Part shown: piece after piece, positions 1-64,000 of the stretch
How the letters are laid out: every line of letters starts with the position of its first letter
How positions within the stretch are numbered: the stretch's first letter is position 1
Source of the DNA: an uncultured Pirellulales bacterium
Lineage (GTDB): Bacteria > Planctomycetota > Phycisphaerae > Sedimentisphaerales > SM23-30
DNA length: 64,000 nt
NCBI GenBank assembly: GCA_964482555.1
Contig: CAYZXY010000013.1
Location: 1,225-65,224, forward strand
Direction of reading: 5' to 3'
Made by a program: the position numbers and the translations under genes
Notes under the pieces: generated by a model
Databases searched by the model: none
Seen by the model: the letters and a program-made list of their open reading frames with translations, nothing else
Told to the model about the DNA's origin: nothing

Positions 1-1
1 G

Positions 2-715
2 GTCGATCAGGGGTTTGATGTAATCGATCTGAATTTTGCCTGTCCGGCTCCCAAGGTGACAGAAAAAAAACGCGGAGGATTTCTTCTGACGCAACCTGCT
101 GCTGTTAAAAGGATTATGGCGGCCGTTCGAGAAGCGATTGCTTGTCCGCTGCTGATTAAGTTGCGTATCGGTTACGATACATCCAAAGAATCGAAAGATC
201 AAGTTATCCAGATTTGTCGCGATGCGCAACATCTTGGTATTGATGCACTTGTGGTTCATGGGCGCACGGTGTGTCAGCGATATCGTGTTCAGGCGAACTG
301 GCATGCTGTCGCGGAGTTCGCGAAGGAATTTCCCGGTGTAACCGTAATCGGCAGCGGTGATATTAATGAACCGGAAGACGCTATGAATAAAAGATTTACA
401 TACGGCATTGATGGTATTATCTTTGCCAGAGGAGCGATCGGCAATCCCTGGATTTTTCGGGAAGCCCGGGCCGTTATTATGGGCGAACCAAAGCCTGATC
501 CGCCTGATTTAGCCGAGCAGGGGGAGATTATACTCCGACATTTCGATATGATTCTGGATTTATACCCGATCCGTAAGGCAATCCCCTATTTCCGTAAATT
601 CTGCGTGTATTATTGCCGACGGCATCCTCGTCGAAAAAAGGTGCAGTATGACCTGCTCAAGGCGGTCGAGGTCGATGCTGTGCGTCATTTGATTTGTCAG
701 TGGTATGGATTGTGA
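2..715 (+). CDS. dus: tRNA-dihydrouridine synthase (5' end lies outside the window)
   Basis: The frame is open from nt 2. The translation VDQGFDVIDLNFACPAPKV matches the Dus IDxNxGCPxxKV motif, and the VVHGRT motif lies downstream. Confidence 0.85.
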   Translation, partial: VDQGFDVIDLNFACPAPKVTEKKRGGFLLTQPAAVKRIMAAVREAIACPLLIKLRIGYDTSKESKDQVIQICRDAQHLGIDALVVHGRTVCQRYRVQANWHAVAEFAKEFPGVTVIGSGDINEPEDAMNKRFTYGIDGIIFARGAIGNPWIFREARAVIMGEPKPDPPDLAEQGEIILRHFDMILDLYPIRKAIPYFRKFCVYYCRRHPRRKKVQYDLLKAVEVDAVRHLICQWYGL

Positions 716-823
716 CAGCTCGTTCATCTGTAAATGGCCGTGTGATAAGATGTTGCAATTAGTAATATTTTTATTGACCTTTGTGGGTTTCATGTTAAAA
801 TTCAAACTTTTACAAAATCAGGC

Positions 824-852
824 TTGCTTTACACCAGATGTTGCATTATATT
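824..852 (+). promoter_or_regulatory. putative sigma70-type promoter for tRNA-Tyr
   Basis: TTGCTT (824-829), a 17-nt spacer, then TATATT (847-852), about 45 nt upstream of the tRNA. Confidence 0.3.
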
Positions 853-897
853 GAAAAGCCCCACGTAAAGCGGGGTGACAAGTGAATAAGTTTTTCT

Positions 898-980
898 GGG
901 TCGGTGCCCGAGTGGCTAAAGGGAACGGGCTGTAAACCCGTTGGCGTGAGCCTACGTTGGTTCGAATCCAACCCGGCCCA
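898..980 (+). tRNA. tRNA-Tyr (anticodon GTA), class II with long variable arm
   Basis: Manual cloverleaf. Acceptor GGGTCGG/CCGGCCC (one G.U pair). Anticodon stem ACGGG/CCCGT with loop CTGTAAA. T arm GTTGG-TTCGAAT-CCAAC. The layout parallels E. coli tRNA-Tyr. No CCA is encoded. Confidence 0.9.
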
Positions 981-993
981 TATATGAATTAAT

Positions 994-1027
994 CCTGACT
1001 TGTAAGGTTTCAAGTCGGGTTTTTTTT
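994..1027 (+). terminator. rho-independent terminator after tRNA-Tyr
   Basis: Stem CCTGACTTG/CAAGTCGGG (one G.U pair) followed by a run of 8 T. Confidence 0.75.
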
Positions 1028-1046
1028 GCAATTATTTGTTGGCGGA

Positions 1047-1937
1047 TTATGTTTTATCGATGGGGTCGAGTCGGTACACCCTGAAATTTGAATAGATGTG
1101 ATGGGTTCCGACCATACGGAAACCGAAATAACCCTCGGTATAGGTCGGGAAATCATTGGTGGTATAAGTGGCGTCTTCAAGGGTGCGTTTGCCGTTTTTG
1201 CTGGTCAGGACCTGAACCTCGTCTCCATTCTGAAATTCATAAACGACCTTGCCGTCCACGATGTATTGAACAAGGTCTTCGCAGGCCACCAGTTGAATGG
1301 TATGTTTCTTATCCGGTTTGATGAGATAGTCGGGGTCGCCGTCGCGAAATTTAAGATGCAGGTGCGGATGAAAGCGATGGTTTTTTTCCCGCGGATAGAG
1401 GCGAAAACGTGTTGTTTGATTGCCTCTGGCGCCGCCGCCACCGGTACTGGCGTAGTAGCATTTGATTTTGTGATAATTCCCAAAGTAGCCGGTGTATTTT
1501 TTGCCGTTCAATAAGTCCTCCGCCCCTTCTGGTCCGTCCGCCATCCAGAAATTATTGATGTCGCGAACCTGGACGCCTTTCATATTGGTTCTTTCGGTCG
1601 GACTGACGACATCATACACGATAGCGACCGGTCCCTGGATTTTTTCGCGAAACCAGATTGTACAGCCCCGGCCGGGCATCATCGCATGGAGTTGATTATT
1701 CTCGAACCGGATTTCCGGCGGGGGGAAATCTCTTCGGTACTGGATTTGCGGCGCCCAGGCGTTCGGTTCATCGAAATCGCTTTTATGAAGCAATTCGCCT
1801 ACTTTAAAGCGGTCAACGCCATGTCCCAGAACCAGCGCCGAAAGTTTGTCTTTCGATTGCTTTTCGGCGTTTTCCTCAGAAAAACCGATGGATGGAAATA
1901 AGAATGAAAAGATAATGCCTAACGTCATTAATCGCAT
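1047..1937 (-). CDS. secreted concanavalin-like (jelly-roll) protein, DUF1961/DUF6250-like, function unknown
   Basis: The start is trimmed to the ATG at 1937, which has an AGGAGCG RBS and a signal-like N-terminus (MRLMTLGIIFSFLFPSIGFS). The family guess is from recall only. Confidence 0.55.
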   Translation of the reverse strand: MRLMTLGIIFSFLFPSIGFSEENAEKQSKDKLSALVLGHGVDRFKVGELLHKSDFDEPNAWAPQIQYRRDFPPPEIRFENNQLHAMMPGRGCTIWFREKIQGPVAIVYDVVSPTERTNMKGVQVRDINNFWMADGPEGAEDLLNGKKYTGYFGNYHKIKCYYASTGGGGARGNQTTRFRLYPREKNHRFHPHLHLKFRDGDPDYLIKPDKKHTIQLVACEDLVQYIVDGKVVYEFQNGDEVQVLTSKNGKRTLEDATYTTNDFPTYTEGYFGFRMVGTHHIYSNFRVYRLDPIDKT

Positions 1938-2314
1938 AAGACGCTCCTTTTTCAAGTTGGCGTTCGGGACAAATCCTCTTTTTTTGATCGTAGCATAAAA
2001 CGATTTAAGCTGAACAATAGAAATTATATCATCTGCTAGAAAGGGCGGCAAGGGTTAATGCCAGATTGCGAGACTAACACGAATGCCATGCTTAAAACTC
2101 TTTCCGCCTGTGACGAATTCATGTAAGCATGCCACCCGGGTAAGTCTCACTATTGATGATATAGTTATGCGCAAGTAGGTTTTACTCACAGGAACCTGGA
2201 GACTATTTCATCATCTTGTCGCAATAATGAATTTACATAATCGTTTGCCATGCTATACTTTACTGGCTGTTCATTTGCAGGTGAATTACCGGAAATATTG
2301 ACAGAAAGGATATT

Positions 2315-3361
2315 ATGAGTCAGGAAATGGAACAGGCCCGACGGCTGATTGACAACGCGCAGCGGGTCTTGATTACCTGTCATATTCGTCCAGACGGCGA
2401 TGCCGTCGGCAGTATTGCCGGTCTGAAACAGGCGGTCGAACTGTCGGCCCGGCAGCAGGGGCGGGAAAAAGAATTGCAACTGCTGTTGTTATCGAACCTG
2501 GGCGAAAACTATAGATTTCTCCTGCCGGATGGCACATGGATACTCCGGCACACGCTGGCGGAAGATGACCTCACGCCGGAGTTGCTGGATGGATTCGACC
2601 TGTTGATTATCTGCGATACCAGCGCCTACCGTCAGTTGGAGGGTATTGCGGATTATCTCAAAGAGCGGCAGAGGAAAGGAATGGCTGGCGGGCAATCAGC
2701 CGGGGCGATACTGGTCATCGATCATCATCTCAGCAGCGACGAGATCGGCCATTGCCGGGTCGTGGATACCAGTGTCGGAGCGGCAGGAGAACTGGTGTAT
2801 CGTCTGATTCAGCATGCCGGCTGGCCGATTGATCAGACGGCAGCGAATGCTCTTTTTACTGCGATCTCCACCGATACGGGATGGTTTCGTTTTGAAAATA
2901 CGAAGAAGGCGGCATTTGAAGTGGCGGCGGATCTGATGGCGGCCGGCGCTCGACCGGATGAACTGTATCAAAAACTGTTTCTGAATGACCCGCCGGAACG
3001 ATTGGAATTGATTAAACTGACGCTGGCAACGCTGGAACTGCATGCGGATGGAAAGCTGGCCGTGATGCATATTACTAATACCATGCTGGCGGAAGCCGGC
3101 GCTCATCGTACGCTGATCGAAAACATCGTGAACCTGCCGATGAGTATCGGGACGGTCGATGCGGTGGTGTTGATGGTGCAGGTTGATGGGGGCACGCGGT
3201 GCAGTCTGCGGAGTAAGAAGCTGCTGGATGTAGATAAGATTGCCCGGCGTTTTGGCGGCGGCGGCCATGCCCGGGCGGCCGGATTAACCGTTGATAAGGA
3301 TATAGAGTCTTTCAAGACGATTATTATCGGTGAGATGGCAAAGGAATTGGCAAATCGTTAA
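2315..3361 (+). CDS. nrnA: DHH/DHHA1 phosphoesterase (NrnA-type oligoribonuclease/pAp phosphatase)
   Basis: DHH motif HIRPDGDAVGS and DHHA1 motif FGGGGHARAAG. Confidence 0.85.
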   Translation: MSQEMEQARRLIDNAQRVLITCHIRPDGDAVGSIAGLKQAVELSARQQGREKELQLLLLSNLGENYRFLLPDGTWILRHTLAEDDLTPELLDGFDLLIICDTSAYRQLEGIADYLKERQRKGMAGGQSAGAILVIDHHLSSDEIGHCRVVDTSVGAAGELVYRLIQHAGWPIDQTAANALFTAISTDTGWFRFENTKKAAFEVAADLMAAGARPDELYQKLFLNDPPERLELIKLTLATLELHADGKLAVMHITNTMLAEAGAHRTLIENIVNLPMSIGTVDAVVLMVQVDGGTRCSLRSKKLLDVDKIARRFGGGGHARAAGLTVDKDIESFKTIIIGEMAKELANR

Positions 3362-3714
3362 AAAAAATGAAATTTGGCCAATAATCAGGTTGTCCCCGAC
3401 GTCTGACATGGCAATGGCGTTCAGATTTTATTTACTTAACATGTGTATCAGCTTATAATTCCAGACATATGCGGTGATTAATATGGTAATGCAGGAGACG
3501 CTTTGAATTAGTGACCGGCATAACTAATTTTAAAACCATAAGTTGCAGATTGTTCTATGAAGAATAATGTTTGAGGAGCCCGTTCTGCCGATCTGTTCAC
3601 TCCTCAGCTTACTGCAGGTTGCAGGCGGTCTAAATGAATTAACAGCAAAGACTTAAAAGCGTTACGTGGTCGAGAGCCGTGATTGTTCAGGAATGCAAAC
3701 AGGGTAGAGATTTC

Positions 3715-6201
3715 ATGATAAAGCGTATTGAGATAGTTTTATTATTTACAGTAGTTTATATCGGTTGTTTTTTTGTGGGCAGTGGTGTCGCCGCTTCCGA
3801 AGGAAAAGTAACACTCAGGCAAAGACCATTGCCGTCGGGGTCCGTGGCCAACATTGAGGGCTTCGTCGGACAGCGGATACGGGCTAATGCTGACAATTAC
3901 CTCAAGAAATTCGATATCGATAAATTTGTCGGTATGATGGAGTCGGCCAATCATCGCCAGTGGTGGTGGATCGGGGAACAGCCGGGAAAATGGCTGGAAA
4001 GTGCGGTGTTGGCAAGCCAGGCGTTGGAGGATGAACGACTCGAGGAGCAGGTGAAAACAGTTCTTAAGCGAATCGTTGGGGCGCAGAAAAGCGATGGCTA
4101 TCTCGGAATCACTCCGGCGAATATGCGAACGGAAGAGAAACCCTTACGGGGGATGGACCCCTATGAGCAGTATTTTACCTTTCATGGTTTGCTGACGGCT
4201 TACGAGGTTCTGGATGAGCCGGCGGCGCTGAAGGCGGCAAAACAGCTGGGCGATTATTATCTCAAGACAATAAACGACAACAATGCGGAATTCTGGCCCA
4301 GCCCATATCGGCCGCCGGATAATAAGAATAAGATTATCTGTCCCCAATATACCTGGGTACCGGAAGGAACCCCTGAAACGCCCAAATTGTATGTCCGGTC
4401 TGAGATAGCCGGTCACACGGCTCATTACGGATGGGAAGGCTCGCTGGTGATCGATCCGATGATGCGGCTCTATCAACATACCGGAGACGACCGCTATCTT
4501 AACTGGGTGCAATGGGTGGTATCGCGGCTGGATGACTGGAGCGGCTGGGATGCTTTTTCCCGGCTCGATCTGGTCGCCCGGGGAACGCTCGGTGTCCATC
4601 AACTGCAGCCGTACGTCCATTCGCATACCTTTCACATGAATTTTCTGGGTATGCTCCGGTTGTATCTGGTAACAGGCGATGAAAGCCTCCTGCGTAAGGT
4701 CGTCGGGGCCTGGGATGATATCCACCAGCGTCAGATTTATATTACCGGGGGCGTCAGCGTCGGCGAGCATTATGAACCGGGATACCGGCGGCCGCTGACC
4801 GGGCATGTCGTTGAGACGTGTGCAAATATGTCATGGCTGCAATTGAATCAGGCCCTGCTGGAACTGACCGGGCAAAGCCGCTATGCCGATACGGTTGAGC
4901 AACTGCTGATCAATCATCTCTTTGCCGCTCAGACTATTGACGGCGACTGCAACCGCTATCATACGCCGCCGAACGGCTTCAAACCGGACGATTATTTTCA
5001 CGGTCCCGATTGCTGTACAGGCAGTGGCCATCGGCAAATATCGCTGTTAAGCGGGGTGCTGTATGCTCAGGCAGACAATACAATCATCATCAATCAGTTC
5101 GTGCCGTCTCGGGCTTCTTTTGCGATTAACGGTATGCAGGTCATGATCGAAACCAAAACCCGTTATCCTGAGCAAGAGCATAGTCGCTGGACTGTTCGAT
5201 TGAAAGAGCCTGCGACGTTTGATGTACAGATTCGTTTGCCGGACTGGTGCCGGAATCCAAAGCTGACAATTAACGGCAAACCGCTGGCGGATCTTGCACC
5301 CGGGAGTTATGCTCATCTGCGGCGGTCATGGAAGCCAGGGGACTACATTGAATTAACGCTGCCGATGAACCTTCGCTGGGTAAGACACCGGCACTGGAGT
5401 GTGGAAAACGAAGGCGATGCTCCCTGGACGTTGATGCGAGGACCAGTGGTGTATGCTCTGGATACCGTCTGGTGGGACCAGTCCCGGACCGGCCTGGCGA
5501 TTCCTGAAATCGTGCAGCGGGAACTGGGTTTGCGGCGTGAGGTCAGGCCAAAGCCTCTGCCGGCCGGTGACCGGGCGCTGGGGCCGTTTTACGAAATTGG
5601 TGTCCGGCATGTCAACGGGAAGGAAACTACGGCAGTTATGGCCCCGTTCTGTAATATCGGCCGCTGGTACCGTGAGGCTGAGGATAAGCCGGATCGTAAA
5701 AGCCGGGCTTTTTCGTATGCCGTCTGGATGCCGGATGCCGGGAGCGATGTTTTTGCCGGTTATGTCGAGGACTATAAAAAAATGATGGCTCCTTTTCAGG
5801 ATGCCGTTGATTTTGTTCTGATCGGCAGCCGGACTTCTGAATGGGCCCATCAACTGAAGGGGCACGGCAGCAACACCGGCCAATTTAAAGGTAAAAATTT
5901 CCGGGATGTAAAAAACGGCTGGTTTTCCTACCGATTGGAAGTTATGCCGGACAAACCTAATCATTTATGCTGTACGTACTGGGGCGGCGAAAAGAATAAA
6001 AGGGAATTCGATATTCTGGTGGATGATCGTATCATTGCTTCCGAAACGCTGTATCAGAACAAGCCGGATGAATTTTTTGCCGTCACCTATCCAATTCCGC
6101 GGGAATATACCCGGGGTAAAAAGCATATTATCGTGACATTCAGGGCCCATCCCGGCAGCATGGCCGGCGGCCTGTTCGGATTGAAAATATCTAAACCGTA
6201 A
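3715..6201 (+). CDS. glycoside hydrolase, GH127-like (DUF1680, beta-L-arabinofuranosidase family)
   Basis: Long ORF 3679-6201. The ATG at 3715 gives a signal/TM-like N-terminus. The size and the Cys-rich central region (CCTGSGH) fit my recollection of GH127. Not searched. Confidence 0.7.
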   Translation: MIKRIEIVLLFTVVYIGCFFVGSGVAASEGKVTLRQRPLPSGSVANIEGFVGQRIRANADNYLKKFDIDKFVGMMESANHRQWWWIGEQPGKWLESAVLASQALEDERLEEQVKTVLKRIVGAQKSDGYLGITPANMRTEEKPLRGMDPYEQYFTFHGLLTAYEVLDEPAALKAAKQLGDYYLKTINDNNAEFWPSPYRPPDNKNKIICPQYTWVPEGTPETPKLYVRSEIAGHTAHYGWEGSLVIDPMMRLYQHTGDDRYLNWVQWVVSRLDDWSGWDAFSRLDLVARGTLGVHQLQPYVHSHTFHMNFLGMLRLYLVTGDESLLRKVVGAWDDIHQRQIYITGGVSVGEHYEPGYRRPLTGHVVETCANMSWLQLNQALLELTGQSRYADTVEQLLINHLFAAQTIDGDCNRYHTPPNGFKPDDYFHGPDCCTGSGHRQISLLSGVLYAQADNTIIINQFVPSRASFAINGMQVMIETKTRYPEQEHSRWTVRLKEPATFDVQIRLPDWCRNPKLTINGKPLADLAPGSYAHLRRSWKPGDYIELTLPMNLRWVRHRHWSVENEGDAPWTLMRGPVVYALDTVWWDQSRTGLAIPEIVQRELGLRREVRPKPLPAGDRALGPFYEIGVRHVNGKETTAVMAPFCNIGRWYREAEDKPDRKSRAFSYAVWMPDAGSDVFAGYVEDYKKMMAPFQDAVDFVLIGSRTSEWAHQLKGHGSNTGQFKGKNFRDVKNGWFSYRLEVMPDKPNHLCCTYWGGEKNKREFDILVDDRIIASETLYQNKPDEFFAVTYPIPREYTRGKKHIIVTFRAHPGSMAGGLFGLKISKP

Positions 6202-6246
6202 ACCTGTCATTGTGCGTGACAACTCATATCACTGGAAAGGATATTT

Positions 6247-8742
6247 ATGAACACTCGGAAACGTTTCAAGGGATTGATTGTTATCAGTTTTTTATTGCTG
6301 GTCGTTATAAGCGGCATTTCTTATGCGAATAACAGGATTGACATTACCGTCAGGGCTGATAAACCGACGGTGGAGATCAGCCCGATGCTGTATGGACTCT
6401 TTTTCGAGGATATTAACTATGCGGCTGACGGCGGGATTTATGCGGAAATGGTGCAGAACCGGTCCTTTGAATATTATCCCGTACAGGGCTGGGATCCGCT
6501 GCGGAACAAGTTTAAACCGCTGTATGCCTGGAAGAAAGTCGAAAAGGGTGAAGGAGCATGTGATATCTCCGTGGAAGATAAGAATCCGCTGCATAAAAAC
6601 AATCCGCATTATCTGAAAGTTCGTGTCACACAGGCCGGCGACGGCGTCGGTGTCAGCAATGCCGGTTATGATGGCATCAGCATTAAGCGGGGAGCCGGTT
6701 ACCGGTTTTCATTTTATGCCCGCCGGGACGCTGACCATGACGAGCCGTTTCATGTCAAGCTGGTGAGCGAAGACGGGGTGATATATGGTTCAGCCGTCAT
6801 TAACGGCATTAGCGGCGAATGGCAGAAATATGAAGTTATGCTGGCGTCAAACGGTACGGATGACGCTGCCCGGCTGGAAGTGACAACTGGCGGCAGCGGC
6901 AATGTTTATCTGGACATGATCTCCCTGTTCCCGTTGCGAACCTATAAAGGGCGGGAAAACGGTCTGCGGCCCGATCTGGTTCAGGCTCTGGCGGATATGA
7001 AGCCGGCGTTCCTCCGCTTCCCGGGCGGCTGCATCGTGCATGGGCATGGCCTCGATAACACCTATCGCTGGAAAGATACCGTCGGCGACGTTGCCCATCG
7101 CAAGCCCAACTGGAACCTCTGGGGCTATCATCAGACTTACGGCCTGGGTTTTTACGAGTATTTTCTGTTGAGCGAAGATATCGGTGCCGAGCCGCTGCCG
7201 GTGCTCTCCGTCGGCGTTACCTGTGGATTCCGTCCGCCGTTTCAGACCGCTTCGCTGGATGAGATGCAGCCGTGGATCGATGATGCACTGGACCTGATCG
7301 AGTTTGCCAATGGGCCCGTCAGCAGCGAGTGGGGCGGTCTGCGGGCCCGGATGGGGCATCCCGAGCCGTTCAATATGAAATACATCTGTCTGGGAAATGA
7401 AGACCACGACCGGGTAGTTTTCCGTGTGCGCTGTAAAATGATCGTTGAGGCCATCCGTGAAAAGTATCCAGAGATGAAAATTATCGGCACTTCGGGCCTG
7501 GGACCGACCATTCCGCTGTATCCATATATGGCTGAACTGGATGTCTATGCATCGGATGAACATTATTACAGGCCGCCGACCTGGTATATCAGCAACCAGT
7601 ATCGCTTTGATTCAATCGACAGGGACAAACCGAAGGTTTTTGTGGGCGAATACGCCTCTAAGGGCAACGCCATGCTGAACGCCGTAGCGGAAGCGGCGTA
7701 TTTGACCGGGGTCGAACGCAACAGCGATATTGTCGCCCTGACCTGTTACGCTCCGATGCTGGCGAATGTGCATCATACGCAGTGGAAGCCGGCCAATCTG
7801 ATCTGGTTTGACAAGGAAACAGTGGTCCGCACCCCGAATTATCATGTCCAGAAACTGTTCAATGAGAACCGGGGGGACATCTATTTGCACAACAGCAAAG
7901 AAGATGGCGCTCCCAAAAACGTTATTTCTGGCGGGGTCGGCGTGGGTTGCTGGAGCACCAGAGCCGAATTCAGCGATCTGAAGCTGAAGAACGATACTGA
8001 CGAAATGATACATTATTCGCTTGATCCCGGCGATTTCGGGCTGGACTGGAAGGTTATCAAAGGGACATTTCGTATCCGAGACCATACACTCCTGCAGCCC
8101 GATACCGATAAAACCCCGGCTATGTGCGTCAGCCGCCGGCAGTTCAATGATGATAATCTGGAAATCAGCCTGCGAGCCCGCAAACTGGCCGGCAGTGAAG
8201 GTTTCCTGATCATATTCGGGTATGAGGATGAGAACAACTACTACTGGTGGAATGTCGGTGGTTTTACCAACAGCCAACATGTCATTATGAAAATGGAAAA
8301 CGGCGAGAAAGAACAGCTCGTCCAAATGAATGGTTCCGTCAAATCCAACCAGTGGTACGATCTGAAAATCCGTCTCGAAGGCGACAGAATCCGCTGTTAT
8401 CTCAATAATGACATGATACATGACATTCGTGTCGGCTCTCCCGAAATCGGCGTTTCGAGCACTTATGACAGGGACGCCGGAGAAATCATTCTCAAAATCG
8501 CTAATCCGTTCGAACAGGACCGCGAAGCCCGGATTCAACTCCACGGTGTTAAGAGTATCATCCCGGAAGCAAAACTCACTATTATTCAGGGCGATAAGGA
8601 TGACGAAAACAGCATCGATAATCCTGAAAAGTTGTTCCCCGTCGAGGAGACCATATCTGTCAGCCCTGCGTTCGATTACAAGATTCCGGCCATGTCCGTA
8701 CAGGTGATTCGCATCAAGGTGAATGACAAGCTGGATATGTGA
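6247..8742 (+). CDS. alpha-L-arabinofuranosidase, GH51-like with extra C-terminal beta-sandwich region
   Basis: Signal peptide present. LRFPGGC and ICLGNE motifs are typical of GH51. RBS is GAAAGGA. Confidence 0.75.
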   Translation: MNTRKRFKGLIVISFLLLVVISGISYANNRIDITVRADKPTVEISPMLYGLFFEDINYAADGGIYAEMVQNRSFEYYPVQGWDPLRNKFKPLYAWKKVEKGEGACDISVEDKNPLHKNNPHYLKVRVTQAGDGVGVSNAGYDGISIKRGAGYRFSFYARRDADHDEPFHVKLVSEDGVIYGSAVINGISGEWQKYEVMLASNGTDDAARLEVTTGGSGNVYLDMISLFPLRTYKGRENGLRPDLVQALADMKPAFLRFPGGCIVHGHGLDNTYRWKDTVGDVAHRKPNWNLWGYHQTYGLGFYEYFLLSEDIGAEPLPVLSVGVTCGFRPPFQTASLDEMQPWIDDALDLIEFANGPVSSEWGGLRARMGHPEPFNMKYICLGNEDHDRVVFRVRCKMIVEAIREKYPEMKIIGTSGLGPTIPLYPYMAELDVYASDEHYYRPPTWYISNQYRFDSIDRDKPKVFVGEYASKGNAMLNAVAEAAYLTGVERNSDIVALTCYAPMLANVHHTQWKPANLIWFDKETVVRTPNYHVQKLFNENRGDIYLHNSKEDGAPKNVISGGVGVGCWSTRAEFSDLKLKNDTDEMIHYSLDPGDFGLDWKVIKGTFRIRDHTLLQPDTDKTPAMCVSRRQFNDDNLEISLRARKLAGSEGFLIIFGYEDENNYYWWNVGGFTNSQHVIMKMENGEKEQLVQMNGSVKSNQWYDLKIRLEGDRIRCYLNNDMIHDIRVGSPEIGVSSTYDRDAGEIILKIANPFEQDREARIQLHGVKSIIPEAKLTIIQGDKDDENSIDNPEKLFPVEETISVSPAFDYKIPAMSVQVIRIKVNDKLDM

Positions 8743-8889
8743 GCTTTCGATTCTGAGATTATCGTTTGAATAATCTGGGAGAAGCAATGAAGAAGTATGT
8801 GTTTGTAATAATGTACTGATGCTGATAGCCGCAGCTGAGGCGGCGGTCGATAATGACGGGCAAACTTTCAGCGGCTCCGTCTGGAGATT

Positions 8890-8994
8890 TATACGCGTTC
8901 CGATTGAAAATTCCCGTTTTGCCTAAACGTAGCTATGTGCGGACCAAGTCTTTACGGCTGGCCCTGGCGGGAATTCTCATACCCTTTGGGTATA
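8890..8994 (+). repeat. family-1 interspersed repeat, forward orientation, subfamily with ...GGCCCTGGCGGGAATTCTCATACCCTTTGGGTATA end
   Basis: 105 nt running TATACGCGTTCCGATTGAAAA...GGGTATA. Near-identical 3' half to the copy at 40816-40920. Confidence 0.9.
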
Positions 8995-9044
8995 TTAATG
9001 CCCGGTGCAGTAAGTTGTTCGATTATCTAACCGGCTCATACCAA

Positions 9045-9106
9045 AAAACCGGCCCTGAAATATTTGTTTATACTCATTCCGATGTGTATATCTCGGGGCC
9101 GGTTTT
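9045..9106. terminator. 11-bp inverted repeat (AAAACCGGCCC/GGGCCGGTTTT) between convergent genes; possible bidirectional terminator with an atypically long loop
   Basis: The arms are at 9045-9055 and 9096-9106. A run precedes and a T run follows the arms. The 40-nt loop contains a family-1 5'-end fragment (TATACTCATTCCGATGTG, 9069-9086). Confidence 0.35.
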
Positions 9107-9125
9107 ATATTTGACGTTTTGGCCT

Positions 9126-10694
9126 TTAAAGCTCAAAACCCTCATGCAGTGACGTATCGAATCCGACGATCTTGAATGTGTACGCATGTTTACATTGGTG
9201 TTTCGTGTTCTCCAGGTCGGGAACATGAATGACCAGATTCTGCGCACCGTTGATCTCATATCCAACCGTTCCCTCAAATCCCAACAGCGAAACTTTGGCA
9301 TTGCTCCCGGCCTTCGCCTTGACGGCATTAAGTGTCACTTTGCTACCCGCTGGTTTGCCCATCACCATGGCATAAAGGTTTTTTCCGTCCTTGGTTCGTG
9401 TATAACGGATATCCTTAGCCGAATAGGTAACATGGCCGACGAAACCACCATGTTTTTTCAACCGGGTCGGTCCTTCCCCGAAACAATGCCACGGCCGCGT
9501 ATTGAAAATCGCCTCGCCGTTGATCTTGAGCCATTGCCCCATATCCAGCAGCACCTGCCGTTGATTATCCGGAATCGTACCATCCGCTTTCGGCGAGATG
9601 TTCAGCAGCAGACAACCATTCTTACTGACAATATCGATAAAATCATGAATCACTTTGGTTGAAGATTTGACTTCCAGGTCCGTGGTATAGCTCCAGCTCC
9701 CCATACTGATTGTATCATCCGTCAGCCACATATAATCAGTCAGCGTATTGGCCCGGCCCTTTTCGAAATCCTGTACCGAAATCTCCGGCGGATACTGCTT
9801 CTTCTTCGTCGTAACCACCACATCCCGTCCCCATTTCTTCGCATTATTGAAATAATAGGACAGAAAACGAAGGTGATAAGGATTCTGAATATATTCCATC
9901 CGTCCGTCGAACCAGATCAGATCCGGTTTATATTTATCGATCACTTCCGCCAGTTTGGCCACAAAGATTTTGTTGAACAGTTCATCCGAAACATTCAAAT
10001 ACATCAACTGCAGTTTGGGATCGTCGCTGGTCGTCGGCCAGCCTTCAACACGCGGATACCAGTATTTCGTCCGTTCATGGTGAAACGTCGTCACGAACCT
10101 CATGCCGCGTTTACGAATCGCCTTTTCCAGTTCCCCGGTAATATCGCGTTTCGGCCCCGTATCCGCCGCATTCCAGGGCGTCATGTCGCTGTCCCACATC
10201 GAATACCCATCATGATGTTCGCACACCGGACCGGCATACCGGGCACCGGCTTGTTTGAAAAGTTCCGCCCATTCCTCCGCGTCGAAATGCTCCGCCTTGA
10301 ACATCGGCACAAAATCATGATACCCGAACTTGTCCGGTTCCCCGTACGTCTTGATATGGTGTTCCATGTATCGTTTGTTCTGCCTTTTAGAGTGCATCCA
10401 TTTCGGATACCATTCATTGCCGTATGCCGGCACTGAATAGACGCCCCAGTGAAAATAGATCCCAAACTTGGCGTCCCGAAACCACTCAGGAGCTTCGTCA
10501 TGCTTTTTCAGACTTTCCCAGTTCGCTTTATACGGTCCTGCTTTGATGCCTTCCTCAACTTTTTCAAGTTTCTCGTTGATATTATTTTCGTAACGCTCCC
10601 GGTCGAACGCCTGGGCCATCGGCGCCGAAAACAATACCGCCAGTCCTGCCGCCACCAGCGATTCAAACCAATGTAAATGTCTTGTCTGCTTCAT
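9126..10694 (-). CDS. alpha-L-fucosidase (GH29)
   Basis: AKFGIYFHWGVYSVPAYGNEWYPKWM motif. The start is trimmed to the ATG at 10694, which has an AGGAG RBS and a signal peptide (MKQTRHLHWFESLVAAGLAVLFSAPMAQA). Confidence 0.9.
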   Translation of the reverse strand: MKQTRHLHWFESLVAAGLAVLFSAPMAQAFDRERYENNINEKLEKVEEGIKAGPYKANWESLKKHDEAPEWFRDAKFGIYFHWGVYSVPAYGNEWYPKWMHSKRQNKRYMEHHIKTYGEPDKFGYHDFVPMFKAEHFDAEEWAELFKQAGARYAGPVCEHHDGYSMWDSDMTPWNAADTGPKRDITGELEKAIRKRGMRFVTTFHHERTKYWYPRVEGWPTTSDDPKLQLMYLNVSDELFNKIFVAKLAEVIDKYKPDLIWFDGRMEYIQNPYHLRFLSYYFNNAKKWGRDVVVTTKKKQYPPEISVQDFEKGRANTLTDYMWLTDDTISMGSWSYTTDLEVKSSTKVIHDFIDIVSKNGCLLLNISPKADGTIPDNQRQVLLDMGQWLKINGEAIFNTRPWHCFGEGPTRLKKHGGFVGHVTYSAKDIRYTRTKDGKNLYAMVMGKPAGSKVTLNAVKAKAGSNAKVSLLGFEGTVGYEINGAQNLVIHVPDLENTKHQCKHAYTFKIVGFDTSLHEGFEL

Positions 10695-10802
10695 AATGAG
10701 TCTCCTGAATTCCTGTAAATATGTTTCATAACCATTAAACGCTTCCATAATCACTTTGTCTGAATGCATCTGTGTTTTTCTTCCCTGCATAAAAATGAAA
10801 TT

Positions 10803-10880
10803 CATACGGCTTGCGATTGCGTTTTCGCTTATGCGGCTTCTGTTCCGTTTTCACCAATCGTTTTTATACACAATTGGGTA
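10803..10880 (-). repeat. left arm of a 78-nt inverted repeat (family-1 terminal palindrome + AAAA + 58-nt module)
   Basis: Its reverse complement matches 11590-11667. The first 36 nt (CATACGGCTTGCGATTGCGTTTTCGCTTATGCGGCT) match perfectly and the rest at about 80 percent. Confidence 0.9.
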
Positions 10881-10901
10881 AAATTGCCTTCTTTTGATTG
10901 T

Positions 10902-11007
10902 TATACTCGTTCCGATTGAAAATACCCATTTTGTCTTAACGTAATTATTTGCGGATAAAAAAGCTTACGCCCGGCCTTGCCAAGAGCTTTCTACCCAATT
11001 GGCTATA
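10902..11007 (+). repeat. family-1 interspersed repeat, forward orientation
   Basis: TATACTCGTTCCGATTGAAAATACCC...CTACCCAATTGGCTATA. Confidence 0.9.
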
Positions 11008-11164
11008 ACCGCCATTCCCAGAATCCAATTAATGTGCGAACCAGCATCAGAACCAGAAAATATTATAATAACGACAGGCCCGCCGGCACAAGCTTTTTCC
11101 CAACGGAATAAAAATTATCATTGAAATCGGCAATCCGTACGGATAAACATCACAGGCTAATGGT

Positions 11165-11275
11165 TAAATTCGTTCTGGATGAATTTTCCCGTTTTGCATT
11201 TTGCTTAAGCGTAATTACTTGCGGATTAGAAACTTACGATTTATCCTGGCGAGAATGCCCGGCCCTTGGGAGATG
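11165..11275 (+). repeat. family-1 repeat, forward, degenerate, with an internal insertion
   Basis: CGTTCTGGATGAATTTTCCCGTTTTG...AAGCGTAATTACTTGCGGATTAGAAACTTACG...GCCCGGCCCTTGGGAG. Boundaries are approximate. Confidence 0.55.
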
Positions 11276-11494
11276 ATTTAGCCGCATGCGTTTCCTTCGC
11301 CGGCTTCGTATCGGGCATCAGCGCAACCTGGTGCCTCGCCAATGGACCGGTTGCCGGCGAAAACTTCCAGCATCTGGCGGAAGAGACGGAATTGTCGCGG
11401 AACAACATAAGGCGAGTACGCAAAAAAAACCGGTTGACTCGAAAATGGCATATATTCATTATTTGGATTGACATTTATAATAACCCGGTGATAG

Positions 11495-11603
11495 TATATG
11501 ATGTTTGTTTCGATTGAAATTATCCGCTTAATCAGGACGTGATTTCGTGTCGATAATATACTTGCGTCCGGCCCTGCCAGGAGCTTTCGACCCGATTGGG
11601 TAT
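11495..11603 (+). repeat. family-1 repeat, forward, degenerate 5' half
   Basis: ...TTCGATTGAAAT...CTTGCGTCCGGCCCTGCCAGGAGCTTTCGACCCGATTGGGTAT. Its end forms the start of the right inverted-repeat arm. Confidence 0.65.
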
Positions 11604-11667
11604 CAAAAACGATTGGAGAAAACGGGAGAAGAGCCGCATAAGCGAAAACGCAATCGCAAGCCGTATG
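11590..11667 (+). repeat. right arm of the 78-nt inverted repeat (58-nt module pointing at the metal-transporter operon)
   Basis: CGATTGGAGAAAACGGGAGAAGAGCCGCATAAGCGAAAACGCAATCGCAAGCCGTATG. It ends 22 nt before the ATG at 11689. Confidence 0.9.
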
Positions 11668-11688
11668 CAAATAGCGAGTAAACATTAA

Positions 11689-12717
11689 ATGAAAGGCTTT
11701 AACATGTCAGTTGGCAGCAGAATCGTGGTGTTTATCTTATTGGGTATTTCCCCGTTTTTCTGGGGATGCAGTAAAGAGGTGGCGAGCCATGGAGGGGAGG
11801 GAGAGAACGCTGATTTGAAGCCGAAACAGTATCCTTATCAAGTCACGGCAACGGTCGGCATGATTACGGATGTCGTTCGTAATATTGCCGGCGACAAAGC
11901 GAACGTACAGGGTATTATCGGTGAGGGAATTGATCCTCATCTATATAAACCGGCACGTGCTGACGTGGTCAAGCTCAGCCAGGCCGATGTGGTTTTTTAT
12001 AACGGGCTGATGCTCGAAGGGAAAATGGGTGATGTGCTGGTGCGGGTGGCCCGCCAGGGCAAGCCTGTATATGCCGTAACCGAGACAATTCTGGAGCAGG
12101 GCGATTATGTGATGACCGATGAGGCGGAACATTATGATCCGCATGTCTGGATGGATGTGAGCGGCTGGATACGAGCGGCTGGCGTCGTGGCTGATGCGCT
12201 GGCAGAGTTCGATCCTGACAATGCCGCCTTCTATCAGTCCAATGCCGACGCCTACATCCTGAAACTGCGTGAATTGGATGACTATGCCCGGCGATCGATT
12301 GCTACGATTCCGGAGAAGCAGAAGGTTTTAGTGACGGCACATGATGCGTTTAGCTACATGGGACGGGCTTATGGACTGGAGGTTCGCGGCATACAGGGAT
12401 TGAGCACGGAATCGGAGGCCGGCGTTCAGGACATCGAAAAACTGGTTCAGTTTCTGAGCGAGCGTAAGATACCGGCGGTTTTTGTCGAAACCTCCGTTGC
12501 CGACAAGAACATCCGTGCGCTGGTCGAAGGAACCCGGGCACGCGGCCATGAAGTCCGCATCGGCGGTGTGTTGTTTTCAGACGCCATGGGCCCGGCCGGA
12601 TCCTACGAAGGCACCTATATCGGCATGATCGACCATAATGTCACGACGATTACCCGTGCTCTGGGCGGCGATGCGCCCGCAAAGGGCATGCAGGGAAAGC
12701 TGACGCCGAAGGATTAA
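11689..12717 (+). CDS. metal (Mn/Zn/Fe) ABC transporter substrate-binding protein, TroA/ZnuA/YtgA family
   Basis: Lipoprotein-like N-terminus (LLGISPFFWGCS). HLYKPARAD and DPHVWMD motifs are typical of cluster A-I binding proteins. It is the first gene of a four-gene transporter operon. Confidence 0.85.
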   Translation: MKGFNMSVGSRIVVFILLGISPFFWGCSKEVASHGGEGENADLKPKQYPYQVTATVGMITDVVRNIAGDKANVQGIIGEGIDPHLYKPARADVVKLSQADVVFYNGLMLEGKMGDVLVRVARQGKPVYAVTETILEQGDYVMTDEAEHYDPHVWMDVSGWIRAAGVVADALAEFDPDNAAFYQSNADAYILKLRELDDYARRSIATIPEKQKVLVTAHDAFSYMGRAYGLEVRGIQGLSTESEAGVQDIEKLVQFLSERKIPAVFVETSVADKNIRALVEGTRARGHEVRIGGVLFSDAMGPAGSYEGTYIGMIDHNVTTITRALGGDAPAKGMQGKLTPKD

Positions 12718-12725
12718 AACACGCT

Positions 12726-12814
12726 ATTTACTCCTGGCTGGGACACGCCTGACCGTTTTTTGTGTAAACTGTTATGATTGGAGAAAACGGGGGAACGCAT
12801 TTGGATGCCGTATA
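12726..12814 (+). repeat. family-2 composite repeat (family-1-like half plus a shortened 58-nt module)
   Basis: CTCCTGGCTGGGACACGCCTGACCGTTTTTTGTGTAAACTGTTATGATTGGAGAAAACGGGGGAACGCATTTGGATGCCGTATA aligns with 32331-32453. It ends 2 nt before the ATG at 12816. Confidence 0.7.
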
Positions 12815-12815
12815 A

Positions 12816-13664
12816 ATGGAGAATGAAACCATGGACCCTGTCACTCATACTGAAAATACTATAAACGAACGGCAAACGCCGATCGCAACTTACGAGCATC
12901 ATGATAAATCCTTGCCGCTTACCGTCCACGATCTGACTGTGGCCTACCACCGGAAACCGGTGCTCTGGGATATTGATCTGGATATACCGCAAGGCAAGCT
13001 GGTAGGAATTGTCGGACCAAACGGTGCCGGCAAAAGTACATTGATCAAAGCCTGTCTCGACCTGGCGCCTCGGGCTTCGGGACGGGTGCAGATTTACGGC
13101 AAACCTTATCGTAAACAACGCTCCCTGATTGGTTATGTGCCGCAACGCGAGAGCATTGACTGGGATTTTCCCGTCAGCGCCCTTGATGTTGTCGCGATGG
13201 GGACCTATGGGCGACTGGGCTGGTTTCGTCCGGTTGGACGGAAACAGAAAGACACCGCCTATCAGGCTCTGGACCGACTGGGGATTGCCCATTTGCATGA
13301 CCGGCAGATCAGTCAGCTCTCGGGCGGGCAGCAGCAGCGTGTCTTTCTGGCCCGGGCCCTGGTTCAGGATGCGAAGCTTTACTTCATGGATGAGCCGTTC
13401 GCTGCGGTCGATGCCGCGACGGAGCGAGCGATTGTTACGCTGCTGCAGGAGTTGAAAGATCAGGGGAAAACCTGCCTGGTGGTTCATCATGACCTGGCCA
13501 CCGTGAGCCAGTACTTCGACTGGCTCATCCTCCTGAATATGCGCGTGGTCAAGGTCGGCCCCACCGCGGAGGTCTTTACCCGGGAAAACCTGAAAAACAC
13601 TTATGGCGGTCGGCTAGCTTTCCTGGAAGAAACCGGCGAGGCCCTCCATTTGGAAGACAGGTGA
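12816..13664 (+). CDS. metal ABC transporter ATP-binding protein (TroB/ZnuC/YtgB-like)
   Basis: Walker A GPNGAGKST, signature LSGGQQQR, Walker B LYFMDEP. Confidence 0.9.
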   Translation: MENETMDPVTHTENTINERQTPIATYEHHDKSLPLTVHDLTVAYHRKPVLWDIDLDIPQGKLVGIVGPNGAGKSTLIKACLDLAPRASGRVQIYGKPYRKQRSLIGYVPQRESIDWDFPVSALDVVAMGTYGRLGWFRPVGRKQKDTAYQALDRLGIAHLHDRQISQLSGGQQQRVFLARALVQDAKLYFMDEPFAAVDAATERAIVTLLQELKDQGKTCLVVHHDLATVSQYFDWLILLNMRVVKVGPTAEVFTRENLKNTYGGRLAFLEETGEALHLEDR

Positions 13665-13668
13665 TATT

Positions 13669-15165
13669 ATGCATAAGCAACTTTGCCTTGTTTCATTTTT
13701 GCTGTCGGCGTTATTTCTGATGACATCCCTTCAGGCGGAGCCGTTAGCAACTTCCAAACGAAGCGATTCCCGGCAAACGGTCTCGCCGATCGATTCCGGC
13801 ATCGACTGGCCGACGGCGACGGAGATATTCCGCGTGGTGACTTTGCAGAATTATAACACCCGTCTGGTTGTTTTGAGTACAACAGTGCTGGGCATTGCCG
13901 CGGGCGTGGTCGGCAGCTTTCTGCTGCTGCGAAAACGCTCATTAATGGGCGATGTGCTCTCCCATGCCTGCCTGCCCGGTATCGGACTTTTTTTCATGTG
14001 GATGGTCGCGCTGGGCAGCGAAGGCAAGAACCTGCCCGGCCTGCTGCTGGGGGCGACACTGACAGGCACAGGCGGCGTCGGTCTGGTTCTGCTGATTCGC
14101 CGAACAACCCGCATCAAAGACGATGCGGCCATGGGCATTGTGCTGTCGGTATTTTTCGGCATTGGTATCGTTGTGCTTGGTATGGTGCAGACCATGCCCG
14201 GCGCCAGCGCCTCTGGTTTGGAAAACTATATTTATGGCAAAACCGCATCCATGGTGATGCAGGATTACGTTTTGATTTGCGTTACAGCGGTCATTGTCGT
14301 TCTGACGTCGATTCTGCTGCTGAAAGAATTCACCCTGTTGTGTTTTGATGAGGGCTTTGCCGCCTCGCAGGGATGGCCAGTTATCCGGCTGGACAGCATC
14401 ATGCTGCTGCTGGTGGCCGCCATCACGGTAGTCGGACTGCAGGCGGTGGGGCTGATACTGATTATCGCATTTCTGATAACACCTGCCGCGTCGGCACGAT
14501 TCTGGACCGATGGCTTGAAACGCATGATGCTGCTGGCGGGGCTGATAGGTGGACTCAGCGGCTGGCTGGGGGCCTCGATCAGTGCTCTGCTGCCGCGATT
14601 GCCTGCCGGTGCGGTCATTGTACTGGTGGCAACGGGTATGTTTCTGGTCAGTCTGATTTTTGGCTCCACACGCGGCATCATCCGCCGGTTGCTCGCTCAT
14701 TATCGGTTGCGCCGAAAAGTGGGGCAGCAGAACCTGCTGCGGGCCATTTATGAAATCATCGAGATGAAACAGCACCCGGAAATGCCTGTTTCGGCCGAAA
14801 CGGCCATCATTTTCGAATCCTTGCTTAATCACCGCTCCTGGAGCCGGTCGCAATTACGGCAACTGATCGCCGCGGCCCAGCAGGCCAACCTGATCCATTT
14901 CTTCGACGGCAAACAGGTGCGTCTGTCGGCGACAGGTTTAAGTGAAGCGGCCCGTCTCACCCGCAATCACCGGTTGTGGGAAATGTACTTGATTCAGTAT
15001 GCCGACATAGCACCCAGTCACGTCGACCGGGATGCCGATGCGGTGGAGCATATTCTCGGCGGCGAGATGGTTCAGAATCTGGAAAACGAACTGCTGAAAT
15101 CCGGCCGTTCGCCGGTGGTCCCCGTACCGGTCAGCCCTCATGCCTTATCGGAAGGAGCGTCTTGA
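13669..15165 (+). CDS. ABC-3 family metal permease fused to a C-terminal DtxR/MntR-type repressor domain (YtgC-YtgR-like)
   Basis: The first ~350 aa are polytopic membrane protein. The C-terminal ~140 aa carry LLRAIYEI... and LTRNHRLWEMYLIQYADIAPSHVDRDADAVEHILGGEM, matching the DtxR HTH plus dimerisation pattern. Confidence 0.8.
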   Translation: MHKQLCLVSFLLSALFLMTSLQAEPLATSKRSDSRQTVSPIDSGIDWPTATEIFRVVTLQNYNTRLVVLSTTVLGIAAGVVGSFLLLRKRSLMGDVLSHACLPGIGLFFMWMVALGSEGKNLPGLLLGATLTGTGGVGLVLLIRRTTRIKDDAAMGIVLSVFFGIGIVVLGMVQTMPGASASGLENYIYGKTASMVMQDYVLICVTAVIVVLTSILLLKEFTLLCFDEGFAASQGWPVIRLDSIMLLLVAAITVVGLQAVGLILIIAFLITPAASARFWTDGLKRMMLLAGLIGGLSGWLGASISALLPRLPAGAVIVLVATGMFLVSLIFGSTRGIIRRLLAHYRLRRKVGQQNLLRAIYEIIEMKQHPEMPVSAETAIIFESLLNHRSWSRSQLRQLIAAAQQANLIHFFDGKQVRLSATGLSEAARLTRNHRLWEMYLIQYADIAPSHVDRDADAVEHILGGEMVQNLENELLKSGRSPVVPVPVSPHALSEGAS

Positions 15166-16079
15166 TGACCTGGTTACCTCTGGATTCCTGGATTGTCGTT
15201 ATCGGTATTTTGTGTGCGGCGGCCTGTGCCCTGCCGGGCTGCTTTCTGGTCCTACGTCACATGAGCATGATGGGCGATGCGATCAGTCATGCCGTCTTGC
15301 CGGGGCTGGCTATAGCGTTTCTGATCAGCGGCAGCCGTTCCAGTTTTGCCATGTTTATCGGAGCGGTCGTTATTGGTGTATTGACGGCGGCGTTCACGCA
15401 GTGGATCAGCGGGCTGGGCCGGGTCGAACGCGGTGCGTCGATGGGTATTGTCTTTACGACACTGTTCGCCATCGGGCTGCTGCTGATTGTGCAGGCCGCG
15501 GACCATGTGGACCTCGATCCGGGCTGTGTTCTGTATGGAGCTATTGAACTGACGCCTTTGGACACCGTTTTTACCTGGCAGATGGGGCAGTGGACGCTGG
15601 CGGTTCCGCGAGCGGCGGTAGTGCTACTGGCGGTGTTTTTAATCAATCTTGCTGTAATCATCCTGTTCTTTAAGGAACTGCGAATCAGCGCCTTCGATCC
15701 TGAGCTGGCCACGACCGTCGGTATCAATGCCGACCTGATGCATTATTTGCTGATGGGGATGGTGGCGGTGACCTGTGTTGCCGCTTTTGAGGCGGTGGGG
15801 AGCATTATCGTAATTGCCATGCTGATCGTGCCCGCCGCGACGGCATACCTGCTCACAGAGCGGTTGTCGCTGATGCTGCTATTCAGCATAATCGCCGCGG
15901 CAGTTTCGGCTGGCCTGGGCCACGTCGGAGCACTGGTCGTACCGGGATGGATGGGCTATGAAAGTACCTCCTCATCGGGCATGATGGCGGCGGCAGCAGG
16001 ATTTGTTTTTTTGCTGGCCTGGCTTTTCGCACCCCGCCACGGCGTATTCACGCGACGCCTGCAGCGCCATGCAAAATAA
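15165..16079 (+). CDS. ABC-3 family metal permease (TroD/YtgD-like)
   Basis: The ATG at 15165 overlaps the upstream stop (TGATG). The sequence is hydrophobic throughout. The upstream extension of the ORF to 14976 is rejected. Confidence 0.85.
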   Translation: MTWLPLDSWIVVIGILCAAACALPGCFLVLRHMSMMGDAISHAVLPGLAIAFLISGSRSSFAMFIGAVVIGVLTAAFTQWISGLGRVERGASMGIVFTTLFAIGLLLIVQAADHVDLDPGCVLYGAIELTPLDTVFTWQMGQWTLAVPRAAVVLLAVFLINLAVIILFFKELRISAFDPELATTVGINADLMHYLLMGMVAVTCVAAFEAVGSIIVIAMLIVPAATAYLLTERLSLMLLFSIIAAAVSAGLGHVGALVVPGWMGYESTSSSGMMAAAAGFVFLLAWLFAPRHGVFTRRLQRHAK

Positions 16080-16277
16080 TTCAGGAAACAGGACAGGCGA
16101 GCACGCCGCCCCACTGAATGAATCCGTCGCTGCATCTCTGGTCTGGTGCACATAACCACAAGGTCTCGTCTTTACGCACACTTAGAGGTGCCCTTAAGCT
16201 TATCTTTACGCTTTACCTCCCCGCGTTTGAGCCAGGTTTACCTCTTTCACGTACGTCCCACCTGACGCATTTCCTGT

Positions 16278-16311
16278 GGCCCTGCCAGGAGTTTTTTACC
16301 CGATCGGGTAT
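16278..16311 (+). repeat. family-1 repeat fragment (3' end only)
   Basis: GGCCCTGCCAGGAGTTTTTTACCCGATCGGGTAT. Confidence 0.6.
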
Positions 16312-16334
16312 GCCCTTTGGTAAGGATGTTCGTG

Positions 16335-17027
16335 TTACCTGGGGGGGATAGCGAGGAGGGTGCCGGCGGAGAGGTTATTGGGATTGGGGATTTGGTTCTG
16401 ATTGGCGTTGAGGATTTTTTGCCATTGGCTGCCGTCGCCGAGAAAGCGTTGGGCTATTTTGTACAAGGTGTCCCCGGTATTGACGATGTAATAGTCTGGC
16501 AGGCGGTCGGGGGCGGCCTGGTAAGCCGGGTCGAGGGGCAGGTAGATGCGTATGTCCGTTTTGAGGTCCTGGGGCGTTTTCAGCCGCTCCCGGTTGTTTG
16601 CGTATATTTTTTCCCAGAGGTGGCCGTTTTGATAATAACGCCGGGCGATGTTAAACAAGGTGTCACCGGGACGGATACGGTGAACCATTTGTCCCCAGTA
16701 TTTGCTGTTGACCTGTTTGTAATGGTGAATAAACTGATTGCGCTGCTCTACGGTGATGGCGAATTCCCTGTCGTCGATTTTCCAGAGGCTGTGGTCAGGG
16801 ATCAATTGGTTGAGAGGGCGATAGGGGATGTCCTGTAAAGTTGCGGGCGGCGTAGCACGCCGGGGCGGCTCCGGTTGATAGGGCCGGCAGCCGGTAAAAA
16901 GGAAAAGCAACAGTGAAAACGCACCCAGGCTGAAACACGAGACGCTGAGGTATTGAGGCACATAACTAAAACATCTCAAATCCCGGATTTTAAATACAGA
17001 AATAATGTTATGGGACTTATTAATCAT
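16335..17027 (-). CDS. LysM-domain lipoprotein (two LysM repeats)
   Basis: Two LysM motifs (RIRPGDTLFNIARRY..., YIVNTGDTLYKIAQRF...). Lipobox LFLFTGC. The ATG overlaps the pcm stop (ATGATTAA). Confidence 0.8.
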   Translation of the reverse strand: MINKSHNIISVFKIRDLRCFSYVPQYLSVSCFSLGAFSLLLFLFTGCRPYQPEPPRRATPPATLQDIPYRPLNQLIPDHSLWKIDDREFAITVEQRNQFIHHYKQVNSKYWGQMVHRIRPGDTLFNIARRYYQNGHLWEKIYANNRERLKTPQDLKTDIRIYLPLDPAYQAAPDRLPDYYIVNTGDTLYKIAQRFLGDGSQWQKILNANQNQIPNPNNLSAGTLLAIPPR

Positions 17028-17664
17028 CGATCAGTCTCACAAAACGGCACCAGCAGATGTTTTTTGATTCGAACGCTGCGCCGTGTTTTTTTACCAGCAG
17101 GAGCTTCTGACCCTGGCTGTCATCCACGGGGATAACCATGCGACTGCCGTCTTTGAGTTGAGCGAGCAGGTGGGGCGGGATACCGGGTGAGGCCGCTGCG
17201 ACAAGGATCGCGTCGAATTCCCGATGGTCAGGCCAGCCTTTTCGACCGTTGCCGATGTGGTAGTGCACATTGTCGATACCCAGGCTTTCCAGGGGTTGCC
17301 GGGCGGCCAGTGAAAGCTCTTCGAGCACCTCAATTGTAAATACTTTCCGGCACAGACTGGCGAGTATCGCAGTTTGATAACCGCAGCCGGTGCCGATCTC
17401 CAGAACCTCGTCTTGCGGCTCAATGTGGAGGGCCTCGGTCATCAGGGCGACCATATAAGGCTGAGAAATGGTCTGCCCATCTCCAATCTGGACTGGTTGA
17501 TCGAGATACGCTTCGTGTCGGTTCTCTTTGGGGATGAACAATTGCCGGGGGAGGTTACTCATGATAGTGAGGACGCGTTCATCCTTGATTCCGCGATGGC
17601 GAATCTGGTTTTCGACCATTTGCCGGCGGAGAATAATTTCATTTTCTGATTCGTTCAAGGCCAT
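17020..17664 (-). CDS. pcm: protein-L-isoaspartate O-methyltransferase
   Basis: GQTISQPYMVA and the SAM-binding VLEIGTGCGYQTAILA motif. The start is trimmed to the ATG at 17664. Confidence 0.9.
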   Translation of the reverse strand: MALNESENEIILRRQMVENQIRHRGIKDERVLTIMSNLPRQLFIPKENRHEAYLDQPVQIGDGQTISQPYMVALMTEALHIEPQDEVLEIGTGCGYQTAILASLCRKVFTIEVLEELSLAARQPLESLGIDNVHYHIGNGRKGWPDHREFDAILVAAASPGIPPHLLAQLKDGSRMVIPVDDSQGQKLLLVKKHGAAFESKNICWCRFVRLIDD

Positions 17665-17822
17665 TGATACTATCTTTCCTTTGTTAAGTTCGTTGTCCAG
17701 TGAAAAATTCCCGTTATTTTTTTGCAAACCACGGCTCTTTACGATATTATTTCCGGTGCACACGCCCATTTCAAGGATTTGCTGGGCGGTGTGAAGTTAT
17801 AGGAGCCGGTTTTTACCGGTGA

Positions 17823-19172
<1,350 letters not shown>

Positions 19173-19209
19173 AACGCTGGCAGGCCCGCATCCGTAAGAA
19201 AGCGACGGC

Positions 19210-19710
19210 ATGAGTGATTCCGCCGGAACAAACCAGACATCAGGAAGTTATCTGGGACGACTGATATTGTTCTGGTTTTTCAGTACGACAGGGATGGTCT
19301 CTATCGGCATAGCGGCCCTGGCCCCGCTGGTGTTCGGTACCTGTGCCGACAGGGACTTTTGGCTGGATCAACAGAATCGCATCGCCCGGCTGGAGCAGAT
19401 TCGGGACCAGCAGGCGGAGTTGCTCGAGCGAGCGGAACAACCCGGCGTCGTAGAAAAAGCAGCCATCCATCATCTGCGATATCGGCCTTCGGGCAGCCCC
19501 CGGGAAGCGATCCGTTCAGTACCGGAGTCATGGCCGCAGCTGGAACGGGCGCTGGAACAGCTGGATTTAACGGGCCAGGCTCCCCAATCCTCTTCTGTGA
19601 TGAAAACCTACAGTGAGACATTGATCGAACGCCCCCGCACCCGTCTGTATCTGCTGGGGATGGGCGGAATTCTGTTGCTGGTAAGCCTGACCTGTTTTTT
19701 ACGGCGGTAA
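19210..19710 (+). CDS. hypothetical membrane protein with a coiled-coil segment (possibly FtsB/DivIC-like, by position after eno)
   Basis: One N-terminal and one C-terminal hydrophobic helix. The central region RIARLEQIRDQQAELLERAEQ looks coiled-coil. The functional guess rests only on eno-ftsB synteny seen in other bacteria. Confidence 0.4.
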   Translation: MSDSAGTNQTSGSYLGRLILFWFFSTTGMVSIGIAALAPLVFGTCADRDFWLDQQNRIARLEQIRDQQAELLERAEQPGVVEKAAIHHLRYRPSGSPREAIRSVPESWPQLERALEQLDLTGQAPQSSSVMKTYSETLIERPRTRLYLLGMGGILLLVSLTCFLRR

Positions 19711-19819
19711 GGAGTTCTAAGGACTCGCAGGACGGCCATTTCGTAACGGTCGGCGGATTGTTGCGAAAAAATATGAAACCAGAGATGATATGACATGCCA
19801 GGCGGGATGTTTGTCGATT

Positions 19820-20866
19820 TTATTTTTCGTGGCGGATTTTACGATGAAACTGTATAAAGTTCAGGTCGTTGTAACCCAGACCGATTGCCTGGGCGGTGGC
19901 AAGGTAGGGGGCCTGGATTTTTTCGTCTGTGACCACGAGCAGATTTTTATCTCTGCGGTAATTATTGATCAGGCTTAGCGCTACGCGATCGAGCGCGACC
20001 GGATCGACACTGAAGCTCAGCGTTTTGTGATCGACGATGGTGTTGGTGATATCCGGCCCGCCATGGTAGAGGACGCGAAGCGAATTGGCGATGTGCAGCC
20101 GGACCTTACCGCGAATCTGGGGCAGGGCGTAAATCTCCGGAACGAACGGGTCGCCGCGGTTGTCATACATTCCGTAAGGGCTCATATACTGATAAAAACG
20201 GGCCGGGCTTTTGATCACCGATAGCGAGAGGTTTGCCAGCGATGCTCTTAGCCCGATAATATTATCATCCATGAAGGCCGGGACATTGATGATCGCCGTA
20301 ACGTCATCAAGCCAGGCGGCAAGATACACCGTATCGCTGCCGATCTGGATACCCTCTTGTTGCCAGCCGTACTTGAATGCAATGGTGCCTTCCGCCTCTT
20401 TGGGCAGTTCGTCCAGGCCGATCAGCATGATGTTTTCCGCTTTAAACCCAGCTTTGTAAAGGCTTTGCAGCATGGCCGCAGCCAGGTCCCGATTGGTTCC
20501 CATGCGGCTGGCGTAGTGGGAGAAGGCCAGCGCGATGACATCATCATCATGAATAAAGTAACGCCAGGCACGGCCCAGGTCCTCTTTGCCGCTGGCTTTT
20601 TTGACGCCCGTATTGATCATATACCGCACACTGGCGACATGCACGTTTAAACTCCGAACAGCATATTCGCCATAGATTTCATAGACCTGCGATTTCTGCC
20701 GGCCCAGAGGATCGTTGATGGCATGGCGGTATTCATGTAACAGCCAGGACTGCTGTGGGGTAAAGGCCGGTAATGGCAAAGTTGCAGCACATAACCACAT
20801 TACTGTCATTAGGCCGGGCAGGCTGCTGCCGGAAAGGAATTTGTTAATAAATTTTAACTTTTTCAT
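19820..20866 (-). CDS. DUF362-like protein, function unknown
   Basis: 348-aa ORF with a signal-like N-terminus. The C-terminal pattern (HGGP...DHKTLSFSVDPVALDRVAL) resembles DUF362 from recall. Confidence 0.5.
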   Translation of the reverse strand: MKKLKFINKFLSGSSLPGLMTVMWLCAATLPLPAFTPQQSWLLHEYRHAINDPLGRQKSQVYEIYGEYAVRSLNVHVASVRYMINTGVKKASGKEDLGRAWRYFIHDDDVIALAFSHYASRMGTNRDLAAAMLQSLYKAGFKAENIMLIGLDELPKEAEGTIAFKYGWQQEGIQIGSDTVYLAAWLDDVTAIINVPAFMDDNIIGLRASLANLSLSVIKSPARFYQYMSPYGMYDNRGDPFVPEIYALPQIRGKVRLHIANSLRVLYHGGPDITNTIVDHKTLSFSVDPVALDRVALSLINNYRRDKNLLVVTDEKIQAPYLATAQAIGLGYNDLNFIQFHRKIRHEK

Positions 20867-21039
20867 TCGTAAATTATGGCGTTATAATGCTTTTCTTCAG
20901 AAGCAAACTTTACTATTATATTTTCTGACATTACAATAAATGGTACAAAAAATCATAAATCTTCATCGACAAAAACCCATAAATACACAAATTAGTATAT
21001 GATAATAATATCGGCAGTTATCTGTCCGGATATGAAATC

Positions 21040-21095
21040 TATACCCAATTGGGTAGTAAACTCTCGGCATGGCCGGGCGTAAATGTTTTTCTATA
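21040..21095 (-). repeat. family-1 repeat, reverse orientation, truncated (palindrome end plus hairpin-2 half)
   Basis: TATACCCAATTGGGTAGTAAACTCTCGGCATGGCCGGGCGTAAATGTTTTTC. Confidence 0.7.
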
Positions 21096-21183
21096 TGAAC
21101 TTGAAATAAAAAAAGATGAGCGGCGACGGCTGAATAGATGAGCCTGCGTCCGATATTTTTTGCATGCAGGGAGATGCATTTTT

Positions 21184-22614
21184 ATGGCACAGACGGTTAA
21201 GAGTCGAATCGAAGCAGCGGTGAAGAATCTGAAAAATCACAATCAGGAGCATCTGGTTCGATATATGGATGAACTGGATCGCGACCGGCAACTGGCGCTT
21301 TTGGAACAGATCGAGGGGATGGACTTGGATATGCTGGATGAATTGATAGAAGAGTATGTGCTGAAGCAGTCCGAGGTGCATATTCCCGAGCGGATCGATC
21401 CTTGTCCGGTCTATCCGGCGGTTCCCGATGCGGACCAAAAGAATAAATACAAGCAGGCCCGTCAGCGGGGTGAGCGATTGATCGCCGAACATAAAGTCGC
21501 GGTTTTTACGGTAGCCGGGGGGATGGGAACCCGTCTGAATTTTGACGGACCCAAGGGCAATTTTCCGGCTACTCCGGTTCGGAACAAGAGCCTGTTTGAG
21601 GTGTTTGCCGATGGTATCCTCGCCAGTCAGCGGCGATATAATTGCGTCATCCCCTGGTATATCATGACCAGTCCCGCCAATCACGATGCTACCGTGAAAA
21701 GTTTTGCGGCGAATGATTATTTCGGATTGAATCCGGATGATGTGATGCTGTTTCCGCAGGGGATGATGCCCAGTTTTGGATTTGATGGTAAAATACTCCT
21801 GGCGGATCGGCATGAACTGGCAATGTCGCCGGACGGGCATGGCGGTTCGCTGCGGGCCTTGTATAACAGCGGCGCGACGGACGATATGGCTCGTCGCGGC
21901 GTTGAGATCATCAGTTATTTTCAGGTGGATAATCCGCTGGTTTATACGGTCGATCCGTTGTTTATTGGTTTGCATGCCCTGGACAACGCCGAGATGTCCA
22001 GTAAAGCCGTCGTAAAATGCGACCCGCTGGAAAAGGTCGGCAACTTTTCGCTGGTGAACGGCCGGGTGATGGTGATCGAATACAGCGACCTGCCGGACGA
22101 ACTGGCCCATAAGAAAAACGAGAATGGTGAGTTGGTCTTTACCTGGGGAAGTATCGCAATACATATCATCAGCCGTTCGTTTGTGGAGCGGATTAACAAT
22201 AAAGGCTTTTCGCTGCCATGGCACCGGGCGGTCAAAAAGATTCCGTATATCGACGAGAACGGCAATCAGGTCAATCCGGATGAACCCAACGGCGTGAAAC
22301 TGGAGACATTTGTCTTTGATGCGTTGCCGCTGGCGGAGAAATCCATAACGCTGGAGATCAATCGTGAGGAACAATTCGCCCCGATAAAAAACGCCTCGGG
22401 GGTGGACAGCCCGCAAAGCTCGCAGCGGTTACAGATTGAACGGGCGGCTCGATGGCTGGAAGAAGCAGGCGTCGATGTCCCGCGTAAGGCGGACGGCTCC
22501 TGTGATGCCCTGATGGAAATATCCCCTCTGTTTTCGCTTGATCCGGAGGAACTGAAACTGAAAAAGGCGCAATTACGGCCGCTCAAATCGGGCGATATTG
22601 TGTATATTGGATAA
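21184..22614 (+). CDS. UDP-sugar / UDP-N-acetylhexosamine pyrophosphorylase (UDPGP type 1 family)
   Basis: VAGGMGTRLNFDGPKG nucleotide-binding loop, IMTS and PDGHGG motifs. The ATG at 21184 follows a GGGAGA RBS. Confidence 0.8.
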   Translation: MAQTVKSRIEAAVKNLKNHNQEHLVRYMDELDRDRQLALLEQIEGMDLDMLDELIEEYVLKQSEVHIPERIDPCPVYPAVPDADQKNKYKQARQRGERLIAEHKVAVFTVAGGMGTRLNFDGPKGNFPATPVRNKSLFEVFADGILASQRRYNCVIPWYIMTSPANHDATVKSFAANDYFGLNPDDVMLFPQGMMPSFGFDGKILLADRHELAMSPDGHGGSLRALYNSGATDDMARRGVEIISYFQVDNPLVYTVDPLFIGLHALDNAEMSSKAVVKCDPLEKVGNFSLVNGRVMVIEYSDLPDELAHKKNENGELVFTWGSIAIHIISRSFVERINNKGFSLPWHRAVKKIPYIDENGNQVNPDEPNGVKLETFVFDALPLAEKSITLEINREEQFAPIKNASGVDSPQSSQRLQIERAARWLEEAGVDVPRKADGSCDALMEISPLFSLDPEELKLKKAQLRPLKSGDIVYIG

Positions 22615-22671
22615 AAAAACAGCGGTCAAAAACCATACTTTTTTTGAAAATACTTTGCCTGAAATCGCGTC

Positions 22672-22776
22672 TATACCCGGTTGGGGAGAAAGCTTCCGGC
22701 AGGGCCGTTCGTAAGCTCTTCATCCGCAGATAATGACGTTCCGACAAAACGGATGTTTTCCATCGGAACGAGTATA
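22672..22776 (-). repeat. family-1 interspersed repeat, reverse orientation
   Basis: TATACCCGGTTGGGGAGAAAGCTTCCGGCAGGGCC...CGTTCCGACAAAACGGATGTTTTCCATCGGAACGAGTATA. Hairpin 1 is a perfect 8 bp. Confidence 0.9.
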
Positions 22777-22838
22777 TAAAAGAGTGATTTGTTTATACAT
22801 GTGTCGTAATGAAAACGCATTCAGGGAAGGGTTGAATT

Positions 22839-23384
22839 ATGAAGAGGTGTGCTGTACTTATGATCGGACTTTTTCTGGTTGCCCAACAGGGAGTGTCGGC
22901 AGATATACAGGAGGGGGATCTGCTCTTGAATCTTTCTGCCGGTTTTTCCGAGACCGAATACAAACTGATCGGTCGGGAAGAAGACAATGTTACGTTCATG
23001 ATCGGGGTGGAGTATTTCTTCTCGGATGCTTTTTCGCTGGGCATTCACGGTGCTCGCGACCACAGTGAACGGGATTTCGTCGAAAAAACGGGCTATTACC
23101 TGGGGATGGATTTCAAGTACCATTTCACGACGAGCCCGCTGGCGCCCTATTTCGGCGCCCAGATTAACTATGTCCGGGCAGATATTGACTATGACGGTTT
23201 TCTATTTCTCGATGATGATGAGGTGGGCGGGTTCATGTGGGGGCCGATTCTGGGCGTGAAATTTGACGTCAGCGAATATGTACTCCTGTTCTACGAGTAT
23301 CACTACCGCTCTTATGCCGGCGATATCGAGGATCATCTCGATGAAGAAAATAACCATATGGTGGGTGTGGCGTTTCGGTTTTGA
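22839..23384 (+). CDS. small outer-membrane beta-barrel protein
   Basis: Signal peptide MKRCAVLMIGLFLVAQQGVSA, an alternating amphipathic pattern, and a C-terminal ...VGVAFRF ending in Phe. Confidence 0.7.
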   Translation: MKRCAVLMIGLFLVAQQGVSADIQEGDLLLNLSAGFSETEYKLIGREEDNVTFMIGVEYFFSDAFSLGIHGARDHSERDFVEKTGYYLGMDFKYHFTTSPLAPYFGAQINYVRADIDYDGFLFLDDDEVGGFMWGPILGVKFDVSEYVLLFYEYHYRSYAGDIEDHLDEENNHMVGVAFRF

Positions 23385-23444
23385 AGATTCATTATTTAGA
23401 CAAAATCCGGATATAATTGTAATCAGCCATTCGTTATGCTAAAA

Positions 23445-23549
23445 TATGCTAAATCGGGTTGAAAGCTCCGGACAGGGCCGGGCGTAAGCTTTTTATCCGC
23501 AAATAATGACGTTCCGACAAAACGGGTGTTTTTATTCGGAACAAGCATG
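23445..23549 (-). repeat. family-1 interspersed repeat, reverse orientation
   Basis: TATGCTAAATCGGGTTGAAAGCTCCGGACAGGGCCGGGCGTAAGCTTTTTATCCGC...TTCGGAACAAGCAT. Confidence 0.85.
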
Positions 23550-23635
23550 CAATACCGCGGGTAGAATTGGATGAACCGGCGGGTATGGCATGAATTTGAC
23601 TCGTATAACTTTCTGTTCTTAAAGGATTTATTATT

Positions 23636-25186
23636 ATGGGTTATCAGGAGCAGGCGGGCAACGGCAAACGGCCGGAACCGTTCTCGCTGGTTATTTTCGG
23701 CGCGTCGGGCGATCTGACAAGGCGGAAGCTCGTGCCGGCGGTATTTAATTTGCATTGCGAGGGATTGTTGCCGGAGCAATTTTCTGTAATTGGTTTTGCA
23801 CGGCGCGAGAAAACAGATGATGAATTTCGAAGTGAGCTGCTGGAGGCCATGCAGGAATTGTTCCCTGACCGCGGGTTCGATGTGCAGCGATGGGAGAGTT
23901 TCGCCCGAAATATCTATTATCATCAATCAACGTTTGAAGATTCGGAAGGTTATGATAATCTCCGTTGCAAGCTGATAGAACTGTCAGCTCAACCGGATTG
24001 TCCAGGCAATTGTCTGTATTATCTCTCTACGCAGCCTCGCTATTTCCCTACGATTGTACATCATCTCAGCCTTGCCGGCCTGCATCAGGAAGAAAAAGGT
24101 AAATGCTGGTCACGGATGATTGTGGAAAAGCCTTTCGGCCATGATCTGGTTTCGGCCCGGCAGTTGAACGCCCAGATCAAGCAGGTCTTTAACGAAGGGC
24201 AAATTTACCGCATCGATCATTATCTGGGTAAAGAGACGGTTCAGAACATTCTGGTCTTGCGGTTTGCCAACAGCATTTTCGAACCGCTTTGGAATCATAA
24301 ATATATCGATCATGTCCAGATCACGGTAAGCGAATCGGTAGGCGTCGGGACGCGGGGGGCGTTTTATGAAGGTGCGGGCGCTTTACGGGACATTGTCCAG
24401 AACCACATGATGCAGCTTTTGGCGCTCGTGGCGATGGAACCGCCTTATTCGCTCAAGGCGGATGTCATCCGCGAAGAGAAGCTCCAGGTCATCAAGGCCC
24501 TGCGGCCGATTCCCTGGGTGTGCGGCGAAAACGGCGTCATCCGGGCCCAATATACCGCCGGCGAGATGGATGGCCTGCCGGTGCCCGGCTATACCGGGGA
24601 AGAGGGCGTTGCCGCTGATTCCGCGACCGAGACGTTTATCGCGTTTAAGGCGATGATCGATAACTGGCGCTGGTCGGGCGTGCCGTTTTATTTACGGACG
24701 GGAAAGCGCATGCCGGTGCGGATTACGGAGATTGGGATTCATTTTAAAGACGTGCCGCGGGTGCTGTTTAATGAGACCAATGCGATGGCGCAGAATATCC
24801 TGACGATGCGGATTCAGCCGCGGGAAGGGATCAATTTACGGTTTCAGGCGAAGGTGCCTGGCCCGGCGCTGAATATCAAACCGTGCCAGATGCATTTCGG
24901 TTATGCTGAAGGTTTCGGCAAGGAGCCGCCCGAGGCCTATGAACGGTTGCTGCTGGATGCGGCGGTGGGTGATGCCACGCTGTTCACGCGGAGCGATGAG
25001 GTCGAGGCGGCATGGGAATTTCTCGAACCTGTCATCAAGGGTTGCGAGGGATATCCGGGCCATCTGATGCCCAAATACCCGGCCGGAAGCTGGGGCCCCA
25101 AAGAAGCCGACGAGATCATCCAGGCCGATGGGTATGAATGGTATGTCTCCCGGCAACCCAAACGCAAAGAAATCGTGTATGAATAA
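23636..25186 (+). CDS. zwf: glucose-6-phosphate 1-dehydrogenase
   Basis: GASGDLTRRKL NADP loop and the RIDHYLGKE active-site motif. Confidence 0.95.
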   Translation: MGYQEQAGNGKRPEPFSLVIFGASGDLTRRKLVPAVFNLHCEGLLPEQFSVIGFARREKTDDEFRSELLEAMQELFPDRGFDVQRWESFARNIYYHQSTFEDSEGYDNLRCKLIELSAQPDCPGNCLYYLSTQPRYFPTIVHHLSLAGLHQEEKGKCWSRMIVEKPFGHDLVSARQLNAQIKQVFNEGQIYRIDHYLGKETVQNILVLRFANSIFEPLWNHKYIDHVQITVSESVGVGTRGAFYEGAGALRDIVQNHMMQLLALVAMEPPYSLKADVIREEKLQVIKALRPIPWVCGENGVIRAQYTAGEMDGLPVPGYTGEEGVAADSATETFIAFKAMIDNWRWSGVPFYLRTGKRMPVRITEIGIHFKDVPRVLFNETNAMAQNILTMRIQPREGINLRFQAKVPGPALNIKPCQMHFGYAEGFGKEPPEAYERLLLDAAVGDATLFTRSDEVEAAWEFLEPVIKGCEGYPGHLMPKYPAGSWGPKEADEIIQADGYEWYVSRQPKRKEIVYE

Positions 25187-25248
25187 CAGTGACGCGGGAC
25201 ATCCTCTATTCCTTCTGGACATAACTTCCAGCATCATAAGGAAACAAT

Positions 25249-25743
25249 ATGCTTATTGGCATTGTAACAGACAGTCATGACCATCATACCAATGTGCTCA
25301 AAGCCGTGGAGATTCTTAAGGACAATAACGTTGATGTGGTGCTGCATGCCGGTGATATTATTTCGCCCTTTACCGCCAATGCGTTTAAAGAGGCCGCCCC
25401 GGCGCGATTGATCGCGGTGTACGGCAACAACGATGGTGAGAAGATGCACCTGAAAAGCACGATCATTGGCATGGGCGGCGAAATTCACGAATACAGCTAT
25501 AAGGGCGAACTGGCCGGCAAATCGTTTTATATGACTCATGTTCCTGATTCGATTGAGGAAGTCATCAAAAGCCAGGCGTACGATGTCGTCGTTTACGGCC
25601 ATACGCATAAGCAGGACATTCGCCAGGAAGGCAAAACGCTCGTCATCAATCCCGGTGAACTGACAGACTGGATTACCGGATCCTCATCTCTGGTTCTGCT
25701 GGATACCGCCGATATGTCCTGGCAGGTTTTCGCGGTTTCGTGA
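25249..25743 (+). CDS. YfcE/MJ0936-family metallophosphoesterase
   Basis: DSHDH, HAGD, GNNDGE and GHTH motifs in the canonical order. Confidence 0.85.
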   Translation: MLIGIVTDSHDHHTNVLKAVEILKDNNVDVVLHAGDIISPFTANAFKEAAPARLIAVYGNNDGEKMHLKSTIIGMGGEIHEYSYKGELAGKSFYMTHVPDSIEEVIKSQAYDVVVYGHTHKQDIRQEGKTLVINPGELTDWITGSSSLVLLDTADMSWQVFAVS

Positions 25744-25763
25744 TCGCCATATATCCCTTTAAC

Positions 25764-25782
25764 CCCCGACGTGTAGTCGGGG
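25764..25782 (+). other. post-stop hairpin motif CCCCGAC-GTGTA-GTCGGGG
   Basis: 7-bp stem located 21 nt after the stop at 25743. The same arms recur at 44531-44551. No U tract follows. Confidence 0.5.
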
Positions 25783-25790
25783 TATCATAA

Positions 25791-25895
25791 TATACTCGTT
25801 CCCATTGAAAAGACCTGTGTTGTCAGAACGTCATTATGTGCGGATACAAAGCTTACGCCCGGCCCGGCCCGGAGCTTGCTGCCCGATTGGGTATA
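25791..25895 (+). repeat. family-1 interspersed repeat, forward orientation
   Basis: TATACTCGTTCCCATTGAAAAGACC...GCTTACGCCCGGCCCGGCCCGGAGCTTGCTGCCCGATTGGGTATA. Confidence 0.9.
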
Positions 25896-25989
25896 TTCTC
25901 AATTATCTGCGCCGATTGTAAACGGTCCGGCCACCCGCGAAAAGAAAAAATATGATGAGCCTGGCCCCCGGAGATGGTATAGTATCTGC

Positions 25990-26154
25990 ATGACGATAGA
26001 AATCACTTTTCTGGGCACGGGCACCAGCCAGGGCATCCCGATGATCGGCTGCGACTGCCAGGTCTGCCGGGCGGACGGGACGGCGTGGCCGAGTGCGTAT
26101 CCGAGTTTTGTGGAGGCGCGGGCGGCGGCGTATAATTTTTGGAGCTGGCAGTGA
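25990..26154 (+). pseudogene. truncated MBL-fold (PhnP-like) hydrolase remnant
   Basis: MTIEITFLGTGTSQGIPMIGCDCQVCR matches the N-terminus of about-250-aa MBL-fold hydrolases. Similarity is lost after about 26068, and the frame stops at 26154. Confidence 0.45.
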
Positions 26155-26463
26155 AGCAGACGCTTGCGTTTTTCGAGCCGGTGTGGTCGCATCTGCTGGA
26201 GAGGTGCGCGGGGACAATGGCGGAGGCGCTGCGGGTGTATATGGGGTTGCGGTATGGGATGAGCCTGGCGGGTCGGGAGCGGTTGAAGGGTACGAGTTGA
26301 AAGTTGGGGGTAATAGGTTATCATGGCAAGTTATAGGTTATAAGGCGGTGGTGCCGATGAAGTCTGGCCCAGATGTGTGACGAGTGATGAGTGACAAGAT
26401 TAAGTTCATTTGTTGGTGTGGGCATGGCCCACACTACTTTTACTTATTTAAGGAAGATATATC

Positions 26464-27153
26464 ATGTATAAGAATACGTATCACATCGCAGTCATAGTTG
26501 TTATATTGGGAGTCTGTTTCGAGACTGGGTGCCAAAACGCCCGGAACGGTCAGGAGCCGCGGGTGTCGAATAGTGCCACGCCGGCCCCGGATACGCAATA
26601 TGCCGAAACCAGCAAAATGAAACCAGCAAAAGATAAGGTCAAATCCATGAGTACACCAAAAGTTATTATCAAAACGACTATGGGCAATATAGCCCTGGAA
26701 CTGTATCCCGACAAAGCTCCGATAACCGTTGCGAATTTCCTCAAATATGTCGAGGATGATTTTTACAAAGACACCATTTTTCACCGCGTCATACCCGGCT
26801 TTATGATTCAAGGCGGCGGTTTGACAGTGGATATGCAGAAAAAACCCACCAGCGATCCGATAAAAAATGAAGCCGACAATGGCCTGCCCAACGTACGCGG
26901 TACCATTGCCATGGCCCGGCTGCCCATGCCCGACAGTGCGACCAGTCAGTTCTTCATTAATGTGAAGGACAATAAAAATCTGGATTATCAGAGTCCAGCC
27001 AATCCGGGCTATGCCGTCTTTGGTAAGGTAATTGAAGGCATGGACGTGGTTGATGAAATTGTAGGCGTGCCGACAACGACTACGCCGCCGCACCGGGATG
27101 TGCCGGTCGAACCGATTAGTATTGAATCGGTTTCCGTTATGTCTGACAAATAA
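26464..27153 (+). CDS. cyclophilin-type peptidyl-prolyl cis-trans isomerase, secreted/lipoprotein
   Basis: FHRVIPGFMIQGGG and SQFFIN motifs. N-terminal hydrophobic segment with Cys. Confidence 0.9.
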   Translation: MYKNTYHIAVIVVILGVCFETGCQNARNGQEPRVSNSATPAPDTQYAETSKMKPAKDKVKSMSTPKVIIKTTMGNIALELYPDKAPITVANFLKYVEDDFYKDTIFHRVIPGFMIQGGGLTVDMQKKPTSDPIKNEADNGLPNVRGTIAMARLPMPDSATSQFFINVKDNKNLDYQSPANPGYAVFGKVIEGMDVVDEIVGVPTTTTPPHRDVPVEPISIESVSVMSDK

Positions 27154-27334
27154 GCTAAGATGGCTGGGTTATATGTGTCGTTGATGTGACATTTGACGCT
27201 GGTTATCAGAGCTTGTGAGTTAATAGGCCATCGAATTTGAGTTTCTGCTGGCTTTTTTAGCTGAAGCTTGAGAGCGAAACCGGCGGCTCCGATAATATAT
27301 ATATATTCATAACCCGTTTTTATAAAACAAGTTA

Positions 27335-27360
27335 CCTCGGGATATTCCCGGGGTTTTTTT
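27335..27360 (+). terminator. strong rho-independent terminator 180 nt downstream of the PPIase gene
   Basis: Stem CCTCGGGA/TCCCGGGG (one G.U pair), loop TAT, followed by 7 T. Confidence 0.7.
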
Positions 27361-27546
27361 GGGTCAGGACCACCGTTTCTCCGGGGTAAATTATTTGGGA
27401 GTAAAGTTTTATATTTAAGTCAGAATTTAAGTTGACAGGGGGGCAAGTCGATAGATAAGATAGGAAGTATGGATAAGGGAGAAAATATAGGCTAATGTAA
27501 ACGTCTATAATGATTTTTTAAAATTTGTATTGATTGAGGTAGAGTT

Positions 27547-28113
27547 ATGAAAAATGTGTATTCTACCGGTGAAGCGGCAGCCATTTGTAAAATCAGCCAG
27601 CAGACTGTCATCAGATGCTTCGACTCAGGTCGCTTGCAGGGATTTCGGGTGCCGGGGTCGCGATTCCGGCGTATCCCGCGCGAGAGCCTGATCAAGTTTA
27701 TGAAGGATAATGAAATCCCGCTGGATAATCTGGAATCCGGCCGCAACAAGGTGCTGGTCGTAGATGACGATCCTGAAATCGTCGAACTGATGGTCGATGT
27801 GCTGGAGCGCGACGGCCGTTTTGAGGTCAAGACCGCTTCAAGCGGTTATGACGCCGGTGTGCTGACGCAGGAATTCCGGCCGGACCTGATGATTCTTGAT
27901 TACATGCTGCCCGATGTCAATGGTAACGTGGTTTGCAAGACCATCCGGCAGAATCCCATGTTCGAGCACATGAAAATCATTATCGTCAGCGGTGTGGTCA
28001 ACCGGGATGAAATTGATCATCTCCTGCAGGTCGGCGCTGATGCATTTTTACAGAAGCCTTTCAGTATTGACGATCTTATTAATAATATGTCAGACTTGCT
28101 CGCATTAGCCTGA
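27547..28113 (+). CDS. response regulator with N-terminal excisionase/MerR-type HTH and C-terminal receiver domain
   Basis: HTH_17-like YSTGEAAAICKISQQTVIRCFDSGRLQGFRVPGSRFRRI. Receiver motifs VLVVDDD...DLMILDYMLPDVNG...K. Confidence 0.8.
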   Translation: MKNVYSTGEAAAICKISQQTVIRCFDSGRLQGFRVPGSRFRRIPRESLIKFMKDNEIPLDNLESGRNKVLVVDDDPEIVELMVDVLERDGRFEVKTASSGYDAGVLTQEFRPDLMILDYMLPDVNGNVVCKTIRQNPMFEHMKIIIVSGVVNRDEIDHLLQVGADAFLQKPFSIDDLINNMSDLLALA

Positions 28114-28207
28114 CCCGGAAAATCTCAAAATTTGAATTACGAATCCGAATGACATATTGCGACAAAAACAGCAACAGGCCATCTCAGCAGGGGGGTTCGG
28201 TACGCAA

Positions 28208-30508
28208 ATGAATCAAACTAGCTCAGCATTATCTAAAAGCAAAAAGATCGAACTGGTTATCCAGCAGCTCAATACGCTGCCGACGCTGCCGTCTGTAGCG
28301 GCCCGGCTTTTGCAGATTACCGTTCGCAGCGATACGCAGGCGACGGAGGTGGTCCAGTTGATCGAGTCGGATCCAGCGCTGGCAAGCCGCATCATTGCGC
28401 TGGCGACCCGTGCCAGTACCGGTGTCAGTAAACGTGCCGCCACTCTGAGCAAGGCCGTGGTCTTGCTGGGGTTCGATGCGGTGCGCAACGCGGTTTTAAG
28501 CATTAAGGTGTTTGAGGCGCTGGAACATAATCGCAAAGACGGCGATCAGGTTTTCGACCGGACCGGTTTCTGGAAACACTCGTTGGCGGTCGCCTGTGCC
28601 AGCAAACTGCTGATGCCGCATGTCGATTCTCGGATTGATCCGGAAGAGGCCTTTATCTGCGGCCTGCTGCACGATCTGGGAAAAATCGTTCTGGATACGG
28701 CATTGCCCAAAAGCTTTAACCGCATCGTCCAGTTGACCGAAGCGTCGATGGCGAATATCGCCGATGTGGAGCGGAAGGTTCTGGGAGTCGATCATACCGT
28801 TGTGGGCCGGCGGCTGGCCGAGAAATGGAGTCTGCCGGATTCAATCGTCGAAACGATCTGGCTGCACCATCAATGGATGCAGGGGCTGCCCGAATCTGTC
28901 AACAACGTCTCGATAATTCAAACCGTGAAACTGGCAGACTCATTGGTCCGTCAGCAGCGAATCGGTTATTCCGGTAATCATGCCATGAGTGAAACGGCTG
29001 AGGAACAGGCCGCCGCTATCGGCTGTCCGCGGACGGTCCTGGAAGAAGTCGCCCGGCAGTTGCCTGAAGCGATAAGCGAACGGGCCTGCTTCATGGGACT
29101 CGATGAAATCGAACCGGAAGATCTGTATTTTGACGCTCTGGGTGAAGCTAATACTGAGCTGGGCCGGCTTAACAATAAACTGCAGGAACAGAACAAGCGT
29201 TTACAGATTCGCAGCCGTTACCTCGACCTGCTGGGCAAACTGGATGAATCGATTCAGGCCGGCCATACTGTCTGCGATGTCTGTTCGCTGGTCTGTCGGT
29301 TGTGGGGCGAGCATAGCAACGCCCAGTGCTGTGCGGTATATTCTTATGGCCCTAATGATGTAACCATCGAAGGGGCGGTTGCTGGTGCGCCACATGAAGA
29401 GCCGACAATCTTTCTCGTCGATCGCGAAGACCAGGGCATTGATGATTATCTCAGCGACCCGCAGACCGATCTACCCAGGGGCTTTGCGGTCGTCCCCGTT
29501 GATGTTACGCATCAATGGTTTTTTGAACAAGTCGGGCCGACGTTTCAGCCGGATATGACCCTGATGATGCCGCTGCGGATGGGAACCGAACTGGTCGGAG
29601 CCATTTTGTGGCAGGACATACAGAGCAATAAGCATTATCAAGATCAGATTAAGGAAATACAGGCTTTCGCGACTGCCGCCGCTCTGGCGATCGCCCAGGC
29701 CCAGAAACAACAGAAACAGAGCCGCTTGTGTGAACAACTCGCCCAGAGCAATCTGAAACTCCATAAGGCCCAGTTAGAAGTCATTCAGAAGCGATGCCTG
29801 GCTGCGGTTGGTGAAATGGCCTGCGGCGCAGCTCACGAAATTAATAATCCGCTCGCCGTTATTGTCGGTCGTTCCCAGTTGCTCGCTTCCGGCGAAGAAG
29901 ACCCCAAACGCAAACAGACACTGGAAAACATCTCGCGACAGGGCGATATTATCTCCGAAATCATCAAGGATCTGCTGGAATTTGCCCGACCGGCCGAACC
30001 GCAGCCTTCGCAGCAGGACGTAGCCGAGGTGGTCCGCAGCGCCACGAACGAAATGCAGGAAAGCGCCCAGGCGGAAAACGTCACGTTCGATATAAACCTC
30101 GAAGACGATCTGCCTGATATTTATGTCGATCAGCAGCAGATTCTGGTCGCTTTGAAAGAACTGTTCTCCAATGCCATCGATGCGTATGAAGGTAACGGCG
30201 GTGAAATTCACATTGGTGGCTATTTCGATGAGGTTGATGAAAATGTGATTATTGAAATTATTGACCGCGGCTGCGGCATGGATAAAGAAACATTGGATAA
30301 GGCGGCCGATCCTTTCTTTTCGGCCAAACAGGCAGGACGCCGTCGCGGATTGGGCTTGAGCCGCTGCATTCGTAATATTGAAGTCAACGGCGGACGCCTG
30401 GCGATGGATAGCGAACCGGGACGGGGAACCCGCGTCCGGATAATCCTACTGGCGGCCATAGGCGACAAATTGCAATGTCTGGAAGAAACGGCAAACGAAT
30501 CGCTTTAG
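28208..30508 (+). CDS. HDOD-domain sensor histidine kinase
   Basis: HDOD region (LPTLPSVAARLLQI...HDLGK), H-box AAHEINNPL, and an HATPase region with DRGCGM and GLGLS. The ORF is open from 28157 (TTG), so the start is uncertain. Confidence 0.8.
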   Translation: MNQTSSALSKSKKIELVIQQLNTLPTLPSVAARLLQITVRSDTQATEVVQLIESDPALASRIIALATRASTGVSKRAATLSKAVVLLGFDAVRNAVLSIKVFEALEHNRKDGDQVFDRTGFWKHSLAVACASKLLMPHVDSRIDPEEAFICGLLHDLGKIVLDTALPKSFNRIVQLTEASMANIADVERKVLGVDHTVVGRRLAEKWSLPDSIVETIWLHHQWMQGLPESVNNVSIIQTVKLADSLVRQQRIGYSGNHAMSETAEEQAAAIGCPRTVLEEVARQLPEAISERACFMGLDEIEPEDLYFDALGEANTELGRLNNKLQEQNKRLQIRSRYLDLLGKLDESIQAGHTVCDVCSLVCRLWGEHSNAQCCAVYSYGPNDVTIEGAVAGAPHEEPTIFLVDREDQGIDDYLSDPQTDLPRGFAVVPVDVTHQWFFEQVGPTFQPDMTLMMPLRMGTELVGAILWQDIQSNKHYQDQIKEIQAFATAAALAIAQAQKQQKQSRLCEQLAQSNLKLHKAQLEVIQKRCLAAVGEMACGAAHEINNPLAVIVGRSQLLASGEEDPKRKQTLENISRQGDIISEIIKDLLEFARPAEPQPSQQDVAEVVRSATNEMQESAQAENVTFDINLEDDLPDIYVDQQQILVALKELFSNAIDAYEGNGGEIHIGGYFDEVDENVIIEIIDRGCGMDKETLDKAADPFFSAKQAGRRRGLGLSRCIRNIEVNGGRLAMDSEPGRGTRVRIILLAAIGDKLQCLEETANESL

Positions 30509-30592
30509 TGTTCCATCTATTCGTAGGATTATTCCCGTAATCGCCGGTCGTAACTGTTCAGAAAAATGGCATCCTTGGCAGTTATTGCATTT

Positions 30593-30696
30593 TATACCCA
30601 TTAGTTAGAAAGCTCCCGGCAGGGCCGGGCGTAAGCTTTTTATCCGCAGATTTATACGTTCCAACTAAACGGGACTTTTCAATCGGAACGAGTATA
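30593..30696 (-). repeat. family-1 interspersed repeat, reverse orientation
   Basis: TATACCCATTAGTTAGAAAGCTCCCGGCAGGGCCGGGCGTAAGCTTTTTATCCGC...CAATCGGAACGAGTATA. Confidence 0.9.
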
Positions 30697-30779
30697 AAAT
30701 AATCAGGCCGCTTTGTGATGCATGATTTGATATCCCTGAGATTATTGCCGATAGCCGGGGGTGAAACAGGAGAAAGATT

Positions 30780-31847
30780 GTGAGTTATTCTGGAAAAGTT
30801 CTTTCGTTGCTGAGTTGTACCGATCATGATGCCTTTAAACAATTTCTGAAGGACTCAACTTATCAACTACAGCATATGGAACCAACGCCAGATTCCTGGC
30901 TTGAGGACATCATCCGACGGGAATACTGGCTGAATGTGTGTCAAAACGACATCGATGCCGTTCTGGTGCCGGTTAACGCTGAAACCCTTAATGTGCTCGA
31001 AAAGTCCGCCCTCAGAAGCGGGCATCGCCACCCCGGCGCGTCCGGTTTCTGGGCCTGGCTGCCCACGGCGGTCATTGCGGTTCTTGGCGACGATTCCGTG
31101 CATCTGGCGGTTCAGGCTGCCAAGTGCGACTTTGACGGCATACTCTCCCAGCCTTATGAGTCAGATACAGTTTCCCGGCAGCTTTCCCTGGCCATACATC
31201 GCAGCGACAACCGCTATGCCCTGCACCGCCGATATCATAAAATGCACCATCTCTTCCATCGCATCAACCAGGACCGCCGGCATTTACGCGATAAAGTCGA
31301 TTTGCTCTGCCATGATCTGGTTCATTCCAACGCCCATTTGACCAATACGCTGCAGGAGATGTGCCGGGCTCACGATTTTTTGGGGAAAATCACCGGCGAA
31401 TTCGATCAGAAGTATATGCTGTATAAGGCGTTACGGATAATAAAACAGCGGTTTGCCGACTCCAGCGCCCTGATTTTTCTTTGTGATTCGAATGATTTTG
31501 AGGCCCATATATGCGGGGTGTGGGATGAACTGGAACACGACCCCGAAACCCTGGAAACGGGCTTAAAAACCTCCGTCATCACCGAAACGATTCTCAGCCG
31601 TCAAAGCCGATCTCTGGCCAATGTCGCACAGGCCGAGTCGCTTTCGCCAGGGGAAAAGGCGATTCTGGCCGGACTGAGCATCCTTACGCACCCGATTATC
31701 CTCGAGGACGAACTCATGGGTGTACTGGTCATTTATCGAGATGATAAAACACCGTTTGCCGCTGCCGATGCTGCCACCGCCCGGACATACCTCTATCCGC
31801 TGGCCCGGGCCCTTGACAATCTCCGGCGGCTCAAAGCCATTCTTTAG
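30780..31847 (+). CDS. hypothetical regulator: degenerate receiver-like N-terminus plus C-terminal GAF-like domain
   Basis: GTG start after an AGGAGAAAG RBS. The C-terminal region SALIFLCDSN...ELMGVLVIYRD looks GAF-like. The domain calls are tentative. Confidence 0.5.
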   Translation: MSYSGKVLSLLSCTDHDAFKQFLKDSTYQLQHMEPTPDSWLEDIIRREYWLNVCQNDIDAVLVPVNAETLNVLEKSALRSGHRHPGASGFWAWLPTAVIAVLGDDSVHLAVQAAKCDFDGILSQPYESDTVSRQLSLAIHRSDNRYALHRRYHKMHHLFHRINQDRRHLRDKVDLLCHDLVHSNAHLTNTLQEMCRAHDFLGKITGEFDQKYMLYKALRIIKQRFADSSALIFLCDSNDFEAHICGVWDELEHDPETLETGLKTSVITETILSRQSRSLANVAQAESLSPGEKAILAGLSILTHPIILEDELMGVLVIYRDDKTPFAAADAATARTYLYPLARALDNLRRLKAIL

Positions 31848-31861
31848 CGCCATTCAGGCAT

Positions 31862-31892
31862 AAAAAAAGCCAGTCAAGGCTGGCTGACTGGC
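31862..31892 (-). terminator. rho-independent terminator of the ferredoxin gene
   Basis: The minus strand reads GCCAGTCA-gccagcct-TGACTGGC followed by 7 T. Confidence 0.75.
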
Positions 31893-31963
31893 AAATCATG
31901 GTGCATGGACACCGGTTGCTGGAGCATCCCCGACAGGGATACCGCTTTCGTCGTCGTAACGGC

Positions 31964-32134
31964 TTACATGGACAGCGCTTCGACCGGGCACTCATCAACG
32001 CATATGCCGCAATCGATGCAGGCTTCATCGTTGACGACGATTTTGTCATCTTCGACGCTCAGGGCTTCACTGGGGCAAACATCCACACACGCGCCGCAAC
32101 CGGTGCATTTCTCGAGATCAGCTTGTACAGCCAT
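31964..32134 (-). CDS. 2x[4Fe-4S] ferredoxin (56 aa)
   Basis: CTGCGACVDVCP and CIDCGICVDECP cluster motifs. A GGAGG RBS lies 5 nt before the ATG at 32134. The longer ORF to 32275 is rejected. Confidence 0.85.
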   Translation of the reverse strand: MAVQADLEKCTGCGACVDVCPSEALSVEDDKIVVNDEACIDCGICVDECPVEALSM

Positions 32135-32330
32135 AAAAACCTCCATAAACCTTAGAAAGTACAACAATAAAACAGTGATTCTCTTTCCTATATAAAAAAA
32201 AATCTGATGATGCAATAGACAAAATAAAAAAAATATTAATATTTTTTTGGTATGACAGACTTCGCCCACCAGCATAATACCGTAACGACAGGTTTATCCT
32301 GGAGGCAGGGAATATACCTGTGAAAAAATG

Positions 32331-32453
32331 GATCTAATCGAGTGAGAAGCTCCGGGTAGGACCATGCCTAACTGTTTTTTTTATAAGTAATTATGAATGG
32401 AGAAAGCGGGACGCGAAAGCCGCGTAAGCGAAAACTCAATCAGAAGCAGTATA
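32331..32453 (+). repeat. family-2 composite repeat (family-1-like half plus 58-nt module), pointing at proB
   Basis: ...GAGAAGCTCCGGGTAGGACCATGCCTAACTGTTTTTTTTATAAGTAATTATGAATGGAGAAAGCGGGACGCGAAAGCCGCGTAAGCGAAAACTCAATCAGAAGCAGTATA. The module aligns with 11610-11667. Confidence 0.75.
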
Positions 32454-32600
32454 GAATATTTGTCGGCATTGCCTGGAATAAATTAATGATCAATGGTATT
32501 ATTCTGCCGGAAGTGATACGTTTTGAAAAACGATGTTAATCAGTGCCGTCTATGGCTACAATTATTGCCCTGAGTCTTCTGAGATATATATGGCTAATAT

Positions 32601-33692
32601 ATGCGAAATTTCGACAAAATTAAACGAATCGTCATCAAGGTCGGCACCAATGTCCTCAGCAGGAACACGGGTGTCGATACCGATTTCATCGGTGTGATTG
32701 CCAGCCAGATTGCCGGGCTGGTCCAGGAGGGCAGGCAGGTCATCCTCGTTACCAGCGGCGCCGTTGGTATGGGCGCCGGGGCCCTGGGTCTGAAAAAGCA
32801 GCTTACCGAGATCAAAATGCGACAGGCATGCGCCGCCGTGGGCCAGGGGATTCTGATGCGGGAATACCAGGACGCCTTCAAACAATACGGCCAGACCGTT
32901 GCCCAGGTCCTGCTTACCAACCGTATCATGAGCTACCGAAAAAACTACGTCAACCTCAAAAATGCCGTCGAAACCCTCCTCAAGCTCAACGTTGTCCCCA
33001 TCGTCAACGAAAACGATTGCGTCTCCATCGAAGAAATCGACCTGGCCTTCGGCGACAATGACCGTCTCTCTGCCCTGGTCGCCTCAAAAATTGACGCCGA
33101 ACTGCTGATCGTCCTGACCGACGTCGCCGGTCTCTACAACGGCAATCCTCGCGAAAATCCCGATGCCAGGCTGCTTTCCGTCGTGCATGAAATTACGCCG
33201 GAGATTGAGGTCATGGCAGGTAAGCCCGGCTCGAAATACAGTACCGGCGGTATGGCCGCCAAGCTCAAGGCGATCCAGATCGCCGCCAACTCCGGCTGCC
33301 GGGTGGTTCTCGCTGACGGTCGTCGCAAGAATATCATTAATGACATCGTCGCCGGCGAAGACATCGGCACGCTTTTTCTGCCCAAACGCCGTCTCAGCAA
33401 CCGTAAACGCTGGATACTCAACAGCCTGCCGCAGGGCCGACTCGAAATCGACCCCGGCGCCGTGAACGCGCTGCTCAACAAAAAATCCCTCCTTCAGGTC
33501 GGCATCACCGACGTCATAGGCGACTTCCGACCCGGCGACGTCATCGAAATCGGTACCGTTGCCAAAGGCGTCACCCGGCTCGCCGCCCGCGACATCCGCC
33601 GCTTCCTCGACGACAAACTGAACAACAGCCACACCCCCGAAGCCAAACGCCAGGTCGCCGTCCATATCGACCACATCGTTCTGTATGTTTAA
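32601..33692 (+). CDS. proB: glutamate 5-kinase with PUA domain
   Basis: VIKVGTNVLS N-terminus, amino-acid kinase fold motifs, and a C-terminal PUA region (GDVIEI). Confidence 0.9.
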   Translation: MRNFDKIKRIVIKVGTNVLSRNTGVDTDFIGVIASQIAGLVQEGRQVILVTSGAVGMGAGALGLKKQLTEIKMRQACAAVGQGILMREYQDAFKQYGQTVAQVLLTNRIMSYRKNYVNLKNAVETLLKLNVVPIVNENDCVSIEEIDLAFGDNDRLSALVASKIDAELLIVLTDVAGLYNGNPRENPDARLLSVVHEITPEIEVMAGKPGSKYSTGGMAAKLKAIQIAANSGCRVVLADGRRKNIINDIVAGEDIGTLFLPKRRLSNRKRWILNSLPQGRLEIDPGAVNALLNKKSLLQVGITDVIGDFRPGDVIEIGTVAKGVTRLAARDIRRFLDDKLNNSHTPEAKRQVAVHIDHIVLYV

Positions 33693-35425
33693 CCCGCTAC
33701 CACATTTTCCACCGGCTGATTGTACAAAAACCGATGCTTGAATTGCTCGTTTCGCCCTTGGTTCGCCTTTTTGATCACCTCATCTCGCTCCGTCAATTCC
33801 CCATGGGCATACTGCTTCACTGACACCGGTCCCAGTCGTCCGCTCTTCCGTTTGGACGTGTACTCGATATTCAACGCCTCCAGCCGTCGGTCAATCTCGC
33901 CCGCCAACACCTCCAAACGCTCTGTCGGCCGCAATTTACGCAACTGCACCGCCACCCCGTACCTGGGCGGATCGCCCCATTCCGGCATCATGATAAACGT
34001 CTCCACCTCCATCCCGCACTCGTCGGCCGCCTCCCGTACCGCCCGCACCGCCTGATGTTCCGTCAGCTTTTCTCCCGTAATACTGCTTGTATGTGCTCCC
34101 TTTGACAAAAACTCAATCACCGGCGTCGTCCCCGCAAATCCGTTTACCCGCACGACATCGCCGATATGATACCGATACAACCCCGACTGATTGGTCAAAA
34201 TCAGATAATAATTCGCTCCCGGTTCCACCTCATCCGGCCGCAGTGTCACCAGCCCCTCCGGCAGCGTCATCAAATGACCGGATAGGTCCACACCCTCGAC
34301 CTCCGCTTCCGGTATGAACTCATACACATTCGCTTCGATGTCCAGAATCCCGCCGGGCGTGTTATCTTCCAGTGGAATCGACATACGCCCTTCGCTGGCC
34401 AGCAAACCAATATCCCGAATCGGCACATTGCCAAAGTAATCCCGCAATTGCGGCAGATACATCGACAGCGTACCGCCCGTCCAGTTCGCCAGAAATGAAA
34501 TATTCCAGTAGTGACGGGGCAGCAAACGTCCGTACTTCTCTAATATGCATTCAAGTTCCATTGCCCGTTGGGGCCGAGGATTCAGCCGGGATGAAAGCCC
34601 GCGTCGTATCCATTCCGGCACATTCTTTTCCACCCTCAGCGTGCCGTCGTGAATATCCCGTATTATCCGCATTGCTTCCTTTTCGGCCGTCTGGGCCAGC
34701 GTCAAAGTTGTACTGGGGTTTGCTGTGCTGATAAACGCAATGTCCTCACACAATGCCAGCCGCATAATCGTATAATACCGGTCCCCGGCTTCGGGAATAT
34801 ATGCCACCATGTTTGGCAACGCATAAAACTGCCGGACGACGGGTTTTTGATTCTTCGCCAACAATCCCGAAATCGCCCCACACGCAATCCCCGCCGCCGT
34901 CTTTTCCTGTTCATGCGGACTGGCAACCTGCAGAATTTTTCGGAACAGGGCGTCCGGGTGGTCCTGATAAGCCTGAATCCCCCAGATGTTCCATCCCCGT
35001 CGATAGCTTTGGGCAAACGCTTGTGTCACCGGGATATATTTAGCTTGCGATGTTGTGCCGCTGGTCAGAGCGAACATCAGCAATTTCTGGTCGGTTCCCA
35101 GCAATGCGTTTGGCCGGCCGTTTTTACAGTCGTTGATGTATGAGCCGTAATAGTCATACTGGGTCAACGGAAGTTGCCGGCGAAAATCATCATACGAAAC
35201 AATTCCCGCAAAACCGTGTCGGCGTCCAAAATCACTGTCCCGATGCGCCGCAATAATCCGGCACAGCAGTTCATTCTGGCCTGGGCGGCATTGGTGAAGT
35301 TTTTTCTGAAAGCGAGCGAGTTGCTTCCGGGCGTTGTGTGCGGCGATATGGCCGATGAGCCGCACCGCCGGTTTGAGCCATTTGCTGCTGGACCACTTGC
35401 TTGTCTTCATAATATGATACGCCAT
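33689..35425 (-). CDS. GH3 (auxin-responsive GH3-like) family adenylating acyl-acid amido synthetase
   Basis: 578 aa. LTSGTTSQAKYIP (acyl-adenylate motif) and YRYHIGDVV fit the GH3/ANL-like pattern from recall. The stop overlaps the convergent proB stop. Confidence 0.7.
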   Translation of the reverse strand: MAYHIMKTSKWSSSKWLKPAVRLIGHIAAHNARKQLARFQKKLHQCRPGQNELLCRIIAAHRDSDFGRRHGFAGIVSYDDFRRQLPLTQYDYYGSYINDCKNGRPNALLGTDQKLLMFALTSGTTSQAKYIPVTQAFAQSYRRGWNIWGIQAYQDHPDALFRKILQVASPHEQEKTAAGIACGAISGLLAKNQKPVVRQFYALPNMVAYIPEAGDRYYTIMRLALCEDIAFISTANPSTTLTLAQTAEKEAMRIIRDIHDGTLRVEKNVPEWIRRGLSSRLNPRPQRAMELECILEKYGRLLPRHYWNISFLANWTGGTLSMYLPQLRDYFGNVPIRDIGLLASEGRMSIPLEDNTPGGILDIEANVYEFIPEAEVEGVDLSGHLMTLPEGLVTLRPDEVEPGANYYLILTNQSGLYRYHIGDVVRVNGFAGTTPVIEFLSKGAHTSSITGEKLTEHQAVRAVREAADECGMEVETFIMMPEWGDPPRYGVAVQLRKLRPTERLEVLAGEIDRRLEALNIEYTSKRKSGRLGPVSVKQYAHGELTERDEVIKKANQGRNEQFKHRFLYNQPVENVVAG

Positions 35426-36542
35426 TCTCCTCGTTCGTCAGATTATCGCTGCCTTCCATCCCCGCAAACAACGCCAATGCCTTTCCATACAACAGTTTAT
35501 CAACAGCAGTTTTCCGGTGGATAAACTTATCGAAAAATGCCACCGATCGCAATGCATACAAATCGCGATGCACCAGCGTCGATTGATTGTGTTTGGCCTC
35601 CGGTGCCATCCAGAGATACCGCGGCGGCCGCGCCGCCTCATACAGCAGTTTCGCCTGATCCGGCCGGATATACGAATCCCGCGCGCCGTGGATAAAAAAT
35701 GTCGGCGTATCTTTCAGCTTCATAAGTGCTTTACGCGCCGAAAGAAACCGGCAATGAAACCGCCGCCACGCGACCTGCAACAGCAGCCACCGCAAAAACC
35801 GCCAGAACACCGGCGGATGATTTTCATACACAAATCGCACCCTCGCGAAGATATGCACCCACCGTTTCATAAACATTTCCAGCGTCGTATCATTGGAAAA
35901 CGCGCTGTCCGCCAGCACCGCCTTTACCAGTCCCGCTGAAAAGGGGCTGTCCGCCGCCAGAATTGCTGCACCCGCCCCCCGCGAAATCCCGAACATCCCG
36001 ATCTGAACGTCTAGTTCCCGCTCCCGAAACTGATCGTTCACATATGCCAGCGCCCCCAGGCAATCCGCCACCTCATGATTCGTGCACCACAAGCGCGGAG
36101 CATAATCCGGCAGCGATTCGCTTTTACCATGGGAGCGAAAATCGAAGGCAAAAATATCGTACCCCGCTCTCAGCAGCGGCATGCAATACCGCGACCAACT
36201 GTACATGTCGGCGTTGTACTCGTGACAAAAGATAATGACGCCTTTGGAATCCCCCTTCAGTATCGGTGCGTTGTTATCGAAATACAGCACATCACCTTGA
36301 TCCTTGATCATTGCCGGCGACAGAAACATTCCTCGCAGCCGCGTCCCGTCAAACGCCCGGAACTGGACTATATGGCCTTCCAGTTTCTGCTGATGTCGCA
36401 ACCCCAGAAAAGGCGGCGTATCCCGAAAAATATTCAGCATCAAACGGACATATTTCGCCAGAACCGCAACGATCCATAAGACCGTCAATACCGCCGCCAG
36501 GCCGCACAGCACAGGCCAGTAATGGAGCAATAACTGGATCAT
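35271..36542 (-). CDS. membrane-anchored alpha/beta hydrolase
   Basis: N-terminal TM helix. Nucleophile elbow GISRG. Starts 21 nt after the KS stop. Its 3' 155 nt overlap the GH3 start. Confidence 0.75.
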   Translation of the reverse strand: MIQLLLHYWPVLCGLAAVLTVLWIVAVLAKYVRLMLNIFRDTPPFLGLRHQQKLEGHIVQFRAFDGTRLRGMFLSPAMIKDQGDVLYFDNNAPILKGDSKGVIIFCHEYNADMYSWSRYCMPLLRAGYDIFAFDFRSHGKSESLPDYAPRLWCTNHEVADCLGALAYVNDQFRERELDVQIGMFGISRGAGAAILAADSPFSAGLVKAVLADSAFSNDTTLEMFMKRWVHIFARVRFVYENHPPVFWRFLRWLLLQVAWRRFHCRFLSARKALMKLKDTPTFFIHGARDSYIRPDQAKLLYEAARPPRYLWMAPEAKHNQSTLVHRDLYALRSVAFFDKFIHRKTAVDKLLYGKALALFAGMEGSDNLTNEENGVSYYEDKQVVQQQMAQTGGAAHRPYRRTQRPEATRSLSEKTSPMPPRPE

Positions 36543-36563
36543 TCCAGAATATCTCCGTCAGGG

Positions 36564-37892
36564 TTAATGTTGTTCAGGTAATTGACGTATGATGATTGTA
36601 TTATTCTGACCGCCAAAGCCAAACGAATTCGACATCACCGTTTTCAACAGCGCCGGGCGCGGTTCATTGGGTACATAGTCCAGATCGCATACTTCATCCG
36701 GCTGATGCAGATTGATAGTGGGTGGAATAACCTGATCTCGCAACGCCAGAACGCATGTTATCAGCTCGACCACGCCCGCCGCCGCGATCAGATGCCCCAG
36801 CATGCTCTTAACGCTGCTCACGGGAATATTATACGCCTGCTCGCCGAAAACGTCTTTAATCACCTTTGTCTCTATCGAATCGTTCTCCGCTGTTCCGGTT
36901 CCGTGAGCGCTGATATAATCGATATCCGTAATATCCAGACCCGCGTCCGCCAGTGCCTGCCGAACAGCTGCGATACCGCCGCGCCCCTCAATATGTTGAT
37001 CGGTTACCCGAAAAGCGTCGGCGGTACTGCCGTATCCGATCACCTCTGCCAGAATCGGCGCTCCCCGCTTCCGGGCCGTTTCGTAATCCTCCAGTATGAT
37101 AGCCCCGGCGCCCTCCGCCAGCACGAATCCATCCCGCGTCCGGTCAAACGGCCGCGATGACGTTTTGTAGTCGTCATTACGGGTCGACAGGGCGGTCAAA
37201 CGGTTAAACCCCGTTACCCCCAGCGGATGGATCATCGAATGCGTCCCCCCCGTAATCATGATATCCGTGTCGCCGTAACGAATCTGCTCCGTCGCCTCCC
37301 CGATCGCCTGCGTACTCGCCGCACAGGCCGTCAGACAACTCATACAGGGCCCGCGCAACTGAAACAGACGCGCCAGATAGCCGCTGGGTATATTCGGTTC
37401 CTGCTCCAGTTCCCGCCGCATGTCCATCCCCGAAAACGCGGTAGTCGCCCATGCCCCCCAGTCCATCTCATTTTCATCCGTATTCCACCCATCTATTGCC
37501 GCCTGCGAAAACGCCTTAAAATCTAACGGACCCTCCCCGGCGCCAAGATAAACGCCCACCCGGTCGCTGCCGGGAATCCTATTGGTTTGAGTTGCAGACA
37601 TCGGCATGGGCAGTCCCGCCTGGCGCCATGCCTGCAATGCCGCTGTAATTATAAACCGCGAATTGCGACCCGCCTGGCGAACTTCATCATGCAGATTCTC
37701 CGGTACGTTTTCGAGATGATCGTAATCCGCCACCTGCGCTGAAAACTGCGATGGAAATGTCCTCGCGTCGAACAGCTTCGTTAAAGATACTCCGCTTTCA
37801 CCGCTCAGCAATTTCCGCCAAACCTCATCAATGTCTCTTCCCAGCGGTGTCACCGCACCCATTCCCGTTATCACAACACGTCGTTTATCCAT
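36564..37892 (-). CDS. beta-ketoacyl-ACP synthase (KAS I/II-type, intact Cys-His-His triad)
   Basis: CLTACAAS (Cys), SAHGTGT (His), KSMLGHLIAAAG (His). Confidence 0.9.
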   Translation of the reverse strand: MDKRRVVITGMGAVTPLGRDIDEVWRKLLSGESGVSLTKLFDARTFPSQFSAQVADYDHLENVPENLHDEVRQAGRNSRFIITAALQAWRQAGLPMPMSATQTNRIPGSDRVGVYLGAGEGPLDFKAFSQAAIDGWNTDENEMDWGAWATTAFSGMDMRRELEQEPNIPSGYLARLFQLRGPCMSCLTACAASTQAIGEATEQIRYGDTDIMITGGTHSMIHPLGVTGFNRLTALSTRNDDYKTSSRPFDRTRDGFVLAEGAGAIILEDYETARKRGAPILAEVIGYGSTADAFRVTDQHIEGRGGIAAVRQALADAGLDITDIDYISAHGTGTAENDSIETKVIKDVFGEQAYNIPVSSVKSMLGHLIAAAGVVELITCVLALRDQVIPPTINLHQPDEVCDLDYVPNEPRPALLKTVMSNSFGFGGQNNTIIIRQLPEQH

Positions 37893-37908
37893 AATAATCT
37901 CTATCCTT

Positions 37909-37999
37909 AACTTTCGTATTTTTTTGATAACGCTTCGGCGTTCCGCAGGGCCATTTAAGCCCGACAGTATTATTCATTTTCGGATAAGTGATCGAAAAT
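37909..37999 (+). repeat. family-3 repeat in the 5' leader of the KS gene
   Basis: AACTTTCGTATTTTTTTGATAACGCTTCGGCGTTCCGCAGGGCCATTTAAGCCCGACAGTATTATTCATTTTCGGATAAGTGATCGAAAAT aligns along its whole length with 40064-40155. Confidence 0.85.
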
Positions 38000-38025
38000 C
38001 GCACTCTATCGCTTGTTAACTGATT

Positions 38026-38129
38026 TACACACGTTGCGATTGAAAATACGCGTTTTTTCAGAAGTAATTGTGTGCGAATAAAAAGCTTACACCCGGCTCA
38101 GCCCGGAGCTCTCTACCCGGTTGGGTATA
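38026..38129 (+). repeat. family-1 interspersed repeat, forward on + strand (reverse-sense relative to the minus-strand operon); overlaps the 3' end of the KS-like gene
   Basis: TACACACGTTGCGATTGAAAATACGCG...GAGCTCTCTACCCGGTTGGGTATA. The terminal palindrome encodes VYPTG-stop of the CDS 38113-39441. Confidence 0.9.
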
Positions 38130-39441
38130 CTTTTTTCAATACCATTGCCGCTGTTTGACCGCCGAAGGTTGTACTGGTGCATAAGGCATAGTTTAAGGTC
38201 AGTCCTTCGCGATGTTCCCGGACGATATTCAGACCAGGTCCGTTTTCAGGATGGGGGCAGTTCAGGGTTGCCGGAATGACACCGTGTTTCAATGCCAGCG
38301 CCGCCGTGACCATATCGATCGCGCTCGAACCGGCGCCGCAATTACCGATCCGACTTTTGGTCGCACAAACCGGCAGTTTACTCGTATAATCGCCGAAAAC
38401 CGATTGGATTGCCGTCGCTTCGCTCCGATCGGCGCTCGGTATGCCTAACCCGTGCGGAATAAGCAGGTCGATATTGTCAGGATTGATTTCCGCAGAGGCC
38501 AGCGCCTTATGCATGGCCGTCGCGATACCCTTGCCGTCCGGTTCCGGAGACAAGAAATCCTTCCCAAAACAGCAGGATGCACCAAAACCGACCACTTCCG
38601 CGTAAATAGACGCCCCCCTTTTTGTCGCACGTTCGTATTCTTCCAGAATAAAAATTCCCGCTCCGTCGCCGGCAACCGTTCCATCCGCGTCCCGGTCGAA
38701 AGGTCGGCAGGCTTCTTTGGGGTGGTCGTTATACTTCGTACTGGCCTGCTTGTAGAAATATTGTCGCAGCAAATTCATCGGATTGACTTTATTTTCTCCG
38801 CCGCCCGCGACCATGATATCCGCCTTGCCGTGAGCGATGGTTTTGTAAGCCTCGCCGATTGCCAGCGTGCCTGAAACATCCGCGTTTGTTATGGAATTAC
38901 TCGGGCCTTGAAAATCATGAATAATCGTGATATGGCAACTGAGCATATTCGGCAGATATTTCAACAACCACAAGGGCGTCAAACTCTGCATTCCCTCGCG
39001 ACCCCAGTGTTCAAGACTGAATCGGTCCCCGTCTTTCGAAAGACTAAGAGCCGTTGCCAGTTCCGGCAGGTCGCAGCAGATCTGCCCCGCTCCGATATTG
39101 ACCCCGCAGCGGGTTGGTTCAATATCAATCTCGCCGTTCGTACTCGTTCCTTTTGTTCGAAGACCCGCATCCCGGATGGCGCCGTCCGCCGCTACCACCG
39201 ATAGGGCGATATCGTGCGACATCAGCTTTGTCATTTTTCGGTGTGTTTTAGGGACATAGGCAGACATTTTGAATTCCGGGGTCTCGCCGCCGATCCGGCT
39301 GGGGAAACCTGATGCGTCAAACCGTTTGATCGGCTCGATTCCGATTTGCCCGTTCAGCAGGGCCTGAAGATAGTCATCTTTTGTCAGACCCAGAGCGTTA
39401 ACGATGCCTGTTCCGGTTATTACTACTCGGCGTTCAGCCAT
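38113..39441 (-). CDS. ketosynthase-like protein lacking the catalytic Cys (chain-length-factor / KS-beta-like partner)
   Basis: Aligned by eye with the neighbouring KS. TACAAS becomes NADVSG (Cys to Asp). HGTGT becomes HGLGI (His kept). GHLIAAAG becomes GNCGAGSS (His to Asn). Confidence 0.8.
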   Translation of the reverse strand: MAERRVVITGTGIVNALGLTKDDYLQALLNGQIGIEPIKRFDASGFPSRIGGETPEFKMSAYVPKTHRKMTKLMSHDIALSVVAADGAIRDAGLRTKGTSTNGEIDIEPTRCGVNIGAGQICCDLPELATALSLSKDGDRFSLEHWGREGMQSLTPLWLLKYLPNMLSCHITIIHDFQGPSNSITNADVSGTLAIGEAYKTIAHGKADIMVAGGGENKVNPMNLLRQYFYKQASTKYNDHPKEACRPFDRDADGTVAGDGAGIFILEEYERATKRGASIYAEVVGFGASCCFGKDFLSPEPDGKGIATAMHKALASAEINPDNIDLLIPHGLGIPSADRSEATAIQSVFGDYTSKLPVCATKSRIGNCGAGSSAIDMVTAALALKHGVIPATLNCPHPENGPGLNIVREHREGLTLNYALCTSTTFGGQTAAMVLKKVYPTG

Positions 39442-39460
39442 AGGGCTTTCTCCTGGAATG

Positions 39461-39565
39461 TATCCTCGCTCTGAGTGATATTATCCGTTTTGTCAGAACG
39501 TAATTATGTGCGGATAAAAAACTTGCGCCCGGTCCTGCCGGGAGCTTTCTACCCGATGGGGTATA
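39461..39565 (+). repeat. family-1 interspersed repeat, forward on + strand; overlaps the 3' end of the dehydratase gene and lies 20 nt upstream of the KS-like start
   Basis: TATCCTCGCTCTGAGTGATATTATCCGTTTTGTCAGAACGTAATTATGTGCGGATAAAAAACTTGCGCCCGGTCCTGCCGGGAGCTTTCTACCCGATGGGGTATA. It encodes VYPIG-stop of the CDS 39549-40037. Confidence 0.9.
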
Positions 39566-40037
39566 CTTTGCCACCCGGAATATAACTTTTCAACAGCGTC
39601 ATAAAATTCGCATTAAACACGAAGTTTTCTTCCGGGAACTCCAGGCCCGCCATGTTCCGGTCGATATGACTGAACATCATGTTGATCTCCGCGATGAGTT
39701 TATCGCCGCAGCGTATCTCGCCGCTGATGGTTGCCGCTTCTTCGGCGATATTCTCAATGGTCGCTTCCAGGAAGAGTTGATCTCCCGGCCGAACAATATG
39801 ATGAAAAACGGCTTGGGCGATTTTGGCCAGAATGACCTTTTCCTTAAAGCCCCGGGCATGGCCGACCAGGATGCCGCCCGTCTGGGCCATAGCTTCAATC
39901 ATCAGCGAAGCGGGCATAATCGGGTACCCTGGAAAATGATCGTGCAGATGCTCTTCCGCCATGGTGACATTCTTGACGGAAACCGCTCGCTTGTCCGGTT
40001 CAAATTCTATAAATTTATCGATCCAAATCCACCGCAT
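39549..40037 (-). CDS. FabZ/FabA-like hotdog-fold beta-hydroxyacyl-ACP dehydratase
   Basis: HLHDHFPGYPIMPASLMIEAMAQTGG (catalytic His and Glu context). Confidence 0.85.
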   Translation of the reverse strand: MRWIWIDKFIEFEPDKRAVSVKNVTMAEEHLHDHFPGYPIMPASLMIEAMAQTGGILVGHARGFKEKVILAKIAQAVFHHIVRPGDQLFLEATIENIAEEAATISGEIRCGDKLIAEINMMFSHIDRNMAGLEFPEENFVFNANFMTLLKSYIPGGKVYPIG

Positions 40038-40063
40038 GAATTATGGTTACTCTCTACAAAGTT

Positions 40064-40155
40064 ACTTTCGCTTTTTTTGTGAGCGTTTTGCTGTTCCGCA
40101 GGGCCTTTTAAGCCCGATGATATTATTGATGACTTTCGAATAAGTGATCGAATAT
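40064..40155 (+). repeat. family-3 repeat in the 5' leader of the dehydratase gene
   Basis: TACTTTCGCTTTTTTTGTGAGCGTTTTGCTGTTCCGCAGGGCCTTTTAAGCCCGATGATATTATTGATGACTTTCGAATAAGTGATCGAATAT. Confidence 0.85.
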
Positions 40156-40254
40156 ATCAAACATATTTTATGTTGTTGATACAAAGGCCCTGTTAAGCCT
40201 TATTCAAAAATGGTATCACAGGAAAACGTGCGAAATCGCGCACCAGGATGCCGA

Positions 40255-40641
40255 CTAGATTTTATTTTCAATATATTTTACCACGGATTCCACCGTAAAT
40301 GAATCGCTGATCTTGTTGACATCCGGATCCTGTTCGAATGAACTGAAATCAACATGCGGCATGCTTTCCTTGAGCGTGGTCAGCCCGGCATCGGTCATAA
40401 TGCCGTCTTTGACATACTCATCATTCGACAAAATATTCTCCGCCGGAAACAACTCTTCCCGCGGAATTTTGATATCAAATGCTTTTTCCAGTCGAAATAC
40501 GATATCCAGAAAATCAATGCTTTCTGCGCCCAGGTCGCCCATCAGGGTCGCTTTGTTGGTGACTTCATCATCATCCACTCCCAAAGCATCGACCAGATTT
40601 TCCTGTACTTTGGCGAATATCTCTTCGCGGCTCATTGACAT
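40255..40641 (-). CDS. acyl carrier protein, unusually long (128 aa)
   Basis: Phosphopantetheine-site context DLGAESIDFLDIVFRLEKAF. An extension of about 50 aa follows helix III. Confidence 0.8.
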   Translation of the reverse strand: MSMSREEIFAKVQENLVDALGVDDDEVTNKATLMGDLGAESIDFLDIVFRLEKAFDIKIPREELFPAENILSNDEYVKDGIMTDAGLTTLKESMPHVDFSSFEQDPDVNKISDSFTVESVVKYIENKI

Positions 40642-40815
40642 AGTTCAGTAACCTCCACTTATATACCGTGTCATAATTAAATTGTAGCATGGGCATCTTG
40701 CCCGCGTTTATGGGACTGACGATTACGATGAATCGTCTCGATAACATTCGGACCTGGGCTGCGAACCCTTATTCTGACAAATCCGAACGCGGTTGTTTCT
40801 TCATGAAATTCGATT

Positions 40816-40920
40816 GATACGCGTTCCGATTGGTAATTCCCGTTTTGTCCAAGCGTAACTATGTGCGGACAAAGCCTTTACAACTGGCCCTGGCGGGAAT
40901 TCTCATACCCTTTGGGTATA
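40816..40920 (+). repeat. family-1 interspersed repeat, forward on + strand, same subfamily as 8890-8994
   Basis: GATACGCGTTCCGATTGGTAATTCCCGTTTTGTCCAAGCGTAACTATGTGCGGACAAAGCCTTTACAACTGGCCCTGGCGGGAATTCTCATACCCTTTGGGTATA. Confidence 0.9.
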
Positions 40921-40998
40921 GTCAATCGTGCGATTTTTCTGACTTCATTGATGTCATTTTGTCTCAAATAAAAACGAGGTTCCAGCTCCGTAGTACAA

Positions 40999-41466
40999 TT
41001 ACGCTCCCAGGAGTCTGGCACGCTGTCTCATCTCTTCAATCAACTGCCGGTCCATGCTCGCCATCTCCGCGTCCTCGTCAGCCAGATTGAAATGACTCAG
41101 TTTCAACCGGGCCGATACCATCGGCTGCTCGCCGACGAAGGCGTCGCCTTGAAAATCGCTTTCCTGGTCATCGATGGTTTTCGCCTGCAGGTCCAGCCGC
41201 AGAATATTTCCCGGCTTGACGAAACTTTTATATTTCACATTACGCGCTTCAGATAACACAATCATGCTGTGAGAAAAATCCTGGCTTACCCGGACCAGCA
41301 TCGCCGCGGCCTGCACCATCGCCTCGATCATCAAAACACCGGGCAAAACCGGAAACGAAGGAAAATGGTCCCCCAGATATTCTTCCGCCAGAGAGAGGGA
41401 TTTTATCGCCTGGATGCTCTTGCCGGGCTCCAGATTCGTTATTTTATCAATAAGAACAAACTTCAC
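40999..41466 (-). CDS. second FabZ-like hotdog-fold dehydratase
   Basis: YLGDHFPSFPVLPGVLMIEAMVQAAA. Confidence 0.85.
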   Translation of the reverse strand: MKFVLIDKITNLEPGKSIQAIKSLSLAEEYLGDHFPSFPVLPGVLMIEAMVQAAAMLVRVSQDFSHSMIVLSEARNVKYKSFVKPGNILRLDLQAKTIDDQESDFQGDAFVGEQPMVSARLKLSHFNLADEDAEMASMDRQLIEEMRQRARLLGA

Positions 41467-41563
41467 GTTCGCATCTTTCCTGAACTAATGAGTCAGTTGC
41501 TGTCAGTAACTCGTGCTATTGTAGTGGCCAGGGGATAGTTTTCCAGAGTTTTTTCCAGGAGAA

Positions 41564-42685
41564 TCAGCTTTTCATTTCCCCAGCCAGTTCGCAGAGCCGT
41601 TCGACTCCCATCTGGATCTTTTCGTTGCTGGTGGCATAGCTGATGCGGAAGTGGGTATTCCGTTCCGAAAACGCCGAGCCGGGCACGACGAGGACATCCT
41701 TCTTGACCGCCTCCATAATGAAATCGGACGCATGGCCATCAGGTGCCGGCACAAAGGCATAAAAAGCACCGTGAGGGCGTACCAGGTCGAAGGCGTCTTT
41801 CAGGCCATCATAGATCAAATCCCGCTTCTTGCGGTATTCATCAACGATAACGGTTAAATCGCTGTCCAAAACCTTTAAAATCGCTTTTTGGAACGGATGC
41901 GGCGCACAGACAAAGGTGTACTGCTGCAGCGAGGCCATGCGATCAAACAGCTCCTGATGAAACTCCGGGACCGCCAGATATCCCAGACGCCAGCCGGGAA
42001 TACCGTAGGCTTTGGAAAAGCCGCGCATAATCAGCGTGTTGTCATAATATTCTCCGATGCTTTTCACCGGTTCTTCATAACTGAAATCCATGTAAATTTC
42101 ATCGGAGATAACCAGCGGATTGGAGGGTTTAAGAACTTCCGCCAGTTTTTGCAGTCTGTCAGCGGGAATCACCTGGCCGGAGGGGTTTGATGGTGAATTC
42201 AGCAGAATAAGCTTGGTTTTATCGGTTATTTTTTCCGCGATCTTTTCCGGGTCAACCAGAAAATCCGGATACGTATCGACGTACACGCATTTCCCGCCCA
42301 GCAGATTTACAATATGCCGGTATATCACGAAATAAGGATCCGGGATAATGACCTCATCGCCGGGGTTGATCGTGGACATCAGAGTCAGTTGGATCGCACC
42401 GCTGACGCCGCAGGTAACAAGTATGTTCGGATTCTGCCAGTTGAGCTCCCGGGTGATTCGCTCTGCAATCGCCTCCTGAAGTTCCGGCAAACCCGTCGTC
42501 AGCGTATAAGTATGATGGCCATTATTGATGGCTTCTATGGCGGCATCCCGCAGAATTTCGGAAGGTCCAAAATCAGGTATACCGATACTGAAGTCGATCG
42601 GATCCTGCATTTTTTGTGCCAGTTGCCATACCTTACGAATACCGGAGGCATCAATTGATTTGACTCTTTCAGCGATTAAGTCCAT
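41564..42685 (-). CDS. class I/II pyridoxal-phosphate-dependent aminotransferase
   Basis: FSKAYGIPGWRLGY (PLP-lysine context). N-terminal region DFSIGIPDF is typical of AspC-like enzymes. Confidence 0.85.
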   Translation of the reverse strand: MDLIAERVKSIDASGIRKVWQLAQKMQDPIDFSIGIPDFGPSEILRDAAIEAINNGHHTYTLTTGLPELQEAIAERITRELNWQNPNILVTCGVSGAIQLTLMSTINPGDEVIIPDPYFVIYRHIVNLLGGKCVYVDTYPDFLVDPEKIAEKITDKTKLILLNSPSNPSGQVIPADRLQKLAEVLKPSNPLVISDEIYMDFSYEEPVKSIGEYYDNTLIMRGFSKAYGIPGWRLGYLAVPEFHQELFDRMASLQQYTFVCAPHPFQKAILKVLDSDLTVIVDEYRKKRDLIYDGLKDAFDLVRPHGAFYAFVPAPDGHASDFIMEAVKKDVLVVPGSAFSERNTHFRISYATSNEKIQMGVERLCELAGEMKS

Positions 42686-42700
42686 TTATTTCGCACCAGA

Positions 42701-42735
42701 ATTTTAAAAGCCGCTGTCCTCCGAGAGACAGCGGC
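42701..42735 (-). terminator. terminator-like hairpin between the small basic protein gene and the aminotransferase
   Basis: The minus strand reads GCCGCTGTC-tctcggag-GACAGCGGC followed by TTTTAAAA. Confidence 0.55.
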
Positions 42736-42841
42736 ATTTGATGTTATTGTGTTAACAGCTGCGGTATAAACCGCACCAGGGAGGGCCTGTTTCTGTAAGT
42801 GCTTTACATAAAGATGATTGCACAAGCCAGTCTGTGGAAAA

Positions 42842-43045
42842 TTAAGCCTTTTCATCCTTTGGCGTCTTTTTCTTCTTGCCCGTGACGATCTTGCGATTTG
42901 ACACTTTGGGTAGCCCGAATACGGAGTTGTTCTCTTCGTTCCAGCGTTCCTGATCTTCCAGAATGAAAAGCCGTTCGGCTCTGCTCAGGACATTACGGTG
43001 TCGAGAAAGTGAACTTGCGGATCTCAATGAGCGATCAATGGACAT
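42842..43045 (-). CDS. small basic protein (PVC-type, TIGR04137-like from recall)
   Basis: 67 aa and Lys/Arg-rich. MSIDRSLRS...HRNVLSRAER...GLPKV fits my memory of this family. Confidence 0.55.
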   Translation of the reverse strand: MSIDRSLRSASSLSRHRNVLSRAERLFILEDQERWNEENNSVFGLPKVSNRKIVTGKKKKTPKDEKA

Positions 43046-43223
43046 ATCTAGCTCCTGAATATAACTGTAACATCTTCACTTATAATTATTTACAATATTT
43101 CTGGGGCCGAGGCCCGCCTGGGTGTTTCGCTGATTTTGTATCAGGTAACAATCGTAGAACTTCGCATTCTAACACATATTTTTCGATTTTCTACCTTTTT
43201 TTAAGATTTTTTGTCAATGAATT

Positions 43224-43330
43224 TATACGGCTTCCGAGTGAGTTTCTCCGTTTTCTCCAACCATAACTGCTTACAAAGAAAACGGTTAGGCATTGACTTG
43301 TCCGGAGGTTTCTATCCGCTTGGGCAGATA
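43224..43330 (+). repeat. family-1 repeat, forward, degenerate
   Basis: TATACGGCTTCCGAGTGAGTTTCTCCGTTTTCTCCAACCATAACTGCTTAC...GGAGGTTTCTATCCGCTTGGGCAGATA. Confidence 0.6.
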
Positions 43331-43379
43331 GAGACTATTTGCTTGCCCGGCCCCAATAATTGCTATAGCATTTTCAGTT

Positions 43380-44525
43380 ATGAAGATTGTCGCTGATGAA
43401 AATATCCCGTTTGTTGATGAAGTGTTTGGCATGGAAGGACAGATTGTCAAGATGCCCGGCCGGCTGATGACCGCGGACACCTTGGAAGATGCCGAAGTGT
43501 TGCTGGTACGCTCCGTGACGAAAGTGGGTTGGGAGCTGCTGGAAAATTCCAGAGTCCGGTTTGTTGGGACGGCAACCATCGGAACCGACCACATCGATAC
43601 AGATTACTTGCGTAACAAGGGGGTATTTTTTGCCAGTGCCGCCGGTTCCAATGCTAATTCGGTGGCGGAGTATGTCCTTTTAGCCATGTTGAGTATCTCT
43701 CGGCGAGAGAAGTGGGATATTACTCAAAAAACGCTGGGGATTATTGGTGTGGGAAATATCGGTTCGCTGGTCGCGATAAAGGCCGCGGCGCTGGGAATGC
43801 CTGTTCTGCAGAACGACCCGCCGCTCGAACGGAAAACCCGCGATCCGAAATTTGTTTCCATCGAGCAGTTTCTGGCCAAGGCGGATATCATTACGCTGCA
43901 TGTGCCGTTAACCCGGGAGGGGCTCGATCCAACCTGGCATCTTTTCGATCGCGAACGAATTCAGGAATTGCGGCCCGGCGTAATGCTCATCAATACCTCG
44001 CGCGGGGCGGTCGTGGATAATGAATCACTGCTGGAACGGATACAGCAGGGCGATCTGGGGCCGGTTGTGCTGGATGTCTGGGAGAACGAGCCGGATATTA
44101 ATCTGAAGCTGCTGGAAAAAGTCGATATCGCCACACCGCATATTGCCGGCTATTCGCTTGACGGCAAAGCCAACGGCACACGGATGCTCCATCAGGCGTA
44201 TTGCGAATTCAGAAACCGCGAGAGTACGATAGATATCAGGCGGATGCTGCCCCGGCCGCCAGTGCCGGAGATTTGGCTGGAGGTGGATGACCATTCGGAC
44301 GAAGAGCTCATCCGGCAGGCGCTTTCGCGAATCTACAAACTGGGCAACGATGAACAGTGCCTGCGGGAAATGGCCAAATACCCCAAAGGCGAACAAAGCC
44401 ATTATTTTGATTTCCTCCGCCGAAATTACCCCATCCGACGCGAGGCCCAGAATACGACCGTGGAACTGACGGCAGAACGGCCGCAATTGCGCGAAAAACT
44501 CAAAACGATTGGATTTCGAGCGTAA
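43380..44525 (+). CDS. pdxB: 4-phosphoerythronate dehydrogenase
   Basis: MKIVADENIPFVDEVFG parallels E. coli PdxB MKILVDENMPYA. NAD loop GIIGVGNIGS. PdxB-type C-terminal dimerisation domain. Confidence 0.85.
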   Translation: MKIVADENIPFVDEVFGMEGQIVKMPGRLMTADTLEDAEVLLVRSVTKVGWELLENSRVRFVGTATIGTDHIDTDYLRNKGVFFASAAGSNANSVAEYVLLAMLSISRREKWDITQKTLGIIGVGNIGSLVAIKAAALGMPVLQNDPPLERKTRDPKFVSIEQFLAKADIITLHVPLTREGLDPTWHLFDRERIQELRPGVMLINTSRGAVVDNESLLERIQQGDLGPVVLDVWENEPDINLKLLEKVDIATPHIAGYSLDGKANGTRMLHQAYCEFRNRESTIDIRRMLPRPPVPEIWLEVDDHSDEELIRQALSRIYKLGNDEQCLREMAKYPKGEQSHYFDFLRRNYPIRREAQNTTVELTAERPQLREKLKTIGFRA

Positions 44526-44530
44526 TCCAC

Positions 44531-44551
44531 CCCCGACGTGATATGTCGGGG
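44531..44551 (+). other. post-stop hairpin motif CCCCGAC-GTGATAT-GTCGGGG
   Basis: 7-bp stem located 6 nt after the pdxB stop. Same arms as 25764-25782. Confidence 0.5.
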
Positions 44552-44769
44552 ATGATAGGTGAATCATTTCAGGGATTCATAAATTCAAAGTTTTGCCGAC
44601 GATTCAAATGCACCATAAAGATTTTGGATGTAGTTGAAGGTACTTGGCCCCGGCAGCTTAGACTACTTGGAAAAGACGGTTACCTCAGAGGTAATCTGGG
44701 AAAATTTTAACGAATAAAGGGATTAATATTTAATTAACATGATCTTAAAACAGAGCTAACATTCGACGT

Positions 44770-45052
44770 CTATGATTCACACACCAGAACGGTGGTACTG
44801 GGAGATTGAGAGAGCGCACCACTAGGTGCGTTACCGGGATTGAGAATACCCGGTTTGACAAATGAATACTGAAAACCCAGAGGGTTGCCAATACTCTCTC
44901 TCTCCCTCCCAGGCTTGAACCATCCCGAGCAATCAAGCCTGGGCCCGACAGTAATCGGCAGGAAGCCGAGACTATAAATCTGGCATGGATGATATCTTTC
45001 CAGAACGAATCGCCCCGCAAGAACCTCCTCATATTTTTGCGGGGCTTTTTTT
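44770..45052 (+). ncRNA. candidate structured noncoding RNA of unknown class (5' end uncertain)
   Basis: No credible ORF is present. Nested helices: CTGGGAG..GAGAGAG (44798-44814) pairs with CTCTCTC..CTCCCAG (44894-44912) and encloses the hairpins CGCACC-ACTA-GGTGCG and ACCGGG-N10-CCCGGT. A further hairpin GGCTTGA-N14-TCAAGCC follows. The region ends at an intrinsic terminator, GCCCCGCAA/TTGCGGGGC plus 7 T (45012-45052). Confidence 0.35.
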
Positions 45053-45187
45053 ATGGCCACAAAAAAGAGGTGGTATGTAAATATTTACGATAAAAGTAAT
45101 TACAGGCGTCATTCAGCCTGGCGGTTGTCTCGTCGTGATAAAAAGCCGGGCACATGTCCCGCTCTGAGAATTTGTCCGGCTAATCTC

Positions 45188-45215
45188 TTGCATTTTTTTT
45201 GGTTTTCTACATAAT
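45188..45215 (+). promoter_or_regulatory. putative sigma70-type promoter for tRNA-Ser
   Basis: TTGCAT, a 16-nt spacer, then CATAAT. The tRNA starts 19 nt downstream. Confidence 0.35.
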
Positions 45216-45233
45216 ACACTTTACAATCATTCT

Positions 45234-45318
45234 GGAGGAGTGGCCGAGTGGTTGAAGGCGGCGGTCTTGAAAACCGTTGTGCAGCAATGTACCGGGGGTT
45301 CGAATCCCTCCTCCTCCG
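45234..45318 (+). tRNA. tRNA-Ser (anticodon TGA), class II
   Basis: Acceptor GGAGGAG/CTCCTCC. Anticodon loop CTTGAAA. Long variable arm. T loop TTCGAAT. Confidence 0.9.
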
Positions 45319-45326
45319 TTTTGTAC

Positions 45327-45354
45327 AGGAATCCGATAAGCGATTCCTTTTTTT
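45327..45354 (+). terminator. rho-independent terminator after tRNA-Ser
   Basis: AGGAATC-N8-GATTCCT followed by a T run. Confidence 0.7.
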
Positions 45355-45440
45355 GTCGGGTTTTGTGAAATACATCTTCTGAAAAAGCGTCTGTAATGGT
45401 GTCGTTTTTGAGATATTGAGTTTCATACGGAGCAACAAAA

Positions 45441-46556
45441 ATGGCTGCCAGAAAATATTGCGGATATTTCACAGGACTGCTGTTGTTAACCATTTGTGTT
45501 TTTGCCTGTGGCGATTCAGGCCGGTTGGAAAAAATTATTCGGAATGAGGCCAATTACAAAGCTCTTCGCGGTTCCTATTCTGTTGCGGAGCATCTGGCCA
45601 ACTGGCGTGATGAAAGCCGTCAACGAGACATACCGGTCAAAATATATTATCCGAAAGCTCAGGAAGGGCGGTTTCCGGTTATCTGCTTCTCGCATGGCCT
45701 GGGCGGTTCCCGTGATGCGGGCGAATATCTGGGCCGGCATTGGGCCAGTCATGGTTATGTCTCGGTGCATGTGCAGCATATCGGCAGCGATGCCAGCGTT
45801 TGGGATGGAAAAAATCGCAAAGATATTATGCCAGCCATGCAGCGGGCGGCCAGTAATCCGGTCCACGCCATAAACCGGCCGCAAGATATTTCCTTTGTTG
45901 TCGATACCTTGAGCCGGCTTAACAACGACGAAAAATCGCTTTTTTACCATAGGCTCGATATGGAAAAACTGGGCATTTCCGGTCATTCGTTCGGTTCGCA
46001 CACGACGATGCTCATTGCCGGCCAGACTATGGGGCCTTTCCCCGCAACCGCGACGCAATACGCCGATTCCCGGTTTAAAGCCGCAATCCCCATGAGTTCA
46101 CCGGTCCCCAGACAAAAGCACCGTTTGCCGGAGGTTTATCGCCATATCAGCATTCCGTGTTTCCACATGACCGGTACACTCGATAACAGTTCCATAGGCA
46201 ATACACCAGCAGAAGAGCGGCGATTGCCATACGATAACACCGATCGACCGGATCAATACCTGCTTACCTTTAATGGCGGCGACCACATGGTCTTTTCCGG
46301 CCGGACTCGCCGCAATGTCACCCCCAACAGTCGTAAGGATCCCTTCTTTCATCATTTTATCAAGATGAGTTCTATTGCCTTCTGGGACGCTTATCTTAAA
46401 AAAGACGAACAGGCCCTGGCCTGGTTGACAGAAGGTCAGTTTGCCAGATTACTGGGTACGTATGGCGTGTTTGAGCAAAAAGCGGATAAAACGACCAAAC
46501 CAGTCAAAATGGCATCCGATACCGCCCCGCAAGCAACCGCTGCCGGGACACCATAA
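45441..46556 (+). CDS. secreted alpha/beta hydrolase (PAF-acetylhydrolase / dienelactone-hydrolase-like)
   Basis: Lipoprotein-like N-terminus. FSHGLGGSRD oxyanion region and the GHSFG nucleophile elbow. Confidence 0.7.
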   Translation: MAARKYCGYFTGLLLLTICVFACGDSGRLEKIIRNEANYKALRGSYSVAEHLANWRDESRQRDIPVKIYYPKAQEGRFPVICFSHGLGGSRDAGEYLGRHWASHGYVSVHVQHIGSDASVWDGKNRKDIMPAMQRAASNPVHAINRPQDISFVVDTLSRLNNDEKSLFYHRLDMEKLGISGHSFGSHTTMLIAGQTMGPFPATATQYADSRFKAAIPMSSPVPRQKHRLPEVYRHISIPCFHMTGTLDNSSIGNTPAEERRLPYDNTDRPDQYLLTFNGGDHMVFSGRTRRNVTPNSRKDPFFHHFIKMSSIAFWDAYLKKDEQALAWLTEGQFARLLGTYGVFEQKADKTTKPVKMASDTAPQATAAGTP

Positions 46557-46628
46557 TTTCCGGTTTGCTGGTTTATTTTCAGCGGCAGGGCTCTGGACCG
46601 GCAGATCCGATCTGATATAATGTAATGT

Positions 46629-48431
46629 ATGCAAACATTTACCATTACGTTTCTGCCCGACAATATTTCGATTGATGTTGAAATGGGTACGACCATTCTG
46701 GATGCGGCCCATCAGGCTAAAATCCCCCTGAAAAGTCCCTGCGGCGGCAAAAATATGTGCAAAAAATGTCTCGTTCAAGTGGGCGAGGACGAGAAAATTT
46801 TGCAGGCCTGCCAGTATCACATCAACAGCGACCTGACGGTGACCATTCCCTCGACATCCTATCACTGGAGCCATCAGATTCTCCAATCCGGCATTGACAT
46901 ACAGGTCGCCACGAAGAACGACCCGGCGGTCGTCAAAAAATTCATCAAGACAGCCGAGCCTTCACTGGAGGATTTACGCAGTGACGAACAGCGCCTGCTG
47001 GATGAATTGACGAAATCAGGAATCTCCACGCCCCGCATGAGCCGGTCTCTGCTGTGCGAACTGCCGGGGATGATGCGGAATAACGATTTCTCCGTAATGG
47101 CGGTTATATTCGACAACCAGGTTATTGCGCTCGAGGAGGGCGATACTACGAATGCCGCTTACGGTCTGGTGGTTGATATCGGAACAACAACGGTGGTGGC
47201 AACACTGTTGAACCTGAACAACGGCCAGGTAACCGCTATCGCTGCGGACGGCAATCCGCAGGCCTGGGCCGGAGACGATGTTGTCAGCCGGATTCATTTT
47301 GCCGGCAGCGAACCAGAAGGGCTGCAGCGGTTGCATCAAAGCATCATTGACGGGATCAATCGCCTGGCAGATGCCGTCTGTCGGAAGGGCGGTGTGAATA
47401 AGGAACAGATTTACGATATGGTCGTGGGCGGCAATGCCACCATGCAGCATTTGTTTCTGGGTGTGCCGGTTGAACAGATCGCATACGCTCCTTATGTAGC
47501 CGCGTTTTCGCATGCTGTTGTGGAACAGGCGGCCAGGCTCGGCATTGAGATTCATCCGGAGGCAAACGTTTTCGTCATGCCCGGTGTGGCCGGTCATATT
47601 GGAGGCGATACGGTAGCGGTGGCTCTGGCGATGATGATGGATCAGAGCAGTAAGGTGTCGCTGGCTCTGGATATCGGCACCAACGGGGAACTGGTCCTGG
47701 GCAATCGCGACAAGCTCCTGACATGCAGTACGGCCGCGGGGCCGGCGATGGAAGGGGCTCGCATCATGCACGGCATGAGAGCCGCCAACGGCGCTATAGA
47801 AAAAGTTTCGCTTAATACAGATGTGAAGCTGTCGGTTATTGGTCAGGTCCCGCCGGTGGGCATCTGCGGCAGCGGGCTGGTGGATGCTGTGGCGGAATTG
47901 TATCGGATGGGCCTGATCGACCAAACAGGGCGAATGTTGACGAGGGCGGACGTGTCGGGTGATTTGCCGGACGGTCTGGCCGGTAGGATGACGGAATATG
48001 AAAATATGCCGGCTTTTGTTTTGGCGACGGCCGAACAATCCGGCAACCGCGAGCCGGTTTTGCTGACTCAGAAAGACATTCGAGAAACACAACTGGCGAT
48101 AGCTGCTATTCGTGCCGGGATACGAATCCTGATGAATCAGTTAGAGGTTGGATATGGCGATATTGAATATGTCTATCTGGCCGGAGCGTTCAGCAATTAT
48201 GTGCGGCCGGAGAGTGCGGGCCTTCTGGGCTTGATTCCTAAGGAATTATCTGATCGAATCCGGCCGGTTGGTAACGCCGTTTCTACGGGAATCAAACGGG
48301 TATTGATGAACCGCCAGGTCCGGCAGTATGCCGAAGAGATGGCGCGTAAAATGACCTATGTTGAACTGGCAGGGAAAGTCGAGTTTCAGGAAGTGTTTAG
48401 CGAGAGCTTGATCTTTCCGGAGTTGGAGTAG
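46629..48431 (+). CDS. ASKHA-fold (DUF4445) protein with N-terminal 2Fe-2S ferredoxin domain; corrinoid reductive-activase (RACo)-like
   Basis: The N-terminal region CGGKNMCKKC...C has plant-type ferredoxin spacing. DIGTTTVVATL and DIGTNGE are ASKHA phosphate motifs. Confidence 0.75.
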   Translation: MQTFTITFLPDNISIDVEMGTTILDAAHQAKIPLKSPCGGKNMCKKCLVQVGEDEKILQACQYHINSDLTVTIPSTSYHWSHQILQSGIDIQVATKNDPAVVKKFIKTAEPSLEDLRSDEQRLLDELTKSGISTPRMSRSLLCELPGMMRNNDFSVMAVIFDNQVIALEEGDTTNAAYGLVVDIGTTTVVATLLNLNNGQVTAIAADGNPQAWAGDDVVSRIHFAGSEPEGLQRLHQSIIDGINRLADAVCRKGGVNKEQIYDMVVGGNATMQHLFLGVPVEQIAYAPYVAAFSHAVVEQAARLGIEIHPEANVFVMPGVAGHIGGDTVAVALAMMMDQSSKVSLALDIGTNGELVLGNRDKLLTCSTAAGPAMEGARIMHGMRAANGAIEKVSLNTDVKLSVIGQVPPVGICGSGLVDAVAELYRMGLIDQTGRMLTRADVSGDLPDGLAGRMTEYENMPAFVLATAEQSGNREPVLLTQKDIRETQLAIAAIRAGIRILMNQLEVGYGDIEYVYLAGAFSNYVRPESAGLLGLIPKELSDRIRPVGNAVSTGIKRVLMNRQVRQYAEEMARKMTYVELAGKVEFQEVFSESLIFPELE

Positions 48432-48543
48432 GAGGGGAAAGCCGTAACCTTAAAAAAAACACAGATGATACTGATTAAACAGATTCACACAGATTAGAGG
48501 GTATAGGGTTTCGGTTTTCGGGTTTAGAGTTTGATGTTTAACG

Positions 48544-48600
48544 TTCGCGTTTTATGTGAGCGTTCTACAGGGGCATTTACGCCTTACAGGATTTTTACGA
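48544..48600 (+). repeat. family-3 repeat, partial/divergent copy
   Basis: TTCGCGTTTTATGTGAGCGTTCTACAGGGGCATTTACGCCTTACAGG aligns with the first half of 40064-40155. Confidence 0.45.
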
Positions 48601-48642
48601 CTCTGCGTAAACAAAAGTATGAATGCGCAAAACCATGCGGCA

Positions 48643-49500
48643 TTATTGGTCTTTTTCTTTCAGCGAGTGGACTTCTCTGGTCCAGTCGGGGCCGGCGGGT
48701 TTGAGAACAAAGACGCTTTTGTCAATCGGACGATTCAAAATAATTTCATCCCACTGCACGATCGTGATTTCATAATCGACATTTTCGTACATGATTTTTA
48801 CCGGCATGGCGTTTTGTTTTGCAATCCACAATTCGAGATTCTTGTATTCCTCAGCGAAGGAGCTGTCTTTTCTGGGGGTAAATATGAGATGCACCGTATT
48901 GTTGGGGTCGCTTTTCTGCGGCTCCCGTATTCGAACCTCGAAGTTTTTGCTGACATCTTCTTTCCGGATAGCAAACGGCAGGGGGAAGGGGCCTTTGCCC
49001 AGCCGAAACGTTTCCTTGTTATAAGCCTTGCGGGAAATTTCCCAGGACGTCAATGTTTTTGTGCGGGCGTAACGATGATGCAGCCATTTGCCATCAAAAA
49101 CATAATCCTCATCAAACACGATGCGTTGCCCCTTTGATTCATCTTCGATATCAGCTTGCAGATAGTTGGAAAAATAAATCCGGGCCAGTACAGTATGGTC
49201 TTGGGCCAGGTAATAAATCCTGCCGTCACGCAGGATCAGGGTATCGGTCAGAAACTGTTCCTGGCGATAGTCCATCTCGGCCTGATAGCTGGTCAGGTTG
49301 TTCCCGGCATTTTCAATAATGGTCAGAATTTCCGGCAGGGGGGTATCGTCGGGGATGCGAAAGCTGTTTGGATCAGCCGCGGATTTGTGATTGTCTGCGG
49401 GGGCTTGATCCGGTTCGCAACTTATGGATGTCGCGGCTGATAAAAAACAGACTGGCAGAGCCGAAACAAAAAACACCAGAAAAACGAATATCGTTTTCAT
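48643..49500 (-). CDS. LolA-like outer-membrane lipoprotein carrier/sorting protein
   Basis: Signal peptide present. The size and the pattern (LTSYQAEMDY...DGRIYY...FDGKWL) resemble LolA-like domains from recall. Confidence 0.55.
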   Translation of the reverse strand: MKTIFVFLVFFVSALPVCFLSAATSISCEPDQAPADNHKSAADPNSFRIPDDTPLPEILTIIENAGNNLTSYQAEMDYRQEQFLTDTLILRDGRIYYLAQDHTVLARIYFSNYLQADIEDESKGQRIVFDEDYVFDGKWLHHRYARTKTLTSWEISRKAYNKETFRLGKGPFPLPFAIRKEDVSKNFEVRIREPQKSDPNNTVHLIFTPRKDSSFAEEYKNLELWIAKQNAMPVKIMYENVDYEITIVQWDEIILNRPIDKSVFVLKPAGPDWTREVHSLKEKDQ

Positions 49501-49511
49501 AAGCCTTATCC

Positions 49512-50093
49512 TTAATTGCCATTATCAATAAGCGATGGCAATTCCATCAGATGTTCAATAACATGGTCCGCTTCGCAGGCGAATGTCTCGTGATCCTTGT
49601 TGGTTCGTATTAATATGGTTCTGGCGCCGGCCTTGCGTCCGCACAAGACATCAAACAGATAGTCGCCTACCATGACCGAATTTTGCGGAGAAACGTTTAT
49701 GTTTTTACAGATTTCCCGGACCGCAAAGGGATCGGGCTTGACGGGGCCATCATCCCGGGTGATCACACAATCGAATATCATATTGTGCCGTCGGCAGAAC
49801 CGCTCGACATTTACACGGCTGTTACGGGTTGCCAGCCCCACGGCTATGCTTTGGGCTTTCAGCCATTGCATGAGTTCTACTGCTCCGGGATTAAGTTCAG
49901 AATTGGCGGCGGCTTGATCCTCAAATCGCTCGAGAATCACTCGGGCCTGCATCTTTTCATCTGGCGGCATTTTTTCCAGGGCTTCCAGTATCGGCCCGCT
50001 TATATTACCTATTTCTTCACGGATTATATCAAAATCCAGATACGGTTTGGTCAGGGTTCCATCGAGATCGAATATGACGGCATTGACTTTCAT
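49512..50093 (-). CDS. HAD-superfamily hydrolase (phosphatase)
   Basis: Motif I FDLDGTLT, motif II ATRNS, motif IV GDYLFD. Confidence 0.85.
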   Translation of the reverse strand: MKVNAVIFDLDGTLTKPYLDFDIIREEIGNISGPILEALEKMPPDEKMQARVILERFEDQAAANSELNPGAVELMQWLKAQSIAVGLATRNSRVNVERFCRRHNMIFDCVITRDDGPVKPDPFAVREICKNINVSPQNSVMVGDYLFDVLCGRKAGARTILIRTNKDHETFACEADHVIEHLMELPSLIDNGN

Positions 50094-50261
50094 GAAGCTA
50101 TTCTAATCATGTCAGCAAGTGCGGTCAAGCCTTTCTTAAAGGGTTGACAAGTGCAACTATATATATTATAAATCTTTATAAATATTATACCTCACCCGGA
50201 TATACCGGAATTTCGAATGATTTTCATTGCCGTTTTGCGTAAGTTTTAACTCGTGAGAGAT

Positions 50262-50365
50262 TCCACCCAATTGAGTAGAAAGCTTCTGGCTGAGCCGGGT
50301 GTAAGCTTTTTATACGCACATAATTACGTTCCGATAAAAGAGATATTTCAATCGGAACGAGTATA
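50262..50365 (-). repeat. family-1 interspersed repeat, reverse orientation
   Basis: TCCACCCAATTGAGTAGAAAGCTTCTGGCTGAGCCGGGTGTAAGCTTTTTATACGCACATAATTACGTTCCGATAAAAGAGATATTTCAATCGGAACGAGTATA. Hairpin 1 is perfect. Confidence 0.9.
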
Positions 50366-50444
50366 AAAGGAGTGTGAGGATTCCCGCCAGAACCAATCGG
50401 GAAAACGCTGTTTGAATGCGTATGAATTCGTTAAGGCAGGTTAT

Positions 50445-51584
50445 ATGAAAACAAAACTGATCAAATGCGAATCGGCCGGTAATATTCAGGCTATACAGGA
50501 AGCCGCGGACATAGTTCGCCAGGGGGGGCTGGCGGTGTTTCCCACGGAAACGGTTTATGGCATCGCCGCCAGCGTCTATCATCCGGAAACGCTTATACGC
50601 CTTCGAAAACTGAAAGAAAGGCCTGACAGTAAACCATTTACGCTCCATATTGCAGACAAAGCCGATCTGGATAACTATGTCCCTGAGATTTCGTTATTGA
50701 ATCGTCAATTCATTAAAAAGACCTGGCCGGGACCGTTAACGATCATTTTTCCATTGGGGCCTGATGATCTGGATAATATACCCTCTTTGAGCGATCAGTG
50801 TCTGAGCGAATTGTATTTCGAAAATACAATTGGGATTCGACTGCCCGACCAGGAGGTTGCCAGGGGACTTATCAGGGAAATCGATGGGCCCGTAGTGGCC
50901 CCGAGTGCGAATTTCGCGAAAAAATCGCCGCCGACATCCTCCCAGGAGGTTGTAAAGGAGCTCAACGGTCTTGTTGATGCAATTCTGGATTCTGGCCCTA
51001 CCAGATACAAAAAGGCTTCGACCATTATTCGTTTTACGAATAATGATTTTGAATTGCTGCGCCCGGGTGTTTTTGATGAAGCGGCATTAAGGCGGATGAG
51101 ATCCCTGAAGGTGCTGTTCGTCTGTACCGGTAATACCTGCCGTTCGCCGATGGCGGAAGGAATCTTCAAAGCAATATTAGCCCGGATTGCAAGATGTCCC
51201 GTTGACCATCTTTCAGAAATCGGGTATAAGGTAGGCTCGGCAGGCGTGATGGCTTATATTGGTATGCCCGCGACGCCGGAAGCGATTCAGGCTGCTGCGG
51301 AATATGATGCCGATATTCGCGAACATCAGTCCCGTTTATTAACGGTTGAGATGATTAATGATGCGGATTATATTTTTGTTATGGATCACGGACATCAGGC
51401 GGCAGTAAGACAGATGTCCGGGGCAGCGATGCGTAAGACGTCGCTGCTGATGGGAGATGATGTGGTTGCTGATCCGATTGGCAGGCCCATACAAGCTTAT
51501 CGCGATTGTGCCGCGCAGATTTCACTAGGGATAGATACGATTTTTCGTGATACATTATCAAGTTGGAATGCTGAGCTAGACTAA
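50445..51584 (+). CDS. fusion of L-threonylcarbamoyladenylate synthase (Sua5/YrdC/TsaC) and a low-molecular-weight protein phosphatase
   Basis: YrdC region (GGLAVFPTETVYGIAA, APSAN). C-terminal LFVCTGNTCRSPMAEG P-loop of LMW-PTP/arginine phosphatases. Confidence 0.85.
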   Translation: MKTKLIKCESAGNIQAIQEAADIVRQGGLAVFPTETVYGIAASVYHPETLIRLRKLKERPDSKPFTLHIADKADLDNYVPEISLLNRQFIKKTWPGPLTIIFPLGPDDLDNIPSLSDQCLSELYFENTIGIRLPDQEVARGLIREIDGPVVAPSANFAKKSPPTSSQEVVKELNGLVDAILDSGPTRYKKASTIIRFTNNDFELLRPGVFDEAALRRMRSLKVLFVCTGNTCRSPMAEGIFKAILARIARCPVDHLSEIGYKVGSAGVMAYIGMPATPEAIQAAAEYDADIREHQSRLLTVEMINDADYIFVMDHGHQAAVRQMSGAAMRKTSLLMGDDVVADPIGRPIQAYRDCAAQISLGIDTIFRDTLSSWNAELD

Positions 51585-51613
51585 GCGAAAGGTGAACGAG
51601 AGGTAAATACTCA

Positions 51614-52060
51614 ATGAAAGTAGCAATTGGCGGCGATCACAGAGGTTATGAAGCTAAGGAACTGATTAAAAGCATTCTGCAGCGCAACGGCCATGAGGTG
51701 GAAGACTATGGTACGAATGAATCGAAAAGCTGCGATTACCCGGATTTTGCTATTCCTGTTGCCCTGGCTGTAGCACGCAATGAAGTTGACAGCGGTATTT
51801 TAATCTGCGGCAGCGGTATCGGTATGTCGATTACCGCGAATAAGGTCAGGGGGGTGCGGGCGGCCCTTTGTCATGATGAATTGACGGCACAAATGGCCCG
51901 TACGCATAATGACGCGAATATTTTATGTCTGCCTGCCATGCTGGTGAACGATCCGTTGATTACCCGGATTGTGGAAACGTGGCTCTCGACGGAATTCGGC
52001 GGCGGTCGCCATCAACGCCGGGTAAGCAAGATGATGGAAGCAGAAAGCATTGAGCCATAA
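51614..52060 (+). CDS. rpiB: ribose-5-phosphate isomerase B
   Basis: MKVAIGGDHRGYE and CGSGIGMSITANK motifs. Confidence 0.9.
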   Translation: MKVAIGGDHRGYEAKELIKSILQRNGHEVEDYGTNESKSCDYPDFAIPVALAVARNEVDSGILICGSGIGMSITANKVRGVRAALCHDELTAQMARTHNDANILCLPAMLVNDPLITRIVETWLSTEFGGGRHQRRVSKMMEAESIEP

Positions 52061-52079
52061 AGGGCCAATGCCTGACGCA

Positions 52080-53975
52080 TTATTTTTTCGGGGAACACGC
52101 TTCTTCGGGTGAGATTTTACCCAGAACGCCCAGTGCGATATTCACATTGCCAAAGGGGGCGCTGACGGCATAGCCAGCGACATGATCCTTGATCTTTTCG
52201 ATCATTTCCCGTGCGATTTCTATACCGATCAGGCGGCCTTCTTCCTTGGTCTGGGCTTTGGACATTTTCTCCAGGATTTTTTCGGGGACTAACACGCCGG
52301 GCACTTCGTTCGCCATGAATTCAGCGTTCTTATAGCTGACGAGCGGCCAGATGCCGGCGACTATGGGGATTTTATGATTTTTTGTTTCTTCCATGAAATG
52401 GATCAGCATGTCAGGATCGAAAACCGGCTGAGTGATGGCAAATTCCGCTCCGGCTTCGACCTTACGTTTGAAACGGTCGATTTCACGCGGCAGATCGGCC
52501 GCTACCGGATTAGCGCCGACGCCGAGAACCATGGAGAGGGGGGGGGTAAATGAATTCAATCCCAGGTCGATCCCCTGGTTCAGGTTTTTGCAGACCTGGG
52601 TCAGCCCGATGGCATCGAGATCGAAAACCGCGGTGGCATCGGGATATTCACCCAGTTTGGGCGGATCACCAGTCACGATCAGCATGTTTTTCAACCCCAT
52701 AGCCTCGCAGCCGAGCATATCCGCCTGCAGCCCGATGATATTGCGATCACGGCAGCAGACATGCAGAATGACTTCGATGTCAACATGCTGGTTGACATGG
52801 ATCGCGGTCACCATGGGCGACATGCGAGAACTGGCCCGCGGCCCATCAGGAATATTGATGGCATCTACGCCGTGGTCGGAACAAAATTTTGCCTTTTCCA
52901 CAATATTGGAGATGACTGCGCCGCGTGGGGGGGTGATTTCGATTGAGGCGACTTTTTCACCGGCGACGAGTTTTTGGGCCCATTTCGATCTTTTCTCGAG
53001 AGGGATGGTTTCCTGGGCGGCCGGCATTTCGACTTCCTTGACGGAAATCGATGCCGTATTCGTATCTGGAATCTGTCGCATTGCCTTATCCAGCGGATGT
53101 ATCACTTTAGCGATTTCGCTGATGTGTTCGGGTGTCGAGCCGCAGCAGCCGCCGATAATACGCGCTCCTTTTTCGAAAAACCGCTTGCTGTATTCCGCCA
53201 TGTATTCGGGTGTACACATGTATATTTTTCGGCCTTCGACTTCTCGCGGCATGCCGGCATTGGGTTGAACCGAGACCGGTTTATCCGTTGCCGAACGGAT
53301 AATTTCCAAACTGCTGAGCATGGACCCAGGGCCGATGGAGCAGTTCAGGCCAGCTACATTCACTGCCGGATGCCCGGCAATTCGCATAAAGGCGTCCTCG
53401 AGTTTCTGGCCGAAAATAGTTTCCTTAAATTCATTCGTGGTAATCTGAGCCACAATGGGGATATCGTATAGCGAAGCCGCCGTTTCCACCGCGATCAGAA
53501 GCTCATCCGGGTTGGAAAAAGTCTCGAAGATCAGGAAATCAACCTGTCCGTCCATCAGGCCCCGAATCTGGCGAATAAAGGCCTCGCGGACCTGATCCTC
53601 AGTCAGTTTGCCATAAGGCTGCATATGCGGACCCAGAGGGCCGATTGAGCCGCCTACCAGAACGCCATGATCTTCCGCTGCCTGCCGGGCCAGTTCGCCA
53701 CCGGCCAGGTTGATGGCTTCGACCTGATCGACCAGGCCGAATTTACTCAGTTTATACTGATTAGCCCCGAAGGTATTTGTCTCGATAAAATCGACCCCGG
53801 CGTCAATATAGGCTTCGTGCACCTTGCGTACCAGGTTCGATCGTGTCAGATTAAGCTCATCAAAACAGGTGTTGATAAATGCCCCCATTTGATAAAGCAT
53901 GGTTCCCATGGCGCCGTCGCCAATAAGGACATGTCGTTCCAGCCGTTCGAGAAATGTCTCTTTCTTAGTAGTCAT
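52080..53975 (-). CDS. bifunctional homocysteine S-methyltransferase / 5,10-methylenetetrahydrofolate reductase (YitJ-like)
   Basis: N-terminal Hcy-binding domain (LIGDGAMGT, GGCCGSTPEHI). C-terminal MTHFR barrel (IEITPPRG...). Confidence 0.85.
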   Translation of the reverse strand: MTTKKETFLERLERHVLIGDGAMGTMLYQMGAFINTCFDELNLTRSNLVRKVHEAYIDAGVDFIETNTFGANQYKLSKFGLVDQVEAINLAGGELARQAAEDHGVLVGGSIGPLGPHMQPYGKLTEDQVREAFIRQIRGLMDGQVDFLIFETFSNPDELLIAVETAASLYDIPIVAQITTNEFKETIFGQKLEDAFMRIAGHPAVNVAGLNCSIGPGSMLSSLEIIRSATDKPVSVQPNAGMPREVEGRKIYMCTPEYMAEYSKRFFEKGARIIGGCCGSTPEHISEIAKVIHPLDKAMRQIPDTNTASISVKEVEMPAAQETIPLEKRSKWAQKLVAGEKVASIEITPPRGAVISNIVEKAKFCSDHGVDAINIPDGPRASSRMSPMVTAIHVNQHVDIEVILHVCCRDRNIIGLQADMLGCEAMGLKNMLIVTGDPPKLGEYPDATAVFDLDAIGLTQVCKNLNQGIDLGLNSFTPPLSMVLGVGANPVAADLPREIDRFKRKVEAGAEFAITQPVFDPDMLIHFMEETKNHKIPIVAGIWPLVSYKNAEFMANEVPGVLVPEKILEKMSKAQTKEEGRLIGIEIAREMIEKIKDHVAGYAVSAPFGNVNIALGVLGKISPEEACSPKK

Positions 53976-54321
53976 AAACCTCCCTAAGCATTTTTTGTTT
54001 TTTTACCTCTTTTAATCATATATACATAGTATTAAAGAATTTACAAGTTAATATTCCAGAAAGAAGGGCGGTGGAGGCCAGTTTTTATAAAAAAAAAAGA
54101 GAAAAAATGATATTAGACGGCCCACATTATTTGCCAAAAATAAAAACCATGGTATAATTCATGTAGATGTTAAAGCCGATGAGTTTTAAGTAACAATGTA
54201 CAGCCAGTCTGGGATCGAGAGAGAGAGTGGACATATACATTTGTTAAGCGAAAAGGATGAAGGGCGCGAACGGCTTTAACATAAAGTGTCGGATGGGCTG
54301 GATACGGGAAGACAAGCAATC

Positions 54322-54426
54322 TATGCACGTACCGCTTGAAAATGCCCGTTTTGTCGGAACGTAATTATCTGCGGATATATATCTTACGCCCGGCCCTGCC
54401 GGGAGCGTTCTACCCCATTGGGTAGA
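54322..54426 (+). repeat. family-1 interspersed repeat, forward on + strand
   Basis: TATGCACGTACCGCTTGAAAATGCCCGTTTTGTCGGAACGTAATTATCTGCGGATATATATCTTACGCCCGGCCCTGCCGGGAGCGTTCTACCCCATTGGGTAGA. Confidence 0.9.
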
Positions 54427-54676
54427 AAAGCGGTTATTTTTATAAGCGTTTGCGCAATTTCTAAAACCTTGTTTACGCCGCATTCAGCGGCATTCTGTCG
54501 GGAAAAATAAGATTGTTGACGATCATTTGCCCCGGGGTTTTCTACTGAACCCCGGGGCTGTTTCTATTAGTCCCTGCGAGTCTTTTCCCAAAACGGGAAG
54601 TGGTTGTCTTTCTCATTCATTAAGTCCCGCATTTAATTAAAAATGCGGGCTAAACTTAATTGTCCCTTACGGGATT

Positions 54677-54780
54677 TATACGCGTTCCGATAGAAAATAC
54701 CTGTTTTTCGGAACGTAATTATGTGCGTATAAAAAGCTTACGCCCGGCCTTGCCGGGAGCTTTCTACCCAATGGGGTAGA
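54677..54780 (+). repeat. family-1 interspersed repeat, forward on + strand
   Basis: TATACGCGTTCCGATAGAAAATACCTGTTTTTCGGAACGTAATTATGTGCGTATAAAAAGCTTACGCCCGGCCTTGCCGGGAGCTTTCTACCCAATGGGGTAGA. Confidence 0.9.
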
Positions 54781-54856
54781 AACGACAATGAGAACGTTAA
54801 AGCCAAAGTTTAATTTCTGAGTTCTGTGAATGCTAACTCTATATTTATGAACGCGT

Positions 54857-56737
54857 TCATTCGAACAACAGTTCGAAATGATACACTCCTTCGTTCAGTT
54901 CGCTTTTCACCTGGCACTGGCTTTTGCGGAAAACCGCCTGCATGGCCTTGTTTTCCTTGATGACTTCGGCGGTGAAGCCGCTGATGCCGTTGCGGCGAGC
55001 GATGGTAATCAGGAATCGCAGCAGGAATGTACCAATGCCGCGATTCTGCCAGCCGTCACGCACGGTGAACGCCACTTCGGCCCGGTTGGTCTTCTGGTCC
55101 AGATAATAGCGACCGATCGCCACAATATCCTCGCCATGCGCTTCCGGCACCGTTCCGACAACGGCCACCTCGGTCCGGTGGTCCACATAGACGAATTCCT
55201 GAATCTGGCGGTAGGGGATGTGAGTCATTTCTCGCATGAACCGGTTATAAATCGACTGCTGCGAAAGGGCATAAAACAGATCACGCATTTTCGGTTCGTC
55301 TGTCGGATGAATCGGCCGGAATGTCACCATCGTGCCGTTGTCCAGAATCTGATGGGTCGTCAATTCCATGGGGCCAACCTTGACCTTGCCTTCCACATCC
55401 TTGTATTCTTCACGAACATATTTCGCTTCGATCGCTTCACGCAGCAGTTGCTCGCGATAATCCGGATGCGAAATGCTGATCAATGCCAGAGCGCGTTCCT
55501 GAATCGATTTGCCATGCAGGTACGCCACGCCATGCTCGGTGACCACATAATGCACGTCGCCGCGGGTCGTGACCACGCCGGCGCCGGGGCTCAGCCGGCT
55601 GACGATACGCGAGATCTTACCGTCGTCGGCGGTGGAGGGCATGGCGATGATCGCCTTGCCGCCTTCGCTGCGGGCCGCTCCGCGATTAAAATCAACCTGA
55701 CCGCCGATGCCGGAGAAGAATTTCGTACCCAGGGAATCGGAGCAGACCTGGCCGGTCAGATCGATCTGTAAAGCGACATTGATCGCTACCATTTTATGCT
55801 GACGACTGATGACGTAAGAATCGTTGACATACTCCGTTGGGCGGAAAGAAAACAGAGGATTGTTATCAATATAATCGTAAAGTTTTTTCGTGCCTAAACA
55901 GAAACTGGCGACAATGCGTCCCTGGTCGACGGTTTTGCGTTTGCAGGTGACGGCGCCTTTCTCCACCATGTCGATCATCTGGTCGGTAAACATTTCGGTA
56001 TGAATGCCCAGTTCTTGCTTTTCGCCCAGGAATTCCAGTACGGCTTGCGGGATACGGCCAATGCCCAGTTCCAGCGTGGAACCGTCTTCGACCAGCGAGG
56101 CGACATTAGCACCGATTTTACGGGTCACCTCGGTCGGTTCCGCCGGCTGCATTTCCAGCAGCGCCCGGTCAACCGGTACAAGGATGTCCATATCATTGAC
56201 GTGAATCTGACTGTCACCGAAGGTGCGGGGCATTTGCGGGTTCACTTCCGCGATGACCAGCGCCGCGTTCTCGGCGGCGCTTTTGACGATGTCCACGGAG
56301 ATGCCCAGGCTGCATATTCCGCGGCTGTCCGGCGGAGAGACCTGAATCAGAGCCACATCCAGCGGCAGCTGGCCGGTACTGAACAAGCGAGGGATATCCG
56401 AGAGAAAGATTGGGGTGTAATTGCCGTAACCTTCCTGAATCATATCACGGACGTTCTCAGCGATGAAGAAACTGTTAATGCGGAAATTGTCCGCCAGTTG
56501 TTTTTCCGCGTAGGGCGCTTCGCCCAGCGTCAACAGATGAACAATTTCGGTATCCACCAGATCGCCGGCCCGATCGACCATGGCTCGTACAAGTTCCAGA
56601 GGTTCCGCACAGCCGGTGCCGATGAACACCCGTCGACCAGGCAGGATTTTCGTGACGGCGTTTTCAGGCGTGGCAATGAGGTTTCTGTATTTATCCTGCC
56701 ATTGCGGGTCGTATGTGATTTTTTTAGCGTTGTCCAT
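54857..56737 (-). CDS. acetyl-CoA hydrolase/transferase-family domain fused to a C-terminal GNAT acetyltransferase
   Basis: The N-terminal ~450 aa fit the Ach1/succinyl-CoA:acetate CoA-transferase-like pattern from recall. The C-terminal region carries the GNAT acetyl-CoA motif WQNRGIGTFL. Confidence 0.75.
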   Translation of the reverse strand: MDNAKKITYDPQWQDKYRNLIATPENAVTKILPGRRVFIGTGCAEPLELVRAMVDRAGDLVDTEIVHLLTLGEAPYAEKQLADNFRINSFFIAENVRDMIQEGYGNYTPIFLSDIPRLFSTGQLPLDVALIQVSPPDSRGICSLGISVDIVKSAAENAALVIAEVNPQMPRTFGDSQIHVNDMDILVPVDRALLEMQPAEPTEVTRKIGANVASLVEDGSTLELGIGRIPQAVLEFLGEKQELGIHTEMFTDQMIDMVEKGAVTCKRKTVDQGRIVASFCLGTKKLYDYIDNNPLFSFRPTEYVNDSYVISRQHKMVAINVALQIDLTGQVCSDSLGTKFFSGIGGQVDFNRGAARSEGGKAIIAMPSTADDGKISRIVSRLSPGAGVVTTRGDVHYVVTEHGVAYLHGKSIQERALALISISHPDYREQLLREAIEAKYVREEYKDVEGKVKVGPMELTTHQILDNGTMVTFRPIHPTDEPKMRDLFYALSQQSIYNRFMREMTHIPYRQIQEFVYVDHRTEVAVVGTVPEAHGEDIVAIGRYYLDQKTNRAEVAFTVRDGWQNRGIGTFLLRFLITIARRNGISGFTAEVIKENKAMQAVFRKSQCQVKSELNEGVYHFELLFE

Positions 56738-56793
56738 GATTATTCATAACTCCATAATGGTCAAAGGTTTATTGCTGATTCAATTCGTCCGCT

Positions 56794-58887
56794 TTAGATG
56801 TTTCGCAGAGTGATTCGGGCATCTGCCGCGACCGCATCGCTGCCGATCGGCCCAACGATGAAGGGGTTGATATCCATTTCCGCAATCTGGGGGAAATCGG
56901 TTACCATCTGGCTCATTCGCTGAATACCTTCCGCCAGGGCTTCCACATCCACGCCCGCCTGACCGCGAACGCCTTTGAGCAAGGCGAACGATCGCGTCGT
57001 TTGCAGCATCTGCAAGGCTTCGCGTGAGGTGATGGGGGCCAGATGGAAAGTGACGTCTTTCATCACTTCTACGAAAATGCCGCCCAGACCGAACATCAGC
57101 ATCGGACCGAACTGCGGATCGCGTGTCATACCGATAATTACCTCGCGGCCCCGCTTGCACATTTTTTCAACGTAAACACCTTCGAGCCTGGCGTCCGGCA
57201 CTCTCTGGCCGATGCGAATCATCATCAGATCAAAAGCGTCGCGGACGGCATCCGCACCGCCGAGGTTCAGTTTAACCCCGCCCAGATCCGACTTGTGCAG
57301 AATCTGAGGGGATACGATTTTCATCGCTACCGGAAAACCGATGCGTTCGGCGATATCTACCGCTTCGTCCGCGGTGGTGGCCAGACTGCCCGGCGGGACG
57401 TTGAAGTTGTAGGCCCGCAGGATTTCTTTAGCTTTCACCTCGCCGACTTGAAAGCGGCTGGAACGGATATGACGGGAAATAATGCGTTCGACACGGCGGC
57501 GATTGACCGGAAAACGCGTAACAATGCGCGGCGGACGATGACGCCAGTTGGAATAATCCACCATCGACTTGAGCGCCATGACGGCCCGTTCTGGCGAAGG
57601 ATAATCGGGGATTTTCAGTTCTATAAGAGCCTTGCGGCCGGGAATGACATCTTCCCCGCCCATGAAACAGGCCAGAATCGGCTTGCTGCCGTCGGACTGA
57701 TCGGCAATGGCCTGGGCGGTTTCGACCGGTTTGGTCATGGCCTGCGGCGTGAGAATCAGTATAATCGCATCGACCATGGTGTCTTTTTGAGCCGCTTGCA
57801 ACGCCAGGATATAGCGGTCTTCTTCGGCGTCGCCCAGCACGTCGATCGGATTGCCGACGCTGGCCGCGGCCGGCAACTGGCCTTTGAGCTCTTCAGCAAT
57901 GCTCTGGGTAAGGCTGGTTACGACCATTCCGGAGTTTTCCACGGCATCGGCGCACATGATGCCCGGGCCGCCGGCGTTGGTGATAATGGCGACGTTATTG
58001 CCTTTGGGAAGCGGCTGCATTGAGAAGGCCGTCGCGTAATCGAACAGGGCTTCAAAGGTATCTGCCCGTATAACCCCGGAACGCATGAACGCGGCGCCGT
58101 AAGCGATATCCGCTCCCGCCAGACTGCCGGTATGCGACGATGCGGCTTTCGTGCCCGCTTCGGTAGTACCTGCCTTGAGGATGATAACCGGTTTTTTGGC
58201 GGAGGAGGTTTCGGCAATTTTGACGAACTCGTCGCCGGACATGATGCTTTCCAGATAGCCGACAATGACGTCGGTTTCATCGTCTTTGGCGAAGGCTTCC
58301 AGAAAATCGTTTTCGTTCAAATCGGCTTTATTACCGATACTGAGCAGTTTGCCCAGTCCCAGATGCCGACCGGCCGCCCAGTCCAGTACCGCCGTCGCCA
58401 GTGCGCCGGACTGGGAAATAACGGAAATATTACCCGGCGTCGGCATCTTGGCGGCAAACGAAGCATTCATATTATTATGAGTGTTAATCAGGCCGAGACA
58501 GTTGGGTCCCATGAGCCGCGCGCCTTGAGAACGACAGTATGCGGCTAATTCCTCCTCCAGTTTAGCACCCTCCTGGCCTACTTCCTTAAAGCCGGCGGTG
58601 ATGACTACCAGGGATTGAGCGCCGGCCTTGATTGAACTTTCAGCGGCCGCTTTGACAAATTTAGTGGGTACGGAAATGACGCTTAGATCGATTTTGCCGT
58701 CGAATTCACTTAAATTGGGGTAACATTTCAGGCCGAGGATCTCATCCGCGGTAGGATTAACGGGAATAATCTTTCCGGAAAATCCGCCTTTGATAAGATT
58801 AGCGACAATTTCATGACCAACCTTCCCGGGAGTACGGGAAGCGCCAATAACAGCTACAATTTCAGGCTTAAAAAGGGACTCTAACAT
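56794..58887 (-). CDS. ADP-forming acetyl-CoA synthetase family protein (CoA-binding + ligase-CoA + ATP-grasp)
   Basis: VAVIGASRTPGKVG CoA-binding loop, SQSGA and GNPID motifs, and a C-terminal ATP-grasp region. Confidence 0.85.
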   Translation of the reverse strand: MLESLFKPEIVAVIGASRTPGKVGHEIVANLIKGGFSGKIIPVNPTADEILGLKCYPNLSEFDGKIDLSVISVPTKFVKAAAESSIKAGAQSLVVITAGFKEVGQEGAKLEEELAAYCRSQGARLMGPNCLGLINTHNNMNASFAAKMPTPGNISVISQSGALATAVLDWAAGRHLGLGKLLSIGNKADLNENDFLEAFAKDDETDVIVGYLESIMSGDEFVKIAETSSAKKPVIILKAGTTEAGTKAASSHTGSLAGADIAYGAAFMRSGVIRADTFEALFDYATAFSMQPLPKGNNVAIITNAGGPGIMCADAVENSGMVVTSLTQSIAEELKGQLPAAASVGNPIDVLGDAEEDRYILALQAAQKDTMVDAIILILTPQAMTKPVETAQAIADQSDGSKPILACFMGGEDVIPGRKALIELKIPDYPSPERAVMALKSMVDYSNWRHRPPRIVTRFPVNRRRVERIISRHIRSSRFQVGEVKAKEILRAYNFNVPPGSLATTADEAVDIAERIGFPVAMKIVSPQILHKSDLGGVKLNLGGADAVRDAFDLMMIRIGQRVPDARLEGVYVEKMCKRGREVIIGMTRDPQFGPMLMFGLGGIFVEVMKDVTFHLAPITSREALQMLQTTRSFALLKGVRGQAGVDVEALAEGIQRMSQMVTDFPQIAEMDINPFIVGPIGSDAVAADARITLRNI

Positions 58888-59295
58888 AAAATATCCTTAA
58901 CTCAACTAGTGGTAACAACTTATAAAATAATTCGTTAAGCAGCGATTCGTTCGCATAACAGTGTGAATGACGGACACTCATAAACCTTATCGACTTTTTA
59001 CAGAGCCAAGTATTTATCTAGTTTCAACATTTTAAAGATTCCTTCAAGTGTTTTTTAAACAGTTAGTTAAAAAAAGTATATATCACAATTACTCATTTAT
59101 TGCATTAAGAGGGGCAACGATATATTTCATTGCATTGTTTGCAGTTACGTGTTAGAAATGTTAATCTGATAAAAGACAGGTTTCGATAACATCAGAAAAA
59201 GACTGACAACAGCTATGGAGAGAATGTATCTATACACAATTGACAAAATAAATTATCTCTGGTAAAAGAGAGTCTTTACGGGGCAGGGTGGTCGC

Positions 59296-59380
59296 CAGAG
59301 GTGAAATCCCGGTGATGAAGCGTAATTGTCATAATAATTTCGAATGGCCCTGCCGGAAATAATCATACCCTGAGGGTATA
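59296..59380 (+). repeat. family-1 repeat, forward, truncated/degenerate (A/M subfamily end)
   Basis: ...GTGAAATCCCGGTGATGAAGCGTAATTGTCATAATAATTTCGAATGGCCCTGCCGGAAATAATCATACCCTGAGGGTATA. Confidence 0.55.
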
Positions 59381-59414
59381 AATTCAAAAGCCCGCCATAA
59401 ACAGGAAAAAATCT

Positions 59415-61199
59415 ATGAAAAAACGATATTTTTCATGTAATCATCACATTGTTCTAATATTGGTATGCCTGTTTTTTATTGGTTGCAAAGATTCTGAACA
59501 GGCTCAGGTCCGAAAAAATGCTGTTGAAAACATTGATGCCGGTCAGCGTCTTATGCAGGCCAGCCAGGAAAAAACGCCGCTGAGCAGCCAGGAAATCCAA
59601 TCCGTCGGCAAGGCCGTTACCGGCAAGAAACAATTATCGGAATCCGATCGGCAGCGGCTGGCGAATAATGTCTTTGAGCGTATGAGTGGGGATATGGGAA
59701 TCGGCGTTTTTGACAAAACGGTGGAAGAGATCAACCAGATGCCCGCAGAGGTCTCGACGCTGAAACCGCAAGATGTCGAGGTGTATTGTTCCAGACTGGC
59801 CCGGCTGAGCCGCGAGCTGTTGTCGGTGAGTCAATGGTTCGCCGCGGCTTCGGAGCGGGAGAGCCGGGAGCATCTGGCCCAAGCGGAAGAAAGACTGCAA
59901 AAGGCTTACCAGATGAGTCGTCAGCAGGACACACGGGAATACCGCACGGCGGCGGGGATGCTGCTGGGAACGATCAAGCTGATGCAGGCCCGGAAAATGC
60001 GAGATGATCTGTTTGCCAAAGACGCCGATATTCAGGGTCTGGTCGGAAATGCCACATCATGGATTGTGGACATCAGTGAGCTTGATAACTCAATATATCA
60101 GGCACGGGCAAACCGGCCGGCCGAATCGTTGGCCGCTCTGGAAAAGCAGCAAAGCAGCATTGTATCTATGATCGAGGCGACTCAAAAAACGATTACATCT
60201 TTGGAGCAACTGGAACAGCGTTTTCAAAGTGTACTCAAGGCCAATCTTAACATGGCCCATGACCTGCATCAGGAACATTTGCAACTGCTGGAGAAAGCGG
60301 ATGAATCAGAAGGGGACGAAAAATATGAACTGCGGAAAAAGGCCTATCAGGTACAGATGGGCCGGGATCAGGCCGCCAGCGTCGATGCAATGAACGCGGC
60401 GGAAGGGGGCATCCTTTCCCTGGAAAATGCCGCTGCCGTGCTGGATATACTGGCGGTAACGGAAAATGGAAGCAAGGGGGAATTTCATTACGAGCGCAAT
60501 GCGGAAATCGCTCAGGCCTGGCAGGAAACCGTTCAGGAGAGGATTGACTATCATAAAGGTGTATTAAAAAGGTATCAGGACCATTTTGAACGGATTGAGA
60601 ACACCATCGTGACACTGAAAACAGCCGATATATTTAATGTCGATATCGATCAGTCCATCGCGTTCGATCTTCAAAATAAGGATCAACTGGTTGAAACAGT
60701 AATGGAAAAGCTGGATGTCCTGAAAAACCTGGAGAAGGAATACAATACTTTGCGCGTTTCCGTGGTGGATTCTTATACGGAAGCTCAGAATTATTTCAGT
60801 CATGTCAATGCTTTTTCGGAAGAAATGGTTGAATATATCATCAAACCGGAATTGAAAGCGGTTTGGGAATCGGATGCATCGCATTATGAGACGCTTGGGT
60901 CGGTCGTTGGCTTGTTAACGATGGTCAAAGAATTACAGGATAAAGTTTCTCCCATGGTCGACACATTCAAAGGGGCGTTACTGGAGGCACAAAACAGCGC
61001 CGCGGATATCGAACTGAAACCCCAAGAGCCGGCAGCGACCCCGGGGCCGGAAATGCCGGATGAAGAAGCGGAAATTGACGGCACAACAGATGCCGCGGTT
61101 GAGGAAGACGGCGATACGGCGGCAACCGAAGCTGAAACGCCGCCAGATGTTGATGGTGACGGGATGGAAAACGACCCCTTTGGGGGAGGTTTCCAGTAA
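59415..61199 (+). CDS. hypothetical coiled-coil lipoprotein with acidic C-terminal tail
   Basis: Lipobox LFFIGC. Long helical, Q/E/K-rich sequence. The last ~70 aa are rich in E/D/P/T. Confidence 0.65.
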   Translation: MKKRYFSCNHHIVLILVCLFFIGCKDSEQAQVRKNAVENIDAGQRLMQASQEKTPLSSQEIQSVGKAVTGKKQLSESDRQRLANNVFERMSGDMGIGVFDKTVEEINQMPAEVSTLKPQDVEVYCSRLARLSRELLSVSQWFAAASERESREHLAQAEERLQKAYQMSRQQDTREYRTAAGMLLGTIKLMQARKMRDDLFAKDADIQGLVGNATSWIVDISELDNSIYQARANRPAESLAALEKQQSSIVSMIEATQKTITSLEQLEQRFQSVLKANLNMAHDLHQEHLQLLEKADESEGDEKYELRKKAYQVQMGRDQAASVDAMNAAEGGILSLENAAAVLDILAVTENGSKGEFHYERNAEIAQAWQETVQERIDYHKGVLKRYQDHFERIENTIVTLKTADIFNVDIDQSIAFDLQNKDQLVETVMEKLDVLKNLEKEYNTLRVSVVDSYTEAQNYFSHVNAFSEEMVEYIIKPELKAVWESDASHYETLGSVVGLLTMVKELQDKVSPMVDTFKGALLEAQNSAADIELKPQEPAATPGPEMPDEEAEIDGTTDAAVEEDGDTAATEAETPPDVDGDGMENDPFGGGFQ

Positions 61200-61205
61200 G
61201 CGGCT

Positions 61206-62141
61206 ATGTCTTATTATATGATTCTGGGATGCACCGCCAGCGGTAAGGCAAGCCTGGCGTTCGCTCTTGCCCGCCGGATCGGTGGCGAGATCATCAGCAT
61301 CGACTCCATGAAGGTTTATCGGCGGATGGATATCGGTACCGCCAAACCCTCACTGGAAAAAAAACGGGAAATACCACATCATCTCATTGATGTGGTTGAA
61401 CCCTGGCATTCATTCAGTCTGGGAAAATATGTCGAACTGGCTGAACGAGCGATTCATGATATTCGCGAACGCGAACATCCGATAATCGCGGCAGGCGGGA
61501 CGGCCATGTATATACGCGGATTGCTGGAAGGCGTTTTTGAGGGCCCTGCCGCTGATGAAGAAATCCGAAACCGACTCAAACGGGAAGCCGGGGCTGTCGG
61601 CTTGCCGGTCCTGCATGCGCGACTTGCCAGCGTCGATTCCGATTCCGCGGACAGAATCCACCCCAATGATGAGAAACGAATCATTCGAGCTCTGGAGGTC
61701 TATGAATTGACGGGAAAACCCATTTCCTCTTTTCAGAGCCAGTTCCGCAGCGGCAATTATCGCTATCCCTGGACGATCATCGGCCTGCGGCGCGACAAGG
61801 AAGATAATAACCGCCGTATCAACATGCGGGTCAAAAAAATGATCGAAATGGGACTGGTCGATGAGGTGAAATTGTTGCTGGCCGAACCGCGCGGCCTGAG
61901 CGACCAGGCGGCACAAGCGGTCGGTTATGCCGAAATTATCGACTATCTGAACGGTAAATTCACACGGGATGAAGCTATCGAGCAGATCAAGATTAACACC
62001 CGGCGTTTTGCTAAACACCAGCGAACCTGGTATCGCGGTTTCATGGATGTTAACTGGATTGATCTTGAACCGGAATCGACGGTTAATGATGTAGTCGAGA
62101 TAGTTATAAAAACAATAGAAATCTCAAAAGCGGGGCATTAG
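61206..62141 (+). CDS. miaA: tRNA dimethylallyltransferase
   Basis: P-loop GCTASGKAS, DSMKVYRRMDIGTAKP, and IAAGGTAMY motifs. Confidence 0.9.
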   Translation: MSYYMILGCTASGKASLAFALARRIGGEIISIDSMKVYRRMDIGTAKPSLEKKREIPHHLIDVVEPWHSFSLGKYVELAERAIHDIREREHPIIAAGGTAMYIRGLLEGVFEGPAADEEIRNRLKREAGAVGLPVLHARLASVDSDSADRIHPNDEKRIIRALEVYELTGKPISSFQSQFRSGNYRYPWTIIGLRRDKEDNNRRINMRVKKMIEMGLVDEVKLLLAEPRGLSDQAAQAVGYAEIIDYLNGKFTRDEAIEQIKINTRRFAKHQRTWYRGFMDVNWIDLEPESTVNDVVEIVIKTIEISKAGH

Positions 62142-62296
62142 GAGTTGCGCATAAATAGACCCCACGGGGGCTGGTTCATCACATCGTCAGTTATCGACCT
62201 TGATCAGGTAAACACACCATAGCCTTTCTGGCAACCGTCAAAACGGGGAAAACGCCTTCTTTTCTTATCTTATCCAGAATGTTTGACAAAAACCCC

Positions 62297-62761
62297 TCAC
62301 GCTGACAAATCAATATGCCCCGGTCCCGGATCATCAGTATCATCTCCCGAAGTATCATTCGTTGATTCAGCTGCCCCCACATCCTCACCGGTTGGTTCGG
62401 CAGCTTTCCCGGCGGGATTCATCGGCGGCGAAACGTCCGCATCCCCCGTTTCGGCACGGTGCAATCTACCGTCAGGATGATACAACCCCTCTCCCTGCTC
62501 TTCCATCTGCTGATGAAACTCGTAGGTATCGCGGGCGTCCTGACCGTCCCGCCGGCGTTGATCTTCGCTATGAACGACCAGGTCTTCCGTCTGGCCGGAC
62601 TCTTCCACTTCAGACTGCTTCTGCGTATGAGTCTGATTCAGCTTTCGGGTGGCGTCCGCTTTCTTGTTCCGTTCGGCGTTCTCGTTTTTATTGACTTCCC
62701 GGGCGGATATCTGAGACTGTGCAATCGACCCCAGAATATTGGGAGGAATACTGCTGGACAT
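62297..62761 (-). CDS. hypothetical acidic, probably disordered protein
   Basis: The ATG at 62761 follows a GGAGGA RBS. The composition is dominated by E/D/Q/T/G. No recognisable motif. Confidence 0.45.
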   Translation of the reverse strand: MSSSIPPNILGSIAQSQISAREVNKNENAERNKKADATRKLNQTHTQKQSEVEESGQTEDLVVHSEDQRRRDGQDARDTYEFHQQMEEQGEGLYHPDGRLHRAETGDADVSPPMNPAGKAAEPTGEDVGAAESTNDTSGDDTDDPGPGHIDLSA

Positions 62762-62977
62762 ACGATATCCTCCACGGCGAGAATGGCAGTTTAACAATAT
62801 TACTATCGACCCATCCGCAAAAAATGTTTAGAATGTTCCTCTGTAACAACAGTATGATCGATACAAATGCATACTCATATTGAGAAATAGTTTCCATAAT
62901 CCGCTTTGGGCCGGCCATTTATGCCTGATATTGTATAATTGCACATTTAACCGCGACAAACCAAAAAAGGACAGACC

Positions 62978-64000
62978 ATGCCAGATACCACCCGCCCCCT
63001 GCGACAGGGTGAAATCGACATTTTAATCGAGCAGGACTGCTGGGCCGACGATTTCAGCCTCATCGAAGTCGCAGAAGGCTTTGACGCCACCCGCGTCAGC
63101 CATACCCGTTTCTCAGGTAAAATCCAGATCGGCCGCCTCCAGAATACCAGAACCCTTCCCGGCAATCTCGCTGCGTCCGCCAGCATCGCCCACGCCCGCC
63201 TGCACAATTGCGTTATCGGCAACGACGTCTTTATCCACAACATCAACCAGGCCCTCGCCAACATGATCATCGCTGACGAGGTCATCATCTGGAATGTGGA
63301 CAGCCTGCTCACTGACGGCGAAACCACCTTCGGTAACGGCACCGAAATCACCGTCATCAATGAAGCCGGCGGCCGCGAAGTTCCGATTTTCGAAGAGCTT
63401 CCCGGCCAACTGGCTTACATGATTGCCCTTTACCGCCATCGTCCCGCCTTCCAGGACAAAATCAAAGAAATTATCGCTGCATATTGCGCCACACTAAAAT
63501 CCGACATCGGCTACGTCGGCCGCGGCTCCATCCTGACCAACTGCGGTAACCTGCGAAACCTTCGCATCGGCCCGGCCGCTACCCTCGACGGCGCCGTCCG
63601 CCTGACCAATACCACCATCAACAGCGGCCCCGAAGACCCGGCATACATCGGACCTGCCGTAATCACTGAAAATGCAATCATCAGCGCCGGCGCGAAAGTC
63701 ACCGACGGCGTTATTCTGGAAAACTGCTTTGTCGGTCAGGGAGTTCACTTGAAAAAGCAGTTCACCGCCGAAAATTCCATCTTTCTGGCTAATTTCGAAG
63801 GCTTTCAGGGCGAAGCCTGCTCCCTTTTCGCCGGCCCTTATACCGTCACACACCACAAATCTACTCTGCTTATCGCCGGCTTGGTCTCCTTCTTCAATGC
63901 CGGCAGCGGCACCAACCAGAGCAACCATCTCTACAAACTTGGCCCCGGTCTCCAGGGCGTTCTCGAACGCGGCTGCAAGACCGCCTCCGACGGCTATGTC
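62978..64000 (+). CDS. DUF4954-family protein (left-handed beta-helix repeats), 3' end outside the window
   Basis: Not in the supplied ORF track because no stop is reached. My own translation from the ATG at 62978 is open for 341 codons. FGNGTEITVINEAGGREVPIFEELPGQLAYMIALYRHRP matches my recollection of DUF4954. Confidence 0.7.
   Translation, partial: MPDTTRPLRQGEIDILIEQDCWADDFSLIEVAEGFDATRVSHTRFSGKIQIGRLQNTRTLPGNLAASASIAHARLHNCVIGNDVFIHNINQALANMIIADEVIIWNVDSLLTDGETTFGNGTEITVINEAGGREVPIFEELPGQLAYMIALYRHRPAFQDKIKEIIAAYCATLKSDIGYVGRGSILTNCGNLRNLRIGPAATLDGAVRLTNTTINSGPEDPAYIGPAVITENAIISAGAKVTDGVILENCFVGQGVHLKKQFTAENSIFLANFEGFQGEACSLFAGPYTVTHHKSTLLIAGLVSFFNAGSGTNQSNHLYKLGPGLQGVLERGCKTASDGYV

Follow-up and report, generated by a model that had tools for sequence, protein, structure and literature searches.

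The window, a 64-kb stretch of DNA from an uncultured member of the Phycisphaerae whose nearest relatives are Sedimentisphaerales, carries housekeeping genes (e.g., those for G6PD, enolase, and fatty-acid synthesis) interspersed with copies of a ~105-base repeat. To place these copies we used a Pfam-supported gene map of the window.

Inventory of the repeat copies

A preliminary description of this DNA had listed 15 full-length copies of the repeat and five fragments. A profile HMM was built from the 15 copies and run over the window with nhmmer. All 15 were recovered at the positions originally given, with E values from 2.5e-35 to 2.5e-19. Three of the five fragments were significant as well (21036–21089, 16277–16311, and 59317–59385); the remaining two, 9069–9086 (E 3.5) and 10865–10880 (E 2.6), were not. 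The profile also returned two copies that had been missed, 32336–32459 (E 1e-9) and 12731–12817 (E 1e-7), bringing the number of significant copies or remnants in the 64 kb to 20, i.e., 15 full-length and five partial or degenerate ones (Table 1). Short motifs of the repeat were strongly over-represented in the window: the 16-mer CGTTCCGATTGAAAAT occurred 13 times with three or fewer mismatches, versus 1.07 occurrences expected, and TACCCNNNNGGGTA occurred 11 times with at most one mismatch, versus 1.06 expected.

The element is 104–111 bp long and non-coding, and the open reading frames that cross its copies are spurious read-throughs only, such as the 99-aa frame called by NCBI over the 8890 copy (P0126). 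The repeat family is genuine: it consists of a ~105-base, non-coding, intergenic element with imperfect inverted ends. By eye, the possible mini-derivative at 9069..9090 sits inside an apparent terminator-like hairpin that would work in both directions, with one complementary arm on each side. The spacer that holds the 25791 copy also contains a decayed gene remnant.

Table 1. Repeat copies and candidate remnants in the window. Strand is the strand that bears the consensus of the preliminary description.
Feature	Position	Strand	Context	Evidence
Full copy, subfamily B	8890..8994	+	arabinofuranosidase/fucosidase convergent spacer	nhmmer E 6.5e-31
Possible ends-only mini-derivative TATACTCATTCCGATGTGTATA	9069..9090	+		by eye; nhmmer E 3.5, not significant
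Possible lone terminal palindrome TATACACAATTGGGTA	10865..10880	+		one mismatch to TACCCNNNNGGGTA; nhmmer not significant
Full copy	10902..11007	+	first of three in fucosidase/ZnuA divergent spacer	nhmmer E 3.1e-33; 91% identity to consensus
Degenerate full-length copy, 7-nt insertion	11165..11275	+		nhmmer E 2.5e-19; alignment
Diverged full-length copy	11495..11603	+		nhmmer E 4.3e-27; 78% identity to consensus
Partial copy, new	12731..12817	-	between ZnuA and ABC ATPase genes (co-directional, +)	nhmmer E 1e-7, HMM positions 8-94
Fragment with palindrome end	16277..16311	+	24 nt past LysM gene stop	nhmmer E 2.9e-5; exact TACCCGATCGGGTA
Half copy (palindrome and hairpin 2)	21036..21089	-	divergent spacer upstream of UDPGP gene	nhmmer E 4.8e-11; exact TACCCAATTGGGTA
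Full copy	22672..22776	-	UDPGP/OMP spacer (genes both +)	nhmmer E 2.1e-33
Full copy	23445..23549	-	OMP/G6PD spacer (genes both +)	nhmmer E 2.3e-33
Full copy	25791..25895	+	metallophosphatase/PPIase spacer (genes both +)	nhmmer E 7.6e-34
Full copy	30593..30696	-	HDOD histidine kinase/GAF spacer (genes both +)	nhmmer E 1.1e-32
Degenerate copy, new	32336..32459	-	ferredoxin/ProB divergent spacer	nhmmer E 1.4e-9
Full copy	38026..38129	+	KAS/FabF spacer (genes both -); KAS stop TAG from element	nhmmer E 1.7e-30
Full copy	39461..39565	+	FabA-like/KAS spacer (genes both -); FabA-like stop TAG from element	nhmmer E 6.7e-35
Full copy, subfamily B	40816..40920	+	FabA-like/ACP spacer (genes both -)	nhmmer E 5.2e-30
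Oldest-looking full-length copy	43224..43330	+	divergent spacer	nhmmer E 6.2e-23; 65% identity to consensus
Full copy	50262..50365	-	HAD/Sua5 divergent spacer, 46 nt ahead of Sua5 ORF	nhmmer E 3.9e-30
Full copy, TCTACCC/GGGTAGA end variant	54322..54426	+	AcCoA-hydrolase/MetH-MTHFR spacer (genes both -)	nhmmer E 1.3e-34
Best-preserved copy	54677..54780	+		nhmmer E 2.5e-35; 92% identity to consensus; 29/29 proposed pairs
Partial copy, subfamily-B-like end	59317..59385	+	divergent spacer	nhmmer E 3.9e-5

Placement among genes

As originally described, the copies lie between genes or at their 3' edges: all are intergenic except that two of them run 17 nt into the 3' ends of genes 38113–39441 and 39549–40037. 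The TAG stop codons of these two unrelated genes fall within the element and are read from it in the same frame, and the element has recast the final codons and the stop codon of both. The statement that the repeat occupies most intergenic spacers was too strong, since copies were found in 17 of 49 spacers; among spacers of at least 150 nt, occupancy was 15 of 23. The element accounts for ~19% of the intergenic bases in the window. Divergent spacers were occupied in six cases out of eight, and convergent ones in two out of nine. The gene map contains no transposase gene within the 64-kb window, in agreement with the preliminary description, and no Y1 transposase, RAYT, or integrase gene.

Ends, subfamilies, and divergence

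The ends had been read as a 5-nt terminal inverted repeat. This proved too short: they form an in-register, imperfect inverted repeat of 27 bp, with 17 of 27 positions matching in the consensus (p 2e-4). In subfamily B the match is 18 of 27, with 11 of the 12 inner positions matching, and 10 of 14 individual copies have inverted ends at p<0.05. The ends are nevertheless weak, at about 63–67% matched. Two blocks are conserved, TATACnC towards the outside and GA(A/G)AnnnCCCG towards the inside, and the core between the ends folds into short hairpins.

Identity to the consensus ranged from 65 to 92%, with most copies at 87–92%. Pairwise identity within the main family was 73–88%; apart from subfamily B there were no close pairs, and the copies are roughly equidistant. 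The distinct subfamily proposed for the 8890 and 40816 copies was borne out (90% mutual identity, versus 64–72% to the rest). No excess of copy-specific direct repeats was found flanking the copies at any offset for lengths 2–8, only the constant TA or TATA at the ends. At the left end, TC replaces TA in three copies, which indicates that these bases are inherited with the element and makes the suggested TA duplication doubtful.

Hairpins and variation in the stems

All three hairpin modules of the preliminary description are present in the consensus, and the copy at 54677–54780 forms every one of the proposed pairs. The variation among copies had been taken to preserve structure. We found it to be at chance level: stem cells were paired in 80.6% of cases, versus 80.3% with partners shuffled, and 152 of 500 shuffles equalled or exceeded the observed pairing over all copies. 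In the main subfamily the values were 88.9% and 88.6% (p 0.41). Double changes were found in five cells, with 3.2 +/- 1.6 expected; the one compensatory C-G to U-A change reported for the 39461 copy is real. Stem mismatches comprised 19 G.U and 20 A.C, so that neither strand is favoured. RNAalifold predicted seven pairs on one strand and three on the other; its covariation terms were positive, i.e., unfavourable. Subfamily B is without hairpins 1 and 2. The fold z-score of the best copy was −5.5 on either strand, and several copies, at ~ −2, folded no better than shuffles. Conservation was somewhat higher in stem columns than in unpaired ones (92% versus 85%, p 0.009), and the stems may thus be under weak constraint. 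At Rfam gathering thresholds the window matched two tRNAs only; at E<=10 nothing convincing fell over any copy, the best being a chance miRNA match (E 1.3).

Strand polarity, terminator-like and promoter-like features

In co-directional spacers, the reverse complement of the originally described consensus lies on the sense strand in 10 of the 11 copies (two-sided binomial test, p 0.012), a statistic that rests on these 11 copies, divergent and convergent spacers being uninformative on polarity. The breakdown is nine of 10 copies in the window plus the single copy at a second locus, L084 (see below); counted by spacer, it is nine of 10 (p 0.02). The sole copy of opposite polarity is 25791..25895. 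This polarity went unremarked in the preliminary description, and it is the only hint of an effect at the transcript level.

In the sense orientation, the GC-rich, bulged hairpin 2 is followed by TTTTTAT. Eight of 14 copies have six or seven T in the 8 nt past hairpin 2 on the sense strand, and three to five on the opposite strand. Folding energies of the core stems go down to −13 kcal/mol, and the stem has a 4-nt bulge; a simple terminator scan did not call hairpin 2. The predicted effect of the element is possibly terminator-like and polar. At its other side, the element has a TATAAA-like end; in 14 of the 17 spacers that hold copies, and in both cases at L084, this end faces a gene's 5' end. 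The distance from an intact TATAAA-like end to the start codon is mostly 19 to about 175 nt, the lower value being that between the 39461 copy and the KAS ATG.

Distribution beyond the window

Further copies were found on other contigs, at database entries P0121 and P0122. The P0121 copy lies on a 12.9-kb NCBI contig, which may not belong to the source genome. The P0122 locus (L084), which was assembled in Logan from the source sample, has one full and one truncated copy, and the L084 copy is present in each of three Logan samples. No match was obtained in an exact 25-mer scan of species-representative genomes, in JGI metagenomes scanned with 25-mers and a degenerate pattern, in viral contigs scanned with the degenerate pattern, or by blastn against plasmids and phages. 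Judged by its absence from these public collections, the family is lineage-restricted and new.

Between the kinase and GAF genes, a syntenic relative has a spacer of 53 nt that is free of the element, where the spacer in the window measures 271 nt with it, and the same housekeeping gene order is kept; the relative is a distant one (64% G6PD identity, the nearest G6PD homologue being at 66%), and the site is not a true empty site. A Logan contig from a short-read assembly breaks within the 23445..23549 copy.

Discussion

The most likely identity of the element is that of an ordinary miniature transposon, not of a conserved structured RNA; with a probability of about two in three, we consider it a lineage-restricted and non-autonomous MITE-type family of mobile DNA. 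The preliminary description had left three options, a MITE, a REP/RAYT-like element, and a transcribed RNA module. The first is now the best supported, and beyond the evidence originally offered, because the inverted ends extend in register over 27 bp and the copies have diverged to a roughly equal extent from one another. Bacterial MITEs are non-coding, 70–300 bp long, and have inverted ends of 15–30 bp (PMC3733652, PMC10969869). The planctomycete element, likewise, is short and non-coding, has ends within this range and many dispersed intergenic copies with transposon-like divergence, and shares with MITEs the presence of subfamilies, predicted hairpin-forming transcripts, and restriction to one lineage. 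It departs from typical MITEs in its weak ends, in the failure to find a target-site duplication at any offset or length, and in having no known parent insertion sequence; no autonomous partner or transposase is seen within the window.

Presumably with the help of a transposase from another part of the genome, the family would have come to populate the intergenic DNA of a single uncultured Phycisphaerae bacterium. The copies would then have decayed with no detectable compensatory change, the hairpins being properties of the founding sequences and not maintained copy by copy, although the higher conservation of stem columns would fit weak constraint on the stems. From the shared polarity of the survivors we infer that insertions were filtered by a polar effect on transcription, as of a terminator or a 3'-end stabiliser. 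The missing call of hairpin 2 and the small number of informative copies weigh against such a filter. So does the higher occupancy of divergent than of convergent spacers, the opposite of what is seen for terminator-like repeats such as SPRITE, and a copy only 19 nt ahead of a start codon in a probable operon would be awkward for an efficient terminator.

Several other explanations bear on the same observations. A mobile element may have been recruited to punctuate genes: the upstream half would end or stabilise one transcript, and the downstream end (…TTTTCAATCGGAACGAGTATAAAT) would aid the start of transcription of the next gene. The polarity in co-directional spacers, the T-tract on the sense strand, and the orientation of the TATAAA-like end are consistent with such a role, as are two hybrid promoter-like matches that use the TTTTCA of the element as a −35 box, and Correia elements are documented suppliers of promoters (PMC10969869). 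We nevertheless regard co-option as doubtful: no acceptable −35 box lies 16–18 nt from the TATAAA end, no consistent −10 box follows TTTTCA, only two copies score in a promoter scan, the element end shows no sign of being better conserved, and polarity cannot be read from divergent or convergent spacers. The RNA module, i.e., a transcribed attenuator, stabiliser, processing site, or small RNA whose three hairpins are selected in each copy, is very unlikely in spite of the strand polarity, the slightly more conserved stem columns, the far-beyond-shuffled fold of the best copy, and the single compensatory change. The argument for it fails because G.U-preserving and compensatory substitutions are at chance, subfamily B has lost two hairpins, and Rfam gave no match; in addition, the RNAalifold result is unfavourable, several copies fold like shuffles, and copies occur in every type of spacer, convergent ones included. 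Integron attC-like sites marking gene cassettes, suggested by imperfect ~100-nt palindromes of fixed polarity just past genes, were rejected on gene context, the neighbours being housekeeping genes whose order is kept in a relative that is without the element. Many copies in divergent spacers, the lack of a GTTRRRY core by eye, and the absence of an integrase gene from the window make this reading negligible.

How the element moves is a related question. Since no target duplication was detected, mobilisation of single-stranded DNA hairpins by an HUH tyrosine transposase (REP/REPIN–RAYT or TIRYT), as opposed to cut-and-paste movement of a MITE, fits this observation as well as a classical MITE does. 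The element consists wholly of adjacent hairpins, and its best copy folds strongly on either strand; like REP, BIME, and REPIN repeats, it is extragenic, lies past genes, and has in its consensus a GTAG directly ahead of a GC-rich imperfect hairpin, and the left-end TC variant suggests end bases inherited with the element. REP-type elements are known in Planctomycetes, and tyrosine-transposase-linked REP and TIR families are reported in the planctomycete R. baltica (PMC3733652). However, at 105 nt the element is 3–5 times the length of a REP unit (20–40 bp), its arms match at only 63–67% where a REPIN hairpin is near-perfect, GTAG is found on just one arm and in only six of 14 copies, and the window has neither a Y1 transposase gene nor a RAYT. 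We therefore judge HUH mobilisation, and with it the REP/RAYT-like option, unlikely. A combination of the two ideas is decidedly improbable: an HUH-type transposase would mobilise a polar punctuation module in the form of single-stranded DNA hairpins, leaving no target duplication, and copies would be kept only in the orientation that ends or stabilises the upstream transcript and passes on to the following gene; if true, a selfish element would be the usual gene boundary in a planctomycete lineage.

Other small repeats offer partial parallels to the MITE-like family. Correia/NEMIS repeats of Neisseria (Correia, ~100–150 bp) are also very dense in intergenic DNA and often sit just upstream of genes. 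Correia inverted ends are ~26 bp long and start with TATA, and insertion involves a TA target duplication. The likeness is one of description: Correia elements, unlike the planctomycete family, have a documented IHF site and RNase III cleavage, and their host phylum is unrelated. Correia/NEMIS repeats are co-transcribed and can affect promoters, termination, and RNA processing (PMC10969869). SPRITE is a small interspersed repeat near gene ends with a predicted fold of a stem followed by a U-rich tract; target duplication is not established for it either, and it has been proposed to serve as a co-opted terminator. Unlike the planctomycete family, SPRITE is strongly enriched between convergent genes, and its inverted ends are 4 nt only. 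ERIC, too, is an intergenic repeat of transcription units with an orientation-dependent effect (predicted here for our element), as is MIRU. The planctomycete element has neither the long whole-element hairpin of ERIC nor the small bridging ORFs of MIRU, and the hosts are unrelated.

The family adds a MITE-like element to a phylum in which few have been described; its interest is modest, and it is not a system of a new kind. It has practical consequences: it breaks short-read assemblies, and public databases contain spurious proteins called from it (P0121, P0122, and P0126). Together with its share of intergenic DNA and the altered gene ends, this argues for masking the element in metagenome-assembled Phycisphaerae genomes. 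The polarity of the surviving copies may help to reveal how small mobile elements are sifted by selection through their effects on transcripts.

Copies of the Repeat and Anatomy of the Element

A profile HMM built from the 15 near-full-length copies listed in the preliminary description was searched over the window. All 15 were recovered in place (E 2.5e-35 to 2.5e-19), together with two copies absent from that list, at 32336-32459 and 12731-12817. Three of the five fragments also described there received HMM support (21036-21089, 16277-16311, and 59317-59385), and the remaining two, 9069-9086 and 10865-10880, were not significant. A consensus 16-mer occurs 13 times in the window at ≤3 mismatches, versus 1.07 times expected from shuffles, and the palindrome TACCCNNNNGGGTA occurs 11 times versus 1.06 expected. 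The repeat family is real. Judged by eye, 9069-9086 resembles a mini-derivative made of the ends only, and 10865-10880 resembles a terminal palindrome standing alone. At 9047-9098, in a convergent-gene spacer, the 22-nt ends-only mini-derivative TATACTCATTCCGATGTGTATA stands between two complementary arms (AAAAAACCGGCCC … GGGGCCGGTTTTAT), which look like a natural bidirectional terminator.

On the usual sense strand, i.e., the reverse complement of the consensus first proposed, the element is TATACCCAATTGGGTAGAAAGCTCCCGGCAGGGCCGGGCGTAAGCTTTTTATCCGCACATAATTACGTTCCGACAAAACGGGTATTTTCAATCGGAACGAGTATA(AAT). The three modules proposed earlier, two hairpins and a terminal palindrome, are present in the consensus, and the best copy, 54677-54780, makes 29 of the 29 proposed pairs, with a fold z-score of -5.5 on either strand. 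The terminal inverted repeat, previously taken to be 5 nt, is longer: when the first 27 nt were compared in register with the last 27 nt, reverse-complemented, 17/27 positions matched (p 2e-4, shuffling), as did 18/27 in subfamily B (copies 8890 and 40816, named by their start in the window). It is significant in 10 of 14 individual copies. The inverted ends hold two conserved blocks, TATACnC and GA(A/G)AnnnCCCG; a two-block layout is typical of ends recognized by a transposase.

Subfamily B is distinct, as had been proposed, with 90% self-identity versus 64-72% identity to the remaining copies; the inner block of its ends is kept and even improved, and hairpins 1 and 2 are lost. Copy 38026 groups with 50262 by a common hairpin-2 variant, 54322 groups with 54677 by common variants, and TC replaces TA at one end of 54322, 54677, and 50262. 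Identity to the consensus ranges from 65 to 92% across copies; pairwise identity within the main family is 73-88%, and no two of its copies form a close pair. We read this divergence as the probable trace of a burst of spread, after which the copies decayed.

Pairing Is Not Preserved Beyond Expectation

The variation among copies had been thought to preserve structure. A pairing test in which the three hairpins and an inner A/U helix were written explicitly (29 pairs, 14 copies) contradicted this view: 80.6% of cells were paired, versus 80.3% +/- 0.6 with 3' partners shuffled, and 152 of 500 shuffles were as good. Double changes were seen in 5 cells (3.2 +/- 1.6 expected), and the ten main-family copies alone gave 88.9% paired versus 88.6% shuffled (p 0.41). 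Because G.U mismatches (19) equaled A.C mismatches (20), neither strand is favored as RNA. RNAalifold predicted just 7 pairs for one strand and 3 for the other; its covariation terms were positive (unfavorable). Conservation was slightly higher in stem columns than in unpaired columns (92% vs 85%, p 0.009), mostly because loops vary between sub-lineages. Such stem conservation would be expected had the stems been important in propagating founder copies, and there may be a weak constraint on stems in place. Searches of Rfam matched the family neither at gathering thresholds nor at E<=10; the idea that hairpin 2 resembles a group II intron domain V likewise had no Rfam support and was dropped.

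Gene Context and Polarity

The Pfam-based gene map of the window comprises ~48 ordinary genes and 2 tRNAs, and includes glycosidases, a Znu transporter, enolase, G6PD, a two-component system, a fatty-acid-synthesis-like cluster, and methionine/folate enzymes. Transposase, integrase, and Y1 enzyme are all absent from the Pfam-scanned window, in agreement with the earlier statement that it has no transposase. Of 49 spacers, 17 hold a copy or remnant (15 of the 23 with a length of at least 150 nt), and the family makes up ~1.95 kb of the 10.5 kb of intergenic DNA in the window; occupancy is 6/8 for divergent, 9/32 for co-directional, and 2/9 for convergent spacers. The placement of copies outside coding sequences or at their 3' edge also held, since none lies within a gene and only the 3' ends of the KAS (38113-39441) and FabA-like (39549-40037) genes overlap copies. 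Each of these genes runs 17 nt into a copy and uses the element's TAG as its stop, in the same frame, and both end in …K-V-Y-P-(T/I)-G-stop.

Within co-directional spacers of the window, the orientation TATACCCAATTGGGTAGAAAGCTCCCGGCAGGGCCGGGCGTAAGCTTTTTATCCGCACATAATTACGTTCCGACAAAACGGGTATTTTCAATCGGAACGAGTATA is found on the sense strand in 9 of 10 copies (8 of 9 spacers). Copy 25791, of opposite polarity, shares the 720-nt spacer of the metallophosphatase and PPIase genes with a decayed gene fragment; this spacer measures 142 nt in L083, a locus of a syntenic Sedimentisphaerales relative. A 141-aa ORF at 25899-26324, on the strand opposite the remnant, has no Pfam match and is probably spurious. 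One more co-directional copy, with the polarity seen in the window, was found on L084, a Logan contig of the same sample as the source that was reached via a spurious ORF translating the element. The start of L084 carries a truncated copy, 35 nt ahead of the first ATG of a + strand ORF; by eye, the translation of this ORF is sulfatase-like. For the window and L084 together, the polarity holds in 10 of 11 copies (two-sided binomial p 0.012) and 9 of 10 spacers (p 0.02). The element changes orientation 8 times in ~50 kb, following local gene direction, which ties the bias to transcription rather than to replication. A replication-strand bias is ruled out by these flips, and GC skew follows the gene strand.

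Features of the window and of related records
Feature	Position	Strand	Description
~85-nt repeat, unrelated to the family	37919-37999, 40072-40155		~80% identity between copies; gene strand holds TCGGGCTTAAATGGCCCTGCGGAAC
Sigma-70-like site, best in window	54131-54158	+	TTGCCA, 16 nt, TG-TATAAT; 11/12 matches; in the 881-nt spacer of 54322 and 54677
Perfect 12-bp GC-rich hairpin, then TGTTTCTATT	54529-54558		~370 nt downstream of the sigma-70-like site
Gene ends within element	38113-38129 (KAS), 39549-39565 (FabA-like)		Both junctions AAAG/TATACCC; genes unrelated
Gene remnant	25990-26154	+	MTIEITFLGTGTSQGIPMIGCDCQVCRADG…; resembles metallo-beta-lactamase-fold N-terminus (by eye); metallophosphatase/PPIase spacer
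P0126, spurious ORF, 99 aa	8890-8994 region		Over copy 8890; the window's own copy
P0122, spurious ORF, 52 aa	L084 3650-3808		On Logan contigs (led to L084-L086) of three runs in a single accession series, the source run among them
P0121, spurious ORF, 85 aa			On a 12.9-kb NCBI contig of unverified origin

Possible Effect on Transcripts

On the sense strand, hairpin 2 (core stem up to -13 kcal/mol, 4-nt bulge) is followed by TTTTTAT, and 6-7 T within 8 nt after the hairpin are present on this strand in 8 of 14 copies (other strand, 3-5). A terminator scan of the window did not call hairpin 2; canonical terminators consisting of a hairpin and a T-run occur elsewhere in the window, e.g., at 27334-27354, 31869-31892, and 45327-45348. 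Like the uncalled hairpin 2, the lack of enrichment of copies in convergent spacers and copy 39461, which ends 19 nt before a start codon within a probable operon, argue against a simple terminator role. The other end of the element (…GAGTATAAAT / …GTATAAAT) points toward a gene start in most cases. The promoter scan gave no usable -35 partner for the …GAGTATAAAT end, with hybrid promoter-like matches in two copies only, and a sigma-70 promoter within the element was rejected, as no consistent -35/-10 pair was seen. Because hairpin 2 is uncalled, convergent spacers are unenriched, 39461 lies near a start, and a -35 partner is missing, we infer a polar effect of the element on transcripts only tentatively, with the odds somewhat against it.

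Several other features were noticed in the window. The ~85-nt repeat directly precedes FabF (36564-37892) in one copy and the FabA-like gene in the other; the window has two copies only, and there was no Rfam match. The repeat could serve the fatty-acid-synthesis-like cluster as a common leader or operator. As judged from sequence motifs, the 54131-54558 region may produce an unannotated small transcript that reads through copy 54322. The listed ORFs for GH3 (33689-35425, -) and an alpha/beta hydrolase (35271-36542, -) overlap by 155 nt (35271-35425), and the listed upstream start codon of GH3 is probably too early.

Spread and Mobility

The window G6PD protein has one exact match in the protein collection (a 68,291-nt NCBI contig and the Logan assembly of SRR7048221; the source reads are SRR7048221, SRR7048223, and SRR7048224). 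The next-best homologue is only 66% identical, and among named relatives the nearest belong to Sedimentisphaerales (Phycisphaerae, Planctomycetota). Exact-sequence queries with the fucosidase, OMP, and ACP ORFs and with P0121 matched no recorded protein. Another Logan contig, L081, ends inside copy 23445, as expected of a multi-copy repeat. The exact 25-mer GCCGGGYGTAAGCTTTTTATNCGCA, present in 5 window copies, had 0 matches in 185,579 species-representative genomes and JGI metagenomes; a 51-letter degenerate pattern that fits 7 of 14 copies had 0 matches in JGI metagenomes and IMG/VR viral contigs. No match to plasmids and phages was obtained by blastn with the best copy, and an HMM scan of 82 loci from other genomes (80 G6PD loci, L082, and L083) revealed no copy. 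The consensus has one fully open frame on each strand; profiles of its translations, searched against protein sets of 5.8 billion and 1.84 billion sequences, returned three spurious ORFs only. These "hypothetical proteins" in public collections (P0126, P0122, and P0121) are mere translations of the repeat. We found no mention in the literature of such repeats in Sedimentisphaerales, or of the sequencing runs. The family looks confined to the window's lineage.

L083 is syntenic over the G6PD, metallophosphatase, PPIase, response regulator, HDOD kinase, GAF, and ferredoxin genes, and its kinase-to-GAF spacer is 53 nt, versus 271 nt in the window. Among window copies, no copy-specific target duplication was seen at any offset or length tested. 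Because the TC variant is common to three copies, it suggests that these bases belong to the element and not to a TA duplication. Insertion into pre-existing hairpin loops was rejected, flanking inverted repeats being no longer than controls; integron attC sites were ruled out by gene context. Given no target duplication, an inherited TC end, and flanks without excess inverted repeats, both mechanisms are kept: the family may be a DDE-type MITE that uses a short, fixed target, or may have moved by an HUH-type single-strand mechanism.

MITEs are usually defined as non-coding elements of 70-300 bp with inverted ends of 15-30 bp (PMC3733652, PMC10969869), and by this definition the family is MITE-like. 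HUH-type mobilization may apply to it all the same. Nearest in manner of working are Correia/NEMIS elements, which are dense, near genes, and affect transcripts, the last being a putative property here. SPRITE (PMC3049150) is similar in its hairpin and U-tract, whereas its spacer distribution is opposite to that of the window family. Unit size and arm identity place the window family outside REP/REPIN. The family is new, and its kind, MITE-like, is already known. Its practical value lies in the annotation and assembly of genomes of this lineage, and its polarity is testable.

Follow-up and report, generated by a model that had tools for sequence, protein, structure and literature searches.

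Family-1 is a non-coding, MITE-like repeat of ~105 nt, interspersed in the genome and specific to its lineage, and eight of its nine copies between co-directional genes lie in the same orientation relative to these genes. It was studied in a stretch of 64,000 nucleotides of planctomycete DNA, referred to as the window in the following. The orientation pattern is real and statistically borderline, and patterns of this kind are already known for miniature mobile elements of its type. We give an even chance to the explanation that the repeat decays neutrally and that the 8:1 excess of sense copies is most probably due to a filter acting soon after insertion on co-transcribed copies, where 'sense' means that the consensus is read on the mRNA-sense strand of the flanking genes.

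Structure and lineage specificity of the repeat

A profile HMM was derived from 13 unambiguous copies, and scanning the window with it in nhmmer yielded 19 copies or fragments, 13 of them full, which amount to about 3% of the sequence. Their MAFFT consensus, TATACCCAATTGGGTAGAAAGCTCCCGGCAGGGCCGGGCGTAAGCTTTTTATCC...TCGGAACGAGTATA, is the sequence given in the initial annotation. It runs from 5'-TATAC to GTATA-3', contains three hairpins and has a predicted fold of -38 kcal/mol (z = -4.1). The terminal inverted repeats span the outer ~28 nt and are imperfect: they match perfectly over only 5 bp (TATAC/GTATA), and the left end agrees with the reverse complement of the right end at 17 of 30 positions, which makes them weaker than those of most MITEs and comparable to those of ERIC or SPRITE. 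The tetranucleotide GTAG at consensus positions 14-17 directly precedes the 35-nt palindrome of hairpin 2. Individual copies are 75-92% identical to the consensus and diverge in a star-like manner; by identity, adjacent copies are not each other's nearest relatives. The open frames within the repeat have only repeat-derived ORFs as homologs.

Family-1 has several features of a MITE, being shorter than 300 bp, non-coding, dispersed in many copies and present or absent at orthologous sites. A Pfam analysis of the 64-kb window revealed no transposase, autonomous element or partner insertion sequence with the same ends. Searches for the repeat yielded no matches among genome contigs or among viral contigs and plasmids, a single chance match among metagenome contigs, no Rfam match even at E<=1 and no copy in 1.38 Mb of related loci. 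Repeat-derived ORFs are found on three NCBI contigs only, which places copies on at least two further contigs. Short-read contigs break inside family-1 copies; the repeat thereby disrupts short-read assemblies of its source organism, and it is worth masking or annotating in MAGs of the lineage.

Copies between co-directional genes

Nine full copies are flanked by two genes of the same strand, and the profile search placed all of them at the positions and on the strands reported in the initial annotation; the flanking ORFs are all real genes according to Pfam. Eight of these copies are sense. Three present the consensus on the + strand between + strand genes: 22663-22782, between UDPGP and OMP beta-barrel genes (E = 3e-35; tail UCUUCAU), 23436-23557, between the OMP and G6PD genes (hairpin 2 followed by UUUUUAU), and 30587-30705, between the genes for an HDOD histidine kinase and a GAF protein. 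Five present it on the - strand between - strand genes: 38017-38132, between two KAS genes, 39452-39571, between a FabA-like and a KAS gene and ending 10 nt ahead of the KAS start, 40806-40927, a member of subfamily B between a FabA-like and an ACP gene, and finally 54312-54435 (tail UAUAUAU) and 54668-54789, which share an 881-nt spacer. The last of these begins 67 nt past the stop codon of an acetyl-CoA hydrolase gene and is the copy nearest to the consensus (92%). Two Logan contigs have their starting points within copies of this group, L085 in 23436-23557 and L002 in 54668-54789.

The sole exception, 25783-25904, presents the consensus on the - strand between + strand genes, a metallophosphoesterase gene on one side and an MBL remnant and a PPIase gene on the other. 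The remnant, which had been described as a degraded gene, is real: the truncated ORF 25990-26154 (+), which adjoins this copy, corresponds to the N-terminal ~29 residues of an MBL-fold hydrolase (PDB 6b9v, E = 7e-6; PhnP 3g1p, E = 0.0025), followed by unrelated sequence.

Copies in convergent and divergent spacers

Two copies lie in convergent spacers, a full one of subfamily B at 8882-8999 (-), whose orientation is uninformative, and a 5' fragment comprising the hairpin 1 region at 16278-16312 (-), 22 nt past the stop codon of a LysM gene (-). The divergent spacer between the genes for a fucosidase (-) and znuA (+) holds a full copy at 10896-11015, a degenerate one at 11165-11266 (E = 2e-9) and a full, diverged one at 11492-11611 (75% identity to the consensus), all on the - strand. 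Further divergent spacers contain a 5' half copy at 21035-21089 (+), a degenerate copy at 43215-43331 (-), a full copy at 50253-50372 (+), 39 nt upstream of a Sua5/LMWPc gene (+), and a degenerate partial copy at 59318-59386 (-). The degenerate copy at 32334-32411 (+) was considered as a tenth co-directional case and rejected, as it is separated from the GAF gene (30780-31847, +) by a small 2x[4Fe-4S] ferredoxin gene (31964-32134, -; 56 aa; Fer4 E = 2e-18), which is also found in the related MAG L089; the copy therefore lies in the divergent spacer between this gene and proB (+). One additional copy, seen on contig L002, follows just past the end of the window at ~65 kb, on the + strand. By spacer type, family-1 is present in 2 of the 9 convergent, 8 of the 28 co-directional and 6 of the 9 divergent spacers, and the distance of copies to the stop codon upstream ranges from -20 to +78 nt.

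Orientation follows gene direction

For the co-directional class, the 8:1 ratio corresponds to a two-sided binomial P of 0.039, and a Fisher test that compares the strands of genes and elements gives P = 0.048. Counted by spacer, since 54312-54435 and 54668-54789 share one, seven of eight cases are sense (P = 0.070). These values come from a small sample in a single 64-kb window and from a class that was picked after inspection; the bias that the initial annotation called strong is therefore present in the window, but the adjective overstates it.

The further statement that the bias tracks gene direction rather than a DNA strand is borne out by the course of element orientation along the window. 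Copies lie on the - strand at 8.9-16.3 kb, on the + strand at 21.0-32.4 kb (save for the antisense copy at 25.8 kb), on the - strand at 38.0-43.3 kb, on the + strand at 50.3 kb, on the - strand at 54.3-59.4 kb and on the + strand again at ~65 kb. Pneumococcal repeats mirror the coding-strand bias at ~61% (PMC3049150), and one could accordingly imagine that orientation follows leading- and lagging-strand replication, with the link to genes being only apparent through the co-orientation of genes and replication. However, the element strand switches with local gene blocks inside 64 kb, which is impossible for one replication fork, so that replication direction is not the cause of the bias; we assign this explanation next to no probability.

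A more serious contender is that orientation is random genome-wide and that eight of nine reflects luck combined with the post hoc choice of class, which we regard as possible, if doubtful. The P values quoted above are only modest, orientation relative to the nearest gene is about even in divergent spacers, and substitutions show no strand-specific constraint. On the other hand, the copy past the window end is likewise sense to the + strand gene that it follows at ~45 nt, as is the 5' fragment at 16278-16312 to the gene that ends 22 nt away. Counting all copies less than 100 nt from the 3' end of one gene gives 9 to 1 (P = 0.021), a count that is also post hoc, and comparable elements have documented orientation effects (PMC2229807).

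Insertion into compact gene clusters

In three related MAGs (L089, L090 and L092), the syntenic spacers measure 23-143 nt and contain no family-1 copy. Orthologous spacers of 23, 28/56, 25/108, 54 and 143 nt in the relatives correspond to 107, 220, 357, 272 and 721 nt here, so that family-1 has made operon spacers four to ten times longer than in related genomes. For instance, the relatives pack FabA and KAS genes at a distance of 23 nt, successive KAS genes at 28-56 nt, and the histidine kinase and GAF genes at 54 nt; the latter spacer, devoid of the repeat in a relative, is the one that holds 30587-30705 in the window.

Two copies have even replaced the ends of genes, leaving VYPxG* tails. 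In 38017-38132, the TAG at element positions 15-17 is the stop codon of the KAS gene 38113-39441 (tail VYPTG*), and 39452-39571 likewise supplies the stop codon of the FabA-like gene (tail VYPIG*). Family-1 thereby adds five residues to two lipid-synthesis proteins, and because both copies provide a stop codon, at least their first 17 nt are transcribed with the gene. Most copies have TA...TA termini. The closest relatives are only ~60-70% identical in protein, too distant for an alignment of the empty sites at the level of single bases, and no target-site duplication, expected to be TA, could be demonstrated at nucleotide resolution.

An alternative idea is that the bias is set at insertion, by a HUH/Y1 (RAYT-like) enzyme that recognizes GTAG and hairpin 2, moves the element as single-stranded DNA and, where transcription exposes the non-template strand, preferentially ligates it there. 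The placement of GTAG directly before the 35-nt palindrome is the layout of GTAG-tagged REPs, which are reported in Planctomycetes, mainly downstream of genes (PMC3733652), and the copies show no selective maintenance. Against this, the unit is 105 nt long with TA termini and TIR-like ends, unlike a palindrome of 20-40 nt, only 6 of 13 copies have kept GTAG intact, there is neither a second, inverted REP nor a conserved target sequence beside the 5' end, and no Y1 transposase is encoded within the 64-kb window. Moreover, known single-strand transposons track replication direction, not transcription. We therefore consider this origin of the bias very unlikely.

A terminator-like hairpin without signs of maintenance

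The two strands of family-1 differ in that a G+C-rich hairpin with a run of U5-6 right behind it exists in the sense strand alone. Sense hairpin 2 has a predicted dG of -8 to -13 kcal/mol, and the U5-6 tail is found in 7 of 13 full copies and lost in the other 6; the tail score is -4.8 in sense, as opposed to -3.9 in antisense, where the tail reads UUUCUACCC. The stem is bulged by a 4-nt internal loop near its base, beside the U run, and hairpin 2 goes uncalled in a simple scan for terminators. The succession of hairpin 2 and UUUUUAU, as originally described, applies to the consensus and to five of the eight sense copies, but the remaining three read UCUUCAU, GCUUUGU and UAUAUAU. Subfamily B, which has a different fold and no U run, is also found in sense orientation. 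The element may act as a weak terminator, attenuator or 3'-end structure. Efficient termination is argued against by the internal loop, by the negative scan and by four sense copies that lie inside clusters tightly packed in the relatives, and efficient terminators should be depleted inside operons, as argued for repeats of P. fluorescens (PMC2718517) and for SPRITE (PMC3049150).

An RNA-level role, which the initial annotation had offered as one of two explanations, is not supported in the form of a maintained structure. Paired cells make up 79.5%, compared to 78.1% in shuffles, most changes break pairs, and covariation is absent; RNAalifold recovers 4 pairs among the copies. Derived G:U pairs are as frequent as derived A:C mismatches, folding energies do not differ between sense and antisense, and conservation is flat along the element (81-91%), with hairpin and U run kept no better than the rest. 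Having no compensatory change and no known family, family-1 is not classed as a structured functional RNA family; its substitutions look neutral, and there is no sign that copies are maintained as functional RNA.

This evidence weighs on the proposal that family-1 is a maintained functional module, a portable operon insulator or attenuator, in which a sense copy terminates the transcript arriving from upstream and then either starts a new one or is controlled by a terminating ribosome. All nine co-directional copies are full length, whereas divergent spacers contain eight copies, five of them degenerate or partial (Fisher P = 0.009). The two operon-internal copies that contribute stop codons place them at element positions 15-17, where the presumed footprint of a terminating ribosome would extend over the 5' arm of hairpin 2, and a -35-like TTTTCA near the 3' end gives promoter-like matches together with flanking sequence in two copies. 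However, no consistent promoter was found within the element itself, and the uniform conservation, the lack of covariation and the sense orientation of subfamily B all speak against such a module, which we consider unlikely. Its most specific form, a mobile, self-contained transcription module whose weak terminator is masked in its 5' arm by a ribosome terminating on the element's TAG, is more improbable still. Operons would then have been colonized because just one of the two orientations does almost no harm, translation of the preceding gene would decide how much read-through reaches the next, and throughout a planctomycete genome the family would alter the polarity of operons.

The second explanation offered at the outset, orientation-dependent counter-selection, survives best, with a bias that is borderline (P = 0.039). 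We infer that selection rather than chance underlies it and that what selection sees is the hairpin-plus-U module. Under the neutral-decay explanation, family-1 would have spread in a Sedimentisphaerales-like planctomycete, both between genes and into their extreme 3' ends, and copies landing between same-strand genes would be co-transcribed with them. The two orientations would be unequal as RNA, as only the sense one carries the bulged, G+C-rich hairpin ahead of its U run and could act as a weak terminator, pause site or 3'-end structure. Soon after insertion, antisense copies in transcribed spacers would be removed more often, or sense copies tolerated or mildly useful, with no continuing selection on structure thereafter. 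No property of antisense family-1 RNA was found that would account for harm.

Comparison with known miniature elements

The filtering proposed here is probably best read as resembling that described for ERIC and SPRITE. De Gregorio et al. are said to have found one orientation preferred near stop codons in Yersinia. ERIC/IRU elements of Enterobacteria, especially Yersinia, resemble family-1 in being non-coding, ~100-130 nt long and bounded by short TIRs (7 bp contiguous) with TA termini, in lying beside or overlapping stop codons and in being co-transcribed with flanking genes, and their effect on mRNA depends on orientation (De Gregorio et al. 2005 via PMC2229807). The two share no sequence similarity and belong to different phyla. 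ERIC forms a single long hairpin instead of three with a terminator-like one in the middle, and both an RNase E mechanism and a TA target duplication have been demonstrated for ERIC.

SPRITE is likewise a dispersed repeat of ~105 bp with very short terminal inverted repeats, located near gene 3' ends, in which a long stem precedes a U-rich tract unlike the normal terminators of its host, and for which neither a target duplication nor a partner insertion sequence was identified (PMC3049150). It differs in being AT-rich and enriched between convergent genes (PMC3049150), where family-1 occupies only 2 of 9 spacers, and the two have no sequence similarity. The Correia/NEMIS (Neisseria) and RUP (pneumococcus) MITEs are also small, with TA termini and folded transcripts, and are inserted in operons and gene ends and fused to coding sequences; unlike those seen in family-1, their TIRs are longer (Correia, 24 bp; RUP, 9 bp), well conserved, and either match insertion sequences already described or contain IHF sites (PMC2229807, PMC3184786). 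GTAG-tagged REPs, which are reported in the PVC superphylum and lie mostly downstream of coding regions, share the GTAG directly 5' of a G+C-rich palindrome, here hairpin 2, but are units of 20-40 nt, often inverted dimers, linked to RAYT genes (PMC3733652); the family-1 unit has a fixed length of 105 nt, ends in TA and contains two hairpins more.

Family-1 is a new repeat family of an already known type, and no new class of mechanism follows from it. Should the bias be confirmed across the genome, family-1 would clearly exemplify, beyond Proteobacteria and Firmicutes, a miniature repeat that survives or not according to the transcribed strand, and it would do so in an anaerobic lineage of planctomycetes that has been little studied.

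Orientation of family-1 copies relative to flanking genes

Family-1, an interspersed repeat of about 105 nt, had been described in the initial annotation as favouring one orientation in spacers between co-directional genes, i.e. genes on the same strand. With nhmmer and a profile HMM built from 13 clear copies, we detected 19 significant copies or fragments in the window, among them all nine copies named initially, each on the strand assigned to it; the consensus quoted there is exactly that of our alignment. The flanking ORFs were checked against Pfam before orientation was scored, and the 8:1 count stands: eight of the nine co-directional copies are in sense, with the consensus on the mRNA-sense strand of the flanking genes. 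Three lie between + strand genes with the consensus on the + strand (22663-22782, 23436-23557 and 30587-30705), and five between - strand genes with the consensus on the - strand (38017-38132, 39452-39571, 40806-40927, 54312-54435 and 54668-54789). The sole exception is an antisense copy between + strand genes (25783-25904). The degraded gene remnant reported beside it is real, since the ORF at 25990-26154 (+) resembles an MBL-fold hydrolase at its start, a resemblance that is then lost. A degenerate copy at 32334-32411 was rejected as a tenth co-directional case because a - strand ferredoxin gene (31964-32134, 56 residues), also found in one syntenic relative, intervenes. Two further elements agree with the bias but are not strictly classifiable: a copy just beyond the window end, seen in a Logan short-read contig of the same organism (L002), is sense to the preceding + strand gene, and a gene ending 22 nt from the 5' fragment 16278-16312 likewise has that fragment in sense.

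The binomial test proposed initially, run on the window, yields a two-sided P of 0.039 by copy (8:1). By spacer the value is weaker (two-sided P = 0.070), because two of the copies share one spacer, and the association of gene strand with element strand reaches P = 0.048 in Fisher's test. The orientation pattern is real but borderline, the co-directional class having been picked after inspection of the data, and chance is the main rival explanation. As had been claimed, the bias tracks gene direction rather than the DNA strand: with the exception of the one antisense copy, the element strand follows the gene blocks and switches with them along the window, which excludes replication strand as its cause.

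Family-1 copies as insertions

The source of the window is a 68,291-nt NCBI contig of a Sedimentisphaerales-like planctomycete MAG, whose G6PD and KAS are at most 59-66% identical to any other protein. Gene order around the family-1 loci is conserved in three related MAGs; these are too diverged for base-level empty sites, and insertion was read from spacer lengths. The spacer between the histidine kinase and GAF genes measures 54 nt in the relatives and 272 nt in the window, and that between the metallophosphoesterase and PPIase genes 143 and 721 nt. Likewise, among the lipid-synthesis genes, the spacers measure 23 and 23 nt in relatives and 107 nt in the window for FabA-like to KAS, 56 and 28 nt versus 220 nt for KAS to KAS, and 25 and 108 nt versus 357 nt for FabA-like to ACP. 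Judged by these lengths, the family-1 copies are insertions relative to the three MAGs of the same gene order.

Two copies extend into coding sequence. The FabA-like protein ends in VYPIG* and the first KAS in VYPTG* (- strand, 39549-39566 and 38113-38130), tails that correspond to the translated element positions 1-17 plus the preceding G and stand in place of the relatives' C-terminal tails. Family-1 thus inserted into the final codons of both genes, whose stop codon is now the TAG of the element, and transcription and translation must reach at least into the beginning of the two copies. Both tails are in the frame that reaches the earliest stop codon of family-1.

The surrounding - strand cluster (33689-42685) comprises genes for an aminotransferase, a FabA-like protein, ACP, a second FabA-like protein, two KAS, an alpha/beta hydrolase and a GH3-family ligase. 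Its order is conserved in Sedimentisphaerales MAGs, and it probably encodes an acyl or aminolipid pathway of unusual type. A stretch of about 80 nt occurs twice in the cluster, once immediately upstream of the second KAS gene (37919-37999) and once immediately upstream of the FabA-like gene (40072-40155). The two copies are approximately 80% identical, have no counterpart in the relatives' short spacers, and may stem from duplication of a promoter or leader within the cluster.

Distribution

A degenerate 30-nt pattern of family-1 had no match in 596 Gb from 185,579 species genomes and none in viral contigs; in JGI metagenome contigs, it gave one chance match with no extended similarity. Nothing was found with a family-1 copy as BLAST query against plasmids, in Rfam, or in 1.38 Mb of related loci. 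A profile covering the two translated open frames of family-1 retrieved only three proteins from repeat-derived ORFs, one in the window and two on two other NCBI contigs, of 12.9 and 44.4 kb. Logan contigs lengthen the window by little, about 1 kb to the right and 0.65 kb to the left, since they end inside family-1 copies. Such breaks occur at nearly every contig end examined (L002, L003, L085, L086 and L087; SRR7048221/22/24), which is the expected behaviour of a high-copy repeat.

Anatomy and neighbouring repeats

Family-1 starts with TATAC and ends with GTATA, and its outer 28-30 nt or so form imperfect inverted repeats (17/30 matches). The predicted fold of the consensus (MFE -38 kcal/mol, z = -4.1) comprises a 5-bp terminal helix, a middle hairpin that is long and bulged (hairpin 2) and a 3' hairpin; hairpin 2 competes at its base with a small 5' palindrome (hairpin 1, TACCCAATTGGGTA). 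The copies share 75-92% identity with the consensus and are related in a star-like manner; adjacent copies are not mutual closest relatives, so local duplication was rejected as the origin of same-orientation neighbours. The sole distinct pair, subfamily B (8882-8999 and 40806-40927, 90% mutual identity), folds differently: it has lost the lower stem of hairpin 2 together with the U run and acquired a long-range helix of 11 perfect base pairs (GAGAATTCCCG / CGGGAATTTTC). This observation also takes in protein P0123, on another contig.

At 10866-10892 lies a solo 5'-end fragment of family-1 (+ strand, TATACACAATTGGGTAAAA). It shares its preceding flank, CCAATCGTTTTT, with the inverted copy 11492-11611, which suggests an inverted segmental duplication or recombination between copies. 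A second repeat of 35-63 nt with the core AGCCGCRTAAGCGAAAAC occurs at 10803-10865 (-), 11605-11667 (+) and 32418-32452 (+), just upstream of the fucosidase gene, znuA and proB, always pointing toward the gene and adjoining family-1 sequence. Over 63 nt, its first two copies show 92% complementarity; this second repeat could be either a promoter or leader common to these genes or a further mobile module.

The terminator-like module and selection on RNA

Downstream of the middle hairpin, the sense strand reads UUUUUAU and the antisense strand UUUCUACCC. The initial description of hairpin 2 followed by UUUUUAU holds for the sense consensus, but a stable hairpin with at least five U is present in only five of the eight sense co-directional copies and retained in only 7 of 13 full copies, and hairpin 2 carries a 4-nt internal loop near its stem base. 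In a simple terminator scan of the window, the family-1 hairpin was never called; the same scan picks up convincing ones downstream of two tRNAs and of the PPIase and ferredoxin genes. Furthermore, efficient termination is hard to square with the location of four sense copies within clusters that, in the relatives, are tightly packed and so probably co-transcribed. An internal promoter was rejected for want of a consistent sigma-70-like match in family-1 on either strand.

Both tRNA genes are followed by textbook terminators of a hairpin and U7-8 (994-1019 and 45327-45348). In the whole window, terminator-like sites are no commoner than in shuffled sequence, and the genome seems to make only sparing use of intrinsic terminators. 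Between the two family-1 copies of an 881-nt spacer lies a very strong 12-bp G+C hairpin (54529-54558, GCCCCGGGGTT...AACCCCGGGGC), with its T-rich tail on the + strand and both flanking genes on the - strand.

Selection on RNA structure from one strand should leave a surplus of G:U pairs. The raw counts are 45 G:U versus 21 A:C, but this surplus stems mostly from two G:U pairs of the consensus itself; if these are left out along with an ambiguous pair (alignment columns 15-60), about 19 derived G:U pairs remain, on a par with the 21 derived A:C mismatches. Nor do the copies differ in folding energy between sense and antisense, and strand-specific RNA selection was rejected on these two grounds. 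Standard pairs occupy 79.5% of cells versus 78.1% in shuffles, most changes break pairs, the RNAalifold consensus structure collapses to 4 pairs, and conservation along family-1 is flat (81-91%). Divergence among the copies looks neutral. Between the initially proposed RNA-level role and orientation-dependent counter-selection, an orientation filter is favoured over a maintained RNA structure, given the shuffle-like pairing, flat conservation and balanced G:U count; a maintained insulator or attenuator module is a lesser rival.

A proposed origin of the bias and its parallels

The orientation observation is confirmed yet statistically modest, and its interpretation is partly supported. Most likely, family-1 is a MITE-like element whose orientation in transcribed spacers would be filtered at or soon after insertion, the surviving copies then drifting. 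The hairpin-plus-U asymmetry, as the sole strand-specific feature found, is the best candidate for what selection sees, and might act as a weak terminator, pause site or 3'-end structure. Another lesser rival, prompted by a GTAG just before hairpin 2, is a strand preference inherent in a single-strand (RAYT-like) insertion mechanism.

Every one of the nine co-directional copies is full length, against five degenerate or partial copies among the eight in divergent spacers (P = 0.009, post hoc). This contrast fits retention downstream of genes, but may just as well come from promoter regions turning over more quickly. Occupied spacers number 2/9 convergent, 8/28 co-directional and 6/9 divergent, too few to build on. 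The divergent, promoter-side class is the most often occupied, the opposite of other terminator-like repeats, which are enriched between convergent genes (PMC3049150, PMC2718517). Among the closest parallels of family-1 are the ERIC elements of yersiniae, which combine TA ends with short inverted repeats, lie beside stop codons and affect mRNA depending on orientation (PMC2229807); the pneumococcal SPRITE, terminator-like elements of about 105 bp near gene 3' ends (PMC3049150); and the GTAG-tagged REPs, which are mostly found downstream of genes (PMC3733652).

Follow-up and report, generated by a model that had tools for sequence, protein, structure and literature searches.

What might a bacterium make with eight consecutive minus-strand genes, of which five resemble fatty acid synthesis and the others encode an aminotransferase, a hydrolase and a GH3-family ligase? 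The block lies in a 64,000-nucleotide stretch of DNA from an uncultured Pirellulales bacterium (the window), and all eight open reading frames listed in an earlier note were found again at the same coordinates, each with a strong family match (Table 1). From the observed gene content, active-site states, conservation and linkage, our best explanation, which we hold tentatively, is that a five-gene core (DH1-ACP-DH2-KSx-KS) builds a special acyl chain, that the hydrolase ABH releases it and that the GH3 ligase links it through an amide to an amino acid supplied by the aminotransferase AT. No published description of such a block was found in the literature, and the predicted lipid or surfactant would be undescribed if this reading is true.

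Table 1. Features of the block in the window, in order of transcription, with the hairpin that precedes them
Feature	Coordinates	Strand	Matches and assignment
Hairpin	42710..42735	.	G+C-rich; 9-bp stem, 7 G-C pairs; divergent intergenic region
AT	41564..42685	-	Pfam Aminotran_1_2, E = 9e-63; class I (AspAT/aromatic-type) PLP aminotransferase
DH1	40999..41466	-	FabA/FabZ-like hotdog, Pfam FabA E = 2.5e-18; catalytic His and Glu present
ACP	40255..40641	-	128 aa, Pfam PP-binding; phosphopantetheine Ser within DLGAESID
DH2	39549..40037	-	FabA/FabZ-like, Pfam FabA E = 3e-17; His and Glu present
KSx	38113..39441	-	Both KS Pfam domains; FabF-derived pseudo-ketosynthase, proposed non-catalytic partner of KS
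KS	36564..37892	-	Full Cys/His/His/Lys set; FabF-like beta-ketoacyl-ACP synthase
ABH	35271..36542	-	Pfam Abhydrolase_1 and Hydrolase_4; alpha/beta-fold serine hydrolase, GISRG nucleophile motif
GH3	33689..35425	-	Pfam GH3, GH3_M and GH3_C, all over threshold; adenylating acyl-acid amido synthetase family

Across the class Phycisphaerae, the core makes up a second type II FAS-like module. Its gene order recurs in nearly all of the 80 Phycisphaerae genome loci retrieved, with about 45-75% amino-acid identity to the window proteins. Housekeeping genes surround it; in 45 loci, KS is followed by serS. Since some loci (L010, L012 and L050) also hold a separate canonical acpP-fabF, whose FabF is 50% identical to that of E. 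coli, the core is a second system. This agrees with the earlier view that the block is not the housekeeping fab operon, as does the scoring of KS, KSx, both dehydratases and the ACP under the FabF, FabZ and ACP equivalog cut-offs. The ketosynthase, inactive partner, dedicated ACP and paired hotdog dehydratases described before are all present and form a conserved unit. The conservation does not extend to all eight genes: AT, ABH and GH3 are absent from 43 of the 57 assessable core loci, where, as in all our co-occurrence counts, loci are phylogenetically non-independent and the second set was collected around GH3 as anchor. Because the core often stands without the accessory genes and GH3 often without the core, the eight are not co-conserved as one unit, which partly counts against the earlier reading, and the block is a modular, composite operon. 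As the core mostly lacks adjoining AT, ABH and GH3 genes, an amide need not be part of its main function.

By its sequence, KS is an active FabF-like beta-ketoacyl-ACP synthase. It shares 40% of its residues with E. coli FabF and 32% with KSx, scores 450 bits against TIGR03150 fabF (under the 494 cut-off), and its family keeps Cys/His/His/Lys in 77/77 members. In KSx, Asp replaces the catalytic Cys (ITNADVSG) and Asn the second His (KSRIGN). The loss of Cys pointed out earlier holds throughout the 86 family sequences, in which the position is Glu (71) or Asp (15), that is, an acidic residue and not Gln. The closest solved relative of KSx is FabF (260 bits), and Iga11 scores 188 bits for KS and 149 bits for KSx. 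Kinship with the KS-alpha/KS-beta pairs of type II polyketide synthases, or specifically with aryl-polyene (Ape) enzymes, of whose logic the earlier note was reminded, therefore does not hold: both proteins are nearer FabF than Iga11 or the act KS/CLF, and on sequence grounds are FabF-derived. An active KS paired with its catalytically dead paralogue would nevertheless resemble a KS/chain-length-factor heterodimer, and the order of pseudo-KS then KS, the same as in anammox amxFabFmut/amxFabF2, supports such a pairing. The anammox pair is heterodimeric by experiment (bioRxiv 10.64898/2026.05.19.726425).

The likeness to anammox Cluster I goes further. That cluster, from the same phylum (Planctomycetota, Brocadiia), comprises amxACP, amxFabZ and the amxFabFmut/amxFabF2 heterodimer (bioRxiv 10.64898/2026.05.19.726425; PMC10139942). 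Each is a type II FAS-like set in which a dedicated ACP and FabZ-like dehydratase(s) accompany a dead FabF paralogue encoded just upstream of the active one, and both clusters lack KR, ER and MAT; the amxFabZ structures 8AYC and 7QV0 are the best solved relatives of DH2 (74 bits). However, KS scores 341 bits to canonical FabF and 260/200 bits to the 9S5H chains, which we take from the preprint's assignment to be the amxFabF pair, and KSx 260 and 195/<138 bits, respectively. The Cys position of the dead subunit is Glu or Asp here and Val or Thr there, the tunnel position is Ala or Gly instead of Ile, there are two dehydratases instead of one, and the peculiarity of the ACP, here a 45-aa insertion, differs. 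Moreover, the window's block has no radical-SAM or phytoene-dehydrogenase gene, and the system is class-wide in non-ladderane bacteria.

The two dehydratases differ in which active-site residue has been lost. DH1 scores 98 bits against NCBIfam FabZ (cut-off 113); in its family (n=45) the His is invariant and Glu is changed to Gln in 9. Conversely, the DH2 family (n=66) has an invariant Glu and has lost the His, to Asn or Leu, in 12; among loci with both dehydratases recovered, this loss occurs only together with the Glu-to-Gln change in DH1 (4/4). The FabZ active site is composite, its His and Glu coming from different subunits, and because of this the pattern of loss fits a heterodimer. DH1 and DH2 may thus act together as a FabZ-type heterodimer with one obligatory composite site.

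Intermediates would be carried by the dedicated ACP. Aligned with AcpP of E. coli and a canonical ACP from Phycisphaerae, it shows an insertion of about 45 aa ahead of the last helix, which is conserved over about 50 family sequences (relatives share 60-78% identity) and is also kept in genomes whose core has no adjoining GH3. The earlier note missed a ketoreductase, acyltransferase and exporter in the cluster; none of these was found anywhere in the window, and neither was an enoyl reductase. Malonyl loading, keto-reduction and any enoyl-reduction would presumably be borrowed from the housekeeping FabD, FabG and FabI.

A comparable arrangement is seen in the rhizobial very-long-chain fatty acid cluster acpXL-fabZXL-fabF2XL-fabF1XL-adhA2XL-lpxXL (PMC11901934). 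Compared by gene order (ACP-DH-KS-KS in both), it likewise has an ACP and a FabZ of its own followed by two FabF paralogues; it relies on housekeeping reductases and passes a special acyl chain to a dedicated transferase, as is proposed for the core. The window differs in lacking the alcohol dehydrogenase and the LpxXL acyltransferase, in having a second dehydratase and in a proposed hand-off by hydrolase and GH3 ligase, and its ACP reaches 43.7 bits against the 83-bit cut-off of the AcpXL-type model. Aryl-polyene systems (ApeO/ApeC, ApeI/ApeP) and the highly reducing type II PKS Iga11/Iga12 resemble the architecture proposed for the core in their KS/CLF-type heterodimer, heterodimeric hotdog dehydratase and discrete ACPs, and homologues of both DH1 and DH2 have a precomputed Pfam ApeI-like match. 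Unlike Ape clusters, the block has no dedicated ketoreductase, priming KS, ApeH-type adenylation/aryl starter enzyme, LolA/MMPL export genes or glycosyl/acyltransferases.

With its duplicated FabZ-like and FabF-like genes alongside a canonical FAS, the core could also be an anaerobic branch for unsaturated fatty acids, in which a FabZ-like dehydratase/isomerase and a FabF-like pair elongating the cis-enoyl intermediate would be a functional analogue of FabA/FabB or enterococcal FabN/FabO, the accessory genes being unrelated. FabA and FabB are largely confined to Proteobacteria, and the anaerobe-type metabolism of the window would suit such a branch. We consider it highly improbable: the known branches use the housekeeping ACP, with neither a dead KS partner nor an insertion-bearing dedicated ACP, and the data give no sign of isomerase activity.

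Under our preferred explanation, the three genes added in the window's lineage probably join the core product to an amino acid. The AF2 model of ABH (pLDDT 86) has a hydrolase fold and an N-terminal transmembrane helix (9-40), as expected of the membrane-anchored hydrolase described before; its top Foldseek matches are esterases and monoacylglycerol lipases, and 63 homologues all keep S187, D289 and H318. We propose that ABH is an acyl-ACP thioesterase or a lipid O-acyltransferase; in the former role it would remove the acyl chain from the ACP. GH3, whose closest solved relative is JAR1 and whose nucleotide-binding motif residues do not vary among 20 homologues, would adenylate the free acid and link it to the amine of an amino acid. 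The GH3 reading frame overlaps the 3' end of ABH by 155 nt in the window; its long start is backed by N-terminal conservation among homologues, and the matched regions of the two genes in close relatives overlap by roughly 25-120 nt.

Whether these genes serve the core can be judged from their linkage. ABH is the gene immediately before GH3 in 33 GH3-anchored loci, approximately half of the GH3 loci, and the core precedes ABH in 16 of the 33; where ABH follows the core, GH3 comes next in 14/15 loci with room for it. Core, ABH-GH3 and AT may be merely neighbours in this lineage: the core would make a class-specific fatty acid (such as a special-length or unsaturated one) for everyday use in membranes or lipid A, like the rhizobial AcpXL cluster, ABH-GH3 would be an independent OlsHI-like aminolipid module acting on bulk fatty acids, and AT would be housekeeping. 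The 43/57 core loci without all three accessory genes favour this, as do ABH-GH3 pairs with no core upstream (for example in L118, L127, L130, L137, L140 and L142), the GH3 genes that stand alone (about half of assessable GH3-anchored loci), the resemblance of AT to general aspartate/aromatic aminotransferases, and the gene order shared with acpXL-fabZXL-fabF2XL-fabF1XL (PMC11901934). We nevertheless regard mere adjacency as unlikely, for the core-ABH-GH3 order persists to about 40% GH3 and 37-47% KSx identity (L143, L146, L154, L158, L163 and L165), longer than neutral synteny usually lasts, ABH starts exactly 21 nt past the KS stop, as noted earlier, and AT stands beside a core without ABH in 0/43 loci.

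An amide-linked product, as proposed in the earlier note, is the most plausible role for the ligase, and OlsH provides an experimental precedent (PMC12493201). In Singulisphaera acidiphila, the planctomycete operon OlsH/OlsI(/OlsG) also pairs a GH3-family amide synthetase with an alpha/beta-fold hydrolase: OlsH converts free fatty acid, ATP and ornithine into N-acyl ornithine, with OlsI as its partner (PMC12493201). By analogy, the predicted chemistry here would be fatty acid, ATP and amino acid to N-acyl amino acid, and the product may be a membrane lipid or surfactant of the N-acyl amino acid (lipoamino acid) type, its acyl chain being specific to the pathway. Membership of GH3 in the OlsH family was rejected (101 bits against a 620 cut-off), as was that of ABH in the OlsI family (no match to model NF052614 even at E <= 10); the parallel is therefore one of logic, not orthology. 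ABH (423 aa) is also bigger than OlsI and membrane-anchored, and here an aminotransferase and a dedicated FAS-like module accompany the pair. A GH3-family gene is likewise found amid discrete KS, ACP and KR genes in the Legionella pneumophila legionellol cluster (lpg2225-2234), which makes an amino-acid-derived lipid surfactant; knock-out of that GH3 gene left the product unchanged, and the cluster relies on synthases of the KS III type and on CoA ligases, its gene families being otherwise unrelated (PMC5640695).

Two loci point to a relationship between GH3 and carrier proteins and count against our preferred explanation. In L148, GH3 comes right after an ACP paralogue of the insertion type (55% identity), with no KS present, and is followed by a methyltransferase, a DUF1571 protein and a Hydrolase_4 protein; in L001, a DltB-like MBOAT (154 bits to TIGR04091, under cut-off) adjoins GH3. 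GH3 could thus act at the start of the pathway, adenylating a carboxylic-acid starter (an amino acid or 2-oxo acid that AT, with the methyltransferase in relatives, would prepare) and loading it onto the insertion-bearing ACP, by analogy with DltA and its carrier DltC, or with AmcH and AmcB in the making of cispentacin; KS:KSx and DH1:DH2 would then lengthen the chain and ABH off-load the product. A priming KS of the FabH type is absent from the cluster, the cispentacin pathway reportedly also uses an aminotransferase, and the DH, KS and ACP proteins match the AmcE, AmcF and AmcB models weakly, under cut-off. General FabF/FabZ similarity accounts for these Amc matches, however. Since all characterised GH3 enzymes, plant or bacterial, transfer to an amine, OlsH requires neither ACP nor CoA, and the ACP insertion is conserved even where no GH3 adjoins the core, we find this starter-loading role rather doubtful.

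In the favoured pathway, AT would provide the amino acid for GH3. The combination of the two genes highlighted earlier is reflected in the loci, as AT tracks the hydrolase-GH3 pair: it lies upstream of DH1 in 9/14 loci with core and ABH and in 0/43 core-only loci (Fisher p = 2e-7, on non-independent loci). Its best solved relatives are the Pyrococcus aromatic aminotransferase 1DJU and AspATs, an ordinary resemblance that, with the 97-nt gap to DH1, counts against a role in the pathway. AT is probably an accessory gene supplying or recycling the amino-acid (or 2-oxo-acid) partner. In most close relatives a ninth gene, absent from the window, follows GH3 and encodes a methyltransferase, recalling the one in the Ols operon; it was seen solely in loci that have AT. 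Among NCBIfam models it matches 2-ketoarginine methyltransferase best (118 bits over the full length, under cut-off), and it resembles 2-oxo-acid C-methyltransferases, with no match to any ornithine-lipid methyltransferase, which suggests a beta-methylated amino acid in those relatives.

The block is flanked on both sides by opposite-strand genes, the convergent proB, which overlaps the GH3 stop by 4 nt, and a divergent pdxB-like gene. The hairpin reported earlier at 42701-42735 is real, at the narrower position in Table 1, and lies 25-50 nt before the AT start codon; being in the divergent intergenic region, it is a 5'-leader hairpin and not, as a terminator-like reading would have it, the end of an upstream co-directional gene. 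Neither terminator-like (16 vs 11.7+/-3.9 shuffled) nor promoter-like matches (16 vs 10.7+/-3.5 shuffled) in the hairpin region exceeded expectation, and the region matched no Rfam family. The window also encodes a RACo protein and an ADP-forming acetyl-CoA synthetase, both of anaerobe-type metabolism.

The eight co-directional minus-strand open reading frames proposed in the earlier note were all found, each with a clear family assignment. The stop of the ketosynthase gene KS and the start of the hydrolase gene ABH are 21 nt apart, as had been noted; the N-terminus of ABH is a transmembrane helix, and the 3' end of ABH overlaps the GH3 reading frame by 155 nt.

Genes of the eight-gene block and their positions in the window
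Gene	Coordinates	Strand	Assignment
AT	41564-42685	-	class I aminotransferase
DH1	40999-41466	-	FabZ-like dehydratase
ACP	40255-40641	-	128-aa acyl carrier protein
DH2	39549-40037	-	FabZ-like dehydratase
KSx	38113-39441	-	FabF-like, catalytic Cys absent
KS	36564-37892	-	FabF-like ketosynthase, Cys/His/His complete
ABH	35271-36542	-	alpha/beta hydrolase
GH3	33689-35425	-	GH3-family ligase

On one side the block meets proB, which is convergent with it, and on the other a pdxB-like gene that is divergent. It had been stated that ketoreductase, acyltransferase and exporter genes are missing from the cluster; indeed, no gene for a ketoreductase, enoyl reductase, malonyl transferase or exporter is found elsewhere in the window either. 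A hairpin described as terminator-like does exist (42710-42735), but it is not the terminator of an upstream gene, since it lies in the AT 5' leader within a divergent intergenic region. Rfam returned no matches in the intergenic regions, and promoter and terminator scans there did not rise above chance. The gap between DH1 and ACP (40642-40998) measures 357 nt, compared with about 30-220 nt in relatives, and neither an Rfam family nor a convincing open reading frame was found in it.

In the translation of the window, KSx has Asp in place of the catalytic Cys and Asn in place of the second His. Across 86 sequences, the Cys position is Glu in 71 and Asp in 15, Asn predominates at the second His position and the first His is retained, while the Cys/His/His/Lys set of KS is invariant (n = 77). 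A dead subunit whose substitution is conserved, and whose gene always comes right before that of an active one, is the signature of an obligate heterodimer, which KS and KSx would form. The best solved relatives of KS and KSx are FabF enzymes, at 341 and 260 bits, respectively. The act KS reached 262.7 bits against KS and 156 against KSx, the act CLF 138 against KSx and less than 186 against KS, and Iga11 and both synthase chains of the solved structure 9S5H also scored lower than FabF against the two proteins. Identity to E. coli FabF is 40% for KS and 36% for KSx, and the two share 32% with each other. Judged by sequence, KS and KSx are FabF derivatives.

A housekeeping type II fatty acid synthase would be recognized by scores that reach the equivalog cut-offs, an ACP of about 78 aa and a single genomic copy. 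KS scored 450.5 against a cut-off of 493.75 and KSx 335, DH1 and DH2 scored 93-101 bits against FabZ-type equivalog cut-offs of 113 and 155, the ACP also missed its cut-off and has 128 aa with an insertion, and related loci carry a separate canonical acpP-fabF. The view that this is not the housekeeping operon is thus borne out. Canonical FabF (50% identity to E. coli FabF) was seen in three loci, in two of which (L012 and L050) an ordinary short ACP precedes it; the five-gene core DH1-ACP-DH2-KSx-KS is therefore a second system.

The active site of FabZ is composed of a His from one subunit and a Glu from the other. The His of DH1 and the Glu of DH2 showed no losses among the family sequences, whereas the Glu of DH1 is replaced by Gln in 9 sequences and the His of DH2 by Asn or Leu in 12. 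Where both proteins were recovered from a locus, loss of the DH2 His is confined to cases in which Gln already stands at the DH1 Glu position; both sites of the window are complete. Because the losses are complementary and the FabZ site is composite, this pattern argues for a putative DH1:DH2 heterodimer with one obligatory site. Of the proteins in the set, the ACP is conserved best (60-78% identity). About 45 aa are inserted between its third and final helices, and this insertion is itself conserved; the single-sequence AF2 model of the ACP (pLDDT 63) was too poor for use.

We compared the block with described systems. Type II polyketide synthases have Gln at the Cys position of the CLF, and both subunits group with act-type KS/CLF. 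KS and KSx do not belong to the KS-alpha/KS-beta type, as KSx has an acidic residue and no Gln at this position and FabF outscores act KS/CLF. As regards the aryl-polyene comparison, a KS pair and a DH pair are present, but the ketoreductase (ApeQ), priming KS (ApeR) and LolA/MMPL export genes that mark Ape clusters, along with KS/CLF and DH pairs and an adenylating starter enzyme, are not found in the window. Type II polyketide, Ape and cispentacin membership are ruled out by active-site residues, scores and missing genes; for cispentacin (Amc), the cut-offs of AmcF (217.6 against 325), AmcE (54-57 against 140) and AmcB (22.5 against 80) were all missed.

Anammox Cluster I has amxFabFmut, with Cys changed to Val or Thr and both His lost, upstream of amxFabF2, together with an Ile in the amxFabZ tunnel and radical-SAM and phytoene-dehydrogenase genes. 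The order of a dead KS followed by a live KS is common to both, and the anammox pair has been shown experimentally to form a heterodimer (bioRxiv 10.64898/2026.05.19.726425). The present block differs in its acidic Cys position, its retained first His, its tunnel residue (Ala in DH1 and Gly in DH2), its lack of radical-SAM and phytoene-dehydrogenase genes and the lower score of 9S5H relative to FabF, and is not a Cluster I member. Relative bit scores do not favour orthology of KS and KSx with the amxFabF pair, where the two differing synthase chains of 9S5H are taken to be the heterodimer of that preprint.

The rhizobial AcpXL cluster for very-long-chain fatty acids, defined by an AcpXL-type ACP, FabZXL, two FabFXL, AdhA2XL and the acyltransferase LpxXL, shares the ACP-DH-KS-KS order; no ADH or LpxXL gene was found here, and the ACP scored 43.7 bits against 83 for NF005079, which, with NF006587 and NF006618, we take to represent the XL proteins. 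GH3 gave 101 bits in two stretches against the OlsH equivalog cut-off of 620 (NF052613), and ABH had no match to OlsI (NF052614, cut-off 385 bits) even at E <= 10, although the same model was searchable and weakly matched a different hydrolase. The OlsH/OlsI-like adjacency of a GH3 and an alpha/beta hydrolase gene in one operon is present and conserved, and the ATP-dependent N-acylation of an amino acid that goes with this pathway is predicted for the block. With the Legionella lol cluster the block shares just one trait, namely that a GH3 gene sits amid separate genes for KS and ACP. The block has architecture or logic in common with anammox Cluster I, AcpXL, aryl-polyene/highly reducing type II polyketide and OlsH/OlsI systems. 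It fails membership in the first three, and its GH3 and ABH miss the OlsH and OlsI family cut-offs. Literature searches for the cluster, the core and Phycisphaerae aminolipids found no description.

The conservation of the block was assessed in 80 genome loci retrieved with KSx, chosen from 582 matching stretches, and 80 metagenome loci retrieved with GH3. The order DH1-ACP-DH2-KSx-KS is found in nearly all KSx-anchored loci with enough sequence, across Sedimentisphaerales, Phycisphaerales and Tepidisphaerales. In most of these loci serS is the next gene after the core, with comEC, hflKC and a GNAT gene close by, which makes the neighbourhood a conserved housekeeping one. A 3-kb insertion between ACP and DH2 in two loci (L017/L046) proved to be an unrelated gene on the opposite strand. 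Of the GH3-anchored loci, 33 (roughly half of those with room) have ABH as the gene immediately before GH3, and 16 have the core immediately before ABH; the core-ABH-GH3 arrangement includes distant relatives (GH3 about 40% identity, KSx 37-47%). GH3 alone and ABH-GH3 pairs without the core are also seen.

Combining the samples gave 57 loci, not phylogenetically independent, that contain the whole core and have room to either side of it. Both AT and ABH accompany the core in 9 of the 57, ABH only in 5, AT only in none and neither in 43, and ABH is followed by GH3 in 14 of 15 loci with room. The neighbourhood analysis suggested in the earlier note thus upholds the core order and not the eight genes as one unit. 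The consistent pattern is that AT, ABH and GH3 are an accessory set travelling with the core in some lineages; that the block is a coincidental adjacency, as the solitary GH3 genes might suggest, is less likely. A ninth gene, for a 347-aa SAM methyltransferase (L002 11814-12857 and 15 other loci), comes after GH3 in most close relatives, is absent from the window and from L086 and, where assessable, occurs only together with AT. Among NCBIfam models, the enzyme matches 2-ketoarginine methyltransferase best (118 bits over the full length, below the cut-off).

GH3 matched PF03321 (211.6 bits), PF23571 (64.9) and PF23572 (47.4), all above 23.6, and its nucleotide-motif residues T121, S122, T124, K129, S344, E345, Y419, G422 and D423 are invariant. 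Its closest structure is JAR1, and from these matches it is a bona fide member of the GH3 acyl-acid amido synthetase family. The 578-aa reading frame is favoured by N-terminal conservation in homologues; in the public protein collection, GH3 is represented solely by a 492-aa product whose later start removes the overlap with ABH. The catalytic Ser/Asp/His of ABH is invariant in 63 homologues. Its AF2 model is confident (pLDDT 86) and shows a transmembrane helix and a hydrolase fold, for which Foldseek returned only generic esterase and monoacylglycerol-lipase matches that do not separate a thioesterase from an acyltransferase. AT falls into the aspartate/aromatic aminotransferase subgroup.

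In the best-supported reading, the core would use its own ACP, along with housekeeping FabD, FabG and FabI, to build an acyl chain specific to the pathway; a role for the core in unsaturated fatty acids is less likely. ABH would then take the chain off the ACP at the membrane, and GH3 would adenylate the free acid and couple it to an amino acid provided by AT, the product and activities being predicted. In relatives, AT and the methyltransferase may provide a beta-methylated amino acid; transamination, methylation of the 2-oxo acid and re-transamination are a known route. OlsH offers a precedent, as it N-acylates from free fatty acid, has an alpha/beta hydrolase partner and shares its operon with a methyltransferase (PMC12493201). 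The main rival is that GH3 instead loads a starter acid onto the ACP. A hint comes from L148 (8287-12948, immediately following a V-type ATPase operon), where an insertion-type ACP paralogue directly precedes GH3, followed by Methyltransf_20, DUF1571 (MucB/RseB-like) and Hydrolase_4 genes, with KS and DH absent; this order suggests a direct link between GH3 and a carrier protein. Another is a lone GH3 homologue (49% identity) in a complete Phycisphaerales genome (L001 8498-11728, CP070685.1), divergent from a gene for a DltB-like MBOAT membrane O-acyltransferase, with an EPSP synthase gene adjoining.

Phycisphaerae occur in large numbers in anoxic sediments, and hardly any studies have dealt with their lipids. 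Taking the evidence jointly, we tentatively propose, while holding it somewhat doubtful as a whole, that an undescribed, vertically inherited lipid machine of this class (a FabF-derived KS and its acidic pseudo-KS partner, a FabZ heterodimer in which one composite site is obligatory, and an ACP carrying 45 inserted residues) makes a class-specific acyl chain, which several lineages convert to new N-acyl (in relatives beta-methyl) amino-acid lipids through GH3, the membrane hydrolase and AT. If true, this would be a second, independent chain-length-factor fatty-acid system in Planctomycetota beside that of anammox bacteria, and a new bacterial aminolipid route. The class-wide core is more novel than the rest of the block. 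To our knowledge, bacterial GH3 enzymes are numerous and function is proven for OlsH only; the present GH3 gene, overlapping with that of a hydrolase and linked to a dedicated acyl-chain factory and an aminotransferase, would be a directly testable second case. It might also yield new lipoamino-acid surfactants, and a class-specific lipid could be a biomarker. A 2026 preprint presents the anammox FabF heterodimer as the first chain-length factor of any fatty-acid pathway and treats the gene cluster as unique to ladderane producers (bioRxiv 10.64898/2026.05.19.726425). A distinct parallel set, widespread in the sister class Phycisphaerae, would mean that dead-KS partners are more general in FAS-like systems, and would allow the ladderane enzymes to be compared with a second set.

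Homologues of GH3, KSx and ABH all come from uncultured Phycisphaerae, mostly Sedimentisphaerales, and the window's other genes, among them those for glycoside hydrolases, an ADP-forming acetyl-CoA synthetase and a RACo protein, are consistent with a polysaccharide-degrading anaerobe of this group. In three complete long-read genomes (L003, L004, L005; 10001-12950), the KSx-KS pair stands alone at the sampled site, with DH1-ACP-DH2 not found within 10 kb, flanked by genes for a type III glutamine synthetase and a GATase/peptidase C26. In 24 Phycisphaerae loci, an ABC-2-type permease-like membrane protein (about 322 aa) is encoded on the same strand about 3.6 kb upstream of KSx, with a GNAT gene on the opposite strand between it and the core, an arrangement absent from the window. 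The window itself carries two plus-strand tRNA genes (898-980 and 45234-45318; RF00005). It also encodes a further, unrelated alpha/beta hydrolase of the PAF-acetylhydrolase/PETase-like type (45441-46556), on the strand opposite to the cluster and 2.8 kb upstream of it; this hydrolase gene is followed by one for a RACo-type corrinoid activase.
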